This document shows positions 1-64,000 of a DNA stretch of 64,000 bases, piece by piece. The stretch's first letter is position 1; each line of letters opens with the position of its first letter. A program made the translations under genes and the position numbers. A model generated the notes under the pieces. The model was not told the origin of the DNA. It searched no databases and saw only the letters and a list, made by a program, of their open reading frames with translations. This DNA is from Pseudomonadota bacterium (GTDB taxonomy: Bacteria > Pseudomonadota > Gammaproteobacteria > Pseudomonadales > Cellvibrionaceae): contig JAZKFX010000039.1 of assembly GCA_040386215.1 (NCBI GenBank), positions 66,708 to 130,707 of the forward strand. The letters run 5' to 3'.

Positions 1-696
1 ACGCAACATGCGCAGCAATTAAAACTGGCATCGCTCGGGCGCTTAACAGCTAGCATTGCTCACGAGATTCGCAACCCACTCGGCGCCATCAGTCACGCGA
101 GTCAATTATTATCGGAAGATGCCGCGCTAATTCCCAGCAACAAACGCTTGGTCGACATTATCAATTCACACACCAAACGTGTTAATCAAATTATTGAAAA
201 TATTTTACAATTATCTCGCCGCCGCATAGCCACACCACAAACCATTCGCCTGGACGAATGGTTACCCGCCTTTATTACCGACTACTCGGCAAGTAAAAGC
301 GATAACAATAAACCTAAGATTGATTGCTTAACTTCTGAGGTTATACTCGCAAAATTTGATATAGGGCAATTGCAACAAGTGTTAACGAATTTATGCGATA
401 ACGGTCTACGTTACAGCAATCCACCTGAAGGCTGTCCGCATTTAGTGATTGAAGCGGGGATCAATAATCAGCAACCATTTATTAAAGTGATAGACTTTGG
501 TGTCGGGATAAGTGCAGAAAGTTTAACGCATTTATTTGAACCTTTTTTTACCACCGAAAATACTGGTTCAGGCTTGGGCTTATATATTTGCAAAGAACTC
601 TGCGAAGCAAATCAAGCATTAATTTCTTACTCTCACGCGCACGAAGGATTAAGCTGTTTCCATATTCAATTAGCGCACCCGGATAAAGTATTGTGA
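1..696 (+). CDS. pilS: Sensor histidine kinase, PilS-like (5' end outside window)
   Basis: Frame is open from base 1: QLKLASLGRLTASIAHEIRNPLGAISHA (H-box). Also N-box NLCDNGLRY, G1 DFGVG, F-box FEPFFTT, G2 GSGLGL, and a C-terminal AHP typical of PilS. Confidence 0.8.
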   Translation, partial: TQHAQQLKLASLGRLTASIAHEIRNPLGAISHASQLLSEDAALIPSNKRLVDIINSHTKRVNQIIENILQLSRRRIATPQTIRLDEWLPAFITDYSASKSDNNKPKIDCLTSEVILAKFDIGQLQQVLTNLCDNGLRYSNPPEGCPHLVIEAGINNQQPFIKVIDFGVGISAESLTHLFEPFFTTENTGSGLGLYICKELCEANQALISYSHAHEGLSCFHIQLAHPDKVL

Positions 697-750
697 GTAG
701 TTTTAACTTATCTTCGCTCAACTATTAATTCAAAATTAATTATCCATCGT

Positions 751-785
751 AAAAAAAGACCTGTTTTTTCAAACAAGTCTTTTTT
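751..785. terminator. Probable bidirectional intrinsic terminator
   Basis: AAAAAAAGAC...GTCTTTTTT inverted repeat with an inner TGTTT/AAACA pairing, between convergent genes. Confidence 0.6.
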
Positions 786-818
786 ATGCTTAACGAACTT
801 TATAAATGTAAAATCTTT

Positions 819-2036
819 TTAATCACACAGACTACCTGACACCACAGGGATTTGCGCACTTGCAGCATTGCCTTTTGTACCATGAAAACCGAAATCAACG
901 AATTGGCCTGGAGGAATTATAACGCTCCATTCCTCACTCAAATTTTTCGCTGTATAAGGGTTGCTGCCCGTGAGTACAGTATTCCATGAACTAGTGATTT
1001 TACTGCCGTCAGTGTAAGCCCAGTTTACGCTCCAACCGCTAATGGCATTAGCGCGATTATTGGTAAGGCGTATAACCGCAGAAAACCCTCCATCCCACTC
1101 ACTACTTAAAATATATTGGCAATTGCTCACGGAAGGAAGACTGCTTGAAGCACTGCTGCGACTGCTGGAAAAATTTGATGCAGAACTCGTGCTAGACGAC
1201 AGCGAACGCTGACTGGATGAACTTAAACTTACACTGCTTGCACTGCGAGAGGATGAACCCCCTTCGACAATTCCAAAAGGTGCTGGCTGCGCACTACAGG
1301 TACTTCTTGAGATACAACTTCTGTCATTTTCAAATCCCCATCCAGTCGTAGTAGTGACACAAAGTGGATAAATTGTGCCGTACCAATTACATTGCTGAGT
1401 ACCATTGGGTGAGCTGGGATAAAAGCGCTGCGCCATTTCAATATCTGTTTCACTGAGATTACCATCGCCATTCCACGCCGGATTGCAATAATTCATTACC
1501 GAATCCAAATCCCACTCACCCACAATTGTATCGCCCGAAGTGCCTTGTGGATCCTGCGTACACGTAGATGGGGTGTCAGGACGATTTTGTTCATGAGCAA
1601 AGCCCAGCGCGTGGCCAAACTCATGCACTGCAATGACATCCGAACAATACTGCGCATTGTCAGCACAAAACCAGGCGCTCCAATTGTTGTAAGTAAAATT
1701 TAATACCATGCCCCCATCAACACCATCAAGCCAATCCCCTAAAGCAACTACATAGGGCCCAACATCTCTCACCGCGATATGAATCCCCGGCGCGCCAGCA
1801 GTACATTGTCCCCAACCCACAAACCGCACTGAAGAATTTGCTTCCCAAGTACGTGCCACCGCAGCCTGAACCCAACCTCGTTGCACCTCAGTTGATTCAT
1901 TCAAATCATCCCAACACACGGAAATGGTACTGGTATCCCAAATAGTTTCTCTAAGGACGTACCCCTTATCGACAGCAAAAGAATTCATCGCGGTAAACAT
2001 TAGCACTATCGAACATATCAAAAATTTAATTTTCAT
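819..2036 (-). CDS. Secreted metzincin (astacin/M12-like) metalloprotease with CBM10, Ser-rich linker and C-terminal CBM2
   Basis: Signal peptide; HEFGHALGFAHE zinc motif and SVMNY Met-turn; QQCNWYGTIYPLCVTTTTGWGFENDRSC matches CBM10; poly-Ser linker; CQYILSSEWDGGFSA...GWSVNW...SSWN...FGFHG...C matches CBM2. Confidence 0.85.
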   Translation of the reverse strand: MKIKFLICSIVLMFTAMNSFAVDKGYVLRETIWDTSTISVCWDDLNESTEVQRGWVQAAVARTWEANSSVRFVGWGQCTAGAPGIHIAVRDVGPYVVALGDWLDGVDGGMVLNFTYNNWSAWFCADNAQYCSDVIAVHEFGHALGFAHEQNRPDTPSTCTQDPQGTSGDTIVGEWDLDSVMNYCNPAWNGDGNLSETDIEMAQRFYPSSPNGTQQCNWYGTIYPLCVTTTTGWGFENDRSCISRSTCSAQPAPFGIVEGGSSSRSASSVSLSSSSQRSLSSSTSSASNFSSSRSSASSSLPSVSNCQYILSSEWDGGFSAVIRLTNNRANAISGWSVNWAYTDGSKITSSWNTVLTGSNPYTAKNLSEEWSVIIPPGQFVDFGFHGTKGNAASAQIPVVSGSLCD

Positions 2037-2814
2037 AGCTACTACCTCTTAAAAATTACGACCATTTAAGTGAACAATTAAAATCAAATTAATAAAAATG
2101 TACTGATACGAAAAGAAACAAAAATCCCATAAGCATTACAAATTTACACAATGAAGATGCCACACGTAACTTATTAACACAACAAATAATTTTTTATGAT
2201 TTTTTATGTTAAATAAACTCACCATTAATTGCCGCCAATTGAATTAAAATTATTAGAAAAAAATGCGCCACAACATAAACATAAGCGACAACAAATTCAT
2301 ATTTGCACCAAACACACGCGCCTTAAATTGAAAAAGTTACAAAAAAAGGCACGGAAAAAATAATGGATAACATGCATAAAAAATTAAAATTGATACGGAG
2401 ATGGCGCAAAAAAATTCCGACAAGATCAACACTTGGTACAAAGCGGCTGGAAAGAAATCATTAGAATTGAATTTATCAGGCAGGAAGATATGGCATTTCA
2501 GTTTTCAGGTGACGCCCTACATAGTGCCAGTCGCACTACGGCAAGAGCTTATAAAATTACTTTGAGCTGAAGTTAAAACACGCAGCATACAAAAGGAAAA
2601 GCATTAACAAAATCTTCTGTCGGCTACGGAAAATTTTTCTACATCAAAGCCTTGTATGAATTTTGAAGATCCAGCAGATTTTCAGCGTTTAACAGTGGCA
2701 ATTCCAACGCAGCAGATGCTAAAGGTAGTTACAAAAAAACGACCTGAACGGATTTTTGCTTTAAGAAAATTTATCTAAACAAGAAACCTTTAGGGTAGAT
2801 TGCGCCTTAAATCG

Positions 2815-3714
2815 TCATTTTATTTTGTCGATATTAAACCACAGCTCTGGTCGATCAAGCGGCGTCGCTTTAGGCAGATACGGGTTATTGAGCTTGTATA
2901 CGCGGCGCTGACCTAATTTTGCATTTTTTATTCGTTGCGCGTGGTACTTGTTAAAAACCTTATCGAACTCACCATCCTTGATCATTGCCTCCAGACCGGT
3001 TTCAATATCCTGCGCCAGGGAAATGTTTTCAGTGCGGACAAAATAATAAAAAGCAGCGGGATAATGAATTAGAATCGTACTTTCTATTGCCAGATTCAGA
3101 TCTTTATGCTCGTCAACTTCTGACCATATCTCCATAATTGATCGAGGAAAATAACGAAATCGCTTTTGTTTAAGCATTTTAAACATGCCGTCATAAGTAG
3201 AAACACCTTCGACATTAAATTGATTAGCACGCAATATAAACGTATCCGCCCAATCCTGCCCTTGCCCTAAACGAATATTACGCAAGTCATTAATTGATTT
3301 AACATCCGCAAATAATTTCGCGTCGTCTTTATTAATTAAAAGCAAACGCCAACCAATAAGCCCCTTATCAATTGGGATGCGGATAGCCCTTAAGGTTTTT
3401 TCTTTTTCGTCAGTTGACACGCTCCAGCCCACATCCACAGAGCCATCTGCAACAGTATATAACTGCCGCGAACCTGATAGACCGCGAGCGGCTTGCTCAA
3501 ACGTATACTGCTTGCCAGTACGCGCCAAGGCTTTTTGTAGCAGCTCAATATAATAATCATTACGCTTATCCTCTCCCACAAGGGATCCCGGTCCGAGATA
3601 GCGAATCTTAATTTCAGGCGAATCGACCTGAATAGCTGCAGATGCAGCAGCAAAACAAAAGCAGAACAACGCGATAGCTGCTTTTATAAAAAAAATACCT
3701 TTGAAATAATTCAT
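2815..3714 (-). CDS. Periplasmic substrate-binding protein (type 2 fold, family 3-like), orphan
   Basis: Signal peptide; pattern YYIELLQKAL...IRIPIDKGLIGWR...GQGQDWAD..IL...FRYFPRSIMEI...YYFV...LAQDIETGLEAMIKDGEFD. No permease genes nearby. Confidence 0.7.
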   Translation of the reverse strand: MNYFKGIFFIKAAIALFCFCFAAASAAIQVDSPEIKIRYLGPGSLVGEDKRNDYYIELLQKALARTGKQYTFEQAARGLSGSRQLYTVADGSVDVGWSVSTDEKEKTLRAIRIPIDKGLIGWRLLLINKDDAKLFADVKSINDLRNIRLGQGQDWADTFILRANQFNVEGVSTYDGMFKMLKQKRFRYFPRSIMEIWSEVDEHKDLNLAIESTILIHYPAAFYYFVRTENISLAQDIETGLEAMIKDGEFDKVFNKYHAQRIKNAKLGQRRVYKLNNPYLPKATPLDRPELWFNIDKIK

Positions 3715-3966
3715 AAACCAAGATTACTCTAAGAGATTTTCAATAGGTCTGCACTGACCGCGAAGACCGATTCAGGTTTCTGGGGACAGCTCCATATATG
3801 AAGCTCAAGCCTTTTGCTGTGTAGCGAGGATGGTTCACTGCACTGCGTGGGCCTTGAACACTTCATATTGAATCAAGTATTGCATAAAGTAACCGCCAAG
3901 CTTAACCATAATAATAAGCTTGATCTATAATAATATGCACAATGCCTATAACGATAAATACAATTC

Positions 3967-5124
3967 ATGAAAACTGCCCTGTTTAATATCCACGATTTAA
4001 TTCTAGTGCTAACTCTCGCAGTTTGTCTGCTGCTAATGGTTTTTCAATTGCTCCTTTCCAGGCAAAAAACTATTGCGTCCTATTTATTATCTGGATTTTT
4101 TCTGTGTGTTGCTGCAAACGCATTGTGTAATTTGTTGTTGTGGAATAATTATATTCATCTGCACACTTCCCTGGCCAGGTATTTCGTCGTCTATGGATTG
4201 GTTATCAGTGTTATTGGAAAAGGTATTTTCTTATACTGGTACGTTGAAGCAATTACCCGTGAACATTTTTATCTTACGCCAAAAAAAATGCTGCACTCTA
4301 TCGCCCTGGGAATTGTTCTGTTTATGTTGATTAGTGCGAATGTTGACAGTGATGCCTTACGGTTTTTATCAGCGACGCAAACATCGCCGAACAAGAAAGT
4401 TGTGCATTGGCTTTGGCACTTGTTAAAAATTATACCGGTAATTTACGCGATTGCTGCAGTGATTATTGCGCAACGTTATAAACAATATCTAAAGGATTAT
4501 TATTCTAATTTACAGCTACAGGGACCTGAAGGGTTAATGCTACTAACTCTTGGCTTTGCGATAAGCTGGGGTTGGTCATTGTTGGTACATATTCTCGGTC
4601 AGTTTTTAAGTGCCGACCTGGCTGACAGCTTTGGCATTGCCGACAACTACATCACTTTTGTGCTGCTCAACGCGTTGTTTTTGTATAGCTTGCTGTATGC
4701 TCACGAGTTAATTGAAACCAAAGTAAAAATCAAAGAGAAGGAATCCCTACCTCTTTCCGCGCCAAATAAAAATGCAATTGAAAAGATTCAGCAAGCAATG
4801 GAAATTGACCAGCTGTATCTGCGACACAATTTAAATATTGAAACATTTTCAAAAAATATTGATATGAATTACCGCGAGGTTTCGAGCATTATTAATAATC
4901 ACTTCGGCACAAATTTTTTTGAATTTGTAAATGAATATCGGGTAAATAAAGCGAAGGCTATGTTGATCGATCCAACATTTGCAGAGAAAACTATTTTGTA
5001 TATTTTATTAGAATGTGGCTTTAACAGTAAATCATCCTTCCATCGGTTTTTTAAACGGTATGCAAAGATGACAGCGGCAGATTTTCGCAAAGAGTACACT
5101 AATAATGGCAGCATTGATTCTTGA
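3967..5124 (+). CDS. AraC-family transcriptional regulator with N-terminal multi-pass membrane domain
   Basis: About 6-7 hydrophobic segments, then an AraC HTH (LYLRHNLNI...VSSIINNHFGTNFFEFVNEYRV...ECGFNSKSSFHRFFKR). Confidence 0.88.
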   Translation: MKTALFNIHDLILVLTLAVCLLLMVFQLLLSRQKTIASYLLSGFFLCVAANALCNLLLWNNYIHLHTSLARYFVVYGLVISVIGKGIFLYWYVEAITREHFYLTPKKMLHSIALGIVLFMLISANVDSDALRFLSATQTSPNKKVVHWLWHLLKIIPVIYAIAAVIIAQRYKQYLKDYYSNLQLQGPEGLMLLTLGFAISWGWSLLVHILGQFLSADLADSFGIADNYITFVLLNALFLYSLLYAHELIETKVKIKEKESLPLSAPNKNAIEKIQQAMEIDQLYLRHNLNIETFSKNIDMNYREVSSIINNHFGTNFFEFVNEYRVNKAKAMLIDPTFAEKTILYILLECGFNSKSSFHRFFKRYAKMTAADFRKEYTNNGSIDS

Positions 5125-5141
5125 ATAAAACCTTTGAGTTA

Positions 5142-5177
5142 ATCTTTGCGGGCGGCTATTAAAACGCTCGCAAAGAT
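5142..5177. terminator. Hairpin between convergent AraC and GH16 genes
   Basis: ATCTTTGCGGGCG / CGCTCGCAAAGAT 13-bp stem with one G-U pair. Confidence 0.6.
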
Positions 5178-5201
5178 GTATCAACTCGATTTATGGCTTG
5201 C

Positions 5202-6359
5202 TCAAATTCTAGTAAATTTAATCCAATCAATATTGAAACCACCTGAGTTGGCGTAAATCGCTAAATTTTGCACGCCCGCTTGCAGATAAACATTGTGCGA
5301 AATTGTAGTGTAAGTTCCCCAGCCACCCGTATTGGGTACACCTATAGTGGCCAGCCCCACACCATTCCTATCTAACGTAAATTGTGCGGTCTGGAGAGCC
5401 GACGCTACTCGATATTCCACTCTGTATGTGCCGGTTTGTGGAATATTGACATTGGTGTATTTCAACCATTCTCTGGCATCGATATACCCCACTACACCCC
5501 CACTTACCACAACGCTGCCGCCTACCTCGTTATATTTTTCCGCTTCAATGAACACACTTGCTGAAGCAGTCGGCGCATCTGCAGGTACATTACCGGTAAA
5601 ACCTGTGGCGCCCTCGCGTGTAAGCGCAAGCACCAGCGTGCCATCTTTTACCAGAGCATTCGCAGCGGCAAAGTCGGCGTAGTTTTCGGCAAATGTCCAA
5701 TCCGCTTTCGCCCAACGATTGGTGTCAAAGCTATTGAAATCATCACGCCAACCTGCCACAAAACTATTTGTGGCAGCACTGTAAGGTTTGTATTCAATGT
5801 AATTTACAAACTGATAGACCGGCAAAATGCTGTCATTAAAAGTCCCCACCCAAGCCGATATATTAGCCGCCCAAATATTAAAACGCAGATCTTGGTTGCT
5901 CGTCAGACTGGAAACAAACTGTCCACCATTGATACGACGCACTTCGCGACCATCCATAAACCAGGCTATATAATTCGGCGTCCATTCCAATACATAGGTG
6001 TGGTAAGCATCGCCCAAGGATACTGCAGCCGTATGCACACCCTCTGCTTTAAGGGTTGGGCGCTGCGTGCCAATGATCACATTACTTTGCCATTGCGTAG
6101 CGTTGTTTTTACCGAAGACTTCAATGTCAATTTCTTCCCAAAAAGTATTGCCAACCTCTGAACCATTCTTGTAAGTAAAAAATGTCGATAAAACGCCGCT
6201 TCCTTTAGCCACTTTCATGCGTATTTCATAACGCCCGTATTTGTACGCTTGTTTAGAATAGATTTCTGCGGCTTTATAAGGCTTGGCTGAAACGCCGCAA
6301 ACAAAGAAACTGGCAACGACCAGCACACCCCAACGGATAACATGAGAAAGTTTTAACAT
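5202..6359 (-). CDS. GH16 endo-beta-glucanase (lichenase-like) with C-terminal CBM6
   Basis: Catalytic EEIDIE motif; YGRYEIRMK, YHTYVLEWTP. IEAEKY...GYIDAREWLKY...RVAS...TGGW...FNIDWIKF matches CBM6. Start moved to the ATG at 6359, which has an AAAGGT RBS and gives a signal peptide. Confidence 0.9.
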   Translation of the reverse strand: MLKLSHVIRWGVLVVASFFVCGVSAKPYKAAEIYSKQAYKYGRYEIRMKVAKGSGVLSTFFTYKNGSEVGNTFWEEIDIEVFGKNNATQWQSNVIIGTQRPTLKAEGVHTAAVSLGDAYHTYVLEWTPNYIAWFMDGREVRRINGGQFVSSLTSNQDLRFNIWAANISAWVGTFNDSILPVYQFVNYIEYKPYSAATNSFVAGWRDDFNSFDTNRWAKADWTFAENYADFAAANALVKDGTLVLALTREGATGFTGNVPADAPTASASVFIEAEKYNEVGGSVVVSGGVVGYIDAREWLKYTNVNIPQTGTYRVEYRVASALQTAQFTLDRNGVGLATIGVPNTGGWGTYTTISHNVYLQAGVQNLAIYANSGGFNIDWIKFTRI

Positions 6360-6546
6360 GTGAGTACCTTTATGATTATTTGACGACTCGGTTGTACGGC
6401 CAAAAACTGGCTCGCACGCAATAATCAATTACTCGCTCGATACTGTCGCACCACTTTGCTCAAACTGCCGAATATGGTCCATGGCGTTACGCCGAGAAAC
6501 TGATACCCATTAACTTTTTCTTACATTTCAACTTGCAAATCCGATC

Positions 6547-6582
6547 TTACACTTGTAATCTATGATCGACTTACAAATGTAA
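6547..6582. promoter_or_regulatory. Two BlaI/MecI-type operator palindromes
   Basis: TTACACTTGTAA (6547-6558) and TTACAAATGTAA (6571-6582) match the TACA-N2-TGTA core known for BlaI/MecI/CopY. They lie about 40-75 bp upstream of the repressor gene. Confidence 0.8.
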
Positions 6583-6620
6583 TCCCTAGTTTTCTCAACT
6601 TAATTTACAGGAAATACGCC

Positions 6621-7013
6621 ATGGAACCAGACTTACAACTCACAGACAGCGAATGGGACTTAATGAAGATTCTTTGGGAAGCTGCCCCAGCTTCCGTCAA
6701 TGCAATAGCAGAGCGAGCTCAACAAACCAACCAATGGCACCCTAAAACTGTTCGAACAATGCTGATCCGTCTAGATAAGAAAGGCTTGGTCAACTACTCA
6801 ATACGCGATGGAATTCAACACTATCAGCCACTGTTTAGCCGGGAAGAGTGCGAATCTCAAGCAACACAATCGTTTCTTCAACGGGTATTTGATGGCGCGC
6901 TGACACCCATGGTTGCGCACTTTTCCAGCAAAAGAAAACTCACTCCAGAAGAAAAACGAGCGCTGCTAGCACTGCTGAATGATAGTGAAACTGCCGCGGG
7001 GGATGAAAAATGA
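6621..7013 (+). CDS. BlaI/MecI/CopY-family repressor
   Basis: LTDSEWDLMKILWE...WHPKTVRTMLIRLDKKGLV...YQPLFSREEC...FLQRVFDGALTPMVAHF. Confidence 0.93.
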   Translation: MEPDLQLTDSEWDLMKILWEAAPASVNAIAERAQQTNQWHPKTVRTMLIRLDKKGLVNYSIRDGIQHYQPLFSREECESQATQSFLQRVFDGALTPMVAHFSSKRKLTPEEKRALLALLNDSETAAGDEK

Positions 7014-8650
7014 ATCTTATTTTAAATCTGGTACCAGCGATGAATAATATGGCTGAGTGGGTGGCAATTGCTTCACTAAAAACCATTCCCTTAATTGCGT
7101 TTATTGTTGTAGTAAAACATATTTTTCGCAAAAGATTGTCAGCTGCATCCATACATTTGTTATGGTTAAGTGTTTTTATGAGCCTAAGTATTCCTGTTGG
7201 TTGGGATATACAACTTGAGCGTTTTACTCTCGATAATTCACTTGTCGTAATATCATCAGAGCCCGACATAAAAAATAACAACACGCCAAAGTTTCAACGC
7301 CAGATTGTTATTGGCAATGAAATCATTAGCTCTCAGCCAGACTTTAATCCCACACAAACAGCTTCATGGATCGAGACTTATACTGTCGCACTGCGCCAAA
7401 ATTATCGTCTTATTTTAGCCTGCCTCTGGTTGAGCGGGACGATAATACTGCTCGGTCTAACAGCCATAAGCACATTTCGTTTCCACCGCATTAAAACAAA
7501 TTCATTGATAGTCACAACAGACTTAGCAAATTTATTTAATCTATGCAAAATGGAAATAGGACTCAGCAAATCCATTCAACTTTTATCCAGCCAGGAAATC
7601 CAAAGCCCAATCACGTTAGGTTGGCTGCGACCGGCTATATTACTTCCCCAAAATATTGAAAAAAACCTCTCGTCAGAAAACCTGAAATATATATTGCTAC
7701 ATGAACTGGGTCATATAAAAAGACATGATATTTTTTTCAACTGGATAGCATGCTTGATAAATATTCTGCATTGGTTTAATCCACTTGTTTGGTTAGCCTT
7801 CAAACGAATGCGAATGGATATGGAAATAGCTTGCGATGCATTGGTACTTAGCCACCTGCATCAATCACAGCGCAAAAACTATGGAGCAACCTTGATAGAG
7901 ATTAGCGAAATACCACGCGTTTCACACCGGGCAATAACAACTCTCGGTATTTTAGAAAATCACACTGATCTAAAAGAGAGATTAAAAATGATTAAGGAAT
8001 TTACGACTATGAACATAAAAAACACCACGTTTTTTGGCGCTATTTTAATGCTAGCAACCGTCACATCATTAGCCCAACCTATAGCATCTACCACAATCAA
8101 ACCCACAGCAGCATTGGAATCAAAAGCCACTACCGATTCAGAATCAACCATTACACTGCAAGAATTTGCCGCTATTGCTGAAAAAGATTTAAAAATAAAA
8201 GTTTTAGTTGGGCAAGAAGATTCACCTAAAAAAATTCCATTTAGTCCAAGCAATGAACCGTTGAATTACGGGCAATTACTCACCCAGCTTAAGATTAATC
8301 AATTTACCGCCTATAAATCCAAAGACTACATTCAAATTGTTAAAATAAATGATGCGCGATATTTATCTATTCCAACAGTAGAAAAAAATGGAACCTATTA
8401 TGACGATGAGATTGTTACTGATTATTTTAAAATGGAAAAAGCTTGCGCAGCGCAAATTCTCGTAGCAACAAGGCCTTTAGTACCACAGTACGGTCATCTT
8501 TCAACTTATGAAGATACCCGTACAATAATTATCGTTGATACTTATGGAAATATTCAGCGAGTAAGGGGGGCAATAAAAGCGATGGAAGACAATTTAGATA
8601 AACCGATGAATTGTTCCGCCGCAAAATTATCAACCAAAAATCCTTCTTAA
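7010..8650 (+). CDS. BlaR1/M56-family membrane metallopeptidase with C-terminal secretin (GspD) N0-N1-like domain
   Basis: ATGA overlap with the repressor. SPITLGWLRPAILLP, HELGHIKRHD, WFNPLVW, EIACD and LKERLKMI are M56 motifs. The C-terminal DDEIVT...RPLVPQYGHL..YEDTRTIIIVD..GNIQR resembles GspD N1. Confidence 0.85.
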   Translation: MNLILNLVPAMNNMAEWVAIASLKTIPLIAFIVVVKHIFRKRLSAASIHLLWLSVFMSLSIPVGWDIQLERFTLDNSLVVISSEPDIKNNNTPKFQRQIVIGNEIISSQPDFNPTQTASWIETYTVALRQNYRLILACLWLSGTIILLGLTAISTFRFHRIKTNSLIVTTDLANLFNLCKMEIGLSKSIQLLSSQEIQSPITLGWLRPAILLPQNIEKNLSSENLKYILLHELGHIKRHDIFFNWIACLINILHWFNPLVWLAFKRMRMDMEIACDALVLSHLHQSQRKNYGATLIEISEIPRVSHRAITTLGILENHTDLKERLKMIKEFTTMNIKNTTFFGAILMLATVTSLAQPIASTTIKPTAALESKATTDSESTITLQEFAAIAEKDLKIKVLVGQEDSPKKIPFSPSNEPLNYGQLLTQLKINQFTAYKSKDYIQIVKINDARYLSIPTVEKNGTYYDDEIVTDYFKMEKACAAQILVATRPLVPQYGHLSTYEDTRTIIIVDTYGNIQRVRGAIKAMEDNLDKPMNCSAAKLSTKNPS

Positions 8651-8662
8651 AGCACCAAAAAG

Positions 8663-8686
8663 AAACAGGCCTTCGTCGGCCTGTTT
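8663..8686. terminator. Intrinsic terminator between M56 and acs
   Basis: AAACAGGCC-TTCGTC-GGCCTGTTT perfect 9-bp stem flanked by A and T tracts. Confidence 0.75.
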
Positions 8687-8803
8687 TCGATAAATACTGA
8701 TTTATTTACTGACCCATATTATCGAAAACAAACCGCCTATCGGAGGGGTTTTCCAATGGTGCATTTTTTACAGCAATACTTTTTACAGCAATACCATGCA
8801 ATA

Positions 8804-10741
8804 TTATTTATTGGCACGATCGGCAACTAGTTGTTCGACCACTGCTGGATCTGCAAGAGTTGAGGTATCGCCCAGGGTATCCAGTTCATTAGCGGCAATC
8901 TTGCGCAATATGCGACGCATAATTTTACCTGACCGGGTTTTGGGTAAACCTGGAGCCCACTGAATAATGTCTGGTCGCGCAATTGCACCAATTTCTTTCA
9001 CCACCAGAGCCAGCAATTCTTTTTTTAATTCATCCGAAGGGTTTTCGCCACCCATCAAAGTTACATAGGCGTAAATACCTTGGCCTTTAATATCATGGGG
9101 ATAACCCACCACGGCAGCTTCTGCTACTTTTTCATGCAGCACCAGCGCACTTTCAACTTCAGCAGTCCCCATACGATGGCCGGAAACATTGAGCACATCA
9201 TCTACCCGACCGGTAATCCAGTAGTAGCCGTCCGCATCGCGACGTGCACCGTCGCCGGTGAAGTAATAACCAGGATAAGTAGTGTAATAAGTTTCCACAC
9301 AGCGCTGATGATCGCCAAAAATACTGCGAATCTGGCTTGGCCACGCAGCCTTGATAACCAAGTTACCCGAGCCAGCACCAATGACTTCATTGCCATCAGC
9401 ATCAATTAATGCAGGCTGCACGCCAAAAAATGGCACAGTCGCTGAGCCAGGCTTTAGATCTATAGCACCAGGTAAAGGTGTAAGCATGTGTGCGCCAGTT
9501 TCAGTTTGCCACCAGGTATCCATAATCGGACAACGGCTATCGCCAATTACGCGGTGGTACCATTCCCAGGCTTCAGGGTTTATCGGCTCACCTACGCTAC
9601 CCAATAATTTCAAGCTGGCACGGGAAGTTCGCTTAACCCAATCATCGCCCGCCCCCATAAGCGCACGAATGGCAGTGGGTGCAGTGTAAAAAATATTAAC
9701 CTGATGCTTGTCGATAATTTGCCAGCAACGCGAGGCATCCGGATAAGTAGGCACACCTTCAAACATTAAGGTAGTAGCGCCATTGGTAAGTGGGCCGTAC
9801 AAACAATAACTGTGGCCAGTGACCCAACCTACATCTGCGGTACACCAATAAATATCGCCCTCCTGATAATCAAAAACATATTTATGGGTCATGGCTACTT
9901 GCAACAAATAGCCTGCAGTAGTGTGTAAAACGCCCTTGGGCTTGCCAGTGGAGCCAGAGGTATAAAGGATAAATAGTGGATCTTCCGCATCCATTACTTC
10001 AGGGTCACATTCCGTTTCTTGCTTGGCAATCAAATCGTGATACCAAAGATCGCGCTGGTTATGCCATTGGATTGAACCCGCGGTACGGCGTACAACGATA
10101 CACGTATGCACATTAGGACACTGCGCCAATGCGATATCAGTATTCACTTTTAGCGGCACACGTTTGCTACCGCGCAAACCCTCGTCTGCAGTGATCACCA
10201 CTTGGCAATCTGCGTCCAGTAGCCGATCTTTTAAAGCCTCCGGCGAAAACCCGCCAAACACCACCGAATGCACCGCACCGATACGCGTACAGGCGAGCAT
10301 CGCATATGCAGCCTCAGGTATCATCGGCATATAAATACAAACGCGATCGCCTTTCTTTACACCGCGCGAGCGCAATCCATTGGCCAACCGACAAACTTCA
10401 TCGTGTAATTCCTGATAGGTAATAAATTGTTCCTCATCAGGACTGTCACCTTCCCAAATAATGGCAACTTGATCGGCACGTGCTGGCAAATGGCGATCAA
10501 TACAATTCACACTAACATTCAACTTGCCGCCAACAAACCATTCCACTTCACCCTTACGCAAATCACTTTTGGTAACTTCTGACCAAGGCGCATGCCAGGT
10601 TAAAAACGCATTCGCCTGTTCAGCCCAAAAAGTATCCGGGTCAGTAATAGATTGCTGATACATAGTGTTATAGCGATCAAGATCAATCGCAGCGTTGGCT
10701 TTGAAGTGTTCGGACACAGGATGGAGATGGACTTCTGACAT
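8804..10741 (-). CDS. acs: Acetyl-CoA synthetase
   Basis: [20 protein letters not shown] and [11 protein letters not shown] motifs; 645 aa. Confidence 0.97.
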
Positions 10742-10842
10742 GATTATTTTCTCTGCCGTTATCGCATTGTGGCTAGCTGCTTATCATTGAAACCACGGGT
10801 TCGTTGAAACTACGAATTTATTATTAATGCTAAGGGTTTATT

Positions 10843-10865
10843 AAAAAGGCCGCGAAAGCGACCTT
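10843..10865 (-). terminator. Intrinsic terminator after panD
   Basis: Minus strand AAGGTCGC-TTTC-GCGGCCTT followed by a T tract. Confidence 0.65.
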
Positions 10866-10877
10866 GTTAAATTTATT

Positions 10878-11258
10878 TCATTTTTTTTGTACTGCTATGG
10901 AGTCTGAAGTGCGCTCCACTTTGTTGCGCTCATCCAGATAAACCAGCTTTGGCTTATGGTCAACTAATTCAGCATCATGAAAATAACCGTAAGTAGCAAT
11001 AATGACACGATCGCCCACTTGTACTTTGCGCGCTGCAGCTCCGTTCATAGAGAAAGTGCCTGAGCCAGCCTCAGCGAGAATAATATAGGTATGGAAACGC
11101 TCGCCATTGCTTACGTTATAAATATCGATTTGTTCAAACTCACGCATTCCAGCAAGCGCAACTAAATCAGCATCAATAGCACAAGAACCATCATACCAAA
11201 GCTCCGCCTGGGTCACTTTGGCCATGTGTAATTTCGCTTTAAGCATATGAGTGAGCAT
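10878..11258 (-). CDS. panD: Aspartate 1-decarboxylase
   Basis: MLKAKLH...YDGSCAID (G-S self-cleavage site), [14 protein letters not shown]. Confidence 0.96.
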
Positions 11259-11295
11259 TAGAATTTCCTCAACAACAAACTGATACAGGTCTTAA

Positions 11296-12147
11296 TTAAC
11301 CTAGCACTACAGAAACATTATCAATCAACCTGGCGCTCTGTGTAAACATCGCACCCAAAATTGTGATTTCCTTGTCGTCATGGGCCGCCATTTCCAGACT
11401 GCGACTGTTACAAATACTGACGTAATCGGGTTTAAATCCAGCCGCGGTGATCTGTCCGCGCGCTGTTTCAATTAATGCACCAAAATCCCGGCGACCTTGT
11501 GCTATTTCTTGTTTTATCCAATTCAAACTGCGGTTAAGTTGCGCCACCTGTGAACGTTCACCAGGAGTGATGAAACCATTGCGCGAACTCATCGCCAAAC
11601 CATCAGCTTCGCGCACTATATCGCCCGCTATTATTTTAATGGGGATACATAAGTCTTCAACCATCCGTCGAATGACCGCTAACTGTTGAAAATCTTTAAT
11701 GCCAAATACAGCTTCATCCGGCTGAACAATATTAAACAACTTGGTAACAACAGTAGTAACACCTTCGAAATGTCCTGGACGACTTGCGCCACAGAGTACA
11801 TCGGTCATGGTCGGCACAATCACGCGAGTTTGCTCAGCCATGCCGTTGGGATATATCTCCTTTTCGTTGGGGCAAAATAAATAATCGCAATGCACTGTTT
11901 CTAATTTAACGCTGTCAGCGGCGAGCGTCCGGGGATATTTATCCCAATCCTCATTTAGACCAAATTGCAGTGGGTTTACAAAAATGCTCGTTACCACCAC
12001 ATCGCAACTACGTTGGGCGATTTTCACCAATTCAATGTGCGCATCATGCAAGTTGCCCATGGTAGGCACAAAACCAATCCGCTTACCGGCTATACGGTCA
12101 GCAGCTAAAGCCGCACGCAATGAATGTATGTGGTGAAAAACCTGCAT
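11296..12147 (-). CDS. panC: Pantoate--beta-alanine ligase
   Basis: [46 protein letters not shown]. Start set at the ATG at 12147 (GAGG RBS); the longer ORF runs into the tRNA. Confidence 0.96.
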
Positions 12148-12203
12148 AGTTAACCTCAGCAGCATTGCAATAATGGCGCTCACGCGACTTGGCTTGAGAA
12201 AGA

Positions 12204-12280
12204 TGGTGCACCCGACAGGAGTCGAACCTGTGACCAACGGCTTCGGAAGCCGCTACTCTATCCAACTGAGCTACGGATGC
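12204..12280 (-). tRNA. tRNA-Arg (anticodon CCG)
   Basis: Reverse complement GCATCCGTAGCTCAGTTGGATAGAGTAGCGGCTTCCGAAGCCGTTGGTCACAGGTTCGACTCCTGTCGGGTGCACCA: 77 nt, cloverleaf, TTCGA T-loop, encoded CCA. Confidence 0.97.
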
Positions 12281-12342
12281 TGGAAATGATTTTACAAATA
12301 CAACTCTCATTACTGCTAGTCTTGGCAGTGCTCCGCACTGCA

Positions 12343-12461
12343 CGCTACTCCCTTCGCTTCGCTACGGCCCTGCCACGCAACAAGTTGCCTGGCGTTCGGC
12401 TGCGCAAAAAGCTGCGCTTTGTAAACGCTTGCCTCACCCAACTGAGCTACGGATGCTGGAA
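12343..12461 (-). repeat. Interrupted duplicate of the 5' part of the tRNA-Arg
   Basis: ccaactgagctacggatgctggaa occurs at 12262-12285 and again at 12438-12461. cgctactc occurs at 12251 and 12343. The second copy has an 87-nt GC-rich insert (12351-12437) where the tRNA has 3 nt. Confidence 0.8.
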
Positions 12462-12495
12462 TTTGATGTTCTTCAAATAATTGCAGTAATTGCGA

Positions 12496-12531
12496 GGGTG
12501 CGATTCTACTTGGCTAAGCTCGTCAAGTCTA
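12496..12531 (-). promoter_or_regulatory. Probable sigma70 stable-RNA promoter for the tRNA
   Basis: Minus strand TAGACT-17 nt-TAGAAT followed by the GC-rich discriminator CGCACCC. Confidence 0.55.
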
Positions 12532-12599
12532 TGATTAGGCTGCAAGACTAGCTACAGCTTTTGTTAAAACCACTTATTACCCTGCGATAATTCCTAGCG

Positions 12600-13502
12600 T
12601 TATTCGGAGCTGCTTACTGCCAATTCGCGAATATTCAGGGTTTTGTTGACTTGAACAGAACCCAAACTTTCACTGATAGTGCCAAATTGGAAATCATCAA
12701 TCATGTGTTCAAGACGGGGAAAACATCGTTTTAAATTAGTGTAATGGCGAAAATTACTAAACCAGCTGGCATTGGGTACTCGCGGCTGGCCTGGATCTAT
12801 TTCCCAGGGATGTAAATAAAAAATTTGCGGTTTGGTTTGATTGAGACTGGCACGATCAAACAGCCAACGTGATAAAGCATAAGGGTATTGACGGAAATAA
12901 CCACCACCCGCAGCAGGAACAGATTGGCCAAATACTCGCGCAGTAGTTAAAGGAAATTCGGTTAGCATCGCACCGCTATTGGTAACAATACGATAGGGCT
13001 CCTCCGGGCTACCGGGAATACCATAATTATCATGGCGAGTAGGAAAAATACTTGAATCCCAGGTAAAGCCCAACTCTGCCAATGTATCCAGTGCCCACAG
13101 CGACTTGCGGGTAATAGAGTAACTAGCCGCGCGATAACCTATTACCGGCGCCTGCCCTAAATCTTCCAGTATCTGTTTGGATTTCGCCGTTTCTGCGCGG
13201 AAAACTTCGGGCGTTTGGTTATAAATCAATTGATGACTAAAACCGTGCGAAGCAATTTCATGCCCTTGTGCACGAATTGTTTTTACTAATTCCGGATAAC
13301 GTTCAGCCACCCAACCCAGGATAAAAAAAGTAATTTTGATATTTTTGTCAGTAAACAACTGCAGTAACTTGTGGGTGTTGGCTTCCACACGAGTTGGCCA
13401 CTTATCCCAATCAGCGGGATTAATTGCTTTATTGAATGCGGCAACGTGGAAATAATCTTCTACATCAACAGTCATGGCGTGGGTGACGGTTTGAGTTTTC
13501 AT
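12600..13502 (-). CDS. Polysaccharide deacetylase, XrtA/PEP-CTERM-locus type
   Basis: MTVDVEDYFHV, FFILGWVAERYP, ASHGFSH, GYRAASYS, AGGGYFR, FYLHPWEIDP, FRHY. Confidence 0.9.
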   Translation of the reverse strand: MKTQTVTHAMTVDVEDYFHVAAFNKAINPADWDKWPTRVEANTHKLLQLFTDKNIKITFFILGWVAERYPELVKTIRAQGHEIASHGFSHQLIYNQTPEVFRAETAKSKQILEDLGQAPVIGYRAASYSITRKSLWALDTLAELGFTWDSSIFPTRHDNYGIPGSPEEPYRIVTNSGAMLTEFPLTTARVFGQSVPAAGGGYFRQYPYALSRWLFDRASLNQTKPQIFYLHPWEIDPGQPRVPNASWFSNFRHYTNLKRCFPRLEHMIDDFQFGTISESLGSVQVNKTLNIRELAVSSSE

Positions 13503-13553
13503 AGGCGAATGTCAGCGAGAGTTATTGTTGGGTTAGATGTGCTATAAATTTTT

Positions 13554-14561
13554 CTATTGTTTGTAGTAGTCGCGATACCATTTCACAAAGTTTTCAATCC
13601 CTACTTCAATCGATGTACCGGGCTTATAACCCACATCCTTAATTAAACTTTCCACATCAGCATAAGTATCAGGAACATCGCCAAGCTGTAACGGAAGTAA
13701 ATTTTTCACCGATTTTTTGCCGAGACAGTTCTCGAGTACCTCAATAAAACGTAGTAGCTGTACCGGATTATTGCCACCAATATTATAGATGCGATAGGGA
13801 GCCTTAGCCGTAGCTGGATCAGGTTGGTCACCGCTCCATAAAGGATTTGCTGAAGCAATTTGATCGAGGGTGCGCATCAAGCCTTCAACAATATCGTCAA
13901 TATAGGTGAAGTCTCGGTGGTGATGGCCATAGTTAAATACATCAATAGGCTCCCCAGCCAAAATTTTCCTAGCGAAAATTATCGGCGACATGTCAGGGCG
14001 TCCCCAAGGACCATAAACCGTAAAAAACCGCAGCCCCGTAGTGGGAATATTAAATAAATGACTGTAGGTATGCGCCATTAATTCATTAGCTTTTTTACTA
14101 GCCGCATACAGACTAACCGGATGATCAACATTATGCTGCGTGGAGAAAGGCATAGCCGTGTTAGCACCATAAACCGAGCTACTAGACGCATAAACTAAAT
14201 GCTCAATGCCGAAGTGGCGACAACCTTCAAGAATATTCAGGAAACCCGTAATATTGGAATCAACGTAAGCTTGAGGATTTTGTAGCGAATAGCGCACGCC
14301 TGCTTGAGCTGCCAAATTAACCACACGATCCGGGTGATGGGTTTTAAACACATGATCAATAGCAGCTTTGTCTTCCAAATTACAACGAATATCGGTAAAA
14401 CCACTCTCGTCTGTTAACAGAGCCAGACGATCTTTTTTAAGCTGTACATCATAATAATCATTTAGGTTATCAACTCCGATAACCTCATCGCCGCGCGCCA
14501 ACAAGCGCTTGGCGAGCGCGGCACCTATAAAACCAGCTGTACCTGTAACCAGAACTTTCAT
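13554..14561 (-). CDS. NAD-dependent epimerase (UDP-glucuronate 4-epimerase-like)
   Basis: [54 protein letters not shown]. Confidence 0.92.
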
Positions 14562-14576
14562 AAAGCCCCGTAAAAA

Positions 14577-15851
14577 TTACAGGCGCGCATCAACGGTATC
14601 TTTTGGAAGTATGTGTTTAACATCGAACAACACGCTATTAGCTTTACCCAAGGCGCGTATGCCCGTTGCGCCCATTTCCCGAAACTTTTCATGTCCTACA
14701 CAAATAATAATTGCGTCGTAAGTACCCGGTACTGGCTGACCAATAAGGCTCAGGCCATATTCGTGCTGAGCTTCTACGGGATCAGCCCATGGATCATAAA
14801 TATCGACACTTGTATTGTATGTTTCTAACTCATGGATAATATCAACTACACCGGTGTTGCGCAGATCAGGGCAGTTTTCTTTAAAGGTTAAACCCATAAT
14901 TAAAATTTTTGAATCAACCACATGCGCTTTACGCTTAGTCATCATTTTAATAACAGAGTCCGCGACAAAAGGCCCCATACTGTTATTGACACGACGCCCT
15001 GAAAGAATAACTTCCGGGTAATAACCTACTTGCTGCGCTTTATAGGTTAAATAGTAAGGATCTACACTGATACAGTGCCCACCAACAAGACCGGGACGAA
15101 AAGGCAGAAAGTTCCACTTGGAACCCGCAGCCTCGAGCACTTCAAGCGTATCAATCCCCAAACGATTAAAGATAAGAGCCAGCTCATTGATCAAGGCGAT
15201 ATTAATATCACGTTGTGTGTTTTCAATAACTTTGGCTGCTTCCGCGACTTTAATGCTACTGGCTTTATGAGTGCCCACTACCACGATTTTACGGTATAGC
15301 TGATCAACATAATCAGCCACCTCGGGGGTTGAGCCGGAAGTAATTTTAATAATATTGTGAACGCGGCGTTCCTTATCGCCTGGATTAATGCGCTCAGGGC
15401 TATAACCAGCAAAAAAATCTTTGTTGAAGATCATGCCCGAGATCTTTTCAATGATCGGCACGCAAACCTCTTCGGTACATCCGGGATATACAGTAGACTC
15501 ATAAATGGCTATAGCATTTTTGCCCATCACACGACCAAGCAATGCTGAGGCTTTTTCAAGAGGCGACAAATCCGGCTGATTCCCGGCATTAATCGGGGTA
15601 GGAACTGTAACTATATACACATCGGCATTTTTGAGATCAGCTTCATTGGTGCTATACCGCAGAAACTTAGCTTCTTTTAATTCTGCAGCATTCAATTCGA
15701 GTGTGTGATCAACGCCGTTAAGCAAAGCATCAATACGCGGCTGATTGATATCAAAACCAATAGTATTGGTTTTTTTGCCAAACTCAACGGCCAAAGGTAA
15801 GCCTACATAGCCTAAACCGATAATACAAATTGTTGGATTGCTTGCAAACAT
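14577..15851 (-). CDS. tviB: UDP-N-acetylhexosamine C-6 dehydrogenase (TviB/WbpO family)
   Basis: [54 protein letters not shown]. Start set at 15851. Confidence 0.9.
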
Positions 15852-16059
15852 GAGGTGATTCCTTAATAGGCCAATTAAATCCAAAAACAATAAATGAAAG
15901 GGGCTCTACGTTATCACAAGTGATATATCAATTTGACAGAAATGCGCAACAATTAACGAGTGTGCATATATATAAATATTCAGTGGCCTCACCCAACCGG
16001 GAAATTGCGTCGAAGATCAAGTATTTGTCATAAAATTGACTATAATGCCAGCCTGGCTT

Positions 16060-16080
16060 AATACTCATGTAATGAGTATT
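16060..16080. promoter_or_regulatory. Perfect inverted repeat, candidate regulator site
   Basis: AATACTCAT-GTA-ATGAGTATT in the divergent region between tviB and the sugar transferase. Confidence 0.45.
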
Positions 16081-16086
16081 TATTAG

Positions 16087-16108
16087 TAGCCGGCACCGTC
16101 TTTACTAG
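16087..16108 (+). promoter_or_regulatory. sigma54-like promoter motif, copy 1
   Basis: TAGCCGGCACCGTCTTTACTAG: CGGCAC-N5-TTACT, about 65 bp before the start. A near-identical copy sits at 29554. Confidence 0.55.
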
Positions 16109-16173
16109 CTTGCACTGCTTCTGCGTTGCCTGGCTTTTTTATTTTCCTACTTACGTACTTGAAGGAAACGGGT

Positions 16174-17592
16174 TTGTCATATATTCGTATCAATAAGCAC
16201 TACGTGCATTTACCTTATTTATTTCTTGGAATGACAGAAGCAATGCTTCTGGGGTTGTCCGTTTGGCTGGCTCAACATTTATCTGGTGGCTCATCAGTTA
16301 TTAACCTGGAATGGGGTTACCAGAATCCACATTGGCTCCCCATAGTGTTTTTTTCGGTGATATTTAGCTGCTGCACTCTGTCTATGGGAGTTTATACCGC
16401 TCTGGTGCGAGAAGGTTTCTCCAGTATGGTGCTGCGCACATTGGTAAGCTTCTTCTTGTTGGGCAGCTTATGCTTGATACTTATTAATTTAATATTCGGC
16501 AATGAATTTATTGAGCAGCAAGTGGGCTTTTGGGCAGTCATTATCGCTACAGCATTGGTCATTATTGCGCGTCGTGTTTTTGTTGCTATGGTTGATACGG
16601 CCAATTTAAAACGACGCGTTGTTATTTATGGTGCGGGCGTACGAGCAAAAAAGTTACTCGACGATCTTGAACCTGACAGAGCGGGTTTAGGCGTGGAAAT
16701 TGTTGGGTGCATTCCCAGCACCGATGATAAAGTCATGGTTGACCCAGCGATAATACTGGCGGAACCCAAGAATTGGTTAGCCTTTGCAAAACAATCACAA
16801 ATTTCAGAAATTGTTATCTCTCCTGATGAGCGTCGTCGCACTACTGGTGATGTATTCCCACTCAGTCAATTTTTAGACTGTAAACTGGCTGGAATCGCTT
16901 CTTGTGATGGCTTAACTTTTTACGAACGTGAGCTGGGCCGCGTGGACATTAGTTTATTACAGCCAAGCTGGATGTTATTTTCCGATGGGTTCAAATATTC
17001 GTTGCGCGGCAGAGTGATCAAAAGGCTGTTTGACATAATCCTCACTTCATTGTTTTTATTATTTTTATGGCCATTTATGCTGCTCACCGCCCTGGCAGTA
17101 AAATTGGAAAGCCCGGGTTCAATTCTCTATCATCAAGTAAGGGTTGGCCAAAACGGGAAAACGTTTCGCATTTACAAATTTAGAAGCATGCGTCAAGACG
17201 CTGAAAAAGCTGGCAAAGCTATTTGGGCGCAAAAAAATGACGCGCGCGTTACTCGTGTAGGTGCCTTCATTCGCAACACACGCCTGGATGAGTTACCGCA
17301 GCTTTATAATATACTGACCGGGCATATGAGCTTCGTGGGACCAAGACCCGAACGCCCGGAGTTTGTGAGTGATCTTGCCCGACAAATTCCGTTTTATGAA
17401 ACTCGACATAAAGTCAAACCGGGGATGATGGGTTGGGCGCAATTGAAATATCCTTACGGCGCTTCAGTAGAGGACGCAAAAAACAAACTTCAATACGATC
17501 TTTACTACACCAAAAATCATAGTTTTCTAATGGATATTTTGATTATGATTCAAACCGTAGAAATTATTTTGTTAGGTAAAGGCGTACATTAA
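16174..17592 (+). CDS. Priming sugar transferase, XrtA/PEP-CTERM-locus type
   Basis: N-terminal TM helices; [54 protein letters not shown]. The TTG start at 16174 has an AAGGA RBS. Confidence 0.93.
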
Positions 17593-17618
17593 ATTCCAGG
17601 TCCTAAAAAGAGTGCACT

Positions 17619-18236
17619 ATGAAAAATTTAAGCATGATCATGCAAATAATAACGATTACTTTATTGCTTGCTTCCTGTAGCAGCAGCCGCCCGCAACCCA
17701 CACCTCCAGCCTTGGGTGGCGGTGCTGTAGAAGAATATCGAATTGGCGTTGGCGATTCTATTGAAGTCAATATTTGGCGCAACCCCGAGTTATCACGCTC
17801 AGTACAAGTTAGACCTGACGGCAAAATATCCATGCCTTTGATTGGTGATCTTGTCGCCGCTGATTTAACTACCAGCCAATTATCCATGAACGTAACTAAC
17901 GCACTGTCCGGGTATGTTAAAAGCCCGCAAGTAGCCATTATTCTGGGCAATTCAAGCAGCTCGGATTTTCAACGTCGCGTGCGAATTACGGGAGCGGTTA
18001 AAAGCCCCCAGTCTTTGCCCTATAGAGACGGCATGACTGTTTTGGATTTAGTATTGCTAGCCGGTGGGCCCAATGAATTTGCTTCTGCCAATAAAGCCAA
18101 GCTCTATCGAAAAGTGAATGGTGAGGTACAAGTCTATGCGATCAAGTTGGATAACTTATTAAATGATGGCGAAGTTGCTACTAATTACACCTTACAACCT
18201 TCCGACATCGTTACCGTACCAGAACGAATTTTTTAA
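17619..18236 (+). CDS. Polysaccharide export lipoprotein (Wza/OPX)
   Basis: Lipobox LLASC; EYRIGVGD, VRPDGKISMPLIGD, LQPSDIVTVPER. Confidence 0.92.
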   Translation: MKNLSMIMQIITITLLLASCSSSRPQPTPPALGGGAVEEYRIGVGDSIEVNIWRNPELSRSVQVRPDGKISMPLIGDLVAADLTTSQLSMNVTNALSGYVKSPQVAIILGNSSSSDFQRRVRITGAVKSPQSLPYRDGMTVLDLVLLAGGPNEFASANKAKLYRKVNGEVQVYAIKLDNLLNDGEVATNYTLQPSDIVTVPERIF

Positions 18237-18300
18237 ACTATTTTAGCTGCAATCCGACCCTTTGCGGCTTAACCCATAACGGTACAATAAGAGCGTATTC

Positions 18301-19818
18301 ATGGATAAAGGTTATCTAACCGATATATTAATCGCACTCAAAGCGGAGCTAATACGATTTCGTTTCTGGTGTGTTTTGTTGTTTTTAGGAACATCCTTTA
18401 TGGTGTTGGGCTTGGGATTACTATGGCCCAAACATTACACGACTAGCGCAATACTCTTTGCCGATGAAACTAATATTTTGGAGCCGTTATTAAAGGGCAC
18501 CGCTGAAGTTACGAAAATAGATAGATCTGAACAAGCAAGCGAAGTTATTTACACCAAAAGAATTATGCTGGCGGCAGCAAAAAAAGCAGGATTAATTAAT
18601 GAAAACATGTCCGAACAGGATCAAGCAAAAACCGTAAGGCAACTGCAAAATAATGTTTCGGTTAAAAAAGAAAGAAATAATAACCATTTTACGGTGAGTT
18701 ACACCTCAAAAATTCCTGATCAATCATTTGAAGTACTCAACGCCATTATTAATGTATTTATTGCAGATACCGCACGAAAAAAACGCGATGAAAGCGTTGG
18801 CGCATTTAATTTTATTGATTCTCAAGTTCAAATTTATAAAAAACAACTGGAAGCGGCTGAAGGAAAGTTAAAAATATTTAACTCGGCAAACACTGACGGA
18901 ACCGAAGAATCCGTGGGCACCCGTATCGCCAGTTTGCGAGAAGAAATCGAAACATTAAAAATTTCGAATGACGAAGTTCAAGCGCGTATTGATACTATAA
19001 GACAACAAATTGGTTCAGAGGGTCAATACTTGCAAAGCAAGGGTGTCGCTGATGAATTAAAGGCGCGCCGCCAGTTATTAACAGAGCAATTACAGCAATT
19101 ATTATTTACTTACGAAGAAGGTTATCCCGACATTATATCCATACGCTCACAAATTGCCGAGCTAGATAAGTCGATTAATAAATTGCAAGCTTCCGGTAGC
19201 AATTTTGGAAACTCGGGCAAAGTAGAGAATCCTTTATTTGAAGAATTACGTAAGCAACTTTCTGAAGCAGAATTAGAACAACGTACGCAAAAGCGTAGAG
19301 TAGAATCATTAAAATCATTACAGTTCAGTGAGGTCGAGCGGCAAAAACGTATTGCTGAAAATCAAGCGCAACTGTCAGAACTCACTCGCGACTATGACGT
19401 TACCCGCAAAGTATATGAGGAAATGTTACAACGTAAAGAAGCTGCACGACTTTCAATGACATTGGATATTGAAGGTCAAGGAGTCACCTATCGCATACAA
19501 GAGCCGGCCTCCTTCCCCCTGACGCCATCCGGTTTACATTTTCTTCACTTTGCAATATTGGGACCCATATTAGGATTACTATTGCCAATATGTTTATTAA
19601 TCATGTATGTAGTTTTAGATCCGCATTTGCGATCCGCCAAAATATTACAACAACAGTTACCGCCCGATATTGAATTAATTGGTGTCATTCCCCATTTTAA
19701 CTCACCCATTGGCGAGCGTTTATTAAGAAAAGATACGCTTTTCATTCTTGCGATTTCAGTGGCGGCAATGCTCTGTTATTTAGGTGTATCCATTTTTTGG
19801 CAGCTAACGCACGGCTAA
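18301..19818 (+). CDS. Polysaccharide chain-length determinant (membrane half of a split Wzc)
   Basis: N-terminal TM, long coiled coil, YPDI motif, LTRDYDV, C-terminal TMs and IGVIP. Confidence 0.88.
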   Translation: MDKGYLTDILIALKAELIRFRFWCVLLFLGTSFMVLGLGLLWPKHYTTSAILFADETNILEPLLKGTAEVTKIDRSEQASEVIYTKRIMLAAAKKAGLINENMSEQDQAKTVRQLQNNVSVKKERNNNHFTVSYTSKIPDQSFEVLNAIINVFIADTARKKRDESVGAFNFIDSQVQIYKKQLEAAEGKLKIFNSANTDGTEESVGTRIASLREEIETLKISNDEVQARIDTIRQQIGSEGQYLQSKGVADELKARRQLLTEQLQQLLFTYEEGYPDIISIRSQIAELDKSINKLQASGSNFGNSGKVENPLFEELRKQLSEAELEQRTQKRRVESLKSLQFSEVERQKRIAENQAQLSELTRDYDVTRKVYEEMLQRKEAARLSMTLDIEGQGVTYRIQEPASFPLTPSGLHFLHFAILGPILGLLLPICLLIMYVVLDPHLRSAKILQQQLPPDIELIGVIPHFNSPIGERLLRKDTLFILAISVAAMLCYLGVSIFWQLTHG

Positions 19819-19843
19819 AGAACTTCAGACAGGCGAACTTTTC

Positions 19844-20629
19844 ATGGATAAAGGTAAAGAAAAAAATCTTAACAACATTGCAGACGATTTTGACTCGCTT
19901 GTCGAAAGCAGCCAAGAGTTAGTCAAAAAAGCTGTTAAAGATCATCGCAATCTTGGCAGAATTAAAAATATGGCGCTGCCCACATTATGGAGCCAGGAAG
20001 AATTTTACGAAAAAAAAATTATTTTCACGGGAATGCGCCAGCGTGAATTATTGAATGCGTATCGTGAGGTGCGCATTAAACTGTTGAAGAAAAGCCAAAC
20101 TGACAATATGGTTGTTATTGTTTCTTCAGTTGCAAAAGCAACACCCTCGAATGATTTCAGTTTCAACCTGGCGGCAACTTTTGCGCTGGATCAACACAAA
20201 ACTGCCCTCTTTGTAGACTGTAATCCTTATAATCCGAGTGCAGAAAAATATTTAATTTCAAAAATTGATCTAGGCCTTACCCAATACCTTAGCGATTATA
20301 CGGTTCCGATTGAACGTATTATTTATCCTACCGGCATTGAAAGATTGCGGGTAATTCCTTCTGGTGGCGCAAGCGAATCAGCGGCCGAAATATTTAACTC
20401 CGATCGCATGCAAATTTTTGTGAGCGAAATTAAAGAGCGCTATCCAGACCGTTTTATTGTTCTTGACGCACCTTCCGTCCAACATTCCACCGAAGCCAGA
20501 ATTTTAGCAAGATATTGCGATCATGCATTATTAGTAGTGCCCTTCGGCAAAGCAGTTACCGATGATGTTCTTGCCGCAGTCGACGCGGTAGGTAAAGAAA
20601 AATTTGCTGGTGTTGTGTTTAATAGCTAA
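19844..20629 (+). CDS. CpsD/CapB-like BY-kinase domain protein with degenerate Walker A
   Basis: AYREVR, FVDCN, LRVIPSG and Walker B DRFIVLDAP are present. The P-loop region reads SSVAKATPSNDF with no GK[ST]. Confidence 0.8.
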   Translation: MDKGKEKNLNNIADDFDSLVESSQELVKKAVKDHRNLGRIKNMALPTLWSQEEFYEKKIIFTGMRQRELLNAYREVRIKLLKKSQTDNMVVIVSSVAKATPSNDFSFNLAATFALDQHKTALFVDCNPYNPSAEKYLISKIDLGLTQYLSDYTVPIERIIYPTGIERLRVIPSGGASESAAEIFNSDRMQIFVSEIKERYPDRFIVLDAPSVQHSTEARILARYCDHALLVVPFGKAVTDDVLAAVDAVGKEKFAGVVFNS

Positions 20630-20650
20630 ACACAATCGAGAGAATCACTG

Positions 20651-21937
20651 ATGAACATCAAAAAATATCGCCTGTTTCTCTGCATCCTATTTTGCCCAAT
20701 GTTGGCCGAGCATAGCTATGCGGATAAATTTTTTGGTTCGGTTTCTGTCGCATCAGAAGAATCTAACAATGCTCGCAAAACGACGACAGATCCAATAAGT
20801 GAAAGGCAAGATCAATACAACCTACACCTAGGTGGAGAAGTCACTAATTCGCTGCTTGACTTTAATGCCGAGTATTTAGCAACAGCACGGAACTACGCAA
20901 AAGACACTCAGGAAAATAACAATCTTCTGGAAGGAAAATCAGCACTGCTTATTGGAAAAAATACTCAGCCAGCAGATTTACTAATAGAGCATTCACGAGT
21001 TACTGTCCTCAAAAAACCTGACGCTACCCCTTTGGCAGAGAATCAGGATGAAAGAGAAATAACTTCCGCTACACCAACGCTGAGGGGGCGACTTTCTCCT
21101 GTTGACTATATTTACCTTCAGGGAAAACTAACAAAAATTAATTATGCAGAAAATGGCAATAAAAATTCGCAACGTGAGGGCGGCATCCTTGGACTGGAAC
21201 ATAAAATTTCAACGACTGACAAAATACAACTATTTGCTCAGCAAACTGACATAGATTTCGATAGCTCACCCTTAGAGAATTATGTCTACCGCTCAGCAGA
21301 ATTTGCCTACAGTACACAACTGCGCCAACTCTCTTACTCCGTTCAAGTAGGAATGAACCAGTCCATACCGGAGAATGAAGAAAAAGTTCTTAGGCCAAAA
21401 TATGCATTTGAACTTATTTTCAATTCGGGCACGCAGACTTTTTCGTTAAGCTTACTTCAAGAACTAACCGACGCCTCCCTGGGTGGAGGCAACAAAGTAG
21501 CGGATGGACAGCCTCCATCCGAAAATGACAGCGCGCATAATTTGGATAGATTCGAGCGTAAAAATGTAACGGCATCATGGCGCACACAAGCTCTATGCGA
21601 TTCATGTTCATTGGTAATCGGCGCATATCACATACGGGATCATTATTTGCCGCTTGAGCAACTCTCAACGCAGCAGGGTTGGAATGTCGGACTCAATTAT
21701 TCGTTATCGCATCGCTCTCTCATTACAACATCGATCTTAAAAGGAGATAGCGCATTTACAGACTCTACTTTTGGCGAAGATTTCAAATCTACAAGTGTTC
21801 GAGTGGCATTTGTACACAAATTAAATAATGATTTTAGCCTTGGCTTTCATGTGAATAATGAAAAGCGAGACTCACGCTTGGATAGTGAAACCTACTCAGA
21901 AAGATTCATAGGTGCCAGCGTGAGTTATGAATTTTAA
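20651..21937 (+). CDS. Outer-membrane beta-barrel protein of the EPS export module
   Basis: Signal peptide, alternating beta-strand pattern, C-terminal aromatic VSYEF; sits after the Wza/Wzc genes. Confidence 0.72.
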   Translation: MNIKKYRLFLCILFCPMLAEHSYADKFFGSVSVASEESNNARKTTTDPISERQDQYNLHLGGEVTNSLLDFNAEYLATARNYAKDTQENNNLLEGKSALLIGKNTQPADLLIEHSRVTVLKKPDATPLAENQDEREITSATPTLRGRLSPVDYIYLQGKLTKINYAENGNKNSQREGGILGLEHKISTTDKIQLFAQQTDIDFDSSPLENYVYRSAEFAYSTQLRQLSYSVQVGMNQSIPENEEKVLRPKYAFELIFNSGTQTFSLSLLQELTDASLGGGNKVADGQPPSENDSAHNLDRFERKNVTASWRTQALCDSCSLVIGAYHIRDHYLPLEQLSTQQGWNVGLNYSLSHRSLITTSILKGDSAFTDSTFGEDFKSTSVRVAFVHKLNNDFSLGFHVNNEKRDSRLDSETYSERFIGASVSYEF

Positions 21938-21986
21938 TTGTGCTCTGTGAAACCCCACATAGAAATATTTAAAAGCGGATGACGTT

Positions 21987-24632
21987 GTGAAAATACTTAC
22001 CAAGCTCCTACTCGAAAAACCATTAATATTAGTTTTTATTTTTTTGCTTTGCAGTTGTAGCGACAAACAAAAGCAACACAATGCAGAATTACTACGCCAT
22101 GAAAATTCAGCAAAAATTTATCAAGAGCAGGGCCAAATAAAAGCGGCAACACTCGAAGCAAAAAGAATTATTCAGCTTGACCCCGAAAATCCAACAGGAT
22201 ATTTGTTGTTAGCGAAAATTTATAATGGAATTGGCGCTTACAGTGCCAGTCAGAACCTTTTAGAAAGTATCGTTATTAAAATACCCGCGCTGTCGACAGA
22301 GCTCGCTGAATCCTATATGGCCAGCAAAAAATATCACTCGGCAATTAAAACGATTACGCAGTATCCCGCTGCGCCTAACAATAATGCTGATTTAAAACGT
22401 CAAACTAGTATGGCCGCCTCAGCGTATTTTTATTTGGGGGATCATGCAAAATCTACCGAAATGCTGGATAAGTTTACTAGCCTCGGCGGGTCTTTAGAGG
22501 AACGGCAATATATAGAAGCCAGCAAGTTAGCATTTTCCGGAGAAATTGAAAGCGCACAAAAAATTCTTCTCAATATGCTGCAGGAAAAGCCTGAAAATAT
22601 AGCGGCTCTTATACTTCTCAGTGAAACCTACGCAGCCCAGCAAGAATTCAACAAAGCAGAAAACCATCTGACAAAACTATTAAGTCTACTGCCTAACACA
22701 GACATTATCAGCACCGAACGCATAAAGGTATTATCGCAGCTCACAGAAGTTCTTATTAGGCAGGGGCGCTCTAGTGAAGCATATGTTTATCAAAAGATAT
22801 TAGCCGAAGCAAATCCGGAAGGTAATACGGCGCAAGAACGCTTTAACGACGCAATGAAATTTTACCAACAAGGTAACTTTGTTGAAGCGGAAGCCATATT
22901 GAAAGCACTTCGTTCGCAATTTCCGCGCGACAAAAATACCGCGACTTTGTTAGGTATGATTGAATTTCAAAAAGGTGAAAATGAAAAAGCTTCACATTTA
23001 TTTGATGAATTTATCGATGCCGAAACTACAGCTTCCACCGTAATTCAGGCTGCAGCGCTAGTTAAATATCGAAAAAATCAAGTGGATGAAGCGCTGGAGT
23101 TGTTAAAAAAGGCCGCCGAAAGCCAGCCAGGCAATGCAGCTATTTTGGCAACCTATGGTTTAGCATTGTTAGATCGCGACAATAAAAGTGCTGAGGGCGC
23201 TCTTATACTTGAAAAAAGCCTGACCTTAAATCCCGGGCAGCAACGCATCAGATTAGCGCTTGCAAAAAGATATATTGCGCTTGGAGAAACAAACCAGGCT
23301 TTAGCCCAATTAAACAAGGCCTATAAACAGACGCCGCTTGATTTTGTGCTGCAAGAAGCTTATTTAAAAGCGCTATTCGAGAATGGGCAAGCCGATAAAG
23401 TTAAGCAAGAGGTTGAGCTTTTCAAATCCCAATTTCCTGACAGTGCACGCGGTCCATTTGTTGAAGGTTGGTACCACATGGCACAAAAAAATTATGCTGC
23501 AGCTGAAAAAGCTTTTACACACGCACTGTCATTGCCTAACAACACGGAGAAACAACTTTCATATACCGGCTTGGCACAGCTTCACGGAATTCAAAAACAA
23601 TCTGCTAAAGCAATCAATGCCTGGCAGCGCGCTATTGAAGCAGATCCAACCATTATTTCAGCATATGCTCATTGGTTTAATCAATTACTATTAAGTAACA
23701 AGCAAGAAGATGCTTTTAATTTTTTACTTGATATTGAAAGTAGAAACGTCACCACATGGCAACCTTCGATGATACTGGCACAACTTTATGCTAACAAAAA
23801 GCAATGGATTGCTGCCGAAAAGCACATAGATATTGCATTAAGCCGCAGCCCATCATCTGACAATATTAAAAAACTTGCTGCAGCAATCTACCAAATGGAA
23901 GGCCTGGATTTCCGTTCAATGGGCAAGCTTCAGGAAGCCAGAACATACTTTTTGAAGGCAATAAAATTAGTGCCAGATAACACCGATTATTTGGCAAATA
24001 TGATTGAGACAGAACTCGCCGATAAAAAAATTGTAGAGGCGCAAAAACTTTTAAACGAGTATCCAAAAACTGAAAGCAACATGCACATCCATCAGTTTTT
24101 TCAAGGAGCTATACGACTCGCCGAGAACAAGCCCGATGAAGCAATCAAAGCCTATCTAGAATCATGGAAGTTGAAACCCACTGAAGCAGTAGCGTCCAGT
24201 ATTTTTGGATATTATGAAAGAAATAACCAGCAGACTCAATTGGCAGCGTTTATCGATGACTGGGTACAAAAACTACCCAAAAGTGCCAAGGCATCCATGC
24301 TCAAAGCTTTGCAAGCGCAAAATATGAAAGATGATACTACAGCGATAAAATGGTATGAAAAAACCATAGAACTATCGCCCAATATGGCAGCAGCGTTAAA
24401 TAATCTCGCATGGATGTATTATTTACATAAGGATGAACGAGCATTAAGCCTAGCCAAGAGAGCATTTGATGCGGAGCCCAATTCCATTTCAATACAAGAT
24501 ACTTATGGCTGGATTTTGGTTGAGCTTGGCAACGTTAAGGAAGGTATTGCGATACTTGAGCGTGCCGCCAAAGAAACGAATAATGTCGATATAAAAAATC
24601 ATCTTAAGGAAGCAAAGTTGCGACTAAATTAA
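21987..24632 (+). CDS. TPR-repeat lipoprotein (PrsT-like)
   Basis: Lipobox LCSC; repeated TPR helices ending in ALNNLAWMY and IQDTYGWIL; 881 aa. Confidence 0.82.
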   Translation: MKILTKLLLEKPLILVFIFLLCSCSDKQKQHNAELLRHENSAKIYQEQGQIKAATLEAKRIIQLDPENPTGYLLLAKIYNGIGAYSASQNLLESIVIKIPALSTELAESYMASKKYHSAIKTITQYPAAPNNNADLKRQTSMAASAYFYLGDHAKSTEMLDKFTSLGGSLEERQYIEASKLAFSGEIESAQKILLNMLQEKPENIAALILLSETYAAQQEFNKAENHLTKLLSLLPNTDIISTERIKVLSQLTEVLIRQGRSSEAYVYQKILAEANPEGNTAQERFNDAMKFYQQGNFVEAEAILKALRSQFPRDKNTATLLGMIEFQKGENEKASHLFDEFIDAETTASTVIQAAALVKYRKNQVDEALELLKKAAESQPGNAAILATYGLALLDRDNKSAEGALILEKSLTLNPGQQRIRLALAKRYIALGETNQALAQLNKAYKQTPLDFVLQEAYLKALFENGQADKVKQEVELFKSQFPDSARGPFVEGWYHMAQKNYAAAEKAFTHALSLPNNTEKQLSYTGLAQLHGIQKQSAKAINAWQRAIEADPTIISAYAHWFNQLLLSNKQEDAFNFLLDIESRNVTTWQPSMILAQLYANKKQWIAAEKHIDIALSRSPSSDNIKKLAAAIYQMEGLDFRSMGKLQEARTYFLKAIKLVPDNTDYLANMIETELADKKIVEAQKLLNEYPKTESNMHIHQFFQGAIRLAENKPDEAIKAYLESWKLKPTEAVASSIFGYYERNNQQTQLAAFIDDWVQKLPKSAKASMLKALQAQNMKDDTTAIKWYEKTIELSPNMAAALNNLAWMYYLHKDERALSLAKRAFDAEPNSISIQDTYGWILVELGNVKEGIAILERAAKETNNVDIKNHLKEAKLRLN

Positions 24633-24634
24633 GC

Positions 24635-24670
24635 GCGAGTTAACGACACAAACAGATGCTGTTTACTCGC
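24635..24670. terminator. Bulged hairpin between convergent genes
   Basis: GCGAGT/ACTCGC outer stem and AAACAG/CTGTTT inner stem. Confidence 0.4.
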
Positions 24671-24728
24671 AAAAATATTGAATAAGTATCACATAATTGT
24701 TCAAAACTTTTATCCTCGATATCCTTTA

Positions 24729-26021
24729 TCAGGGTATATGCTTAATGATTAGTGGTCCTATTATTTTTGTTAACCAAACCGGCATTAACTTCCATACATA
24801 AATAAACATTTTAAATTTCGGATTATCTGGATTGAGCTCAGGTTTCTGCTCACCCTCAGCTAGGACATAATACCAATAGTGTTGATAAGGTATCGCGCCC
24901 CACTGTTTTTTAAATTTATAAGTCCCCGCCCCCATTGTCGAACGACCAAAATCAAAAAACTTATAGCCTTCTTTGATCGCATAAGAAAGTATGCAGCGAT
25001 ACATCCACATATTAGCGTTTTTAACATTGGCACTTTGAATCGTAGAGGCCCACGGAATCTCAAGCATTAAATCGTTGCCCACCAGGAAACCAGCGGACAC
25101 GGGCTTTTTATCCATATATACAATTAAGATGGCAGATTTTATTTCAGGTGCCGATAAAATATTGAAAAACCAATCCTTACTATAAACTGGCGTACCAAGA
25201 TCACGCATATTCCGTGAAAAAACCTGGTAGAAATCGTTTAATAAATCCAATTTGCCGGTCTTGCACGTTGGCTTGTATTCTTCCGCCTTTTTATACTGTG
25301 CGCGCAATTTTGTGCCCAATTGCTTATCAAGAATTTCGTCTGTTTTAGGCAATTCCAAGACCATCGATACTTTTTTATCGAGCGCGTTTTCTGCTAACCC
25401 TGCCTGCATAGTTCTAATTTCTATGTGTGACAGCTTGTGTTCGGTGCAGATAGATTTGGATTTTTCTAAAAGCGCCACAGCAATATCGAAATAAAGCGAT
25501 ATTACTCCACCATAATTTAAAAAAGGAATTGAAACGGCGAAACTGCCAAATAGCTTACTAGAAAAAAAAGTTAGTGGAAGCCCACCTAAAATCTCTCTAT
25601 TTTCGTCAACTGCTACCAACACTATACTGTCATGACCAAATGATTTTTTTATTACACTAAACCAAGCGCTGTAATGATAAGTTGTAGCGTGCGACTTCAG
25701 AAATTCATCCCAGCGATTGAATGCATTATCCGTTATGAGTTCAAAAGCAAATGGCTTATCCCAATTACTATCTATAGCAATGCTCGTAAATGGAGACGTT
25801 TTTAATTCGGGTTGTGTTGCGGTTGCTGGGGCAGAAATAGCAATAATTTTTATTTGCGCTTCTATTTTTTTGATCCGCTCTGAAACGTTTTGCATGGCAG
25901 CTAAAAGTGATGGGTACTCGGCAGCGGTTTTGTCCATGTGCTTAAACTTACTGGCGACCTCTCCTTTAAGAGACTTTTCAGTTTTTAATTGTTTTAAAAG
26001 CGATGCAACATCTGAATTCAT
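24729..26021 (-). CDS. FemAB-like GNAT protein (XrtA-locus type) with N-terminal coiled-coil extension
   Basis: SIPFLNYGG, KLRAQYKKA, FYQVFSRNMRDLGTPVY, FDFGRST, TYKFKKQWGA, NPDNPKF. Confidence 0.88.
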   Translation of the reverse strand: MNSDVASLLKQLKTEKSLKGEVASKFKHMDKTAAEYPSLLAAMQNVSERIKKIEAQIKIIAISAPATATQPELKTSPFTSIAIDSNWDKPFAFELITDNAFNRWDEFLKSHATTYHYSAWFSVIKKSFGHDSIVLVAVDENREILGGLPLTFFSSKLFGSFAVSIPFLNYGGVISLYFDIAVALLEKSKSICTEHKLSHIEIRTMQAGLAENALDKKVSMVLELPKTDEILDKQLGTKLRAQYKKAEEYKPTCKTGKLDLLNDFYQVFSRNMRDLGTPVYSKDWFFNILSAPEIKSAILIVYMDKKPVSAGFLVGNDLMLEIPWASTIQSANVKNANMWMYRCILSYAIKEGYKFFDFGRSTMGAGTYKFKKQWGAIPYQHYWYYVLAEGEQKPELNPDNPKFKMFIYVWKLMPVWLTKIIGPLIIKHIP

Positions 26022-26094
26022 AAGAGTGATTTTATAAGCGATTATTTAATAACACTAAGTGCACATCAATTGGATTGAAAATGAAGACACACCC

Positions 26095-27135
26095 TTAAGT
26101 GAGCTTGCTTCTAATAACTTCAAACCAGGATGAGTAGCGCGCAAACTGTGCCAATGTATTAGGAAAGGTATGACGCGTAATGGAATATAACGTTTGCTTA
26201 ATGGATGCCAGGGTATTATTGCCTGGGTTTGCACTGACAGCTGCAATATAACCAAGCTCGCGAACTAATTCAGAGTGAACGCTTGAAAAATCTTTATTAG
26301 TGCCTGAGGGGAAGCAAAAAACTTGTGATGGCGAACTTAACTCAGTCTCAAGCCTATTTTTAGCGTGAATTAATTCTTCCCTTACCATGTCCAATGTCAG
26401 GGAACTAAACACCCGATGTGTACATGCATGTGAACCAACAGTTAAACCGAGACTTTCATAATGGCGTAATCTTTCCCAACTTGTAGACTTATAAGGTTCA
26501 GGCGGTGCGAGTGGAGTAGTCACCGCCAGTTCCTTTGCAACAACTGCCATAAAGTCGTTAAGCTCCTGGTTTGGAAGATATTTAGCGTATTTTACCAAGG
26601 CCCTTCGCGTTAATATTTTATTTTCTATTGAGCTGAAATTAAGCGGAAATTGAACGCCTTTAAATGATAGATAGTCTGCACAGCAGGAAGTGTTATTAAC
26701 CATATATGCAATTTTGGAGTCCCAGGGCCAATCAATCCCATCAACAAAATTAGTCAAAACGAAGATTGTTGGCTTGGCATCGTATTTTAAAAGAATAGGG
26801 ACGAGCTCTTCCACTTGATCGTTAAAGCCATCATCGATAGTAAAGCATAGCGTTGGCCTACTGGGAACTTGTCCATTAATAGCACGACTGACAATTTCAT
26901 CGAGGGAAGCAAAATGATAATTTTGCTTTTTAGCGTAGATAAGGCATTGCTCTAATAGCTTGGAAGAAAGGCCATGATGTAAACCATCGTTAGTGGCGGG
27001 CCTATGAATCATGTAGATCGTGACGTAGTGGCCTAAAAGCTTATTAATGCAATTATTGACTACGTAAAACCCGAGCAATCCTAATAAAAATTTATCCACT
27101 TGAGCCATCCACATGTAATTATAAATTAAAGCCAA
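26095..27135 (-). CDS. Polysaccharide deacetylase (CE4/NodB)
   Basis: YMIHR, FTIDDG, GSHACTH, FCFPSG. Confidence 0.85.
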   Translation of the reverse strand: MALIYNYMWMAQVDKFLLGLLGFYVVNNCINKLLGHYVTIYMIHRPATNDGLHHGLSSKLLEQCLIYAKKQNYHFASLDEIVSRAINGQVPSRPTLCFTIDDGFNDQVEELVPILLKYDAKPTIFVLTNFVDGIDWPWDSKIAYMVNNTSCCADYLSFKGVQFPLNFSSIENKILTRRALVKYAKYLPNQELNDFMAVVAKELAVTTPLAPPEPYKSTSWERLRHYESLGLTVGSHACTHRVFSSLTLDMVREELIHAKNRLETELSSPSQVFCFPSGTNKDFSSVHSELVRELGYIAAVSANPGNNTLASIKQTLYSITRHTFPNTLAQFARYSSWFEVIRSKLT

Positions 27136-28151
27136 CCAGCCAATCGAGCACCAAATAATTGACGACTGTGACTGATTTCTTCATGAACGCCAATACGGGT
27201 TAACTCATAATTAGTGCGAGAGTTTGCGTTAACTATGCCTTTTTGAGTTGTGACCGCGGCGAGATAGTTATCTTTAACAAGCTCTAGCGCTCTCGGACAG
27301 TAGTCACCGTTTGGAAAACAAAATAAGTCTACTTTTGATGATAGCTGAGTTTCGATAATTTTTTTGCTCGCGATTATTTCATGCACTAATTCTTCTTCAC
27401 TCAACGCAACCGTAAGTCGTTTGTGATTGCATGTATGCGAGCCGATGGTTATCAAGCCTGACTGTTGCATATTCATCAATTGTTCCCAGCTCATCAACGC
27501 ATTGGGCATTGCTACATTGAGTAACGAGCGCCATTGAATATCATACAACGCTGTAAAAATTTCACTATCAGAGAACTGTTTTAATTGAGAAATGTACGCC
27601 GCAACATATTCTCTATCAATTGATTTTAGCGGTTTAGGCAAGATTTGCGATAATTTGGTAAATAATGGATGTTTTTGCATTTCGCTTAAAGCAGATGGGT
27701 TACCCATTAACAATGCCATAATAATATTCGGCCAAAACTGAAAATTTGTTCCTATCTTTTCTGCTACCGCAAATACCGTTACGGGAATTTTTTCTGCTTG
27801 CATAACGGGAAAGGCGTGGTCGTAATTGTCTGCCCAACCATCATCAAAAGTAATAACGCAGGCTTTGCGCGGCAAGGGCAAACTCTGTTGTTTTAGATTA
27901 ATCCACTCCGGCAATGAAATAACATCAAAATGCCGCTTGACTTCACTCATGTGCATGGCAAATGTTTCGGGAGTGACTACCATACCTGGCTCTTCAAGCT
28001 CAAAGCGGCTATCGTTTTTTGGCAGTACCCGGTGATACATCAGTACCCACAACTTTGGCGAAGAAGCCGATAACCTATGCGCACCCAATCGATTCGCAAA
28101 AGGAATTATAGTGGAGTGAAGCAATTTTTTAAGCGCAGGTTGCATAATCAT
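27126..28151 (-). CDS. Polysaccharide deacetylase (CE4/NodB)
   Basis: LMYHRV, ITFDDGWADNY, GSHTCNH, FCFPNGD. Confidence 0.88.
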   Translation of the reverse strand: MIMQPALKKLLHSTIIPFANRLGAHRLSASSPKLWVLMYHRVLPKNDSRFELEEPGMVVTPETFAMHMSEVKRHFDVISLPEWINLKQQSLPLPRKACVITFDDGWADNYDHAFPVMQAEKIPVTVFAVAEKIGTNFQFWPNIIMALLMGNPSALSEMQKHPLFTKLSQILPKPLKSIDREYVAAYISQLKQFSDSEIFTALYDIQWRSLLNVAMPNALMSWEQLMNMQQSGLITIGSHTCNHKRLTVALSEEELVHEIIASKKIIETQLSSKVDLFCFPNGDYCPRALELVKDNYLAAVTTQKGIVNANSRTNYELTRIGVHEEISHSRQLFGARLAGWL

Positions 28152-29320
28152 TTCTTTCCTAAAATTTGACGTATATAGACCTTTAGCTCGTAAAGTGCTG
28201 GCCGGAAATCATTTACACGATTAATTTCATGTTTGGTTTTGAATCCAGGAGTTAAAAATTCAATGATGCGCCGCAGTTTTTGCCAACCAGAGTTGGTAGA
28301 TTTTAAATACAAATACAGGCTATCCACATCACCCAACACCCAGCGTAAGCGCTGCCCAATGGTATAACTTTTTGGAATAGGCAACCCAAGCGCAAGCTCA
28401 TTACTAATCATCAACGCAGGAAAATTAATGCCTGCATCTATGGCGAGCTGTAGCGAGCCCCAAAAACGCGTATTAACTTCCATTAAGTAAGCTATCCCGT
28501 CTGGCGCAATACGAAACTCCACCATTGCAACACCATGCCAATTGGCTGCCGCTAATAACTTTTCTGCATACAACTTAAGAGTTGGGTCGACCTTGGCACT
28601 TTCGCTTAACACGCTCACTCCACCTTGTGGAGGCTTTTCACGTAATCGCCGGTGAGCAAAAAAAGCAGTGGGTTGGCCATGATGATACAAACAAAAAATT
28701 CCCGCCCCATTTCCGGGAATGAACTCTTGAATCATAAATGGATACTCCTGCAGGTATATCTCTGACCTCAGCACCTTTTCCAAATCGGCAGGAGAGTGAA
28801 TGATTTTAACGCATGTAGCGATCCACCCGGAGGGCGTAAATATTTTTGAAAGGCAGGGCTTAATCACACAGGGATAATTTAATGCTACTTCTGCGAGATT
28901 CGCTGAAGATGCCAGCAGCCGAGTCGCAGGTATTGGTATACCAAGAGCCTGTGCCAGCGCCATTAGGTTACCTTTGTCGGCTAGCTGTAAGACATTTTCG
29001 TAGGAAGCAAAGGGTAAGCGTACCTTAGGCAGACGCGCCATATTCATTAGCAGTAATTGACTAGTCACTTCAGTTACAGGGACAATCAACGCAAAATTAT
29101 GATGTTGATTAAGATTTTCTAACCAGTTTATATAGTCCTCAGGTGCACTAATGGGGCTAGGGCTGGTAAAAAATTGCTGCGAGAAACTGGAGCAACCTGC
29201 TAAAGCTTGGGTTGCCGCCTCAGCAGTCATGACCTCTAACTGCGGTAATCTACCTAGAGACCGCGTAACAGCAAGAGCGCTACGTTGCGCGGCGTCCAAC
29301 ACTAAAATAAGTTGTGTCAT
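28148..29320 (-). CDS. ATP-grasp carboxylate-amine ligase
   Basis: ALAVTRSLG, DKGNL, VIKP, IQEFIPG, FAHRRLREKPPQGGVS, MVEFR, LMEVNTRFWGSL. Confidence 0.88.
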   Translation of the reverse strand: MTQLILVLDAAQRSALAVTRSLGRLPQLEVMTAEAATQALAGCSSFSQQFFTSPSPISAPEDYINWLENLNQHHNFALIVPVTEVTSQLLLMNMARLPKVRLPFASYENVLQLADKGNLMALAQALGIPIPATRLLASSANLAEVALNYPCVIKPCLSKIFTPSGWIATCVKIIHSPADLEKVLRSEIYLQEYPFMIQEFIPGNGAGIFCLYHHGQPTAFFAHRRLREKPPQGGVSVLSESAKVDPTLKLYAEKLLAAANWHGVAMVEFRIAPDGIAYLMEVNTRFWGSLQLAIDAGINFPALMISNELALGLPIPKSYTIGQRLRWVLGDVDSLYLYLKSTNSGWQKLRRIIEFLTPGFKTKHEINRVNDFRPALYELKVYIRQILGKK

Positions 29321-29553
29321 TTTTCTGCCAATTTAATCCAGGCGATTGCAATACAATACAACTACATGGCATTCATTAAAGATATATTTGTTACACATGA
29401 TAACGGATTGAGTTGCATTATAGTATTTTGACGAGATCTTTAAATTCTCATAAAGTAAAGATTAATTCTTGCTATGCTAACGACCTAAATACGAGCATTG
29501 AATGTAGCATGAGGATTGATAACAAAGGACTATTTTAGAGTAGTGGGTGTGCA

Positions 29554-29575
29554 TAGCCGGCACCATCATTTCTAG
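29554..29575 (+). promoter_or_regulatory. sigma54-like promoter motif, copy 2
   Basis: TAGCCGGCACCATCATTTCTAG, 19 of 22 positions identical to 16087-16108, about 60 bp before the GT4 start. Confidence 0.55.
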
Positions 29576-29635
29576 TTAACTTATCAACTCTCTGTAAAAG
29601 ATAATGCGGACTACAGCTGACTGGAAAGAAAACGG

Positions 29636-30760
29636 ATGACTGAAAAACCAAAAACTATTCTTCACGCCATAGATACCACAGGTCCAGGTGGAGCAGAAAC
29701 GGTCTTTTTAGATTTGGTGGAAAAGTTAACGCTGGATGGATATGAGAACTATGCCATTATAAAAGGCCCGGGCTGGGTTGAGAATCAACTAAAACAGCGC
29801 GGAGTCAAGTACTTTATTGTAAAACCCAGCGGCTTCTTATCGATTAAATATTACCTTGAATTGGGAAAGCTAATTCGTCAAAACAATACACGATTAGTAC
29901 ACGCGCACTTGTTAGGATCAACCTTAACCTACTCCATTCTTAGCATCTTCTTAGGCTTACCTGTCCTTGCAACACTTCATGGCCGTGTAGATGTTAATCC
30001 CAATGAGCGATTTGTTGCGATCAAAAATAGAATTATGAAGTTCGGAGTAAATACATTAATCGCTGTAAGTAAAGATTTGGCTGGTTACATCTCCGAACGA
30101 GAGCTATTTAACAAAAATGACATAAAGGTTATTTATAACGGAATAGATGAATTACGTTACGGAAAGCAGGAAACCAGAGAGCTTCGCCTTTCATTGGGAA
30201 TTCCTGATGCCGCAATTCTCATAGGCAGCCTAGGCAATGTACGTCCTGCAAAAAGTTATGATGTTCTCGTAACAGCTGCGGCAAATTTGATTAATGAAAA
30301 AAAACAAAATGTACACTTCATCATAGCCGGCCATAAAAAGATGGAGTTAATGAATCCCCTTGATGAACTTATCGCGCAATACGGCATTTCCGACCGAGTG
30401 CATTTTATTGGGTTTCATGAAGATACCGCTCGCTTTTTAGGTCAATTAGATTTTTTTGCTCTTTCATCTTCATCAGAAGGATTTTCCATCGCCACTATCG
30501 AGGCAATGGCTACTGGCCTTCCGGTGGTAGTCACTCGTTGTGGCGGGCCACAAGAAATACTAGAGCATGGGGTTACCGGCTTTTTAGTAAACACCAATAA
30601 CCCGCAAGAGCTCGCAAATGGCCTGCTGCATATGATGCAACACAAGGTCACCGCAGAAAAAATGGCAACGGCAGGAAAAACACATGTTAAAAATGTATTT
30701 TCTTTTGCTTCCATGCTAGAGGCTTATCGACATGAATACAAAAAACACTTACCCCAGTGA
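29636..30760 (+). CDS. Glycosyltransferase family 4
   Basis: GPGGAE, IYNGID, LSSSSEGFSIATIEAMATGLPVV. Confidence 0.92.
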   Translation: MTEKPKTILHAIDTTGPGGAETVFLDLVEKLTLDGYENYAIIKGPGWVENQLKQRGVKYFIVKPSGFLSIKYYLELGKLIRQNNTRLVHAHLLGSTLTYSILSIFLGLPVLATLHGRVDVNPNERFVAIKNRIMKFGVNTLIAVSKDLAGYISERELFNKNDIKVIYNGIDELRYGKQETRELRLSLGIPDAAILIGSLGNVRPAKSYDVLVTAAANLINEKKQNVHFIIAGHKKMELMNPLDELIAQYGISDRVHFIGFHEDTARFLGQLDFFALSSSSEGFSIATIEAMATGLPVVVTRCGGPQEILEHGVTGFLVNTNNPQELANGLLHMMQHKVTAEKMATAGKTHVKNVFSFASMLEAYRHEYKKHLPQ

Positions 30761-30802
30761 AATCTAGAATGAATACTCTAAACATTCAGGTGCAACAATA
30801 GA

Positions 30803-31363
30803 ATGACGCTAAAACAATACATTGAAAATCGATTTGGTTCCAAGAGAGGACTGTTCAGGCTATGCCTTACTGAAATAATCCGCTGCTTAGGGTTTTATAA
30901 GCAATATGGCCAAATTGATTTTTTAAAAGTAAACCGGTTAATTTTTATATGTCATGGAAACATTTGTCGCAGCCCTCTTGGTGAGGCAGTAGCTAAAAAT
31001 CGAGGGGCTCTGGCCGAATCTTATGGCTTGGATACTCGAGGTGGCGATAATGCAGATCCTCGCGCAATCGCATTTGCTATTCAACATAAACTAGTACTAA
31101 ACAATCATAAGACACGTCACATCAAAGAATATTTACCAGAACCTGGTGATTTATTGATTGGCATGGAGCCGAAACATACCACTGCGCTAAAAGCGCTTTA
31201 CGGTAATGATGTGCAAATTACTCTTGCAGGTTTATGGCTACAAAAACCTGTAGCTTATTTACATGATCCTTACAGTGCAAACATTTCATTTTTTAATCGT
31301 TGTGAATTATTGGTTGCATGCGCGGCAAAACAATTGGCATCGAAGATTAAATCAACCCAATGA
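30803..31363 (+). CDS. Low-molecular-weight protein tyrosine phosphatase family protein
   Basis: FICHGNICRSP (C-x5-R loop) and DPY general-acid motif; about 40-aa N-terminal extension. Confidence 0.85.
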   Translation: MTLKQYIENRFGSKRGLFRLCLTEIIRCLGFYKQYGQIDFLKVNRLIFICHGNICRSPLGEAVAKNRGALAESYGLDTRGGDNADPRAIAFAIQHKLVLNNHKTRHIKEYLPEPGDLLIGMEPKHTTALKALYGNDVQITLAGLWLQKPVAYLHDPYSANISFFNRCELLVACAAKQLASKIKSTQ

Positions 31364-32628
31364 CAACAAAAATCTATACCACTGAAGATTTCTACGCTTT
31401 TAAAGTAGGCGCTATGTGGCAATACTTTAAAAGCCAACACTTTTCTTTTTGGATGATTTGCTGTTATTTGGTGTTTGAGTTTGTCAGGCCACAAGCGCTA
31501 ATTCCCAGAATTGACTTTCTTCCTTGGGCTCAGTTATTCCTCGTTGGGTCACTTGCAGGAGTGGTGATGGATCCTACGGTAAAGTGGGTGTCTAGTCCCG
31601 CCAACAAATGGATCATTTTATTTCTAATAACAATTTGCATATCAATATCCACAGCGCAGTATCCTGAGGTTTCGAAGAAACATTTCATGGATTTTTTTAG
31701 CTGGTTCGTAATTTATTTTATAGTTATCAATATAATTAATACGAAAGAGCGATTTTATATTTTTGTTATTATTTTTCTTTTTGCTGCGGGAAAAATTGCA
31801 TTTGGGACATCCAAAAGCTGGGCGTTTCGCGGTTTTTCATTCACTAATTGGGGCTTGATGGGCCCTAAAGGCTACTTTCAAAACTCTGGTGAGCTTGCCA
31901 TACTTATGCTCATGCTATTTCCCTTAGCCTATTATTTATATCAGGCACAAAAGAACACTATCAAATCTTGGGAAAAATGGACGCTCATGCTGTTTTGGAT
32001 TTGCCCGGTGTTTACAATCCTGGGAGCAAGCAGCCGCGGAGCCCAAATAGCTCTTGTTTGCCAGTTATTAGTAATGTTTAGAAAAAGTCTTGTCAAACCA
32101 AAGTTACTCATTGGAGTAGTAATTTTAAGTATGAGTTTATTTTATCTGCTGCCAGCAGAGCAAAAGGAGCGGTTCTCACAAACAGGAGGTGATAAAACAT
32201 CGCAGCAGAGAATTTTATACTGGGGGCATGGCTGGGATATGATAAAAGAGTACCCATTAACAGGTGTTGGGTTTTTTAACTTTATTCCATATTACGAACA
32301 AAATTTTTCGCACGATATGCTATATGAATTTGCTGAACTACCGCACAACATTTTTATACAAGTTGGTACTGATGCGGGAATAGTTGCTGTTTTTTTCTTT
32401 ATTCTCATTATCCTGTACTGTCTGTCGACCTCGCTAAAAATTGCAAACCGGCAGAATACTGAACCTACCTTAAAAGCAATAGCCGTAGGTTGTGGATATG
32501 GTGTTTTTGGGTTTCTCGTGGCGGGGCAGTTTGTTACAGTAAGCTACTATCCTTTTTTATGGATACACTTGGCATTTATAGCATCACTCGAAAATATTAT
32601 AAAGTTTTCAAAGCCTCTCGCCAAATAG
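31360..32628 (+). CDS. O-antigen ligase/Wzy-like membrane protein
   Basis: About 11-12 TM helices; NSGE, SSRGA, R..YW..GW.MI...PLTGVG, PHNIFIQVG.D.G. Confidence 0.85.
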   Translation: MTTKIYTTEDFYAFKVGAMWQYFKSQHFSFWMICCYLVFEFVRPQALIPRIDFLPWAQLFLVGSLAGVVMDPTVKWVSSPANKWIILFLITICISISTAQYPEVSKKHFMDFFSWFVIYFIVINIINTKERFYIFVIIFLFAAGKIAFGTSKSWAFRGFSFTNWGLMGPKGYFQNSGELAILMLMLFPLAYYLYQAQKNTIKSWEKWTLMLFWICPVFTILGASSRGAQIALVCQLLVMFRKSLVKPKLLIGVVILSMSLFYLLPAEQKERFSQTGGDKTSQQRILYWGHGWDMIKEYPLTGVGFFNFIPYYEQNFSHDMLYEFAELPHNIFIQVGTDAGIVAVFFFILIILYCLSTSLKIANRQNTEPTLKAIAVGCGYGVFGFLVAGQFVTVSYYPFLWIHLAFIASLENIIKFSKPLAK

Positions 32629-32947
32629 TTTTGCTATGTATAAATCAAGGTAAATTATTTTTATTTAGTAAAGAGCTTGGCCAAAATTACCACTTCAAAA
32701 ATATTTACGGCTTAGCTGTGAAGACAAACAATTTAATATACACTTACTTAACAGGAATACTGCAGCAAGCCAAAGCATGATTACATCTCCGAAGTTTGGG
32801 TCACATTAATCGTTAACTTCGTGGATTTTTTTGAACTGGCTATTTTCATACTTTACAATAATTCAGTTAACGCAAATATCCTGGTTTTGTTGGGCGCATT
32901 CGCACCTTAAACTCAAAGTAATTATAGTTAGATTCTCCGGAAATGTT

Positions 32948-33868
32948 ATGTCGCTTTCTATTGTTATACCCATATACAACGAAGAAAAATATATAAGTGA
33001 AACTATAGCGGTAATTACAGCGCTTTTAGAGAGCCTAATCGAGTTTGAAATCATAGCCGTTAATAACGCATCTTCAGATAACACCGCAGACTTACTGGCT
33101 GACATCAAGAATATAAAGTTATTAACGTTAAACGAAAAAGTAACTGTTGCAAAAGCAAGAAATATTGGTTGGCGAGAGGCGAAGTACAATCTGGTAGCAT
33201 TTATTGATGGGGATATGATTATCACTCATGAATGGTCCAATGAAATAGTAAAAATGACTTCCTATTTAGAAGCAAATTCGCTAACTGTAACCGGCTGCAA
33301 ATGTCATCCATCGCGAACACCATCCTGGATTGAAAATGTTTGGTTCACGAATGAAAATTATCGAAATAATAAAGAAAAGTACATAAACTCAGGTAATCTC
33401 ATTACCACCAGATCGGTAATGGATATTACCGAAGGGTTTGATGAGCGGCTAATAACGGGTGAAGATGTTGATTTTTGTGGAAGAGCTCGAGCACTTAACG
33501 CGACTTTAGAAATAAATAAAAACTTTAAAATTCATCATGAAGGTTATCCAAAAACATTAAAAGGGTTTGTAAAAAGAGAGCGTTGGCATGGCGTTGGTGA
33601 TGTTTCTTCTCTTGGCCACTTTATCAAGTCAAAAGTAGCGATTCTATCCATGGTAGTTTTAACGCTCTTAATTGCTACCATTACTTCGATGATTTTCAGC
33701 AGCAAGCTCTCAACACTACTCCTTCTTTCTTTGATTTTTATAATCATTGTAAGTGCGCATTACAAATTTAACGTTCAAAATAAAGTAATGTGGCTTCAAA
33801 TTTATTTTTTACAATTTCTTTATTTTTTTGGCCGTTCATTATCGATAACAATTAGGCGCAATATTTAA
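32948..33868 (+). CDS. Glycosyltransferase family 2
   Basis: IVIPIYNEE, NNASSD, ARNIG, FIDGD, GFDE, GEDVDF. Start set at the ATG at 32948. Confidence 0.88.
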   Translation: MSLSIVIPIYNEEKYISETIAVITALLESLIEFEIIAVNNASSDNTADLLADIKNIKLLTLNEKVTVAKARNIGWREAKYNLVAFIDGDMIITHEWSNEIVKMTSYLEANSLTVTGCKCHPSRTPSWIENVWFTNENYRNNKEKYINSGNLITTRSVMDITEGFDERLITGEDVDFCGRARALNATLEINKNFKIHHEGYPKTLKGFVKRERWHGVGDVSSLGHFIKSKVAILSMVVLTLLIATITSMIFSSKLSTLLLLSLIFIIIVSAHYKFNVQNKVMWLQIYFLQFLYFFGRSLSITIRRNI

Positions 33869-34160
33869 ATACTGAATTAGCGTTTGCTATTTTAGTCTGC
33901 GAATGAATATGAGGTATTTTTCTGTCGATTATTTTCATTAATAATCAAATATTCGTGCTTCGGTGTTAATTATGACTGACGCAATATAAACAAAATTTTA
34001 GGCATTATTTTTATGCATTAATAATTAGGTTCAATTATCGGACGTCTGAGCAGGAAAAATTACGCTACCACAGCAACGCAACTGTTTATACCTAGCATGA
34101 TCTGGAGGAAAAATTCTTTTTCAGCTATTCCCCCTGTTTGACAAAATATGGAACCATTAA

Positions 34161-35213
34161 ATGTCTTCTGCAAAAAAGAAATTTGATTCACTTCAAGTGT
34201 TTCGCGGATTAGCGGCGCTAGGGGTGGTAATTCGCCACACAGCAATAAGTACCGATAGCCATATTGCCAGCATCCCGGCTTGGCTAGATGGAATATTTAA
34301 AAATGGCTTCCTTGGCGTAGATTTTTTCTTTGTTTTATCTGGCTTCATTATTATGAGCAGCCACTTTAATGATGAGAAGTCAGTAGCTGCGTGGAAAACT
34401 TACGGATTTAAGCGGTTCGTACGCATATTTCCGCCTTACTGGCCCATCGCTATTGCGCTAATGCTTAGCTATATATTCCTGCCAAGTTTGGGTCAGGAGA
34501 CACGACATTATAGTGTATTGAGTTCGTTATTATTGTTGCCTGATTATCAACCCCCCGCGCTAATAGTGGCTTGGACATTGATTCATGAGGTGCTGTTTTA
34601 TTTGATTTTTTGTCTGTTTTTTATCTCAAATCGTGTCTTTTTGATTTTTTTGGCATGTTGGGTTTTTGCTATTGGCGTGACTGCATCGCATTTTAAAGCA
34701 GTGGCTTATTCTCCCTTTTTTACGGTTTTGTTGCACCCCATTAATTTGGAATTTGTGTTTGGAATGTGCACTGCATACCTAGCGACAAAAACTTCAAAAC
34801 ATCTCGGCATTCCTTTAATATTTCTCGGTTTTTCCACATTTGCTCTCCTATTACTGTGGCCGTTTGCCTACGAGTGCCGCTTCTTATTTGGCTTGTCTTT
34901 TTCTGCTTTGGTGCTTGGCTCGGTGTTGCTGGAACACGGCAAAGCCTTGCCTATCCCTCGCTGGATGGTGCTTATAGGTGATGCAAGCTATTCAATTTAC
35001 CTCATTCACAATCCACTTAACTCAGTTACCGGTAGGCTTATAGGACGATTTCAGGGTTTCGCAACTTGGGGAGTGGGGATGCTCGTAGGTGTTATTTCCA
35101 GCATAATTGCCGGGGTGATATACCACTTTATTATCGAAAAGCCGCTGATTAGATTGTTTCGCAGGGGAAAAGAGGCACTCCTTAAGCGCCCCGTAAAAGC
35201 GGATTTAATATAG
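34161..35213 (+). CDS. Acyltransferase family 3 (OafA-like O-acyltransferase)
   Basis: LQVFRGLAA, GVDFFFVLSGFI, RFVRIFPPYW, AWTLIHE..FY, GDASYSIYL.H. Confidence 0.92.
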   Translation: MSSAKKKFDSLQVFRGLAALGVVIRHTAISTDSHIASIPAWLDGIFKNGFLGVDFFFVLSGFIIMSSHFNDEKSVAAWKTYGFKRFVRIFPPYWPIAIALMLSYIFLPSLGQETRHYSVLSSLLLLPDYQPPALIVAWTLIHEVLFYLIFCLFFISNRVFLIFLACWVFAIGVTASHFKAVAYSPFFTVLLHPINLEFVFGMCTAYLATKTSKHLGIPLIFLGFSTFALLLLWPFAYECRFLFGLSFSALVLGSVLLEHGKALPIPRWMVLIGDASYSIYLIHNPLNSVTGRLIGRFQGFATWGVGMLVGVISSIIAGVIYHFIIEKPLIRLFRRGKEALLKRPVKADLI

Positions 35214-35402
35214 CTTTACAATTTCGCGCATCCTTTCTACTCGTATTAATACAACTCAAATCAAAATACGGTTAGCTTGCCGGGGAGTTCTCTTTAAAAA
35301 ATAAGCGGTAAAAAAGTAATACTCGTTCCCGAGAAGCAATCAGAGGTGTTATTTAAACTGCCCCTATTTGGCAGAGTCCGCAACACCTTGATTAAAACCA
35401 TC

Positions 35403-36338
35403 TTATTTTAATATCATGGACGGATTGCCAGGAGGCTCAGGATTGGCAGGGGCATTATTATTCTGACTAAAACCACCTGTTGTGATTTTAATGTCGTCAT
35501 ACCACAACTCAAAAGGAACGCTTCCACCTTGTGACCAATCAAAGATTGAAATGTTTTGAATAGGCTTGTTCAGATAGTGGCGATTAAATATGTTTTTCAC
35601 ATCTGCGTAAACTTTGCCGTCAATTTCAACATAAACTGCACCATCGGGAACTTCGTTCTCTTTTGTCGTACCGGAGTTAAACTTTAGATGAAATCTGAAA
35701 TGATGCCACTCACTGCCCCAAGCTGATGACGGCCAAAATTTCCCTTGCGGAGTATTGATTATAGCTACACCTTGAGATCTACCGATCCAATCACGGTTCT
35801 CCCCATTAAATTTAACGACATTCTGCGCGTCATTTCCTACTGTGGTGCCATCTCCAAAACCGAATCCCCACATGCCAGCGTAATCAACGCCGGTATAATC
35901 CAGGAGAAAAGTCGTATTGGCATAGTGCTCACCTGCACCCGATACTCTCTGTCCAAACACTTTGAGAAACTTTACACCATATTTTGCATTTGGCATCTTT
36001 GCATAAAATTCAATGTATATATCTCGCAAATTAAGCGCGGCGATATCAAGTCCGCCCCAAATGTAAACACCCCCGGTGCCCGGCTTAGGATACACGCCTC
36101 TTATACTTCCTTTACTGCCATTGTGGTTCAAACTTGTATCAGCCGAAATGCTTACTTGTCCACCCTGCTGAGCACCAAAGCCCCAACCGTTGGTAGAAGG
36201 AAGAACACCCGACTCAAAATCCGCCTGCCCCAGAACCACAACTTCTGCTCTTGAGCTACCAACCGCGAACATACAAAACACTGCCATCAATAAGGAATAG
36301 AAGCAATGGGACAATTTGGATAATTTGGACAACTTCAT
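35403..36338 (-). CDS. Secreted hypothetical protein, predicted beta-jelly-roll (polysaccharide-lyase/LamG-like) fold, Pro-rich tail
   Basis: GAGGTG RBS, signal peptide ending SRA, YIEFYAK, WHHFRFHLKFN, DG.VYVEIDGK, LWYDDIKIT, tail PANPEPPGNP. The fold is inferred. Confidence 0.6.
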   Translation of the reverse strand: MKLSKLSKLSHCFYSLLMAVFCMFAVGSSRAEVVVLGQADFESGVLPSTNGWGFGAQQGGQVSISADTSLNHNGSKGSIRGVYPKPGTGGVYIWGGLDIAALNLRDIYIEFYAKMPNAKYGVKFLKVFGQRVSGAGEHYANTTFLLDYTGVDYAGMWGFGFGDGTTVGNDAQNVVKFNGENRDWIGRSQGVAIINTPQGKFWPSSAWGSEWHHFRFHLKFNSGTTKENEVPDGAVYVEIDGKVYADVKNIFNRHYLNKPIQNISIFDWSQGGSVPFELWYDDIKITTGGFSQNNNAPANPEPPGNPSMILK

Positions 36339-37178
36339 AATCACCTCGACACATAAATTTACAATTGCATTTAGCTTGTTCAATATAGTCAAACAACACT
36401 CCGACCGCTCGTTCAAATTTTCTAACTGTGAATAGAGTCACTAAAGTGACTAATTTTTTTCCATTCGGCATAGCCAACATTTTAAATATTATGAAAACAT
36501 AAAAAATGTAATTTAATTAGCATAAGATCTTATAGCAAGCTTGAGTAGATTGTGACATTTACGCTTTCGACATCGAATATGCATATGATATGAATGTGGA
36601 ATTACTTTTCTACGCCCTCACAAACCGAAATATTTTCCCCAAACTCCATGGATCTAATCATCACATTTATCATAATGCGTTAAATCGGACGCCTGGATGC
36701 TATCAAAAAAATATGGCTTAAGGGAAACGACAATGCTTGTAGCAGTCTTCATAGCACACACAAAACCAAAATATTCGCTCCAACAGACAATGAAGCTGAA
36801 TTCATTAATTATATCACGCGATATTCTGCTTATTGGCCATATCTCAAAATCAATTAGATTGATGCGAAGTATGAACGGCTCGCTTTGATCTATTTGGCCT
36901 TAAGAGCCACCAAACCTAGCGAGCCTGAAGTGCGCTGCAATGCGGAGGCTGTGTTTAGTATTGCCCGGCATGTAGAGTGTTCAGTCCGATCTATTTTGAA
37001 TCCAGAGAAATAATTTTTTATAAAAATCAGGCTGTTTTGATCGCACTTAGATATCATCGCTATCATTCATATTTTGGCAAGCAAATTTTTAGATTTCGCA
37101 AAGTATATTCGAATAGCACCCGCTCTGAATAACGCGAAAGTGTATACTTAAAACGGCTTTTTTAATTGAGAATATATT

Positions 37179-39041
37179 ATGTATGAGTTTGAAGTGGATC
37201 ATGGGTCGCAAAAGGAATCCGATACACCCCAAGAAATCCTAGAGTCCTTTACACAATTTCCCTCTGATACAGAGGCATTATCAATACTACCTTGGGAAGA
37301 ACATTGTACCGAATGCGCAATGCCAATGTGTTACAGCACTTGCAACCTCTACGAAGCGAGAAAAGACGGAAAATGTAGGCGTTTTGTAGGCGGAATAGTA
37401 TCGGTATCGGGCGCAAAAAATCCTCAAGGCTACCTTACGCGTGTTTCATTTAAACGTTGGGGTCAATTGATGGCGTATGCCAATTTGCATCCTGTACCCA
37501 TCCAACGCTTTAAATGGGTTGAAACAGCAGTACGGGTAATAGACGAAATTGCAGCACATATTCCAGATCGCCACCTTGCAATTCGCGGAAGGCGCGGCTT
37601 TAGTTCGCGCATGCAAAGAAGATTGAAACAGTTTGTTGCGGGAAGCGGAGTTTTTGCAACAAGTCATGATGCACCGCCAACATATTTACTGATTGAAGTG
37701 TTCAACCCAAATGATTTTGTTGTTAAGGTAACATTAACCCTGAATTCCTCTGATGCAAATGCATATAATGCGGGCTACCAGCAGCTATTGGCGATTGAAA
37801 AAGGATTCAATCAATTTAAGATAGCGCTTGCAGATATTTCTCAACGCGTAAACTTGCAGGAAAAATTCGGAATTTCACTCAATCCCAACATTCTTGATGA
37901 AAAAGATGAGGGATTAACGCTGTATTTTGGCATGCTAACTTTTGCATGGGAAAAACCCTCGGCGAGTAATGTGCAACCGACAACGGAAAGTACAGGCAAG
38001 CCGCATGTCAAAGTGCTGGTTTGGGACCTTGACAATACACTTTGGGACGGCGTCTTATTAGAGGTGGGTCTTGATAAGCTCAAATTGAAGCCTGGCATCA
38101 TTGACGTTATCAAAGAATTAGATAAAAGAGGAATTTTAAACAGTGTTGCAAGTAAAAATAATTACGACGACGCAATACTGGCTTTACAACATTTTGGACT
38201 ATCAGAATATATGCTGTACCCACAAATTGGTTGGGAGCAAAAAGGCTTGTATGTCAGAGAACTCATTAATCGATTCAATGTAGGTCAAAATACATTTGCG
38301 TTCATAGACGATCAGCCCTTTGAACGAGATGAAGTATTGTCCTTGAACCCTCAGGTGCGCGCCTATGATGCGACCGAATATAATTCATTGCTTAGCTTAC
38401 CGGACTTTAATCCACCATTAAGCCTGGAGTCGCATTTGCGACGTGAATTTTACAGCTTGGATATTCAGCGAAAAGAAGCAATGACTTCGTTTGATGGCGA
38501 GTATTTTTCTTTTTTAAAAGACTGCCAGATTAAGCTCAATATCTATACGCCAACAATCGAAAATATTGACCGCATAATGGAGTTGGTTCAACGCACCAAC
38601 CAACTGAATTTTTCTGGAAACAAGTACACACCGGAAGAAATTATCGCGATTCTTGAGCAAGACAAATACGAGGCTTTTTGTTTAGACTGTGAAGACAAGT
38701 ATGGTCAATATGGCACTGTCGGTTTTGCCATAGTAAACAAGGAAAAATTTCAACTTATTGATTTGATGTTTAGCTGTCGCGTACAATCGAAAAGAGTGGA
38801 GCATGCCTTTCTTGCATTCCTGTTAAATCATTATAAGTCTTCAGCTGCAAATGAATTTTCAGCGGTATACATTAAAACTTCTCGAAATATGAAAGCAGGT
38901 TTAGTGTTTGATGACATGAAATTTATTGAACAAAAATTAGATTCAGAAACATCTAGCGAAAGCATATACAAAATCGATCTTACTGCAGAAGTCCCTAATG
39001 ACAACATCATCACAGTTTTATGGAATGGTAAAATATGTTGA
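37179..39041 (+). CDS. FkbH-like HAD-IIIC phosphatase/glyceryl transferase with atypical Cys-rich N-terminal domain
   Basis: VLVWDLDNTLWDG, SVASKN, FIDDQPFER, LVQRTNQLN, DKYGQYG, FSCRV. Confidence 0.88.
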   Translation: MYEFEVDHGSQKESDTPQEILESFTQFPSDTEALSILPWEEHCTECAMPMCYSTCNLYEARKDGKCRRFVGGIVSVSGAKNPQGYLTRVSFKRWGQLMAYANLHPVPIQRFKWVETAVRVIDEIAAHIPDRHLAIRGRRGFSSRMQRRLKQFVAGSGVFATSHDAPPTYLLIEVFNPNDFVVKVTLTLNSSDANAYNAGYQQLLAIEKGFNQFKIALADISQRVNLQEKFGISLNPNILDEKDEGLTLYFGMLTFAWEKPSASNVQPTTESTGKPHVKVLVWDLDNTLWDGVLLEVGLDKLKLKPGIIDVIKELDKRGILNSVASKNNYDDAILALQHFGLSEYMLYPQIGWEQKGLYVRELINRFNVGQNTFAFIDDQPFERDEVLSLNPQVRAYDATEYNSLLSLPDFNPPLSLESHLRREFYSLDIQRKEAMTSFDGEYFSFLKDCQIKLNIYTPTIENIDRIMELVQRTNQLNFSGNKYTPEEIIAILEQDKYEAFCLDCEDKYGQYGTVGFAIVNKEKFQLIDLMFSCRVQSKRVEHAFLAFLLNHYKSSAANEFSAVYIKTSRNMKAGLVFDDMKFIEQKLDSETSSESIYKIDLTAEVPNDNIITVLWNGKIC

Positions 39042-39808
39042 ATTTAAAAACTGTAGTTCGCGAAGCAAAAACACATTTTTATCAATCTTTTGCAAATCAT
39101 CGTGTTCCCATTAAGCTCAACCGAGCCATTATTAGTTTTACATTTGATGATGTGCCGAGAAGCGCATTTACAAACGCAGTGCCCCTACTCGATAAATACG
39201 GAATCAAGGCTACTTTTTATGTGTCAGCTGGATTAAGCAATCCTGACAACATCGCTAAGGAAAATGCATTAGATGAATACTTGCGTCCCGATGATTTGGT
39301 TAACTTAAATCAAAACAACCATCATTTAGCCTGCCATACCTACAGCCATTATCGGCTTACTGATGGCAATGCAAGCAAATTGTACCAAGACACACAAAGA
39401 AATATAGACAGCTTGCAGGTTATCTTAGGCGATGTTCCCATCGAGCATTTTTCTTATCCCTTTGGGCAAGTCAGTTTCGAGGAAAAACGCTTGCTCGCTC
39501 AACAGTATAAAACGATGCGTAGCTCTCGCCCCGGCTTAAATGCTGGTGCGACAGATCTTTATTTGCTGCGAGCGACGAGCCTTTACAGCTCAAGCTTTGA
39601 CAAACAAGCAATTGAAAATATTATTAAAAAAGCCGTTGATCTTGGAGGCTGGCTCATCTTATATACTCACGGAGTTGAGACGAATCCAGATGCCTATGGC
39701 TGCAGTCCCGAACAGTTTGAGTGGGTGCTGAAACAATGCGTGGCTTCGGGAGCGGATATTCAGCCGATAGATAAAGCTTATCAACAGATAATTAACCAGC
39801 CGGCCTAA
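39035..39808 (+). CDS. Polysaccharide deacetylase family protein
   Basis: SFTFDD, ATFYVS, CHTYSH, FSYPFG, WLILYTH; start overlaps the FkbH stop. Confidence 0.85.
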   Translation: MLNLKTVVREAKTHFYQSFANHRVPIKLNRAIISFTFDDVPRSAFTNAVPLLDKYGIKATFYVSAGLSNPDNIAKENALDEYLRPDDLVNLNQNNHHLACHTYSHYRLTDGNASKLYQDTQRNIDSLQVILGDVPIEHFSYPFGQVSFEEKRLLAQQYKTMRSSRPGLNAGATDLYLLRATSLYSSSFDKQAIENIIKKAVDLGGWLILYTHGVETNPDAYGCSPEQFEWVLKQCVASGADIQPIDKAYQQIINQPA

Positions 39809-39975
39809 GCGGGAGCAGTAAGACCGTTTTGCTCGATTCGCTATGCAAGCTCGACTTCGGCTTTTTAAAGATATGTAGAACAAAGTAAGATAAATTTTTA
39901 TCGCTGAGTAGGTAATCATAAACGTCAAAACTGATAGTCAGCAAACCTGGATTACTTATACACATTTCACGAAAA

Positions 39976-41229
39976 CTATAATCGCTTTACCTTCCCGTCA
40001 ATCATTGAAAAATCGTTAATAATACATAATGATCTTATTCCTGTGCTGGCAGAATCAAAGCAAATTTTTGTGCCGGTTCTATCCCAGCGAGGATGAAAAT
40101 CACATCGTCTTGCATGTCGAAATTTGAAAGGGATTTTGGATTTTTGCACTAAATAGCAGTCGCCGCTTTGTAAATTGCAGACGTATAAGCTTTGGATTCT
40201 CGATCTATCCGGGTAAGAGTCGGTAACCACAAATCTATCCTCATTGACTTGTGGGTGACCATCAACATTCGGGATGTTTAATAATACCGGCGTAGCAATC
40301 AATGTTTTAGCGCAAAGCGATAGGTAAGATGGCATATTTTTGTGCAGCCATCCGTAGATAAAAAGACGATCATTTCCATCCCAGGAAATATGTGAAGTGT
40401 CATAAATAGGGAAATAGCGAAGAGTGTGAGTTAATGAATCGCCAATATATAACCGAGAATAGAGCTTACCTATGACGGACTTCCAACGATGTAAAAAAAC
40501 ATAAGCATCGCCGCAACTGTTGTACATAGTATGCGTGACATAGTGATAAGCATTTGTCATAGATTCATTATTGTCTTTCGCTGAAAGCTCATCCAAGCTT
40601 ACAATCAAATGTCGCCTGTCTAATTCAATGTCGATTGCCCATAAGCCGTCATCTACTGGAGCATTTTCCTCTAGATGTTGGGAATTAAAATATTGATAGC
40701 CGTACTCATCTGTTACTTTTCGAAGTCGCCCAAAACTAAATCCAAGTATTTTTTTCCCATCAGGGTGTGCGACACCCATGTGCCCATTGATCTCTTTAAT
40801 TTTATCGCCGGCAGTATTATAAATTTGAATACATTCATGCTGATTATAATTATTAAAAGCAAATAGCCCCTCCCTTCCCAGCCATTGCAACATACTGCCT
40901 TGCTGCCAATTCCAACAGTTAGATTGTGCTATATATTGAAAAGACCCATCACTTTTTACAAAACCAATTTCTATCGGCAAGCTCTCGGCTTCAGCGGGCG
41001 ATTTTTTTTTATCGTATCTATGTGCTAATAGATAAATATTGTTGTGTGACCATGGAACCTTGTCGTGAAATCCGTAAAAACATCCTTCAATAACTTTTAA
41101 ATTATTAACGGGCTCGAAAATTTCCCCAGGGATAATAGAAAATAACTTTTGATAAATAGAGACAACCGCCTTTCGAATCCACGGATAATCGGCAATTACA
41201 TTATATATTTTTCTTTCTAAAACGTTCAT
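39976..41229 (-). CDS. Cytoplasmic beta-propeller protein (oligogalacturonate-lyase/TolB-like) of polysaccharide loci
   Basis: FYGFHDK.PW, WNWQQGSMLQW, FLHRW, DGHP, VTDSYPD, RCD.HPRW. No signal peptide. Confidence 0.6.
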   Translation of the reverse strand: MNVLERKIYNVIADYPWIRKAVVSIYQKLFSIIPGEIFEPVNNLKVIEGCFYGFHDKVPWSHNNIYLLAHRYDKKKSPAEAESLPIEIGFVKSDGSFQYIAQSNCWNWQQGSMLQWLGREGLFAFNNYNQHECIQIYNTAGDKIKEINGHMGVAHPDGKKILGFSFGRLRKVTDEYGYQYFNSQHLEENAPVDDGLWAIDIELDRRHLIVSLDELSAKDNNESMTNAYHYVTHTMYNSCGDAYVFLHRWKSVIGKLYSRLYIGDSLTHTLRYFPIYDTSHISWDGNDRLFIYGWLHKNMPSYLSLCAKTLIATPVLLNIPNVDGHPQVNEDRFVVTDSYPDRSRIQSLYVCNLQSGDCYLVQKSKIPFKFRHARRCDFHPRWDRTGTKICFDSASTGIRSLCIINDFSMIDGKVKRL

Positions 41230-41240
41230 TTGTGTCCATC

Positions 41241-42239
41241 CTAAGTAATGATTTTCTTTATTCCCTGAAGATTTTTTTCAAACTCTTCGTTAAGAAATAT
41301 TTTTAATTTTTCCATTTCCGCAACTAACATAATCCTATTTTTCATAGCTATTTCCGCAGCAGCAATAATATCAGGTGCGTTATTTTCAGTATAAGCAGCA
41401 GCAGCGCCTAGCATGTCCACCAACGATTTCTTTTTACTAGTTAAGTAAGCACTACCTGCCGCCATGGCCTCAAATCCAGCTGACTGAACACAAGAATCCT
41501 CCGTTGTTAAGGATATGATTAATGTTGCATCAGATAGCAGCGACTGGTACCTAGATTCATCTAGATATCCAGTAAAATTAATTTCGTTACTGTCTAGTAT
41601 CCATCTATATTTTTTAGGGACATTTCCTGTCATATATATTTTACAAATCCTTGAAAGAGATTTTGCAGCACTTACCATTTCAGCAATCGGCTCATCTTTA
41701 TCGTATGAGCACACAAAAACGATACTTTCTTCCACGAGAACTTTTCGCGTATCGTCTGAGGTAAAATTTCGGGAGAATATCGGAATCGGGTCGCGTAGCA
41801 CTGTATAGCTTTTGCTGAAATTCAACACATCCAGTGACTGGTCAGGATTATGAATAATGCATAAAGTAGATTTTGTGAAACTCCATTTTTTTATTTTATG
41901 AAAGATATTTCCAAATCTTCCAGAAACTGATCTTTTAAGCGCTTTAGTATGACAATCGCAGATCAGTATTATGGGTCCTATATTAATCACTTTATAAATT
42001 GACAATATGGCCAACAATAAAAACGAATATTGTATGACAATTATTTTTGGACGTTTTGCTAATAGATGAAATATAGTCCAAATTGCGCATTTAACAAATC
42101 TGTAGAGGGCGAGCCCCTCCGGCTGAATCGCCAGAAGGTTTAAGGACAACTTTTCCGCTAAGTTACGAGATCGTTGCGATTTGTGCCAAGACATAAAAAC
42201 ATTCCTAAATTTCTCCTTTTTCATATAACCTGATTCCAA
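41241..42239 (-). CDS. Glycosyltransferase (GT-B fold, GT4-like)
   Basis: FVCSY.KDEP, INFTGYL, SAGFEAMAAG. Confidence 0.75.
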   Translation of the reverse strand: MESGYMKKEKFRNVFMSWHKSQRSRNLAEKLSLNLLAIQPEGLALYRFVKCAIWTIFHLLAKRPKIIVIQYSFLLLAILSIYKVINIGPIILICDCHTKALKRSVSGRFGNIFHKIKKWSFTKSTLCIIHNPDQSLDVLNFSKSYTVLRDPIPIFSRNFTSDDTRKVLVEESIVFVCSYDKDEPIAEMVSAAKSLSRICKIYMTGNVPKKYRWILDSNEINFTGYLDESRYQSLLSDATLIISLTTEDSCVQSAGFEAMAAGSAYLTSKKKSLVDMLGAAAAYTENNAPDIIAAAEIAMKNRIMLVAEMEKLKIFLNEEFEKNLQGIKKIIT

Positions 42240-42288
42240 TGAATTTTAATAGCAATGTACAACACATTATAAAGAGAGAATATACCAT

Positions 42289-44094
42289 TTATTTATCCCC
42301 CATAAATCCTTTTTCCATTAGATCCTGGAATTGTTTATTTGATCGCATAAGCTCCACGTAAGAACCTTCGGCGCTAATAATCCCATCAGTGATGATGCAT
42401 ATTTTATCGGATAACTTGATGGCAGCTGGACGATGCGAGATAACAATAGTGAGAACATCTTTTTTTAACTTTTCTAACAAGGTCATCAGCTCAAACTCTG
42501 ATTCAATATCAAGTGCGCTGGTAGGCTCATCTAATATGAGCACTTTATTGTCCCGATAAAGCGCTCGGGCAATTCCTATCCGCTGCCTTTGACCCCCACT
42601 CAGTAGTTTACCGTCCTGACCTAAACTTGAGTTAATACCAAGCGGAAGCTTCTCCACAAATTCCATTGCATTGGCTTGCCTCAACGCATTTGTAGCTTTT
42701 TCAATATCAATTTCATTAACCTCCATACCAAATGCTACATTCGCTATAACGGTATCATCTAAAATAAATATATGTTGCGGTACGTAGCCAATGCTATGTT
42801 GGTAATTACTAAGTGCTTGACCAGTTAGCAATTTATTATCTGCTTCTATATGACCCGACATTGGCTCCAGAAGGCCAAGCATAATATCAGCTAATGTAGA
42901 CTTGCCTGAGCCTGAGGGCCCCGCGATTGTATTTAATTCTCCCTTGTTAAACTCTATGCTGATTTCATTTAAGACGGGGCCTATTGCACGCGGATATTTA
43001 TATACAATTTTGCAAAGTTTAATTTGATTAATGGAAGCTAGTGGCTCATGCGAATGGGGAGTAGGAGGATCTATGTGCTGATCTAGTTGCAATTTAAGTT
43101 CTGCTACAACACTACCATTCGCGCTTATATTGGCAGCAGATTTATATATCTGCTGCATAGTTGGAAGCAGCTTATAACCTGCGATGGCATAAATACTAAG
43201 AATGGCAACAACACTTCCGTCATTTCCCTTGGCCAACAAAAGTACAATTGCAAACGCAAGAATTGCTCCAAAAGATATTGCCTCTATAGCAAATTTTGGA
43301 AGATCCCCCGCTAAAACAATATACGCAGAAGAATTAAGACCCGAGAAATTAGCTTTTTGGTAAATGCTGCTGTACTTACTTTCAAGCATATTAAGCTTGA
43401 TATCTTTAATACCTATAAAAGACTCAGAAAGAACTGATTGAATAGCTTCATGCCGATCAGTCACTGTCTTACCATGCTTAAGTAACGATTTTTTGATAAT
43501 CCAATAGATAGCAAGATAGGCGCCGCCAATAATTAATGCCGACGCCATTGCAATTATTGGATTAAGAAGAAAGAGGCCAATTAAAATAATAAATGCAATA
43601 AAAAGATTACTGCAAAGCAAGAGATAGGGCTGCAAAACCATATATACAAATCGAGGAGCTTCCTGGGCGATGGTAGCTATGAGCTGCGTATAATTAGTGC
43701 TTTTATGAAATAAATAATTTCTATTCAAAAAGTTACTGTACAACCTATATTGCAGATCGCTCCCGATGGCTATTGAGAATTTTAGTAAAAACCATAGCGT
43801 GGCCGCGGAAACAGCATTTGATAAAAAAATCATACTTATTGATAATATTGCAAATGCGATAATGAAATCCTGGTCGTTATTTACCGGAAGAAAATCATAT
43901 AAAAATTGTAAATGTTGATTGGTGTGAATGGTTTCAGAATTCGATATTATTCCGATAAAGGGGGCGATGCTAGCGGCACCCACCACTTGAACTATAGCGG
44001 AGAAAACAAAAAATAACTGCAATAACAGCATTTTTGATTTCTGTTCTGGCGGCAATAATTTAAAAATATTACGAATTATTTGGAAAATGTACAT
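42289..44094 (-). CDS. ABC exporter, fused permease and ATPase (PglK/WlaB-like)
   Basis: About 6 TMs; Walker A GPSGSGKST, YVPQ, LSGGQRQR, ILDEPTSALD, ISHR. Confidence 0.9.
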   Translation of the reverse strand: MYIFQIIRNIFKLLPPEQKSKMLLLQLFFVFSAIVQVVGAASIAPFIGIISNSETIHTNQHLQFLYDFLPVNNDQDFIIAFAILSISMIFLSNAVSAATLWFLLKFSIAIGSDLQYRLYSNFLNRNYLFHKSTNYTQLIATIAQEAPRFVYMVLQPYLLLCSNLFIAFIILIGLFLLNPIIAMASALIIGGAYLAIYWIIKKSLLKHGKTVTDRHEAIQSVLSESFIGIKDIKLNMLESKYSSIYQKANFSGLNSSAYIVLAGDLPKFAIEAISFGAILAFAIVLLLAKGNDGSVVAILSIYAIAGYKLLPTMQQIYKSAANISANGSVVAELKLQLDQHIDPPTPHSHEPLASINQIKLCKIVYKYPRAIGPVLNEISIEFNKGELNTIAGPSGSGKSTLADIMLGLLEPMSGHIEADNKLLTGQALSNYQHSIGYVPQHIFILDDTVIANVAFGMEVNEIDIEKATNALRQANAMEFVEKLPLGINSSLGQDGKLLSGGQRQRIGIARALYRDNKVLILDEPTSALDIESEFELMTLLEKLKKDVLTIVISHRPAAIKLSDKICIITDGIISAEGSYVELMRSNKQFQDLMEKGFMGDK

Positions 44095-44162
44095 CGAATA
44101 AGACCCTATAATTTGTCGTCTGTGTTAGGCACCGCTTTGCACTTTGGATATAAAATGCCTAC

Positions 44163-45299
44163 TCACGAATTGTTTCTTATTAAATTTGAAAAATTTTCAA
44201 TTTGATTTTTGATGGAAAATAATTTTTCAGCCCTAAGCCTGGAAGCCAATGAAAACTGCCTAGCCAATTCGGAGTGCGATATAAGCATGCTTATTCTATG
44301 GCAAAGCTCCTGATAATCCCCTGGCACAATAAGAAATCCATTTTTTTCATGCTCAATGGTTTCAGATAGTCCCTGCAAATTGGAGACAATCAAAGGAAGC
44401 CCAGAGGCCATCATTTCTATACTAGACATAGTAAATGAATCCCATCCCGTTGATGCAATAACACCTATGTGTGAACCGCGCATTAATTCAGGAATGTCTA
44501 ATCTGTACCCTGCAAAAGTCACATGCTTAGAAGCTTGTTTGTTTTCAAGTAATGCCTTGTACAAATCTGCCTCATTGTGTTTGTTCCCACAAATAACAAA
44601 ATGAACATCTAAAAAATTTAATTGGTCGACCATGTGTATAGCAGCTTGAACAATAACCCTTACGCCTTTGCGCTCTTCCATATGACCGGAATAAAAAACA
44701 ATTTTTCGATTGGCTGGAATATTTAAAGCTTCATAGGTGTAACTTTCTTGATTATAGTTCGGTTTAAATTTATTGGTATCAACGCCAAGATAGATAATAT
44801 CCGTTACATTTCTTTTTACTCCTCTTCCGTGAGTGGCAGTTTGACGCATAGCTTCAGATTCAAAAATAAAGATATCAGGTTTGTTTGTAGTGAGCTGGCA
44901 CTCCAGCTTTTTTAGTCCTAGTTTAATTCCCGAATTAATGCTACTCATACTTGCCCCTTGGTACGAGATAATTCTTTTTACTCCAGCACGTTTTAAAACC
45001 GGTATTACCGGGCAAGGAAATCCGAGATCAAAAGCTAACACAATAACAATATTATTTTTTTCGATGAGCTGTTTTAATGTCTTGTGGGATTTTTTGTCAC
45101 GATAATCACATTCAATGATGTGTGGGTTGTTTTTAGTTATCGTTGTTTTGAATGACCAAAAAATCTGATCATCGGAAAATCCTGCGTTTTTCGCTGCAGC
45201 TAAAAATACCGCCTCTAAGGATGCAATTGCATAGCCCGTATTTTCAGCGCAATGAATCATAATTAAGATGGATTTTTTATTCACTTGGAAAATATCCAT
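44163..45299 (-). CDS. Glycosyltransferase family 4
   Basis: YLGVDT, GHMEERKG, WDSFTMSSIEMMASGLP. Confidence 0.88.
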   Translation of the reverse strand: MDIFQVNKKSILIMIHCAENTGYAIASLEAVFLAAAKNAGFSDDQIFWSFKTTITKNNPHIIECDYRDKKSHKTLKQLIEKNNIVIVLAFDLGFPCPVIPVLKRAGVKRIISYQGASMSSINSGIKLGLKKLECQLTTNKPDIFIFESEAMRQTATHGRGVKRNVTDIIYLGVDTNKFKPNYNQESYTYEALNIPANRKIVFYSGHMEERKGVRVIVQAAIHMVDQLNFLDVHFVICGNKHNEADLYKALLENKQASKHVTFAGYRLDIPELMRGSHIGVIASTGWDSFTMSSIEMMASGLPLIVSNLQGLSETIEHEKNGFLIVPGDYQELCHRISMLISHSELARQFSLASRLRAEKLFSIKNQIENFSNLIRNNS

Positions 45300-46219
45300 A
45301 ATCTGATAAAAGTTAAATGCTTTAAGATGTTCAGGTAGTGGTAAAATCGTTCAGGCTTTTTCCCTGTAATTTGGTAATAGACACTGAGAGCGCATGATCT
45401 CGCCAGCGCTATCAAATTATCAATAATCGCTCGTACTGGACGCCCTAGAAAGGTTTTTCTCGCCATAATTTTTGCGATGTGGTGCGTAGAGTAAGCACCA
45501 TCAATGAATTGCTTTTTTATATTTTCAGCCAAGTATTCCCTATCTTTCAATCTATGACCAACAGGCGCATCAGGGAAATACAGAAGACGTTTTTTTTGCT
45601 CCACCATTCTTCTGTAAAGCAGAGTTTCTTCCCCGGCGATTAATTTAGCCCCACTTCTGCCAAGTGCAGGATCAAACCCGCCCAACTCAAGTACCAATGA
45701 TTTTTTTATACAGAAATTTTTCCCATAAAACTCTTTGTGAATATCAGAAATAATGATTGATTGATCACCGTAATCTACTCCGACAAAACAAGGCGTGTAT
45801 TCTGGCAAAAACCACCAAGGCTTATCCTTTGCCCAAATAATATTGATTCGACTGTAAAGGCAGTCTGGACTATTTTTTTCAATATGCTGCAAATAGGAAT
45901 CCAGCCAGTGTGGCGGAATATCTGCATCGTCATCAGTAAATAAAATATATTCACCGCGAGCCTTAGCAACACCCGTATTACGTGCGTGCGACAAACCTTG
46001 GCGCGGCTCAAAAAAGTAGGAGCTGGTAATCGCCTGGTCTTGGGCGAAATTAAGATATACTTTTTTTGTATGGTCCGGTGAATTGTTGTCCACCACGATA
46101 ATTTCAAAATTTTCTTTATGCTGCGTGACTTGCGCCGATAATTGTTGTAGCGTAATCGCTAGTGAATCTGCGTTATTATACGTGCAGATTACCACGCTGA
46201 TAATGGGCTTCGGGTTCAT
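45281..46219 (-). CDS. Glycosyltransferase family 2
   Basis: SVVICTYN, VVDNNS, GLSHARNTG, FTDDD, GFDP.LGR, GEET. Confidence 0.9.
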   Translation of the reverse strand: MNPKPIISVVICTYNNADSLAITLQQLSAQVTQHKENFEIIVVDNNSPDHTKKVYLNFAQDQAITSSYFFEPRQGLSHARNTGVAKARGEYILFTDDDADIPPHWLDSYLQHIEKNSPDCLYSRINIIWAKDKPWWFLPEYTPCFVGVDYGDQSIIISDIHKEFYGKNFCIKKSLVLELGGFDPALGRSGAKLIAGEETLLYRRMVEQKKRLLYFPDAPVGHRLKDREYLAENIKKQFIDGAYSTHHIAKIMARKTFLGRPVRAIIDNLIALARSCALSVYYQITGKKPERFYHYLNILKHLTFIRLWIFSK

Positions 46220-46282
46220 GTGGCATCTCAGTAAAAATGTGCAAATTTATTCAACAAATTTCATGTTCGGTATGCTTCTGGA

Positions 46283-47140
46283 TTAAAGTCTTTTCATTAA
46301 ATTTTCCATCCAAAATTCCAATGCTGCTAATATTTCTCTTATGCTTGTTGGAATAGATTGCCAACGTATTTTCTTTAGCCAGGCAATAACATAGGCTTTG
46401 CGAGTCCCTGGCTTTAAAAGTCGTTTTGCAAAATAGGCACCCCTACCTTTATCGTATTGTTTCGACAAACTCAGCGCATCACTTTGCAGTCTTCGTCTAT
46501 GATGATGAAATATTACCACCCTTGGATCATAGACACCTTGCCAGCCAAGCCGCAGAGCTTCTGCCATGATATCTACATCCTCACAAGGGTATTTTCTACC
46601 AGCACCAAAACGCTCATCAAAACCACCAGTAGCTAAGAGAGCCGTTCGCCTAAAAGTAAAATTGGCACCGTGAATGATTCCGGCCGCTAAATAACTTGAA
46701 GGCTTAAATTCTATTCTTGAATTGTGGGTCTGGATTGTTATTGGAATATCCTGAGGATCGAAAAGTAAAACCTTACCACCAACAAAGCCCAATTGTTTAT
46801 CTTCATTCAGAACTGCAACAATTGCATCCACGAAGTCTGCTTGCGGATAACAATCATCATCAGTAAATGCAATATATTCACCTTTAGCAAGCTTACATCC
46901 TGTATTTTTTGCAGCACTGGAACCCCTAGTTGTTTCTATTGTGGCCTGAACAGGAATGTCGGCGTAACGCTTAAAAGCTTCGATAACCTCCTGCGTGTGG
47001 TCTTCCGAATTATTATCTACAATAATTAATTCCCAACTAAACACACTTTGAATTTTGCTGATGCTCTTCAAGCAAACTTTAAGCTGCTCGGCTCTATTCT
47101 TTGTACAAAGGACTAATGAGACTTTTGGGCAGGTGTTCAT
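46283..47140 (-). CDS. Glycosyltransferase family 2
   Basis: LVLCTKNR, IVDNNS, AKNTG, FTDDD, GFDERFG, EDVD. Confidence 0.9.
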   Translation of the reverse strand: MNTCPKVSLVLCTKNRAEQLKVCLKSISKIQSVFSWELIIVDNNSEDHTQEVIEAFKRYADIPVQATIETTRGSSAAKNTGCKLAKGEYIAFTDDDCYPQADFVDAIVAVLNEDKQLGFVGGKVLLFDPQDIPITIQTHNSRIEFKPSSYLAAGIIHGANFTFRRTALLATGGFDERFGAGRKYPCEDVDIMAEALRLGWQGVYDPRVVIFHHHRRRLQSDALSLSKQYDKGRGAYFAKRLLKPGTRKAYVIAWLKKIRWQSIPTSIREILAALEFWMENLMKRL

Positions 47141-47150
47141 ACCTAAACTC

Positions 47151-48257
47151 TCATAATTTTTTGTATAAGCTTAAGGTGTCAATGAAATTTCTATGAGCGG
47201 TATATTTTTCATTCAAACTAACGACTACTTTGTTCTTTGAGAGCAATTTACTCACCTTTTCGGCATAGCCTTCCGGAGAATGGTTTGCAACTAATAATGC
47301 AGGGTAGTCTTGTAAGATATCGGTTAGCCCACCCGTATCATGGGCAACTAAAGGTGTTCCTACCGCCATCGCTTCTAACGCCGACATAGGCGTACCCTCA
47401 TGATCAGAACACATAACCATAATATCAAGCGACTTAATGCATGATGCCATATCCTGCCTGTGCCCATGAAAATAAATATTTTCAGTTAAACCGAGCTGTT
47501 TTACCTTCAGCTCCATTGTAGCTCTTAACTTACCATCGCCAATAATATGAAACTTAAATGCTTGCGACTCGGATATTTGATTCATGAGCATAGCCGCCAT
47601 ATCCAAAAAAATATCGATACGCTTTACCGGCTCAATTCTCCCCACGATTCCTATATGCTTATGGTGTGGTGCTCTGGTAAGAAAATCAGCCTCGCCCGCT
47701 TGAGCAAGAAGTGCAGCCCGATCAACGCCATTACGAATAACATGAATTTTTTTTTCAGGAAAGATATTGACCAGTTGGGATGCCAGCTCCTGTGATACGG
47801 CGATAATCGCATGCTGAAGAAAGCGGCCAGTCCAGTTATCTAACCAAATCTGGATCCGCTGCTTACCCGCTGGAATAAATTCAGGGGCTCCATGACTGGT
47901 ACGCACCGACTTCGTATACTTGCCTGTCAGGAGCATTGTCATGCAGTTAGCTATAGAGCTCAAAATATTTTCTTTTCGCCGATGTGTATGCAGCACATCT
48001 GGCTTAAAGCTCCGAATAAGGCGGGCAATTTCTCGAGTAATATCAAGGCTGCCGTGGTTTGATTCCAGCAATAAAGTAACTGGTATGTTTAGGCTTTGTA
48101 ATCTCTGCGCCAGCTCACCATGATTCATAATAACTACGTGCAGCTGCACTGCAGTATGCAAATGCGACAGCAACGTAAAGGCTTGCACCTCGGCACCGGC
48201 CCAAAGATCACCAGAAATGATGTGCATTACACGTAATGGGCGGTTTAGAATTGGCAT
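47151..48257 (-). CDS. Glycosyltransferase family 4
   Basis: GDLWAGAE, VIRNGVD, GRIEPVK, SDHEGTPMSALEAMAVG. Confidence 0.9.
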   Translation of the reverse strand: MPILNRPLRVMHIISGDLWAGAEVQAFTLLSHLHTAVQLHVVIMNHGELAQRLQSLNIPVTLLLESNHGSLDITREIARLIRSFKPDVLHTHRRKENILSSIANCMTMLLTGKYTKSVRTSHGAPEFIPAGKQRIQIWLDNWTGRFLQHAIIAVSQELASQLVNIFPEKKIHVIRNGVDRAALLAQAGEADFLTRAPHHKHIGIVGRIEPVKRIDIFLDMAAMLMNQISESQAFKFHIIGDGKLRATMELKVKQLGLTENIYFHGHRQDMASCIKSLDIMVMCSDHEGTPMSALEAMAVGTPLVAHDTGGLTDILQDYPALLVANHSPEGYAEKVSKLLSKNKVVVSLNEKYTAHRNFIDTLSLYKKL

Positions 48258-48366
48258 TGATAACGCATCCTTAGCTAAGCTGCTTAACTGCGCACTCAGA
48301 GGTGAGATATTAACGGTTCCTGATCTGTAGGAAAAGGGGCTTCATAGAAGACATTGAGGAATAAAA

Positions 48367-49509
48367 ATGTTGACGATTTTATTTTGGATTTTAGGAATTG
48401 CCGCTGTTTACAGCTATTTTTTGTACCCCCTAGTATTAAAAGTCGTAGCGATGATTCGTGGCATCCAGACGGTTCAACCAATCGAGTCAAATACTCCTGT
48501 TTTTATGACATTGATTGTGACTGCTTATAACGAAGAGAAACGTATTCGCGAAAAAATTGAAAATACTTTAGCCATTCATTTTGATGCAGAGCGACTCGAA
48601 TTGATAGTCGCTTCAGATTGTTCGGAAGATGCAACCGATTCGATTGTGGCGGAATATGCAGATCGCGGTGTTCGACTGGTTCGTGCGGCCGAACGTTTGG
48701 GTAAAGAAAATGCACAATTAACAGCGATCAAACAAGCAAAGGGAAATGTGTTAGTTTTCTCTGATGTTGCCACGCAAATCCCTAAAGACGCACTGATTAA
48801 ATTGGAACGCTATTTTTTAGATACTTCTATAGGAGCAGTTTCTAGCGAAGATCGTTTTGTCAGTAAAGATGGCTCGGTGGCAGGCGAAGGAGCCTACGTA
48901 AAATACGAAATGTGGCTACGCAAACAAGAGTCGCAACTGGCGGGCTTGGTGGGCTTGAGTGGTTCCTTTTTTGCGGCGCGCAAAGAAATTTGCCAGGAAT
49001 GGGATATTCATTGCCCCAGCGATTTTAATACGGCATTAAACGCGGTTAAAGGGAAGTTAAGAGCCGTTAGCGCACCTGATGTTTTAGGTTTTTACCAGGA
49101 TTTACAAGATCCCACCAAGGAATATCAACGCAAAATCCGCACGGTAATAAGAGGCATGACCGGCTTGTCGCGCCACAGACAAGTAATGAATATTAACCAA
49201 TATGGCTTTTTTGCTTTGCAAGTTATTTCGCATAAATTAATGCGCTGGCTAGCGCCTTGGTTTTTTATTTTGTTTTTTATCATTTCTGCGTTGGTCGCAA
49301 ACCAGGGATTTATTTATGCTTTAGCTCTTATTGGACAGATTTTGTTTTATGGCATAGCTTTAGCCGCACAGTTTTTACCGAATCTACGCGAAGTAGGTTC
49401 GATTAAATTAATTTATTTTTTCGTACAAGTTAATATTGCTTTGCTGGATGCTGCGGTTAAGTTTCTTGCTGGGCAGAGAATGACAACATGGAAACCTTCT
49501 GCGCGTTAA
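48367..49509 (+). CDS. Glycosyltransferase family 2 (membrane-anchored, IcaA/CESA-like)
   Basis: IVTAYNEE, VASDCSED, FSD, EYQRKIRT, SHKLMRW; N- and C-terminal TMs. Confidence 0.9.
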   Translation: MLTILFWILGIAAVYSYFLYPLVLKVVAMIRGIQTVQPIESNTPVFMTLIVTAYNEEKRIREKIENTLAIHFDAERLELIVASDCSEDATDSIVAEYADRGVRLVRAAERLGKENAQLTAIKQAKGNVLVFSDVATQIPKDALIKLERYFLDTSIGAVSSEDRFVSKDGSVAGEGAYVKYEMWLRKQESQLAGLVGLSGSFFAARKEICQEWDIHCPSDFNTALNAVKGKLRAVSAPDVLGFYQDLQDPTKEYQRKIRTVIRGMTGLSRHRQVMNINQYGFFALQVISHKLMRWLAPWFFILFFIISALVANQGFIYALALIGQILFYGIALAAQFLPNLREVGSIKLIYFFVQVNIALLDAAVKFLAGQRMTTWKPSAR

Positions 49510-50642
49510 TTCGCGGTGATTTAGCCCCTGCGGGCAATAAAATTTTGTTAGCAAAAAATGCTAATTCACTTGCCTACCAGATCGCGGGCTACTACGCCGC
49601 ATGGGTAGACTCTGGAACTTCTGCGTTAGCCTTGGCACTTGCCGACGCGAAGGCTAAAGCTCCGCATATAAAAAATCCGAGAGTTATTATTCCCGGTTAC
49701 TGTTGCCCTGATTTGGTTGCAGCCGCAGTTTACGCAGGAGTAAGGCCACTTGCGGTAGACATCGATGGTGCTGATGCAGGTTACAATTTGGATGCATTAA
49801 AAAGTGCTTTAAATTCAGACATAGTTGCTATTATTGCTGTAAATTTTTTAGGCATTAAAGAGCGATTGGCAGATATTCGTGCAATGTTGGCGAACACGCA
49901 CACCAAACTTATCGAAGATAACGCACAGTGGTTTCCCGCAAGCGCAGAGCAACATGACTTTTCATCAGACTATGTTTTATTTTCATTTGGCAGGGGGAAG
50001 CCCTTAAGCTTACTTGGTGGTGGTGTATTGTTTTCGAAACAAAAAATTATTACCGCGGCTTTAGTGCAACAAGTCCCTAATACTTCATTCACTAACGCGC
50101 AGCATGCGATAAAACTACGTGCCTTTAATTTACTCTTACAACCGCATTTATATTGTTTTTTGAATCGTGCACCGTTTTTGCGATTAGGCGAAACTTTATA
50201 TCATCCGCTAGCAACAATTAGTGCTATGGATGAATTTCGCAATGCATTATTTTCCGCGAACTTACATTTTCATCAACGTAAAAATAAAAATATTGAGCGG
50301 GCTTATGATGAAATATGTACAGCCTCTAAAACGCAGCAATTACAATCCTTAAAAACACTGCGGAGGCAACAACTATTACGTTATCCATTATTATGCAGCG
50401 ATTCCAACAGTCGGGACAATTTATTACGTAAAGTAAATATGGCTGGGCTTGGCGGGTCACCCTTGTATCAACGGTCTATTGTCGAAATTCCCGGCATTAG
50501 TGAATTGATTGATGTACATGAAGAACTTAACAATGCACAGCAATTTGCAAAGCGTCTTTTAACTTTACCTACTCACGAATACGTTTCTCCAAAGCATATT
50601 CAGCGTATTAAAAATATTTTCGACCAACAGTTATGTAATTAA
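49488..50642 (+). CDS. DegT/DnrJ/EryC1/StrS-family PLP-dependent enzyme
   Basis: SGTSAL, PGYCCP, LIEDNAQ (PLP Asp), SFGRGKP (PLP Lys), LLTLPTH. Confidence 0.85.
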   Translation: METFCALIRGDLAPAGNKILLAKNANSLAYQIAGYYAAWVDSGTSALALALADAKAKAPHIKNPRVIIPGYCCPDLVAAAVYAGVRPLAVDIDGADAGYNLDALKSALNSDIVAIIAVNFLGIKERLADIRAMLANTHTKLIEDNAQWFPASAEQHDFSSDYVLFSFGRGKPLSLLGGGVLFSKQKIITAALVQQVPNTSFTNAQHAIKLRAFNLLLQPHLYCFLNRAPFLRLGETLYHPLATISAMDEFRNALFSANLHFHQRKNKNIERAYDEICTASKTQQLQSLKTLRRQQLLRYPLLCSDSNSRDNLLRKVNMAGLGGSPLYQRSIVEIPGISELIDVHEELNNAQQFAKRLLTLPTHEYVSPKHIQRIKNIFDQQLCN

Positions 50643-50658
50643 TTATTCAGCAAGCTCT

Positions 50659-52110
50659 CTACATTTTGCGTTCGTTAAATTTATTGAGCTGCCAATCTTG
50701 TGTAACCTTTTTTATTGCAACGATTTCCTCACTGCAATCTACCGCGCACCTAGCTTGAACTACTACCAACCCAAAAAAGTTTTCTCCCAATAATTTTGCT
50801 TTTAATTGTAGCAACTTCGCCAGCCTATATGAATCCGTAGCACTATAGCCAACATTGAATTGATATAATAACAATATTTTTTGCGACGAATTAATATTTT
50901 TAAGCAACATTAATTCAAAGTCATGAATTTCAATAAGATGAGTTTGATCTGTTCGCACCCAGTCCTCTGTGGGATACACACTTTGTAGATAAGGAACTAA
51001 TTTTTCCGAGGGAGATAAAGGAGTATATTTTGCCAGGTCCATTCGTATTAAAACTCCATCGACAGAAAAAATACGCCTGGAGTTTTCAGTCTGCTCTGGA
51101 AAGCTAACAGGAATCCAAGCTGCTGACTTTTCACCTATGTCATTTAAAGTTAAACCATGCAAGTTAATTTTATTGCTGGATAATTCAGCCTGCAACGTAC
51201 CCCAAAACAGCAGCGGTCCTAGCAACAAAGCCAATGTTGGCACTAACGGCTTACACTTGGAGACCCTGACACTAAATTCAATATTCTTCCGAACAATGGG
51301 CGCCCAGTAGATGGCGGGCATGATGATGAGCATAAATAAAATCCAACCAAACATTTCATGATCATGCATCAACTTACTTTGCATATCAGAATGGTAACCT
51401 ATCAATACCAGTAAAAATATTCTTATCCAGTTGGTGAGTAACCCCAATCCAATAGCACATAAAATTGTAAGGATACCCTGGCGTCGACTGTAACCGTTCA
51501 TTAAACAAATAATGTAAGCCAACAACAACGTGATGCTTAAATAACGTAACCCCGAACAACCTTCTGCGATGGTTATTCGACCGCTTGGGATCAAAATATT
51601 ATTACCCTCAATAACTGCAGTTAATTTGACTGCGTCAACCAATGCACCTACAACAAAACTACTCAGTAAGACTAACTGATCAGTAAGTGATGATAGGATT
51701 GGAACAACAAATAAAAGCAAACCAAGAAAGGGGAAAAGATCTATCGCTGTTTTTACAGAAAAGCATGCTGCCAAATAAATTGTCAGTACCGCAATTAACA
51801 ACAATGCGCTAATAAGCTGTATGTTAATACTCTGAAATAAGTACCAAATAAATGAAAATAGAGCGAGGGCTGCGGTTAAAAACCAATAAATACTGTCTGA
51901 ATTTCTTGTCTGTGATATTGGTCTAACCCGCCAAATTAAAAAAACAAAAATGACAAGCGTGGGCAAACCATGACTTAAATCTTGATTTAATTTAAGCCAT
52001 CGAACAAAGAGAGGAGCAATGGAGGGGGAAAAAAGACAACTTACTAAAACGACTAAAGTAAGTATAGTGAGGCTGGCTTGCTTCTCTTGCAACTTCGTAA
52101 GCAAACCCAT
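50659..52110 (-). CDS. xrt: Exosortase (EpsH) with C-terminal EpsI-like domain
   Basis: SHG, IAEGCSGLRY (Cys), NWIRI (Arg), HE.FGW (His); about 8 TMs followed by a soluble domain. Confidence 0.9.
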   Translation of the reverse strand: MGLLTKLQEKQASLTILTLVVLVSCLFSPSIAPLFVRWLKLNQDLSHGLPTLVIFVFLIWRVRPISQTRNSDSIYWFLTAALALFSFIWYLFQSINIQLISALLLIAVLTIYLAACFSVKTAIDLFPFLGLLLFVVPILSSLTDQLVLLSSFVVGALVDAVKLTAVIEGNNILIPSGRITIAEGCSGLRYLSITLLLAYIICLMNGYSRRQGILTILCAIGLGLLTNWIRIFLLVLIGYHSDMQSKLMHDHEMFGWILFMLIIMPAIYWAPIVRKNIEFSVRVSKCKPLVPTLALLLGPLLFWGTLQAELSSNKINLHGLTLNDIGEKSAAWIPVSFPEQTENSRRIFSVDGVLIRMDLAKYTPLSPSEKLVPYLQSVYPTEDWVRTDQTHLIEIHDFELMLLKNINSSQKILLLYQFNVGYSATDSYRLAKLLQLKAKLLGENFFGLVVVQARCAVDCSEEIVAIKKVTQDWQLNKFNERKM

Positions 52111-52245
52111 AGTGCCACCTTAAAAATCATGAATATTGCTATACTCGATCATTAATGGCAACCTGACTAAAGACCTAAGGCAACAAAAATAGATTAGAGA
52201 AAATACACATTTAAGTATTTTCTCATTTAACATCAATAATTCTAG

Positions 52246-53085
52246 CTAGTTTATTGTGACAAAGTCGCTATAGAGGCCGGACTCGTCATATACAGCGATT
52301 TCAAATTTCAAACCTATAGCAGATTTATCAAATACATATTTTGTTGTCGAGTTTCCTTCAATTGTAATGTAGCTGAACGTCGTAGCTGTAGGTGCTTTAT
52401 AGCGAATTTGGTAGCCGCCTATCTCTGATAACTCCAGGTAATCTCCATTTTTACGAGCCGCCGGTTGTCTCCACTCTATGGTTGCTCCTAAAGCGCCTGC
52501 CTGCTTACTGCTTGCAGATTTACTACTTAAGGCAATACTGCTTGCCGCTCTACTACTTAAAGCGGTACTACTTGTTGCTCTACTACTCAAAGCGGTACTA
52601 CTTGTTGCTCTACTACTCAAAGCGGTACTACTTGCTGCTCTACTACTCAAAGCGGTACTACTTGCTGCTCTACTACTCAAAGCGGTACTACTTGCTGCAC
52701 TGCTACTTAAAACCAGAACATCAGCAGCTTTACCAATCACGGCACTGTTAATGCTCGCCTGGTTATTTGAAACGACATTTACGATTGATTTACTAACCTG
52801 GCTACTAGGTGAGGTACTAGTTGCAGCTTTACTTGATTTACTACTTGCGAAAGCGATAACTGGGCTGCTACTAGCTGGGATATTAGATTTGCTGCCAACA
52901 GCTGCACTTTTCGAAGCAAGGTTTATGGGCGAAACCGATCTTTGAAGCGAGCCCACCCCTAGCGAAACCTCCGCGACTGGATCTTCAGTATCTCGTGCTT
53001 TCTCGCCACCACAAGCAGCAAGAACAAGCGACATTAGTATGCTAACACTGACAACTTTAACGCGAGCAAAAGTACGAGGATCCAT
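52246..53085 (-). CDS. Lipoprotein with Ser-rich tandem-repeat stalk and C-terminal fibronectin-III-like domain
   Basis: Lipobox LAAC; STALSSRA[AT]S repeats; ATIEWRQP..R.NG..L..SEIGGYQIRY...YKFEIAVYD..GLYS. Confidence 0.78.
   Translation of the reverse strand: MDPRTFARVKVVSVSILMSLVLAACGGEKARDTEDPVAEVSLGVGSLQRSVSPINLASKSAAVGSKSNIPASSSPVIAFASSKSSKAATSTSPSSQVSKSIVNVVSNNQASINSAVIGKAADVLVLSSSAASSTALSSRAASSTALSSRAASSTALSSRATSSTALSSRATSSTALSSRAASSIALSSKSASSKQAGALGATIEWRQPAARKNGDYLELSEIGGYQIRYKAPTATTFSYITIEGNSTTKYVFDKSAIGLKFEIAVYDESGLYSDFVTIN
52531..52710. repeat. Coding tandem repeat, 6 x 30 bp
   Basis: Unit AGCGGTACTACTTG[CT]TGCTCTACTACTCAA at 52561, 52591, 52621 and 52651, with more diverged copies at 52531 and 52681. 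Confidence 0.95.
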
Positions 53086-53297
53086 TTTTTATACCTAAAC
53101 TAGTAAATTTTACCTGTCCGACTTAAGCCAACTTCAGCTGCCTTAATCCTATAAATATCGGTATAGCAGTGTATCGAATGATCTAACATGCAATTGCTAG
53201 CTATTTCACAATTTCGAGAATGAGTATTCAAAATTTGTGATAAACATGTCAGATACCAATTGAACTAGTTATTTCGATTTGATATATAGCGTGTTTT

Positions 53298-54692
53298 TTA
53301 CAAGTGGTCAGAGTTGCCTTCTGAGTCGGAAACGCTAGGTAACAACATATCGAATTTCTTAATTAGATCGTAAAATGTTGGGCGAGTAATGCCGAGCAGC
53401 TTAGCCGCTGCAGATATGTTGTTGTCGGTCATGCTAAGCGCTCGTAAAATTGCATTCCTTTCCGCTTCCTGACGCACATGACGCAAATTTAGCGATAAGT
53501 TTTCCGCTTCAGCCAAACCGAGATCCTCTCGTCCGATATTTTTGCTATCAGCCATAATCACCGCGCGCTTTATTTTATTCTCCATCTCGCGAATATTGCC
53601 GGGCCAGCTGTAACCTTCAATGGCTTCAATAGCGTCAGGGGTAAATCCAGTAATGTGCTGGGCGTGCTCTTTAGCAAATTTGTTTTTAAAGTGGCGAGCC
53701 AGCAGCACCTTATCGCCCTGCCGAAACCTCAAAGGTGGAATTTCCACGGTCATTTCGCAAATACGGTAAAAAAGATCTTCACGGAAGCTGCCGTCGCCAA
53801 CCATTTTTTGTAGATTCTTATTTGTCGCACAAATCACACGTACGTCAACCGGAATTTCGTTGCGCCCACCGACTCGCTCAATAACTCGCTCTTGTAAAAA
53901 ACGCAATAATTTTGCCTGAAGATTCAGCGGCATGTCGCCAATTTCATCGAGAAACAGAGTACCTTCATGAGCCGTTTCAACCTTGCCAATGGTTAGCTTA
54001 TTAGCACCGGTGAAGGCACCTTTTTCGTAACCAAACAGCTCGCTTTCAATTAAATTCTCCGGTACTGCAGCACAATTGATGGCGATAAACCGTTTATTTT
54101 TTCGTGGGCTCAGCTGATGAATTCCACGCGCCATAACTTCCTTGCCAGTGCCGCTCTCACCTAAAAGGGTACAGGTAACCGTCGTAGGGGAAATTTTTTC
54201 TAGTTGTCGGCAGATCTTGAGCATATGGGGATCATTGGTAATAAGACCCTCAAGTGGTTTTTGAGCAGTAATTTTAAGGCGTCTGTTCTCAGTTTCTAAA
54301 GCAAAAATGGTAAATGCACGCTGCACAATTAAATCAAGTGTGTGCGAATCTACCGGCTTTTGATAAAAATCATAAGCACCTAAGCCCACCGCTCTAATTG
54401 CATTTTCGTGATCAGTTTTGCCAGTCATCACGATGATTTTGCATGTCGGGGCAATTCGTAAAATATCCTGAATGCATTTGAAGCCTTCATCAACACCGTC
54501 TTCGTCGGGAGGCAAGCCTAAATCTTGAATGATCACCGAAGCCTCATGTAACCGTAAAGCGGCAATGGCGTCCTGACGATTTTCAGCAAACACAGTTTCA
54601 TACTGATCAAAATGCCAACGTAATTGACTTTGCAGCCCCAGATCATCTTCGATAATTAAAAGAATGGGTTTTTGATTAAGCTCTTTGTTCAT
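53298..54692 (-). CDS. prsR: PEP-CTERM-box sigma54-dependent response regulator
   Basis: IIEDD, QDLGLPPDED, GESGTGKE, GAFTGA, FLDEIGD, WPGNIRE, C-terminal Fis-type HTH; adjacent to prsK. Confidence 0.92.
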   Translation of the reverse strand: MNKELNQKPILLIIEDDLGLQSQLRWHFDQYETVFAENRQDAIAALRLHEASVIIQDLGLPPDEDGVDEGFKCIQDILRIAPTCKIIVMTGKTDHENAIRAVGLGAYDFYQKPVDSHTLDLIVQRAFTIFALETENRRLKITAQKPLEGLITNDPHMLKICRQLEKISPTTVTCTLLGESGTGKEVMARGIHQLSPRKNKRFIAINCAAVPENLIESELFGYEKGAFTGANKLTIGKVETAHEGTLFLDEIGDMPLNLQAKLLRFLQERVIERVGGRNEIPVDVRVICATNKNLQKMVGDGSFREDLFYRICEMTVEIPPLRFRQGDKVLLARHFKNKFAKEHAQHITGFTPDAIEAIEGYSWPGNIREMENKIKRAVIMADSKNIGREDLGLAEAENLSLNLRHVRQEAERNAILRALSMTDNNISAAAKLLGITRPTFYDLIKKFDMLLPSVSDSEGNSDHL

Positions 54693-54700
54693 TGAGATGA

Positions 54701-56752
54701 CTATTCCAACTTATTAAGTGGTATTGATATGGTTATGGTGGTGCCTTCGCCAACGCTACTCATTACATTCAACGTACCCTTGAGCTCACTAATATATTCC
54801 CGGGATAAGTAAACACCTATTCCCATGCCCTTACCCGACTTAGTGGTTTCAAACGGTTTAAACAAGCGGTTCTGAATAAAATCCCAATCCATACCCGAAC
54901 CATTATCTTCGATAGTAATCACAGCCCAATCATCAAGGCACGCGAGTGTAACATGCACCTCTCCCTCTCCTTCTGTAGCTTCCTGCGCATTTTTGATGAA
55001 GTTCGTAATAGTCATCACCAAACGCACTTGATCTGCATTGAGTGTGCGTGAGTATTGCTTAATTTTCGCATTGATCTTTAAGTTACTGTGGCGACACTCA
55101 GAGACCGCCTGCTCAACAACATCCGTAATATTTATGCGTTTTACTAAATCAGATTCATCGCGTCGCAACTTCTTCAACAAATTATTCATCCGGTCAACGG
55201 AATTGCTAATAGTCTTAAAAGCATCCTCTACAAAAGCAGGGTTGTCCTTATGCCTTTCCGCATTTTTTAACATGAGTGCTTGTTGCGCGATGAGGTTGTT
55301 TAGATCATGAATAATGAAGGCAACCAACTTATTGTATGTATCAAACTGTTTACTTTCTGCTAACTGTTCTGCTTGTTGATACCGCTTTAAATAACTAGCC
55401 AACTGCCGACCGATGGTCTTAAGTAGGTCAAGATCTTCCCAATTGAGGGCCGTGTCATCCTGGGGATTGGTTAGTGCCATAAACCCAACCAATTCTTCAC
55501 CCACAACGAGCGGAAATATTAGCCATAAATTGGGAAAGCTGCGAGCCCAAGAGGGGAGCAAATTATTATTATGACCAATAGCAGCGTTGTCACTACCGTC
55601 AGGGAAGTAAACCCACTCAGACTCCAACAGCTCACGGCAAAAGGGGCTATTAGCTGGCTCCTCTTGTAAAACCACCAAGCTCGATAAATTGAGCTGATAT
55701 ACGGGTTCGTAAAAGCCCTGCTTTAACAGCCAGATAGCGCCACCTGGAGCGTGAGTGGTAGAGGCGACCGCAAAAAATGCACGCTCATTCACTTCACTGC
55801 TCTCGGCCGGTTCCGCTAAATAATTGATAATCCTTAACCATTCACTCCGATAATCATATTTATGATGAAATAAATGTTTATTTATGAATACTGAAAGCTG
55901 CAATCGGAGCCGGTCAGAAACAAAAACCGTTGCCATTATGAGGGCTACTATCACGAGCGCAAAACCGTAAATAGCCGCGCCCCAGTTACCTCCGTATAGC
56001 TGTATGTAATATCCCACAACAGAAAATAGCGTAATTAATATGCAGATGGCGATTAAAGAGGTGGTATAAAAAGCAATAGGCCGCGAAATGTTGAAATTAG
56101 CTGTTCTGGTTGATTGTTGCAAAGGCACTAATCCACCCAAAGCCATAAACAAGCAAGTGACAATGGACACCGCTGCTCGCGACTGCCACAAGGGTGGATA
56201 AACCTCCTCCTGAAAAATAAGGAGATGTGTATATCGGTACACGTCATAAATAAAAATTGCCCCCAAATTCATGCAAAGTAATTTAATTTGGCGATCATTT
56301 ACTGCGGCGTAACGATAAAGTTGCTCAACACTTACCAAGCTTATGACCGCAAGAACTAGTGCACACCACGGCGCCAACAAAAATACTTTCTCATTAGCAA
56401 CCAACGTAACAATCAAAATTATTACTGTCAGTGGCCAACCTAAACCGAATAGCAGCTGAAGACTGGGGGGCAAATGTTGTTGGTTGCTGTGATTACGTAA
56501 CGAGAGAGCTATAGCCAAAATCCAGCCGTTATAATGTAAACACTCCAAAAAAGGTAAGTATTTTGGCGAAAGCATATCGCCATTGAAAGACATGACTATG
56601 GCTATCAAATATAAAGTGTGTAGCGCTGCGGCAAGGGTAAATGCATAACCACGCTGACGATGACAGAATTGATAAAAATAAATTATCGTAAGTAACGCAG
56701 CGACAATGGCGGCACTGAAGTAGGCAGTGAAAGTGACGCTAGCAAATTCCAT
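54701..56752 (-). CDS. prsK: XrtA/PEP-CTERM-system histidine kinase
   Basis: N-terminal multi-TM region, NKHLFHHKYDYRSEW, GAF-like middle, AFIIHDLNN H-box, FKPFETTK, GMGIG. Start uncertain (56752 chosen; 56791 possible). Confidence 0.9.
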   Translation of the reverse strand: MEFASVTFTAYFSAAIVAALLTIIYFYQFCHRQRGYAFTLAAALHTLYLIAIVMSFNGDMLSPKYLPFLECLHYNGWILAIALSLRNHSNQQHLPPSLQLLFGLGWPLTVIILIVTLVANEKVFLLAPWCALVLAVISLVSVEQLYRYAAVNDRQIKLLCMNLGAIFIYDVYRYTHLLIFQEEVYPPLWQSRAAVSIVTCLFMALGGLVPLQQSTRTANFNISRPIAFYTTSLIAICILITLFSVVGYYIQLYGGNWGAAIYGFALVIVALIMATVFVSDRLRLQLSVFINKHLFHHKYDYRSEWLRIINYLAEPAESSEVNERAFFAVASTTHAPGGAIWLLKQGFYEPVYQLNLSSLVVLQEEPANSPFCRELLESEWVYFPDGSDNAAIGHNNNLLPSWARSFPNLWLIFPLVVGEELVGFMALTNPQDDTALNWEDLDLLKTIGRQLASYLKRYQQAEQLAESKQFDTYNKLVAFIIHDLNNLIAQQALMLKNAERHKDNPAFVEDAFKTISNSVDRMNNLLKKLRRDESDLVKRINITDVVEQAVSECRHSNLKINAKIKQYSRTLNADQVRLVMTITNFIKNAQEATEGEGEVHVTLACLDDWAVITIEDNGSGMDWDFIQNRLFKPFETTKSGKGMGIGVYLSREYISELKGTLNVMSSVGEGTTITISIPLNKLE

Positions 56753-56943
56753 AACTTTGACCAAACTCTTAGTTTTTATTTTCTGCAGCATAGCATTGAG
56801 GCGAGATAGAACAAAATCTCGCTTTGAAGCAACATAATCTCTTTCCAAGCTTAAAGATTGGCACATATTTAATAAATAATTGGTTATAATGCCCCCGTCG
56901 CGCCCACTCTAAAAGCGCAAATCATAACCATGAGGAAAAAGAC

Positions 56944-57375
56944 GTGAAAAAGTTATTAAGTATGTTGATGGTTGCTAGCGTAATGACCCTTTCGGGCATT
57001 GCTTACGGCGAAACTAAAGCGCCTGACTCTAAATCGACAGACGCTGTGAAAGAACGTATAGCTCCAGTGGGCAAAACATGTAAGGCGGGCGAAGCTTGTG
57101 CTGGCGCACCCGCTGCTGCTGCAGCTCCGGCCAAATCAGGTAAAGATGTTTACACCGCATCATGCGCTATGTGCCACAACCCTGGATTAATGAACGCGCC
57201 GAAATTTGGCAACGCGGCTGATTGGGCTCCCCGCATTGCAAAGGGTATTGAAACTTTGAATACTCACGCTATTTCCGGTTTTAATACTATGCCTCCAAAA
57301 GGCACTTGTGCAGCATGTACCGATGCCGAACTTAAAGCTGCTGTTAAATATATGGTAGATGGCAGCAAAAAATAA
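56944..57375 (+). CDS. Cytochrome c5
   Basis: Signal peptide, RIAPVG, CAMCH haem motif, AP.FG...DW.PR, MPPKG.C. Confidence 0.92.
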   Translation: MKKLLSMLMVASVMTLSGIAYGETKAPDSKSTDAVKERIAPVGKTCKAGEACAGAPAAAAAPAKSGKDVYTASCAMCHNPGLMNAPKFGNAADWAPRIAKGIETLNTHAISGFNTMPPKGTCAACTDAELKAAVKYMVDGSKK

Positions 57376-57401
57376 TTAGTCATAATTAATAAAAGCTAGT
57401 T

Positions 57402-57435
57402 AATAAGGCCAAGAGTGCGAACTCCTGGCCTTATT
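57402..57435. terminator. Bidirectional terminator between cytochrome c5 and rep
   Basis: AATAAGGCCA...TGGCCTTATT 10-bp stem. Confidence 0.7.
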
Positions 57436-57453
57436 TGTATGTGTTTTGCATAA

Positions 57454-59481
57454 TTAATCAAACAAATTTAGCAAATTTGAAATCGTTTCTTCACCCTTGG
57501 CAACATTTTTTTCCTGACTTGCAATACCAAATCCCTCTCTCTCCACATCGTCTACCGGCAACTCATCCAAAAAGCGACTGGGCACAGTTTCGCTATATTC
57601 GCCGAATTGTTTGCGCTTGCCTGCTAGCGTCATCGTCAAGGTTCGCTGCGCACGCGTAATGCCCACATAGGTAAGACGGCGCTCTTCTTCAATATTGTTA
57701 GCATCAATGCTGTTGCGATGCGGCAATAAATCTTCTTCCATACCGACGATAAAAACGTGGGGGAATTCCAACCCTTTAGACGCATGCAATGTCATTAGCT
57801 GCACTTGATCACTTAGATCCTCTTCTTCCTGCCGCTCAAGCAAATCACGTAATACCAATTTGGCTATGGCATCTTCAATTCGCGGTTCTTCCTCATCATC
57901 AGCAGTTTTGTTTAAACTTTTTTGCAGTGAGTCAATTAAATAAAAAACATTATCAATGCGCTTTTCTGCGGCTTTACTGCTAGGGGAGTTTTGATGCAGC
58001 CAACCGACGTAATCTATATCTTCAACCATTTCACGCACAGCACCTACCGGGTCGGAAGTTGCACAATTAACCGAAACTTGCTTTAACCAATGCGCAAAAC
58101 GAAGTAACCGATCAAGGTTTTTCTCAGCAATGTGGCTGCCTAAGCCAACCTCTTCAATGGCAGCAAATAAACTTATTTCACGCTGGCTAGCGTAACCACC
58201 CAAAGCTTCAAGCGTACTTGTGCCAATGTGACGACGCGGCGTATTAATAACCCGCAAGAACGCATTATCGTCATCAGGATTCACCAATAAACGCAAATAT
58301 CCCATCACATCTTTAATTTCAGTTTTGGCAAAAAAAGACGAGCCGCCACTGATCTTGTAAGGTATTTGGTGTTGCTGTAACTTCATTTCCAGCAACCTTG
58401 ACTGATGATTGCCACGATACAAAACAGCATAATCACGGAACTTACTTTGTTTACGCATACGCTGCGTTAAAATTTCTGTGGCAATACGCTCTGCTTCAGC
58501 GTCCTCATTATTACAACGCAGCACGCGAATCAAATCGCCTAAACCCATTTCACTCCAAAGTGCTTTGTCAAACTCATGGGGATTGTTAGCAATTAAATGG
58601 TTCGCTACGCGCAAAATGCGGCTGGTGGAACGATAATTTTGCTCCAGCTTAATAATTTTTAACTGTGGGTAATCCTGCTTCAACTGCAATAGATTTTCCG
58701 GCCGAGCTCCGCGCCAGGCATAAATAGATTGGTCGTCGTCCCCCACTACCGTAAGCGTGGCTCGATTACCCACCAATAACTTCACTAACAAGTATTGACT
58801 GGAATTAGTGTCTTGGTATTCATCCACTAATAAATAGCGAATCTTCCGCTGCCAACGCAATAGAATCTCACTGTGCTGCTGAAACAAATCAACAGGTATT
58901 AAAATAAGATCGTCGAAGTCAACCGCATTATAAGCACGCAATGCTTGATTATATTGTTGATAAACAAGAGCGATAGTTTGTTCGGCAGGGTTTTGGTTCA
59001 CGGCACTTTGTACCATCTCAAGTGCACGTTTGGGAGTGATTAGATCATTTTTCCAATTGGATATTTGGCTCTGCACTAAATTCAAGTGGTCTTTATCAAG
59101 ATCACCGTCTTTCATCATCAACTCCTTTAACAATGAACGTGCATCTTCAGCATCAAATATAGAAAAGCCTGGCTTGAAACCCAGACTTTTATATTCGCGA
59201 CGAATGATATTAAGGCCTAGATTATGGAAAGTTGAAACCGTTAACCCTTTAGCAGCGCTTCCCTTTACCAAGTTCGCCACTCGTTCTTTCATTTCACGCG
59301 CGGCCTTATTGGTAAAAGTAAGGGCGGCTATGTGGCGTGCCGGAATGTCACACTTTTGAATCAAGTAGGCTATTTTACGGGTAATTACACTGGTCTTACC
59401 GCTACCAGCGCCCGCAAGTACCAAGCAAGGACCATCAATGTATAAAACAGCTTCGTTTTGGCGAGCATTTAACTGGGTCAC
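57454..59481 (-). CDS. rep: ATP-dependent DNA helicase Rep
   Basis: LAGAGSGKT, TFTNKAAREM, VDEYQDTN, VGDDDQSIY, LEQNYRS, TLHASKGLEF, YVGITRA. Confidence 0.96.
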   Translation of the reverse strand: MTQLNARQNEAVLYIDGPCLVLAGAGSGKTSVITRKIAYLIQKCDIPARHIAALTFTNKAAREMKERVANLVKGSAAKGLTVSTFHNLGLNIIRREYKSLGFKPGFSIFDAEDARSLLKELMMKDGDLDKDHLNLVQSQISNWKNDLITPKRALEMVQSAVNQNPAEQTIALVYQQYNQALRAYNAVDFDDLILIPVDLFQQHSEILLRWQRKIRYLLVDEYQDTNSSQYLLVKLLVGNRATLTVVGDDDQSIYAWRGARPENLLQLKQDYPQLKIIKLEQNYRSTSRILRVANHLIANNPHEFDKALWSEMGLGDLIRVLRCNNEDAEAERIATEILTQRMRKQSKFRDYAVLYRGNHQSRLLEMKLQQHQIPYKISGGSSFFAKTEIKDVMGYLRLLVNPDDDNAFLRVINTPRRHIGTSTLEALGGYASQREISLFAAIEEVGLGSHIAEKNLDRLLRFAHWLKQVSVNCATSDPVGAVREMVEDIDYVGWLHQNSPSSKAAEKRIDNVFYLIDSLQKSLNKTADDEEEPRIEDAIAKLVLRDLLERQEEEDLSDQVQLMTLHASKGLEFPHVFIVGMEEDLLPHRNSIDANNIEEERRLTYVGITRAQRTLTMTLAGKRKQFGEYSETVPSRFLDELPVDDVEREGFGIASQEKNVAKGEETISNLLNLFD

Positions 59482-59725
59482 GATACCTCGGAATACTTTT
59501 CGGAATACTTTTTTAAGAGCTATATTGTAACAAGGGCAAACCGACCTGTGGCCCAGTAGTTTTTATAACTACAACTTTTAAAAAACAGCCAAGTGACTTT
59601 GTTTGCTATATAGGAATAAATCTTATTTATTATAGTGGGAGTGAGGTGTAGAGTCACATCTGACAAATACCGCGTCTAAAAAGCGCAATGCTGAGAATAT
59701 TGTATGAAAATAGGGATTAGGCGGT

Positions 59726-61447
59726 ATGGAAAAAGCAATTAAAATTTTATTCATTGACCGTGAATACGGCGAATATTTGTTAATCGCAGATATATTGTCG
59801 CAGGTGCGGCATGTTAATTATGAAGTAATTTGGTGTAACCAGCTTGATGCTGCCCTGCCACAAATCTTATCCAATGAATTCGATGTAGCCTTGCTCGATT
59901 TCTTTTGGGGTGATCTTAGTGCTCGCGATCTGTTAAATGCCGCAAAAGTACAAGCCAATATCACCCCCATTGTTGTAATGACCGATGAAATGGAAATTGA
60001 AGTTGATCGCGATATAATTCGCGCAGGCGCCTCTGATTATCTCATCAAAGGTCAGATTGGCCATCAATTACTAGAGCGCACATTGCGTTATGCGATTGAG
60101 CGCAAACAAACAGAGCAACATTTGGCACGCTTAGCCCACTACGATCAACTCACCGATATTCCCAACCGAATTTTATTTCGCGATCGATTGGAACACGTGC
60201 TTAATTTGGCAAACCGCGATAAAACATCGTTCGCGCTTATGTTTATTGATTTAAATGGATTTAAGTTAGTGAATGATAATTTTGGCCATGATGTTGGGGA
60301 TGTCATTATCCGCATTTGCGCTGAGCGACTAAACGCATGTTTACGGCGCAGTGATTCAGTCGCACGTATTGGCGGGGACGAATTTACATTACTTTTGACG
60401 CATATTGAAAACAGTACTGATGTTGCACATATTGCTGAAAAAATTATTGAAATAATTTCGGAACCAGCAACCATAAATGGTTATGAAGTAGCCGTGGGCT
60501 GTAGTATTGGCATAGCGATTTATCCACAAGCGGGACATGACGCTGAAGGTTTGTTAAAAAATGCCGACATGGCTATGTATAAAGCTAAACAGGAAGACGG
60601 TAGCAGCTTCTGCTTTTTTACCGATGCTATGAATAAAAATGTGCATCGCCAATTAAAGCTGGAAGCAAATTTACGCAAGGCATTAAAAAAAGATCAATTT
60701 TTTCTGCAATATCAGCCGCGCGTGGACATGCACACGAACGAAATTATTGGGCTTGAAGCCTTGTTGCGCTGGAACAACCCGGATAGCGGTGCACTTGATG
60801 CCAGTGAATTTATTTCAGTTGCGGAAGACACGGGGTTAATTACCGCAATTGGTTACTGGGCAATTCGTCAAGCTTGCACAGATTTAAAAAAAATTCATGC
60901 TCAATTTGATAAAAATTTAGTTATGTCTATCAATATTTCCATGCGTCAATTTAAGGATGAGCGCTTGGTACAAGAGATATCAGCCATTTTTGAAGAATTA
61001 GACATTCACGCAGGAGATGTAGAATTGGAATTAACTGAATCTTCCATGATGGAAAATATAGATTTGGTAAGTTTGTGTATGCGACCACTCGCATTTTTCG
61101 GCATTAACTTCGCACTTGATAATTTCGGCACTGGCAGCTCATCATTTCTACATCTACAGCGGCTACCTATTAGTACCGTAAAATTATCGTCACGGTTTAT
61201 GTCTGAGCTACAACGCAATGCTAGCGATCGTCGTTTGGTCGCTGCAATGATCACCCTTGCGCATAATTTAGGTAAAATTGTTGTAGCAGATGGTGTTGAA
61301 ACTTTCGAACAAAAACACTGGCTGCAAGAGGCTGGCTGTGATCATATGCAAGGCTATTATTTTGCTCCACCTCAATCCATAGAAGAGATATGTAAAACAT
61401 TACTCGAACATCAAAGAGTCCATAGCAGCGCCGACATATTAAATTAA
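59726..61447 (+). CDS. Response-regulator receiver plus GGDEF and EAL domain protein
   Basis: REC-like N-terminus; DLNGFK..ND, GGDEF, LEALLRW. The EAL loop reads DNFGTG. Confidence 0.9.
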   Translation: MEKAIKILFIDREYGEYLLIADILSQVRHVNYEVIWCNQLDAALPQILSNEFDVALLDFFWGDLSARDLLNAAKVQANITPIVVMTDEMEIEVDRDIIRAGASDYLIKGQIGHQLLERTLRYAIERKQTEQHLARLAHYDQLTDIPNRILFRDRLEHVLNLANRDKTSFALMFIDLNGFKLVNDNFGHDVGDVIIRICAERLNACLRRSDSVARIGGDEFTLLLTHIENSTDVAHIAEKIIEIISEPATINGYEVAVGCSIGIAIYPQAGHDAEGLLKNADMAMYKAKQEDGSSFCFFTDAMNKNVHRQLKLEANLRKALKKDQFFLQYQPRVDMHTNEIIGLEALLRWNNPDSGALDASEFISVAEDTGLITAIGYWAIRQACTDLKKIHAQFDKNLVMSINISMRQFKDERLVQEISAIFEELDIHAGDVELELTESSMMENIDLVSLCMRPLAFFGINFALDNFGTGSSSFLHLQRLPISTVKLSSRFMSELQRNASDRRLVAAMITLAHNLGKIVVADGVETFEQKHWLQEAGCDHMQGYYFAPPQSIEEICKTLLEHQRVHSSADILN

Positions 61448-61637
61448 AAGTTAAACTTCTCTCTATCAGTGTATAAAGCATCGGATTTACTTTCGTATAA
61501 CATCACAATACTTATCCTAAACTTTCCAAACATCTTCCTTGATAATTCCTGACAAAGACAAAGCACATACTATGCATCCTAATACTATCGACCAAGTACT
61601 TATTCATTCTCTTTAGAAAAAACTTCAACGCAAGAAT

Positions 61638-63128
61638 TTATTGCCGATCCAAAGTGCGGTAACTCAATGCTTCACTCACTTCCTCAGTTCCTGGTTGTTC
61701 TTTATTTCGCATATCAGCCAGTGTGCGCGCTACTTTTAATACGCGATGGTAAGCACGCGTAGATAATCCCAATCTATTAATAGCATGTTCTAATAAAGCT
61801 TTATCCGCGTCACTCAACAAACAATATTTTTCTAATTCCGGAGCGTTCAATTGCTGATTTGCTTTTCCCTGCCTTTGTAATTGCAATGCACGCGCCGCTT
61901 CAACCCGCATTCGGATTATTTGGCTATTTTCTCCCACCGTTTTGCTGTGAATTTCACCCTGACGTAATGCTAGCACTGGCACGTGTAGGTCAATGCGGTC
62001 GAGCATAGGGCCGGATATTCGATCTCGATAACGGCGGACTTGATCAGCGGTACAACGGCACCGATTATCGTTATTACCATAATAGCCGCATGGGCATGGA
62101 TTCATTGCTGCCACCAATTGGAAGCGAGCAGGAAAACAAATTTGCGCACGCGCACGTGATATACGGATTTCCCCACTTTCCAACGGTTCACGTAACACTT
62201 CCAATACGGCACGCGGAAATTCAGGTAGCTCATCCAAAAACAACACTCCGCAGTGGGCGAGCGAGACCTCACCAGGTTTCGGGTTACTGCCCCCTCCCAC
62301 CAAAGCGGCTGCTGAAGCAGTATGATGAGGCGAGCGAAACGGGCGCTTATGCCATGAATGCATAAGTGTTTGCGCAGCAACTGAATAAACAGTAGCTACC
62401 TCAATCATCTCTCTCTCATCAAGCTTCGGAAGTATGCTGGGCAAGCGGCTAGCAAGCATAGTTTTACCGGTGCCGGGAGGACCATAAAGTAGTAAATTAT
62501 GGCCTCCACTGGCAGCTATTTCTAACGCACGCTTCGCTTGGGCCTGTCCTTTTACATCACCCAAGTCCAGAGTTTGATCATCATTTACCGCCTCTAATGC
62601 ACTTGCTTGAAACAGGTGCTCACGATCATGTAGATGCGCGCAAACTTGTAACAAATTTTGCGCACCAAAAATGCGTATTTTACTCAATGCTGCTTCACTG
62701 GCACTTGCGCAACTAATAATTAGTTCGCGCTTAGCATCGCCACATGAAAGTGCAGCCGGTAATGCACCGGTTACTGAGCGTAACTCACCGGATAATGCTA
62801 GCTCCCCTAAAAACTCATAACGACTTAGGATGGGCGCGGGTATTTGCCCCGAAGCGGCGAGAATTCCCAATGCTATAGCTAAATCATAACGACCACCTTC
62901 TTTTGGAAGGTCAGCTGGTGCGAGATTGACGGTAATACGGCGCGCGGGAAACTCAAGATAGCTATTTAAGATAGCGCTACGGACCCGATCTTTGCTTTCC
63001 TTAACCGCAGTTTCGGGCAAGCCAACAATGGCCAGACAGGGTAATCCAGCGGAAATATGGACTTCAACAGTAACTAATGGGGCATTTACACCTAGCTTGG
63101 CACGAGTATAGATAACGGCGAGTGACAT
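61638..63128 (-). CDS. comM: YifB/ComM Mg-chelatase-like AAA+ ATPase
   Basis: IVGLPETAVKESKDRVR, NLAPADLPKEG, GPPGTGKT, FLDELPEF, AAMNPCPCG, DRID. Confidence 0.94.
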   Translation of the reverse strand: MSLAVIYTRAKLGVNAPLVTVEVHISAGLPCLAIVGLPETAVKESKDRVRSAILNSYLEFPARRITVNLAPADLPKEGGRYDLAIALGILAASGQIPAPILSRYEFLGELALSGELRSVTGALPAALSCGDAKRELIISCASASEAALSKIRIFGAQNLLQVCAHLHDREHLFQASALEAVNDDQTLDLGDVKGQAQAKRALEIAASGGHNLLLYGPPGTGKTMLASRLPSILPKLDEREMIEVATVYSVAAQTLMHSWHKRPFRSPHHTASAAALVGGGSNPKPGEVSLAHCGVLFLDELPEFPRAVLEVLREPLESGEIRISRARAQICFPARFQLVAAMNPCPCGYYGNNDNRCRCTADQVRRYRDRISGPMLDRIDLHVPVLALRQGEIHSKTVGENSQIIRMRVEAARALQLQRQGKANQQLNAPELEKYCLLSDADKALLEHAINRLGLSTRAYHRVLKVARTLADMRNKEQPGTEEVSEALSYRTLDRQ

Positions 63129-63244
63129 AGGCGTTCCTTGCTGAATAATATTTAATGGCTCATCGCCGATAATGACTAAACTTGATCCATAGCTTTATCT
63201 ATGCACAGAATATAAACAATCCAAACCCATAAAGCAAAACGAGC

Positions 63245-63517
63245 TCACTTAGGTTCGAACGTTTCCATGCTGTCTACGTTTCTATCTGTACTATATTTTT
63301 CCAGTTGGGTGCAACGCTGCTCAAGAGCTTCAAGCTTCATTCTGGTACGTTGCAACACTGCCGCCTGGGCATCAAATTCGTCGCGAGTTACCAAGTCTAA
63401 GCGCGTCAATATCGATTGTAAGCTAGCTTGCAATTCACGTTTCGGAATTAAGTTACCAAGTATAGGTAAGGCTTGCTGTAGCTCTTGGTTAAGCCTCTTG
63501 GCTAGTTCACTAATCAT
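63245..63517 (-). CDS. ubiK: Ubiquinone biosynthesis accessory factor (UbiK/YqiC/BMFP)
   Basis: LDLVTRDEFDAQAAVLQRTR.KLEALE; usual position between comM and glnK. Confidence 0.88.
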   Translation of the reverse strand: MISELAKRLNQELQQALPILGNLIPKRELQASLQSILTRLDLVTRDEFDAQAAVLQRTRMKLEALEQRCTQLEKYSTDRNVDSMETFEPK

Positions 63518-63653
63518 AAAAAGCTCCTCAAAAAAAATTCTAATGCAGTGTACCGACTGTTCAATGCCGGGTCATTAATGACAATGATAATTTTTTGGTG
63601 CCTCCTAAATTTTTGACGAATAAAGGTTTCATCCCAAAACAGTGCTTTGTGCC

Positions 63654-63779
63654 CGCACCAATGCTCTAAATTGGTGCCAGCACTATTGTTACACTCAAAC
63701 TTTACCTTATCCAATACGTACTTACATTCCCTATATGTTTGAATTTTAAGGAGTAATTTTTTTTGGCCTATAAAATGCA
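63654..63779 (+). promoter_or_regulatory. sigma54 promoter and NtrC-like site for glnK
   Basis: TGGCCTATAAAATGCA (63764-63779) has canonical GG-N10-GC spacing. TGCTCTAAATTGGTGCC (63662-63678) resembles TGCACCA-N3-TGGTGCA. Confidence 0.7.
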
Positions 63780-63918
63780 AAATCAGTTCTGAATAAAAAG
63801 TTTAATCAATTTGCCAATCAAACGGCGTAATTGATTTGGCTTTTGTGGTTTCCATGCTGAAGAAAGTTGTATTTCAGTGCTTCCTACATAAATATGTAGG
63901 ATTTTGAGGGGTGCAGAT

Positions 63919-64000
63919 ATGAAGTTAATTGCGGCAGTTATAAAACCATTCAAGCTAGATGCAGTGCGTGAGGCTCTATCCGAGATTGGCGTACATGGAA
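63919..64000 (+). CDS. glnK: P-II nitrogen regulator (3' end outside window)
   Basis: [27 protein letters not shown]; GAGG RBS. Confidence 0.92.

Follow-up and report, generated by a model that had tools for sequence, protein, structure and literature searches.

We describe here an operon of the BlaI/BlaR1 type whose membrane protease ends in a periplasmic homologue of the N0-N1 domains of type II secretins, where BlaR1 has its penicillin-binding sensor. The operon lies in a 64-kb stretch of genomic DNA from a Cellvibrio bacterium of the Cellvibrionaceae (hereafter the window) and consists of a repressor gene, blaI, followed by a gene for an M56 zinc protease, with two perfect palindromes on its own promoter. 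On balance we favor the reading that blaI and the M56 gene form a working BlaI/BlaR1-type switch that represses itself and in which the N0-N1 sensor docks a protein partner in the periplasm. Intact repressor, protease and operator features support the proteolytic module that an original prediction, made from the DNA letters, had proposed for this locus.

To our knowledge BlaR1/BlaI is known almost solely as an antibiotic sensor. Here its protease-repressor core is re-used with a protein-interaction domain from secretion pores, and no description of an M56/secretin N0-N1 fusion was found in the literature searched. So far, bacteria are known to perceive secretion failure mainly by way of the general Psp response. 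If the ligand of the new sensor were a component or a cargo of type II secretion, the operon would make this perception accessible to genetics and would be of use with Cellvibrio-type enzyme secretors in biomass conversion. New here are the old cysteine-pair lineage to which the sensor belongs, the free secreted forms of this lineage, and operon variants that carry a TlpA/ResA-like CxxC domain. The free N0-N1 proteins with the cysteine pair, together with the TlpA-fused variants, define a domain lineage that has no name.

A BlaI repressor and a membrane protease under a dual operator

The blaI gene (6621..7013, + strand) encodes a winged-helix repressor of 130 amino acids that is matched by PF03965 (E = 1.6e-28) and by the NCBIfam BlaI model (1.9e-29). 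The PF03965 match spans residues 7-120 of 130, comprising a winged helix and a helical dimerization domain, and the protein aligns without gaps to MecI (1sd6) across 115 residues. These matches bear out the claim of a BlaI repressor. The PF03965 winged-helix repressor and the overlap between repressor and sensor genes are shared with BlaR1/BlaI and MecR1/MecI of Staphylococcus aureus and Bacillus licheniformis (PMC9834060). The scissile bond of BlaI and MecI is Asn101-Phe102 (PMC9834060) and is aligned with His100-Phe101 here, so that the conserved Phe at P1' is kept while P1 is changed from Asn to His.

The M56 gene (7010-8650, + strand; PF05569, E = 1e-64) overlaps the end of blaI by an ATGA. 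Its BlaR1-type zinc-protease module, residues 1-356 (7010..8077, + strand), matches PF05569 and BlaR1 itself (8exs; phmmer 2e-14, Foldseek 2e-11). Like BlaR1 and MecR1, the protein is a polytopic membrane gluzincin: the full-length model has four transmembrane helices, HELGH occupies residues 231-235 (nt 7700-7714) and the downstream Glu272 is encoded at nt 7823-7825. H231, E232, H235 and E272 are invariant in an alignment (A1) with 24 homologues of 41-84 % identity, as is the loop LGILENH, which is aligned with the BlaR1 autocleavage site. The last transmembrane helix, TM4, ends in an Ala-Gln-Pro that is invariant in the same alignment; BlaR1 shares this junction of a small residue and Gln, at the position where its sensor is shed. 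The predicted coupled M56 peptidase with an intact HELGH is thus present, as the ATGA overlap and the HELGH...E site attest. In contrast to BlaR1 and MecR1, the system operates in a Gram-negative periplasm and has a long, unconserved external loop (residues 66-130), which is disordered and variable.

Upstream of blaI are operator 1, TTACACTTGTAA (6547..6558, + strand), a perfect 5+2+5 palindrome kept among related loci, and operator 2, TTACAAATGTAA (6571..6582, + strand), 24 bp from it centre-to-centre. Both are perfect TTACAnnTGTAA sites and predicted targets of BlaI, and TACA/TGTA palindromes on the operon's own promoter are likewise found in BlaR1/BlaI and MecR1/MecI. Their TACA/TGTA core matches the one used by BlaI, MecI and CopY. 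They are the only two matches to TTACA-N2-TGTAA in the window, where 0.06 would be expected, and two of only four across the 5.05-Mb genome. The two palindromes and their spacing had been noted in the original prediction, which proposed a genome-wide scan as a check. Run with up to three mismatches in total and a spacing of 23-26 bp, the scan returned a single good pair, the blaI promoter itself.

The putative promoter consists of a -35 box, TTGCAA (6533..6538, + strand), and, 17 bp after it, a -10 box, TAATCT (6556..6561, + strand), which overlaps operator 1. The pair scores 8/12 and was omitted by a consensus promoter scan; positions 2 and 6 of the -10 box are A and T, respectively. Both (C)TTGCAAA and the -10 region TGTAATCT are kept in the window and in L010, L012 and L013, the four loci compared. 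More widely, the operator pair and both boxes are kept in seven related loci amid otherwise divergent intergenic DNA, and the dual operator with its promoter is common to loci of Cellvibrio, Spongiibacteraceae and Marinagarivorans.

The sensor is a secretin-type N0-N1 module

The last ~170 periplasmic residues of the M56 protein are genuinely homologous to the N0-N1 domains of secretins. They follow a Thr/Ser/Pro-rich periplasmic linker (residues 357-378; 8078..8143, + strand) of low pLDDT whose sequence varies among homologues; in the full-length model pLDDT is below 50 across residues 334-377. N0 comprises residues 379-449 (8144..8356, + strand) with the order beta-alpha-beta-beta-alpha-beta-beta and is identified by a domain model, Foldseek and BLASTP. 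N1 comprises residues 466-528 (8405..8593, + strand) with the order beta-alpha-beta-beta-alpha, is identified by profile, structure and BLASTP matches, and contains the motif RPLVPQYGHL common to GspD. The GspD model TIGR02517 matches residues 418-528 (E = 4e-14, profile positions 45-157), XcpQ/GspD N0-N1 chains match with an E-value of 3.6e-6, and BLASTP aligns the sensor to residues 17-198 of the resident GspD at 35 % identity (E = 7e-26). The two proteins are co-linear from the signal-peptide/transmembrane segment onwards.

The original prediction had noted about 150 amino acids resembling GspD N0-N1 and had set modeling onto these domains as the test by which it could be refuted. The domain does model onto N0-N1, and identity, profile and fold matches agree with it. 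The AlphaFold2 model of the sensor reaches a pLDDT of 91.7 (above 90 in N0) and a pTM of 0.83, and its best 40 Foldseek matches in the PDB are all secretin N0-N1 domains (XcpQ, GspD and PulD), the two-domain fold being shared with GspD, XcpQ and PulD structures 3ezj, 3oss, 4e9j and 6hcg. The arrangement of N0 and N1 most resembles that of PulD within an assembled type II complex, 6hcg (TMq 0.72), which also holds the homology-region (HR) domain of PulC.

Type II secretins differ from the sensor in several respects. The M56 protein is anchored in the inner membrane and ends 11 residues after Cys535, without N2, N3, pore or S domain; no PF00263 match was found, and the TIGR02517 score is 52 bits against a cut-off of 351. 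BlaR1 and MecR1 differ by their acyl-enzyme penicillin-binding sensor. Domain, NCBIfam and Foldseek searches of the M56 protein found no transpeptidase-like/SxxK penicillin-binding domain, and the NCBIfam blaR1 model covers only profile positions 12-332 of 585 (207 bits against a cut-off of 400). The sensor's predicted lack of a penicillin-binding domain is therefore confirmed, its place being taken by the N0-N1 fold.

A separate lineage marked by a cysteine pair

Two cysteines set the module apart from secretins: Cys479 (8444..8446, + strand), just before N1 helix 1, and Cys535 (8612..8614, + strand), eight residues after N1 helix 2. With Asn514 they are the sole invariant residues among 26 diverse members of the family. 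The pair is present in 13 of 15 M56-fused and at least 39 short representatives (one free relative, L098, has no first cysteine), and none of 18 secretin representatives has a cysteine aligned at either position. As judged from the topology of N1, the two residues probably form a disulfide. In a tree with 20 secretin N0-N1 domains the sensor clade is split off with support of 100/100. The sensor of the window, which has the fold, both cysteines and this placement, is thus a member of an old sister lineage separate from GspD, and the tree rules out its recent capture from the resident gspD.

The lineage also occurs as free secreted proteins of ~190 amino acids. In the orthologous operons L020 and L021 (Spongiibacteraceae and Marinagarivorans), which have the same operators, the extra genes encode free copies of the N0-N1 module. 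In these operons a thioredoxin-fold domain with a CEVC or CKSC motif, of the ResA/TlpA/DsbE-like type, directly follows the module; the M56 protein of the window has no such CxxC domain.

Neighborhood and targets

The divergent gene encodes a GH16-CBM6 glucanase and starts ~190 bp from the operators. Its identification in the original prediction as a glucanase stands; the suggested link to the switch does not, since the neighbor is unconserved and the operators are on the blaI promoter. Other loci carry an Smr gene or an unknown gene upstream, and the glucanase was rejected as a target. The prediction that no bla gene is nearby also held, with no beta-lactamase, bla or mec gene within ~6 kb on either side of blaI-M56. 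Unlike BlaR1 and MecR1, the system controls no resistance gene (blaZ, mecA), the operon promoter being the only dual-operator site of the genome.

A larger regulon was rejected as well: in this genome and three relatives, perfect 12-mers elsewhere occur at chance level as judged by a reversed-pattern control. Upstream of a TolC-like gene, at a distance of ~150 bp, there is one further, conserved site, CTTACATTTGTAAC. It cannot be assigned to this BlaI, because it is equally exact in genomes G030, G465 and G539, which do not have the system. Cross-talk with the two other blaI-M56 pairs of the genome was discounted, their operators being different motifs. A switch that targets only itself is an odd design, and weaker single sites of a wider regulon may therefore have been missed.

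No type II gene is a conserved neighbor of blaI-M56, and gspC-gspD are found on a different contig. Three of seven congeneric species tested, all of them with GspD, do not carry the pair, which is therefore no general prerequisite for type II secretion. Downstream, a GC-rich hairpin with a 9-bp stem (8663..8686) separates the convergent M56 and acs genes and is likely a shared terminator; its T-run is on the minus strand, that of the plus strand having just 4 T.

Proposed mechanism

In the repressed state, BlaI dimers would occupy both palindromes and with them the -10 box and the region of the transcription start. The M56 protein would span the inner membrane, its zinc protease on the cytoplasmic side, and a linker of ~25 residues would tether the N0-N1 module in the periplasm, where it would most likely serve as a receptor for a protein. 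When such a periplasmic partner docks or is released, the sensor would shift relative to the membrane, upon which, by analogy with BlaR1, BlaI would be cut at His100-Phe101 and the operon de-repressed. The mechanism of BlaR1 combines repositioning of the sensor with signal-peptidase shedding after the last transmembrane helix (PMC9834060). The foremost candidates for the partner would be secretion cargo or the HR domain of GspC or of GspB, both of which are documented to dock on N0 (PMC3169554 for GspC, PMC9239104 for GspB). The only output that could be demonstrated would be more of the switch itself. Related operons also make free N0-N1 copies, and the module may therefore be an effector as well as a sensor.

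PupR and FecR provide a precedent for an inner-membrane regulator that docks an outer-membrane protein through an STN domain (PMC7186176, PMC11637429). They share with the present system an inner-membrane signaling protein, a periplasmic STN/N0-like end and a signal passed by regulated proteolysis. Their output, however, is an ECF sigma factor freed by site-1 and site-2 proteases, whereas in the present system a repressor would be cut by the M56 protease that is part of the sensor protein.

What the sensor may report

That the operon is a dedicated monitor of type II secretion, as the original prediction proposed, is a possibility we advance tentatively. The tethered N0-N1 module would compete with GspD for the HR domain of GspC, or join the ring of N domains, and the switch would fire when the secretin is missing, mislocalized or overloaded. 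Besides the identity with the resident GspD over N0 and N1, the established N0-HR interaction and the PulD-like arrangement of the model, this reading draws on the family profile, which matches GspD N0-N1 across the order with E-values from 1e-20 to 1e-41, and on a host that secretes polysaccharide-degrading enzymes in large amounts. It must be set against the age of the sensor lineage and its distance from GspD, the unlinked gsp genes, the congeners that retain GspD and not the pair, and the unconserved glucanase neighbor. The strand and turn of N0 that contact GspC also appear ~2 residues shorter in the sensor than in GspD, by eye, the BLASTP alignment being shifted there and unreliable. A more doubtful extension is that the cysteine-stapled N0-N1 module is a new signaling and effector domain that, tethered to the M56 protease, reports the state of type II secretion and answers with more of itself. 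Free HR domains of GspC or GspB, or unexported cargo, would be the signals, the free copies in some bacteria would act as buffer or decoy, and thiol chemistry would be a second input. If this were true, it would mark the first case of a checkpoint dedicated to secretion that acts through repressor cleavage.

The cysteine pair and the CxxC fusions open a reading that the original prediction had not considered, namely a periplasmic thiol-redox sensor, which is a serious rival to type II sensing even if we hold it to be unlikely. Formation or reduction of the Cys479-Cys535 bond would move the N1 tail and the sensor and so turn the protease on or off, in response to failure of oxidative folding, reductive stress, or oxidants such as hypochlorite or copper; in the relatives, the fused TlpA/ResA-like domain would reset the disulfide. 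The invariance of just the two cysteines and one Asn, the absence of the cysteine pair from the secretins sampled, and the CEVC and CKSC domains added under the same operators point to redox chemistry over simple docking. The disulfide may, however, merely stabilize a module that lacks N2 and the contacts of the secretin ring, and a plain thiol switch does not need a whole conserved N0-N1 fold including RPLVPQYGHL. Neither the lack of a CxxC domain in the window's protein nor the lack of the first cysteine in L098 fits a thiol switch easily. Classical sensing of beta-lactams, as by BlaR1, or of copper, as by CopY, is highly improbable. The repressor does score with BlaI, MecI and CopY models, and it shares with CopY/TcrY its fold and the TACAnnTGTA 'cop box', but the anatomy contradicts this reading: there is no SxxK sensor and no resistance gene within 6 kb. 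BlaI further differs from CopY/TcrY in that its partner is a membrane protease and not a copper chaperone, and in that its C-terminus, which reads ...LNDSETAAGDEK, has no metal-binding CxCx4CxC site. Cys77 is its sole cysteine, and the CopY model TIGR02698 gives 58 bits against a cut-off of 122.

Occurrence and annotation of the family

The free modules have no universal partner gene, those at P0060, P0079, L023 and L186 having unrelated neighbors. Only four loci were recovered by a metagenome scan, and a profile search of 90 % clusters found four proteins. The cysteine-pair module stays below the cut-offs of all Pfam and NCBIfam models, with the exception of a borderline Secretin_N match in P0062. 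Members of the lineage are currently labeled in databases as 'M56 family metallopeptidase', as 'general secretion pathway protein D', or not at all.

A classical switch core with a secretin-like sensor

In the window, on contig C39 of a 5.05 Mb genome (43 % GC), blaI and an M56 peptidase gene form a compact two-gene unit spanning 6533-8686, with a switch core that is classical. The 130-aa BlaI protein (6621-7013) falls in the penicillinase-repressor family (E 1.6e-28) and aligns with MecI without gaps. The start codon of the M56 gene (7010-8650, 546 aa) overlaps the blaI stop codon in ATGA. Residues 21-328 of its product are a BlaR1-type M56 peptidase (E 1e-64), in which HELGH (231-235) and Glu272 correspond in alignment to the zinc-binding residues of S. 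aureus BlaR1 and are invariant among 24 homologues of 41-84 % identity. A fourth hydrophobic helix, TM4, at about residues 339-356, is followed by a low-confidence linker rich in Thr, Ser and Pro.

Beyond this linker, residues 379-535 are homologous to N0 and N1 of type II secretins. The sensor is hit by the GspD model TIGR02517 (E 4e-14) and by crystal chains of the XcpQ and GspD N-domains (E 3.6e-6). The resident GspD, encoded next to gspC on contig C17, is co-linear with the M56 protein over a stretch that starts with the GspD signal peptide and extends through N1 (35 % identity, E 7e-26). In the full-length AlphaFold2 model the sensor has a pLDDT of 75-90, and Foldseek returns BlaR1 first, then N0-N1 of XcpQ, GspD and PulD. 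A domain-only model built from a 36-row alignment (pLDDT 91.7, pTM 0.83) has the secondary structure expected of N0 and N1; all 40 of its PDB matches below E 1e-3 are secretin N-domains, and it gives a TMq of 0.72 with PulD of the assembled outer-membrane complex that also holds the PulC HR domain. Because profile, sequence, AlphaFold2 and Foldseek results all give secretin N0-N1, the sensor assignment of the original prediction stands, as does its expectation that the domain would model onto this fold. No paper joining BlaR1 to GspD or to N0 domains came up in full-text searches, and none of the literature searched describes this sensor class.

The segment formed by Met334 and TM4 (window 8009-8080, residues 334-357) resembles a signal peptide, MNIKNTTFFGAILMLATVTSLA/QP, with AAGGAA 10 nt upstream, and aligns with that of the resident GspD. 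Judged by sequence, the sensor module could conceivably be made from an internal start or be shed here by signal peptidase.

A cysteine-pair lineage distinct from GspD

The new element is the lineage of this sensor, the Cys-pair module, with its free (secreted alone) and TlpA-fused forms, whose function we infer. An exhaustive search with residues 374-546 over 1.84 billion representatives returned 603 relatives, the nearest being other M56 fusions (510-575 aa) and many short proteins (185-215 aa), with secretins only afterwards. The short proteins consist of a signal peptide and the module; some, starting at the MIK... or ...AQP junction, are evidently fusion fragments, and those of loci L020, L021 and L023 are the products of real genes, each with a signal peptide of its own. 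A maximum-likelihood tree separates 20 secretin N0-N1 sequences, the resident GspD included, from 26 fused or free modules with 100/100 support. On this split we rejected the idea that the sensor was copied recently from the resident secretin. Fused and free modules are intermixed in the tree, where some "free" sequences may be fusion fragments.

Among 26 diverse members (24-64 % identity), Cys479, Asn514 and Cys535 are the sole invariant residues. Both cysteines occur in 13 of 15 fused representatives and in 39 or more short ones, and none of 18 secretin representatives has a Cys aligned at position 479 or 535. Cys479 stands ahead of N1 helix 1, and Cys535 follows N1 helix 2 by eight residues; since both points are at the same end of the beta-alpha-beta-beta-alpha domain, its topology makes a disulfide stapling the module's tail plausible. 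The lineage scores below the cut-off of every Pfam and NCBIfam model, except for one borderline Secretin_N match (28.7 vs 28.2 bits, protein P0062).

Only three of 401 sampled genomes of the order carry the module (that of the window, that of L020 and one other); the same profile finds GspD N0-N1 in 301. Within the genus, the blaI-M56(N0-N1) pair occurs in four of seven genomes tested, being missing from G030, G465 and G539, and GspD in all seven. This genus appears to include Cellvibrio mixtus, to judge from a site in genome G487 that is the same, within 1 bp, as in the genome behind C. mixtus locus L028.

Two relatives carry extra parts. In L020 (Spongiibacteraceae MAG) and L021 (Marinagarivorans MAG), operators and blaI are the same as in the window, and the M56 protein (734-739 aa) continues from M56 through the Cys-pair N0-N1 into a thioredoxin-fold domain (CEVC or CKSC) closest to ResA, TlpA and DsbE. 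Through these CxxC fusions, the module is linked to thiol chemistry in some of the family at least. One or two free modules are all that these operons contain in addition, so that their only "cargo" is more module. Elsewhere, a Pseudomonadota MAG (L023:5197-6456) has two tandem genes for free Cys-pair N0-N1 proteins of 201 and 215 aa; neither blaI nor an M56 gene lies within 5 kb. In a Steroidobacteraceae MAG (L098:3810-6500), the gene for a free secreted N0-N1-like protein without the first family cysteine comes after those for an ECF sigma factor and a PBP_like_2-bearing, anti-sigma-like protein, perhaps a second type of signalling system built on such a module.

Operators and regulon

Operator 1 (TTACACTTGTAA, 6547) and operator 2 (TTACAAATGTAA, 6571) are the only two matches to the operator motif in the window, against 0.06 expected. 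The genome holds four matches, two being the blaI operators, where simple base composition predicts about ten. A first comparison of the window with three homologous loci shows (C)TTGCAAA-N7-9-(A/C)TTACAnnTGTAATCT-N9-TTACAnnTGTAA(T/G)C to be conserved, with one mismatch in operator 1 of L013, amid intergenic DNA that has otherwise diverged. Operator pairs at 24-25 bp spacing also occur in L020, L021, L022 and G530. Reading TTGCAA (6533-6538) as a predicted -35 box and TAATCT (6556-6561) as a predicted -10 box, a pair falling below the threshold of a simple promoter scan, would place operator 1 over the -10 box and operator 2 over the start region.

The blaI-M56 operon itself is the only secure target of BlaI. 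No second comparable operator pair was found elsewhere in the genome with up to three mismatches allowed in total, and only three of 61 family genomes scanned have one. A perfect palindrome, CTTACATTTGTAAC (G000:C36:198698-198711), about 150 bp upstream of the gene for a TolC-like outer-membrane channel, looks by its sequence like a BlaI/CopY-type box, and is also found at loci L133, L140 and L170-L173. It is exact in seven of eight sampled genomes of the genus, and we did not assign it to the window's BlaI because three of these lack the blaI/M56-N0N1 pair.

Two further blaI-M56 pairs in the genome, L008 (contig C5) and L009 (contig C3), differ in operators and sensors. Their palindromes are ACTACG.../CTACGTA and CTACTATA.../TATAGTAG; one sensor has repeated Cys-containing segments and no Pfam domain, the other DUF3471.

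Proposed mechanism and ligand

By analogy with the BlaR1 family (PMC9834060), BlaI would repress its own operon until a change at the external sensor shifts its position relative to the membrane, which would switch on the cytoplasmic zinc site of the M56 protein to cut BlaI. In line with this model, the BlaI/MecI cleavage site Asn101-Phe102 aligns with His100-Phe101 of the window's BlaI, and the BlaR1 autocleavage site Ser283-Phe284 with the invariant LGILENH loop of the M56 protein. Shedding of the sensor module by signal peptidase would likewise be possible, since the invariant Ala-Gln-Pro ending TM4 sits at the BlaR1 shedding point.

The anatomy of the system excludes both beta-lactam and copper sensing. 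The homology-region domains of GspC and GspB are known to dock on N0 (PMC3169554, PMC9239104), and in FecR/PupR signalling docking is the role of STN-type domains (PMC7186176, PMC11637429). On that basis the ligand would most naturally be a protein partner, type II parts or cargo being the first candidates. Thiol-redox sensing is a real alternative because of the invariant cysteines of the sensor lineage and the existence of CxxC-fused relatives.

Genomic neighbourhood

As originally predicted, no bla gene is nearby: neither a beta-lactamase nor a PBP gene lies within about 6 kb of blaI-M56. The proposed link to the divergent glucanase was not borne out. At this upstream position the window has a GH16-CBM6 gene, three other loci have Smr and one has an unidentified gene, which makes the glucanase a local accident. 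Downstream, the window and Cellvibrio sp. 79 (L012) have acs, panD and panC in common; L013 and L022 share acs alone.

The secreted GH16 and CBM6 glucanase (window 5202-6428, minus strand) is a local gene replacement beside the switch, the same place in Cellvibrio sp. 79 being held by an S41 peptidase and Smr. An AraC-type regulator at 3967-5124 (plus strand), whose N-terminal ~250 residues form a multi-pass membrane domain, has a homologue in the corresponding place in Cellvibrio sp. 79.

What the first reader, a model, noticed from the sequence alone, without database searches (positions are those of the whole stretch)
24729..39808. Candidate assembly line for aminoacylated or acylated exopolysaccharide
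Seen: one operon of ATP-grasp ligase, deacetylase, deacetylase and FemAB-like protein (29320 to 24729); a second of FkbH and deacetylase; plus an AT3 acyltransferase, a DegT-type aminotransferase and uronic-acid-generating enzymes (TviB and epimerase). Known: Fem proteins transfer amino acids from aminoacyl-tRNA to amines, ATP-grasp ligases form amides, and FkbH makes glyceryl thioesters from 1,3-bisphosphoglycerate. Inference: three different amide- or ester-forming chemistries decorate one amino/uronic-sugar polymer, giving a peptide-decorated or cross-linked surface matrix coupled to exosortase. The XrtA-type EPS locus is known from comparative genomics, but I know of no biochemical description of this enzyme combination. 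This is my best candidate for an undescribed system in the window.
Basis: partly seen in the sequence, partly recalled or inferred. Interest (0 to 1): 0.72.

Follow-up and report, generated by a model that had tools for sequence, protein, structure and literature searches.

The report
Amino-acid sugar-tailoring genes in exosortase slime locus
A Cellvibrio-like bacterium's exosortase-linked slime-polysaccharide locus holds a conserved four-gene operon that most likely strips acetyl groups from amino sugars and puts amino acids on in their place. This is an untested relative of the Wbp/Vim pathway that builds the protein-anchoring sugar in Porphyromonas.

Summary
They lie inside a canonical XrtA/PEP-CTERM exopolysaccharide locus (window 12600-56866).

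The operon ATP-grasp, CE4a, CE4b, FemAB-like (29320-24729, minus strand) is translationally coupled. It keeps the same order in 11 of 11 same-genus loci and recurs, shuffled, in eight other families of the class.

The FemAB-like protein passes the curated TIGR03019 cut-off. Its model is a tandem GNAT whose 26 best PDB matches are all aminoacyl-tRNA-dependent transferases. It also has an N-terminal helical hairpin that weakly resembles the seryl-tRNA synthetase arm. Both deacetylases keep their metal-binding residues, and all four proteins look cytoplasmic.

The FkbH-like/deacetylase pair and the AT3 gene are strain-variable add-ons (1 of 24 congeners). The FkbH-like/deacetylase pair is itself a widespread two-gene module with no carrier protein.

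The best reading is that the N-acetyl group is removed and the amine is re-acylated with amino acids on the lipid-linked repeat unit.

The Wbp/Vim pathway (VimE deacetylase plus VimA, which matches TIGR03019) makes an N-seryl or N-glycyl uronic sugar that anchors type IX secretion cargo. Its authors already speculated about exosortase. I rate this a new variant of a known kind, of moderate interest.

The parts
28148..29320 (-). ATP-grasp carboxylate-amine ligase, first gene of the conserved tailoring operon
   Evidence: PF15632 at 46 bits; NF005315/PRK12767-type matches. The model has pLDDT 88.8; its best folds are 2pn1 and the L-amino-acid ligases 3vot/4wd3. More than 5,900 homologues were found, named carboxylate--amine ligase in Cellvibrio and Marinimicrobium.
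27126..28151 (-). CE4a, a cytoplasmic PgaB/NodB-like de-N-acetylase with an insert of about 110 aa
   Evidence: PF01522 at 81 bits in two stretches. PDB sequence hit to the PNAG deacetylase 4u10, E = 1.9e-13. TFDD and HxxxH are conserved in orthologues. No TM segment or signal peptide.
26095..27135 (-). CE4b, a paralogue of CE4a (28% identity)
   Evidence: PF01522 at 46 bits. BLASTP against CE4a gives E = 4e-18. T(I/L)DD and HxxxH are conserved in orthologues. No TM segment or signal peptide.
24729..26021 (-). FemAB/VimA-like tandem-GNAT transferase (TIGR03019) with an N-terminal helical hairpin
   Evidence: TIGR03019 at 295.8 bits, above the 260.35 cut-off. The model has pLDDT 89.7. Foldseek top hits are FemX 1xf8/1ne9/4ii9 (E about 1e-16, TMt 0.68), then Sbb17, FemA and MprF. 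The F370-K371-K372 motif is invariant.
25836..26021 (-). N-terminal two-helix hairpin of the FemAB-like protein (residues 1-62), a possible tRNA-binding arm
   Evidence: Helices 2-27 and 36-62 in the model. The arm is conserved in orthologues. Longer orthologues hit Pfam Seryl_tRNA_N at E = 4e-6 to 1.5e-5, just under the cut-off. A profile search of PDB ranks the SerRS arm first, but at E = 0.056. Reciprocal tests were negative.
29636..30760 (+). GT4 glycosyltransferase (stp2-like), divergent from the tailoring operon, part of the conserved core
   Evidence: PF00534 at 126 bits. TIGR03088 at 179 bits, below the 409 cut-off. Syntenic in the genus.
30803..31363 (+). Low-molecular-weight phosphotyrosine phosphatase (Wzb-like)
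   Evidence: PF01451 at 65 bits. Syntenic.
31360..32628 (+). Wzy_C / O-antigen-ligase-like membrane protein (polymerase or ligase)
   Evidence: PF04932 at 67 bits. TIGR03097 at 111 bits, below the cut-off. Six TM-like segments.
34161..35213 (+). AT3 membrane acyltransferase (probably O-acetylation), in the variable region
   Evidence: PF01757 at 93 bits. In congeners only distant AT3 genes at other positions (26-28% identity).
37179..39041 (+). FkbH-like HAD-IIIC enzyme with an invariant five-Cys/His N-terminal domain and no carrier protein, in the variable region
   Evidence: TIGR01686 at 216 bits, above the cut-off. Invariant WEEHCTECAxPxCxxxC..GKCRRF, WDLDNT and SCR motifs. Found in only 1 of 24 congeners.
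39035..39808 (+). HfsH-like CE4 deacetylase, translationally coupled to the FkbH-like gene
   Evidence: PF01522 at 76 bits. NF050820 HfsH at 152 bits, below the cut-off. The same family lies next to the FkbH-like gene in 50 of 71 loci; YdjC takes its place in 7.
48367..49509 (+). Membrane GT2 of the PgaC/NodC type, which travels with the ATP-grasp and DegT-like genes in distant loci
   Evidence: Weak TIGR03937/TIGR04242 matches. Four TM-like segments. Adjacent to the ATP-grasp and DegT-like genes in L030/L031.
49488..50642 (+). Divergent DegT-family PLP enzyme with the lysine motif kept (FSFGRGKPLS)
   Evidence: PF01041 at 94 bits. Sequence. Lies between the ATP-grasp/CE4 and FemAB genes in L025, L026 and L028.
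12600..15890 (-). TviB-type UDP-GlcNAc 6-dehydrogenase, NAD-dependent epimerase and the canonical XrtA deacetylase (TIGR03006)
   Evidence: NF011729 at 598 bits against a cut-off of 592. TIGR03006 at 392 bits against a cut-off of 276.
16126..24632 (+). XrtA-type assembly and export core: priming transferase, OPX export protein, chain-length determinant, tyrosine kinase, unknown 428-aa protein, PrsT
   Evidence: TIGR03013, TIGR03027 and TIGR03007 are above their cut-offs. TIGR03018 and TIGR02917 are just below.
42289..44094 (-). PglK/MsbA-type ABC transporter, a candidate flippase
   Evidence: NF050066 PglK at 276 bits and TIGR02203 at 244 bits, both below their cut-offs.
50659..56866 (-). Exosortase (XrtA-like), Ser-rich lipoprotein, PrsR, PrsK
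   Evidence: TIGR02602 at 115 bits, above 105.55. The XrtA-specific model gives 144 bits, below 208. PrsR at 702 bits and PrsK at 562 bits are above their cut-offs. The genome has 22 PEP-CTERM ORFs.

Best explanation
The region is the sugar-tailoring part of an exosortase A (XrtA/PEP-CTERM) type, Wzy-dependent exopolysaccharide locus of a Cellvibrio-like gammaproteobacterium.

Its conserved core operon works on the cytoplasmic face, probably on the lipid-linked repeat unit, as an 'N-acyl exchange' module:
1. Two paralogous CE4 deacetylases remove N-acetyl groups. The likely substrates are GlcNAc-type and N-acetyl-hexosaminuronic residues supplied by the TviB-type dehydrogenase and the epimerase.
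2. The freed amines are then re-acylated in two ways.
   - A VimA/FemX-like tandem-GNAT enzyme takes an amino acid from aminoacyl-tRNA.
   - An ATP-grasp carboxylate-amine ligase either adds a second amino-acid or carboxylic-acid unit or amidates the uronate.

The FkbH-like/deacetylase pair and the AT3 gene are strain-specific extras. They probably add a further N-acyl group (perhaps glyceroyl) and O-acetyl groups.

Shown here: gene content, synteny, folds, catalytic motifs, cytoplasmic location and the core-versus-variable split.

Inferred: the substrates, the amino acid used, the order of steps and the polymer structure.
For: - Locus identity. TIGR03013, TIGR03027, TIGR03007, TIGR03006, TIGR03019, PrsR and PrsK all score above their curated cut-offs. 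The genome has 22 PEP-CTERM ORFs.
- Operon. The genes overlap. The order is identical in 11 of 11 congeneric loci. The same families cluster in shuffled order in loci from eight other families of the class. ATP-grasp orthologues co-occur with TIGR03019 (Fisher p = 4.9e-5).
- FemAB-like protein. The model has pLDDT 89.7, and its 26 best PDB matches are all aminoacyl-tRNA-dependent transferases: FemX, Sbb17/Sba18, FemA and MprF. An FKK motif is invariant and the N-terminal hairpin is conserved.
- Deacetylases. The D-D and HxxxH metal-binding residues are kept in both paralogues across orthologues.
- Location. None of the tailoring enzymes has a signal peptide or TM segment.
- Precedents. VimE plus VimA (which matches TIGR03019) install Ser or Gly on a de-N-acetylated uronic sugar (PMC7468200). 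HfsH is paired with the FemX-like HfsK in the Caulobacter holdfast (PMC5362036). An ATP-grasp enzyme amidates glucuronate in the C. jejuni capsule (PMC11800379).
Against: - No chemistry was measured.
- The ATP-grasp fold is generic: PurK, biotin carboxylase and L-amino-acid ligases score alike. Its substrates are therefore open.
- The window's FemAB-like protein scores near the bottom of TIGR03019 (297 bits against about 450-540 bits for canonical members).
- Tandem GNATs that use acyl-CoA also match its fold, though less well.
- The SerRS-arm resemblance failed the reciprocal tests.
- The CE4 motif-3 arginine is not evident; the sequence there reads FCFPNG.
- WbpB- and WbpD-type enzymes are not in the window, so the sugar acted on is not known.
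Confidence: 0.6

Rival explanations
1. The ATP-grasp enzyme works independently of the FemAB-like enzyme. It amidates the C6 carboxylate of the uronic sugar with a small amine made by the co-travelling DegT-like PLP enzyme. This would mirror the C. jejuni capsule, where Cj1438C ligates serinol phosphate or ethanolamine phosphate made by PLP enzymes. The ATP-grasp enzyme would then take the place of the AsnB-type amidotransferase of canonical XrtA loci.
For: - The DegT-like gene sits directly between or beside the ATP-grasp and FemAB genes in L025, L026 and L028, and beside the ATP-grasp gene in L030/L031.
- TIGR03108 is over its cut-off in 9 of 11 canonical-FemAB genomes but in only 1 of 12 ATP-grasp-type genomes. 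It is absent from this genome.
- There is a precedent for ATP-grasp amidation of glucuronate (PMC11800379).
- A uronate-forming TviB-type gene is in the locus.
Against: - Several ATP-grasp-type loci still carry divergent AsnB-like genes, so the replacement is not clean.
- The ATP-grasp gene is translationally coupled to a deacetylase, which points to an amine acceptor on the sugar more than to a carboxylate.
- Cj1438C is described as a TupA-like ATP-grasp. No similarity between it and this protein was tested.
Confidence: 0.3
2. The FemAB-like protein is an acyl-CoA-dependent N-acyltransferase that simply re-acetylates or acylates the sugar amines. No tRNA is involved.
For: - Pfam places it in Acetyltransf_6, a GNAT family.
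- Tandem GNATs that use acyl-CoA (2wpw, VipF, N-myristoyltransferases) appear in the fold search at E = 1e-9 to 1e-7.
- VimA was long annotated as an acetyl-CoA transferase, and the donor used by HfsK is unknown.
Against: - The 26 best structural matches are all aminoacyl-tRNA users, with higher TM-scores (0.68 against about 0.57).
- Swapping VimA between species changes Ser to Gly in the product.
- A conserved helical hairpin with sub-threshold SerRS-arm similarity is present.
Confidence: 0.2
3. The operon modifies peptidoglycan or lipopolysaccharide and not the exopolysaccharide. Its place in the EPS locus would be incidental.
For: - Fem enzymes and D-aspartate-type ATP-grasp ligases are classically peptidoglycan enzymes (established knowledge).
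- CE4 enzymes also de-acetylate peptidoglycan (weak NCBIfam matches).
Against: - The operon sits in a fixed position between PrsT and the GT4/phosphatase/Wzy-like genes in all 11 congeners.
- It clusters with EPS genes in distant families.
- The curated family TIGR03019 is defined by its association with XrtA.
- The genes are absent from 7 of 24 congeners, which does not fit a house-keeping wall function.
Confidence: 0.05

Closest known systems
Wbp/Vim linking-sugar pathway of Porphyromonas gingivalis and Tannerella forsythia (WbpA/B/E/D, VimE, VimA, WbpS; Veith et al. 2020, PMC7468200)
   Same: - A CE4 deacetylase (VimE) exposes a sugar amine on an N-acetyl-uronic sugar.
- A protein that matches TIGR03019 (VimA) adds Ser or Gly.
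- A UDP-GlcNAc 6-dehydrogenase and a DegT-type enzyme belong to the pathway.
- The product is the amine to which a sortase-like enzyme joins protein C-termini.
- The authors themselves point to PEP-CTERM/exosortase loci.
   Different: - This locus has two extra PgaB-like CE4 paralogues with an insert, plus an ATP-grasp ligase.
- The transferase has an N-terminal helical hairpin.
- There are no WbpB, WbpD or WbpS genes in the window.
- The partner is an exosortase in a Wzy-type EPS locus, not the type IX system with A-LPS.
- No chemistry is known for it.
Canonical XrtA/PEP-CTERM EPS loci (Haft et al. 2006, PMC1569441; NCBIfam TIGR03006 + TIGR03019 + TIGR03108)
   Same: It has the same regulators (PrsK/PrsR/PrsT), priming transferase, export proteins, exosortase, TIGR03006 deacetylase and a TIGR03019 member.
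   Different: - In canonical loci TIGR03006 and FemAB are adjacent and an AsnB-type amidotransferase lies 5-6 kb away.
- Here FemAB is divergent (297 bits) and carries an N-terminal arm.
- It sits in an operon with an ATP-grasp ligase and two other CE4 genes.
- The AsnB-type gene is missing.
- This architecture was seen in 9 of 400 sampled genomes of the class.
FemX/FemA/FemB and MurM peptidoglycan cross-bridge transferases
   Same: Predicted tandem-GNAT fold. FemX of Weissella is the best structural match (E about 1e-16, TMt 0.68). Like FemA, it has a helical coiled-coil appendage.
   Different: - Sequence identity is about 13%, and no sequence-level match to the PDB Fem proteins was found.
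- The hairpin is N-terminal, not inserted.
- The presumed acceptor is a sugar amine, not a lysine side chain.
Caulobacter holdfast HfsH (CE4) and HfsK (FemX-like tandem GNAT) (PMC5362036)
   Same: A cytoplasmic deacetylase is paired with a Fem-like transferase in an adhesive polysaccharide. The authors propose acylation of the amines exposed by HfsH. The CE4 beside the FkbH-like gene is HfsH-like.
   Different: The substrate and donor of HfsK are unknown. The holdfast system has no ATP-grasp enzyme and no exosortase.
Nod factor synthesis (NodC synthase, NodB deacetylase, NodA N-acyltransferase)
   Same: The same logic of 'deacetylate, then N-acylate the freed amine' applies, carried out in the cytoplasm. 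A NodC/PgaC-like membrane GT2 travels with the module. The comparison rests on established knowledge of Nod enzymes.
   Different: The acyl donor and the transferase fold differ, and the product is a polymer, not a signal oligosaccharide.
FkbH/OzmB-type glyceryl-ACP synthases (TIGR01686)
   Same: The FkbH domain scores above its curated cut-off. The HAD DxDxT motif and an invariant Cys in an SCR motif are present.
   Different: - No carrier protein lies within 4 kb in any of 71 loci.
- It has an extra N-terminal domain of about 275 aa with five invariant Cys and one His.
- Its constant partner is a sugar deacetylase, CE4 or YdjC.
Cj1438C ATP-grasp amidoligase of the Campylobacter jejuni capsule (PMC11800379)
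   Same: An ATP-grasp enzyme forms an amide on a capsule uronic acid, using an amine made by a PLP enzyme.
   Different: It belongs to a different ATP-grasp subfamily (TupA-like) and is fused to a GT2. No homology to this protein was tested here.

Membership tests
XrtA/PEP-CTERM exopolysaccharide system | Exosortase gene in the locus | tested here: met
   TIGR02602 at 115 bits, above 105.55; PF09721 at 146 bits. The XrtA-specific model TIGR03109 gives only 144 bits, below 208.
XrtA/PEP-CTERM exopolysaccharide system | PEP-CTERM proteins encoded in the genome | tested here: met
   22 ORFs match PF07589 over the cut-off, and none of the 14 control genomes do.
XrtA/PEP-CTERM exopolysaccharide system | PrsK/PrsR two-component system and PrsT | tested here: met
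   PrsR at 702 bits against 503. PrsK at 562 bits against 300. PrsT at 296 bits, just under 312.
XrtA/PEP-CTERM exopolysaccharide system | Associated AsnB-type amidotransferase (TIGR03108) | tested here: not met
   The best genome hit is 401 bits against a cut-off of 817, and it lies on another contig.
FemAB family XrtA-associated protein (TIGR03019) / VimA-like | Score above the curated equivalog cut-off | tested here: met
   295.8 bits against 260.35, though near the bottom of the family range.
Fem-type aminoacyl-tRNA-dependent transferases | Tandem GNAT fold | tested here: met
   The AF2 model has pLDDT 89.7. FemX gives E about 1e-16 and TMt 0.68, and the top 26 hits are all aa-tRNA users.
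Fem-type aminoacyl-tRNA-dependent transferases | Catalytic Phe-Lys pair (K305 of Weissella FemX, recalled from memory) | tested here: inconclusive
   F370-K371-K372 is invariant in 30 orthologues. No residue-level alignment to FemX could be obtained.
Fem-type aminoacyl-tRNA-dependent transferases | Use of aminoacyl-tRNA as donor | not testable with these tools
   This needs an in vitro assay. The helical hairpin gives only sub-threshold similarity to the SerRS arm.
Carbohydrate esterase family 4 (CE4a, CE4b) | Asp-His-His metal triad and catalytic Asp (motifs 1 and 2) | tested here: met
   TFDD / T(I/L)DD and H-x-x-x-H are conserved across orthologues.
Carbohydrate esterase family 4 (CE4a, CE4b) | Motif-3 arginine (RxPxG) | tested here: inconclusive
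   The corresponding stretch reads FCFPNG / FCYPSG, with no Arg at that position.
ATP-grasp carboxylate-amine ligases | ATP-grasp fold and family match | tested here: met
   PF15632 at 46 bits against 29. The fold matches 2pn1, 3vot and 4wd3 at E about 1e-17.
FkbH glyceryl-ACP synthases | FkbH domain above cut-off, with the HAD motif and a conserved Cys | tested here: met
   TIGR01686 at 216 bits against 147. WDLDNT and SCR are invariant.
FkbH glyceryl-ACP synthases | Dedicated acyl carrier protein partner | tested here: not met
   There is no small ORF with an ACP-like GxDSL motif in the window operon or within 4 kb in 71 related loci.
Wbp/Vim pathway | WbpB oxidoreductase and WbpD N-acetyltransferase | tested here: not met
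   No GFO_IDH_MocA or hexapeptide-repeat protein is among the ORFs of 12600-56866 that were scanned. The rest of the genome was not searched.
Wbp/Vim pathway | WbpA-type dehydrogenase, DegT-type enzyme, CE4 (VimE-like) and a TIGR03019 member (VimA-like) | tested here: met
   The DegT-like protein is divergent (WbpE 3nu7 at E = 1.4e-6).

The most novel reading that the evidence does not exclude
The aminoacyl (or short peptidyl) branch that the deacetylase, FemAB-like and ATP-grasp enzymes put on a sugar of the repeat unit may be the long-sought nucleophile of exosortase. XrtA would cleave PEP-CTERM proteins and join their new C-terminus by an amide bond to this amine, tying the proteins covalently to the exopolysaccharide. 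That would be the proteobacterial counterpart of sortase with the Fem-built cross-bridge, and of PorU with the Wbp/Vim linking sugar. The idea is not original to this report: Veith et al. 2020 raised it for VimA-like genes. The Cellvibrio operon would be a tractable place to test it.
Probability: 0.25. Interest if true: 0.85.

Novelty: new variant of a known kind. Interest (0 to 1): 0.5.

Why it matters
- What exosortases attach their PEP-CTERM substrates to has been open since 2006.
- The only chemically defined analogue is the Wbp/Vim linking sugar of the type IX system, and it uses the same deacetylase plus TIGR03019-type pair.
- This locus shows a distinct, conserved architecture of that idea: an ATP-grasp ligase, two CE4 paralogues and an arm-bearing transferase, with no AsnB-type enzyme. 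It occurs in a cultivable, non-pathogenic genus, so gene deletions and EPS or protein mass spectrometry could test both the sugar chemistry and the anchoring hypothesis.
- Separately, the carrier-protein-less FkbH-like/deacetylase pair is a widespread two-gene module. At least 591 species genomes encode an FkbH-like relative, and a deacetylase lay beside it in about 80% of 71 loci examined. Its chemistry is unknown.

Tried and rejected
- **SerRS-arm homology of the hairpin.** hhalign against the genome's own SerRS N-terminus gave a wrong register and 10% probability. An HMM of the arms did not retrieve SerRS from the genome's ORFs. The window's own arm hits Seryl_tRNA_N only at E = 0.2-0.4. 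I keep it as a resemblance only.
- **Sequence search of PDB.** The FemAB-like protein found nothing, either alone or as a profile apart from weak coiled-coil hits.
- **ATP-grasp fold search.** It gave no specific functional neighbour.
- **Clean replacement of the AsnB-type amidotransferase by the ATP-grasp enzyme.** Only partly borne out, because divergent AsnB-like genes persist in several such loci.
- **A sigma-54-like element** (TGGTGC-N5-ATGCA at 29550-29565, minus strand) upstream of the operon is no more than chance would give.
- **Literature.** I found no paper on ATP-grasp genes in exosortase loci or on FkbH with glyceroyl sugars. Iyer et al. 2009 could not be read.
- **Chance adjacency.** Rejected on synteny.

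Full report
**What is there**

ORF listing and family scans show that window 12600-56866 is a canonical exosortase A (XrtA/PEP-CTERM) exopolysaccharide locus. These families score above their curated NCBIfam cut-offs:
- the XrtA deacetylase TIGR03006 (12600-13502)
- a TviB-type UDP-GlcNAc 6-dehydrogenase (14577-15890)
- the priming transferase TIGR03013
- the export protein TIGR03027
- the chain-length determinant TIGR03007
- the FemAB-family protein TIGR03019 (24729-26021)
- PrsR and PrsK

These score just below their specific cut-offs: PrsT, the tyrosine kinase, the stp2-type GT4, the Wzy_C-like protein and the exosortase itself. The exosortase gives 144 bits against 208 for the XrtA model, but it passes the general exosortase model.

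The genome encodes 22 PEP-CTERM ORFs elsewhere. Close relatives carry Cellvibrio names. The window is contig C39:66708-130707 of a 5.05-Mb draft genome.

**The observation**

- The ATP-grasp, CE4a, CE4b and FemAB-like genes overlap by 4 bp and 10 bp and are then 73 bp apart.
- The FkbH-like gene overlaps its deacetylase by 7 bp.
- The DegT-like gene, the TviB-type gene and the epimerase lie outside the stated coordinates but inside the same locus.

**Core versus variable parts**

tblastn of the window's proteins against 20-kb stretches from 11 genomes of the same genus finds the same arrangement in every one: PrsT, then FemAB, CE4b, CE4a and ATP-grasp on the opposite strand, then GT4, phosphatase and the Wzy-like gene.
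- 17 of 24 congeners have the ATP-grasp gene.
- The FkbH-like gene is found in only one congener, at 93% identity and at the same position.
- AT3 genes in congeners are different and sit elsewhere.
- GC content dips to 0.35-0.38 in the 32-34 kb and 40-46 kb stretches, as is usual for the variable part of glycan loci.

One four-gene operon is core, and the other two items are strain-level decorations.

**Wider distribution**

TIGR03019 occurs in 93 of 401 sampled genomes of the class.
- Canonical members score about 450-540 bits, with open frames of about 345-400 residues.
- The window's protein scores 297 bits.

Orthologues of the ATP-grasp protein (E < 1e-60) occur in only 9 of 400 genomes.
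- Eight of the nine also have a low-scoring TIGR03019 gene.
- Six of these, the window's own genome included, carry it on the same contig, within 0.5-16 kb (Fisher p = 4.9e-5).

In those loci the ATP-grasp, CE4a/b-type, FemAB, DegT-like, PgaC/NodC-like GT2, GT4, phosphatase and Wzy-like genes cluster in shuffled orders. Examples:
- ATP-grasp, CE4, DegT, FemAB
- ATP-grasp, DegT, FemAB, CE4
- ATP-grasp, GT2, DegT, GT4

The AsnB-type amidotransferase TIGR03108 differs between the two locus types.
- It lies 5-6 kb from FemAB in 7 of 11 canonical genomes, and 9 of the 11 have it over the cut-off.
- It is over the cut-off in only 1 of 12 ATP-grasp-type genomes and is absent from this genome.
- Several ATP-grasp-type loci nevertheless keep divergent AsnB-like genes.

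This is a distinct sub-architecture of the XrtA locus.

**The FemAB-like protein**

- An AlphaFold2 model built on 30 orthologues has mean pLDDT 89.7. It shows two long antiparallel helices (residues 2-27 and 36-62), a disordered linker and a tandem GNAT body.
- Foldseek against the PDB puts Weissella FemX first (E about 1e-16, TMt 0.68). The tRNA-dependent peptide synthases Sbb17/Sba18, FemA, S. aureus FemX and the aminoacyl-phosphatidylglycerol synthases follow. Acyl-CoA tandem GNATs come only after 26 such hits.
- The orthologue alignment shows an invariant F370-K371-K372 in TYKFKKQWG. From memory, this resembles the Phe-Lys pair of FemX. The alignment also shows a conserved, partly hydrophobic C-terminal pair of helices.

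The N-terminal hairpin is conserved in all orthologues. The evidence that it resembles the seryl-tRNA synthetase arm is mixed:
- Orthologues with a longer N-terminus (463-500 aa) hit Pfam Seryl_tRNA_N collinearly at E = 4e-6 to 1.5e-5, which is 25-27 bits against a gathering score of 28.2.
- A profile of the family ranks two seryl-tRNA synthetase arms first and third in the PDB, but only at E = 0.056 and 0.4.
- Against this, hhalign with the genome's own SerRS and a reciprocal HMM search of the genome were negative.
- The window's own shorter arm is not significant by itself.

I treat the arm as a plausible tRNA-binding element with odds of about one in two, not as shown.

**The deacetylases and the ligase**

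- CE4a and CE4b are paralogues (28% identity). They share an insert of about 110 residues between CE4 motifs 1 and 2.
- Both keep the Asp-Asp and His-x3-His residues across orthologues.
- Their closest solved relatives by sequence are PNAG deacetylases.
- Unlike those enzymes, they have no signal peptide. The ATP-grasp, FemAB-like, FkbH-like and TIGR03006 proteins also lack one, so the chemistry is cytoplasmic.
- The ATP-grasp model (pLDDT 88.8) matches an uncharacterised CPS-like protein, L-amino-acid ligases, PurK and biotin carboxylases about equally. It is an ATP-dependent carboxylate-activating ligase, and its substrates cannot be read from the fold.

**Mechanism proposed**

The simplest reading of two deacetylases plus two amide-forming enzymes, all cytoplasmic and translationally coupled, is N-acyl exchange on the lipid-linked repeat unit before a PglK-type ABC transporter (42289-44094) flips it:
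1. Acetyl groups come off one or two amino sugars.
2. An amino acid goes on from aminoacyl-tRNA, through the FemAB-like enzyme.
3. The ATP-grasp enzyme makes a second amide. It may act on the other freed amine, on the alpha-amine of the first amino acid, or on the uronate carboxylate.

The last option is a serious rival for the ATP-grasp step. The grounds are the constant company of the DegT-like PLP enzyme, the scarcity of the AsnB-type enzyme and the C. jejuni precedent.

**Comparison with what is known**

- Prompted by earlier notes of this scan, I read Veith et al. 2020 (PMC7468200).
  - VimA then adds serine or glycine. Swapping vimA between species changes the amino acid.
  - The amino group of that residue is amide-bonded to the C-terminus of type IX secretion cargo.
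  - The authors note that VimA matches TIGR03019, and they speculate that the PEP-CTERM homologues make the unknown acceptor of exosortase.
- The Caulobacter holdfast pairs the CE4 enzyme HfsH with HfsK, whose closest solved relative is FemX (PMC5362036).
- Haft et al. 2006 list deacetylases among the correlated families but do not discuss Fem proteins.

The core logic is therefore known and partly proven in another phylum. New here are the ATP-grasp plus double-CE4 plus arm-bearing transferase architecture and the lack of WbpB, WbpD and WbpS. No biochemical work on any exosortase-linked member turned up in the papers searched.

**The FkbH-like pair**

- The 620-residue protein has an FkbH domain above the cut-off.
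- It also has an N-terminal domain of about 275 residues with the invariant motif WEEHCTECAxPxCxxxC...GKCRRF.
- Full-length relatives occur in at least 591 species genomes across many phyla.
- In 71 loci with enough flank, a CE4 deacetylase of about 260 residues is a neighbour in 50, and it lies downstream in 46 of 53 copies. A YdjC-type deacetylase takes its place in 7.
- No locus has an ACP-like small ORF within 4 kb.
- In Oceanicoccus and Thiodiazotropha the pair stands alone, outside any glycan locus.

The replacement of one deacetylase fold by another says that deacetylation is the coupled activity. An inference follows, which has not been tested: the enzyme passes its acyl group (glyceryl, if it behaves like FkbH) directly to the freed sugar amine, without a carrier protein.

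**Verdict**

- Observation: confirmed.
- Classification: a new variant of a known kind.
- Interest: moderate, mainly as a tractable place to test what exosortase attaches proteins to.

Noticed in passing
window 37179-39808; loci L036-L119: The FkbH-like protein has an invariant five-Cys/His N-terminal domain. Together with a sugar deacetylase it forms a two-gene module with no carrier protein. FkbH-like relatives occur in at least 591 species genomes. In 71 loci examined, a CE4 gene was the neighbour in 50 and YdjC took its place in 7. In some genomes the pair stands alone, outside glycan loci.
   Followed up: partly
window 29550-29565 (minus strand) and about 16087-16108: TGGTGCCGGCTATGCA reads as a -24/-12-like element on the minus strand, pointing toward the ATP-grasp operon and not the plus-strand GT4 gene. 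A similar copy upstream of the TviB operon lacks the -12 GC. The pattern is no more frequent than chance (0.85 expected per window).
   Followed up: partly
window 50659-52110: The exosortase is 483 aa and has about nine TM-like segments. A C-terminal stretch of about 200 residues has no Pfam match. The protein scores below the XrtA-specific cut-off (144 against 208 bits), although the rest of the locus is XrtA-type.
   Followed up: no
window 35403-36416 (minus strand): A secreted 337-aa protein with no family match sits in the variable region. It is conserved at 62% identity in one congener's locus (L019). It may be a glycanase or lyase for the polymer.
   Followed up: no
window 39976-42239 (minus strand): Two ORFs (417 aa and 332 aa) have no match, or only a faint GT1-like match. 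They lie between the FkbH-like pair and the ABC transporter.
   Followed up: no
window 52246-53085 (minus strand): A lipoprotein between PrsR and the exosortase has Ser/Ala-rich repeats of 10 residues (SSTALSSRAA, repeated). It is the subject of another note of this scan.
   Followed up: no
window 32001-34000 and 40001-46000: GC content drops to 0.35-0.38, against 0.40-0.43 in the conserved parts of the locus. This fits horizontally exchanged glycosyltransferase and decoration genes.
   Followed up: no
G012:C148 (L002) compared with window 37179-39041: The FkbH-like gene is 93% identical between the two genomes, whereas the neighbouring core ATP-grasp gene is only 83% identical. This suggests recent exchange of the variable cassette.
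   Followed up: no
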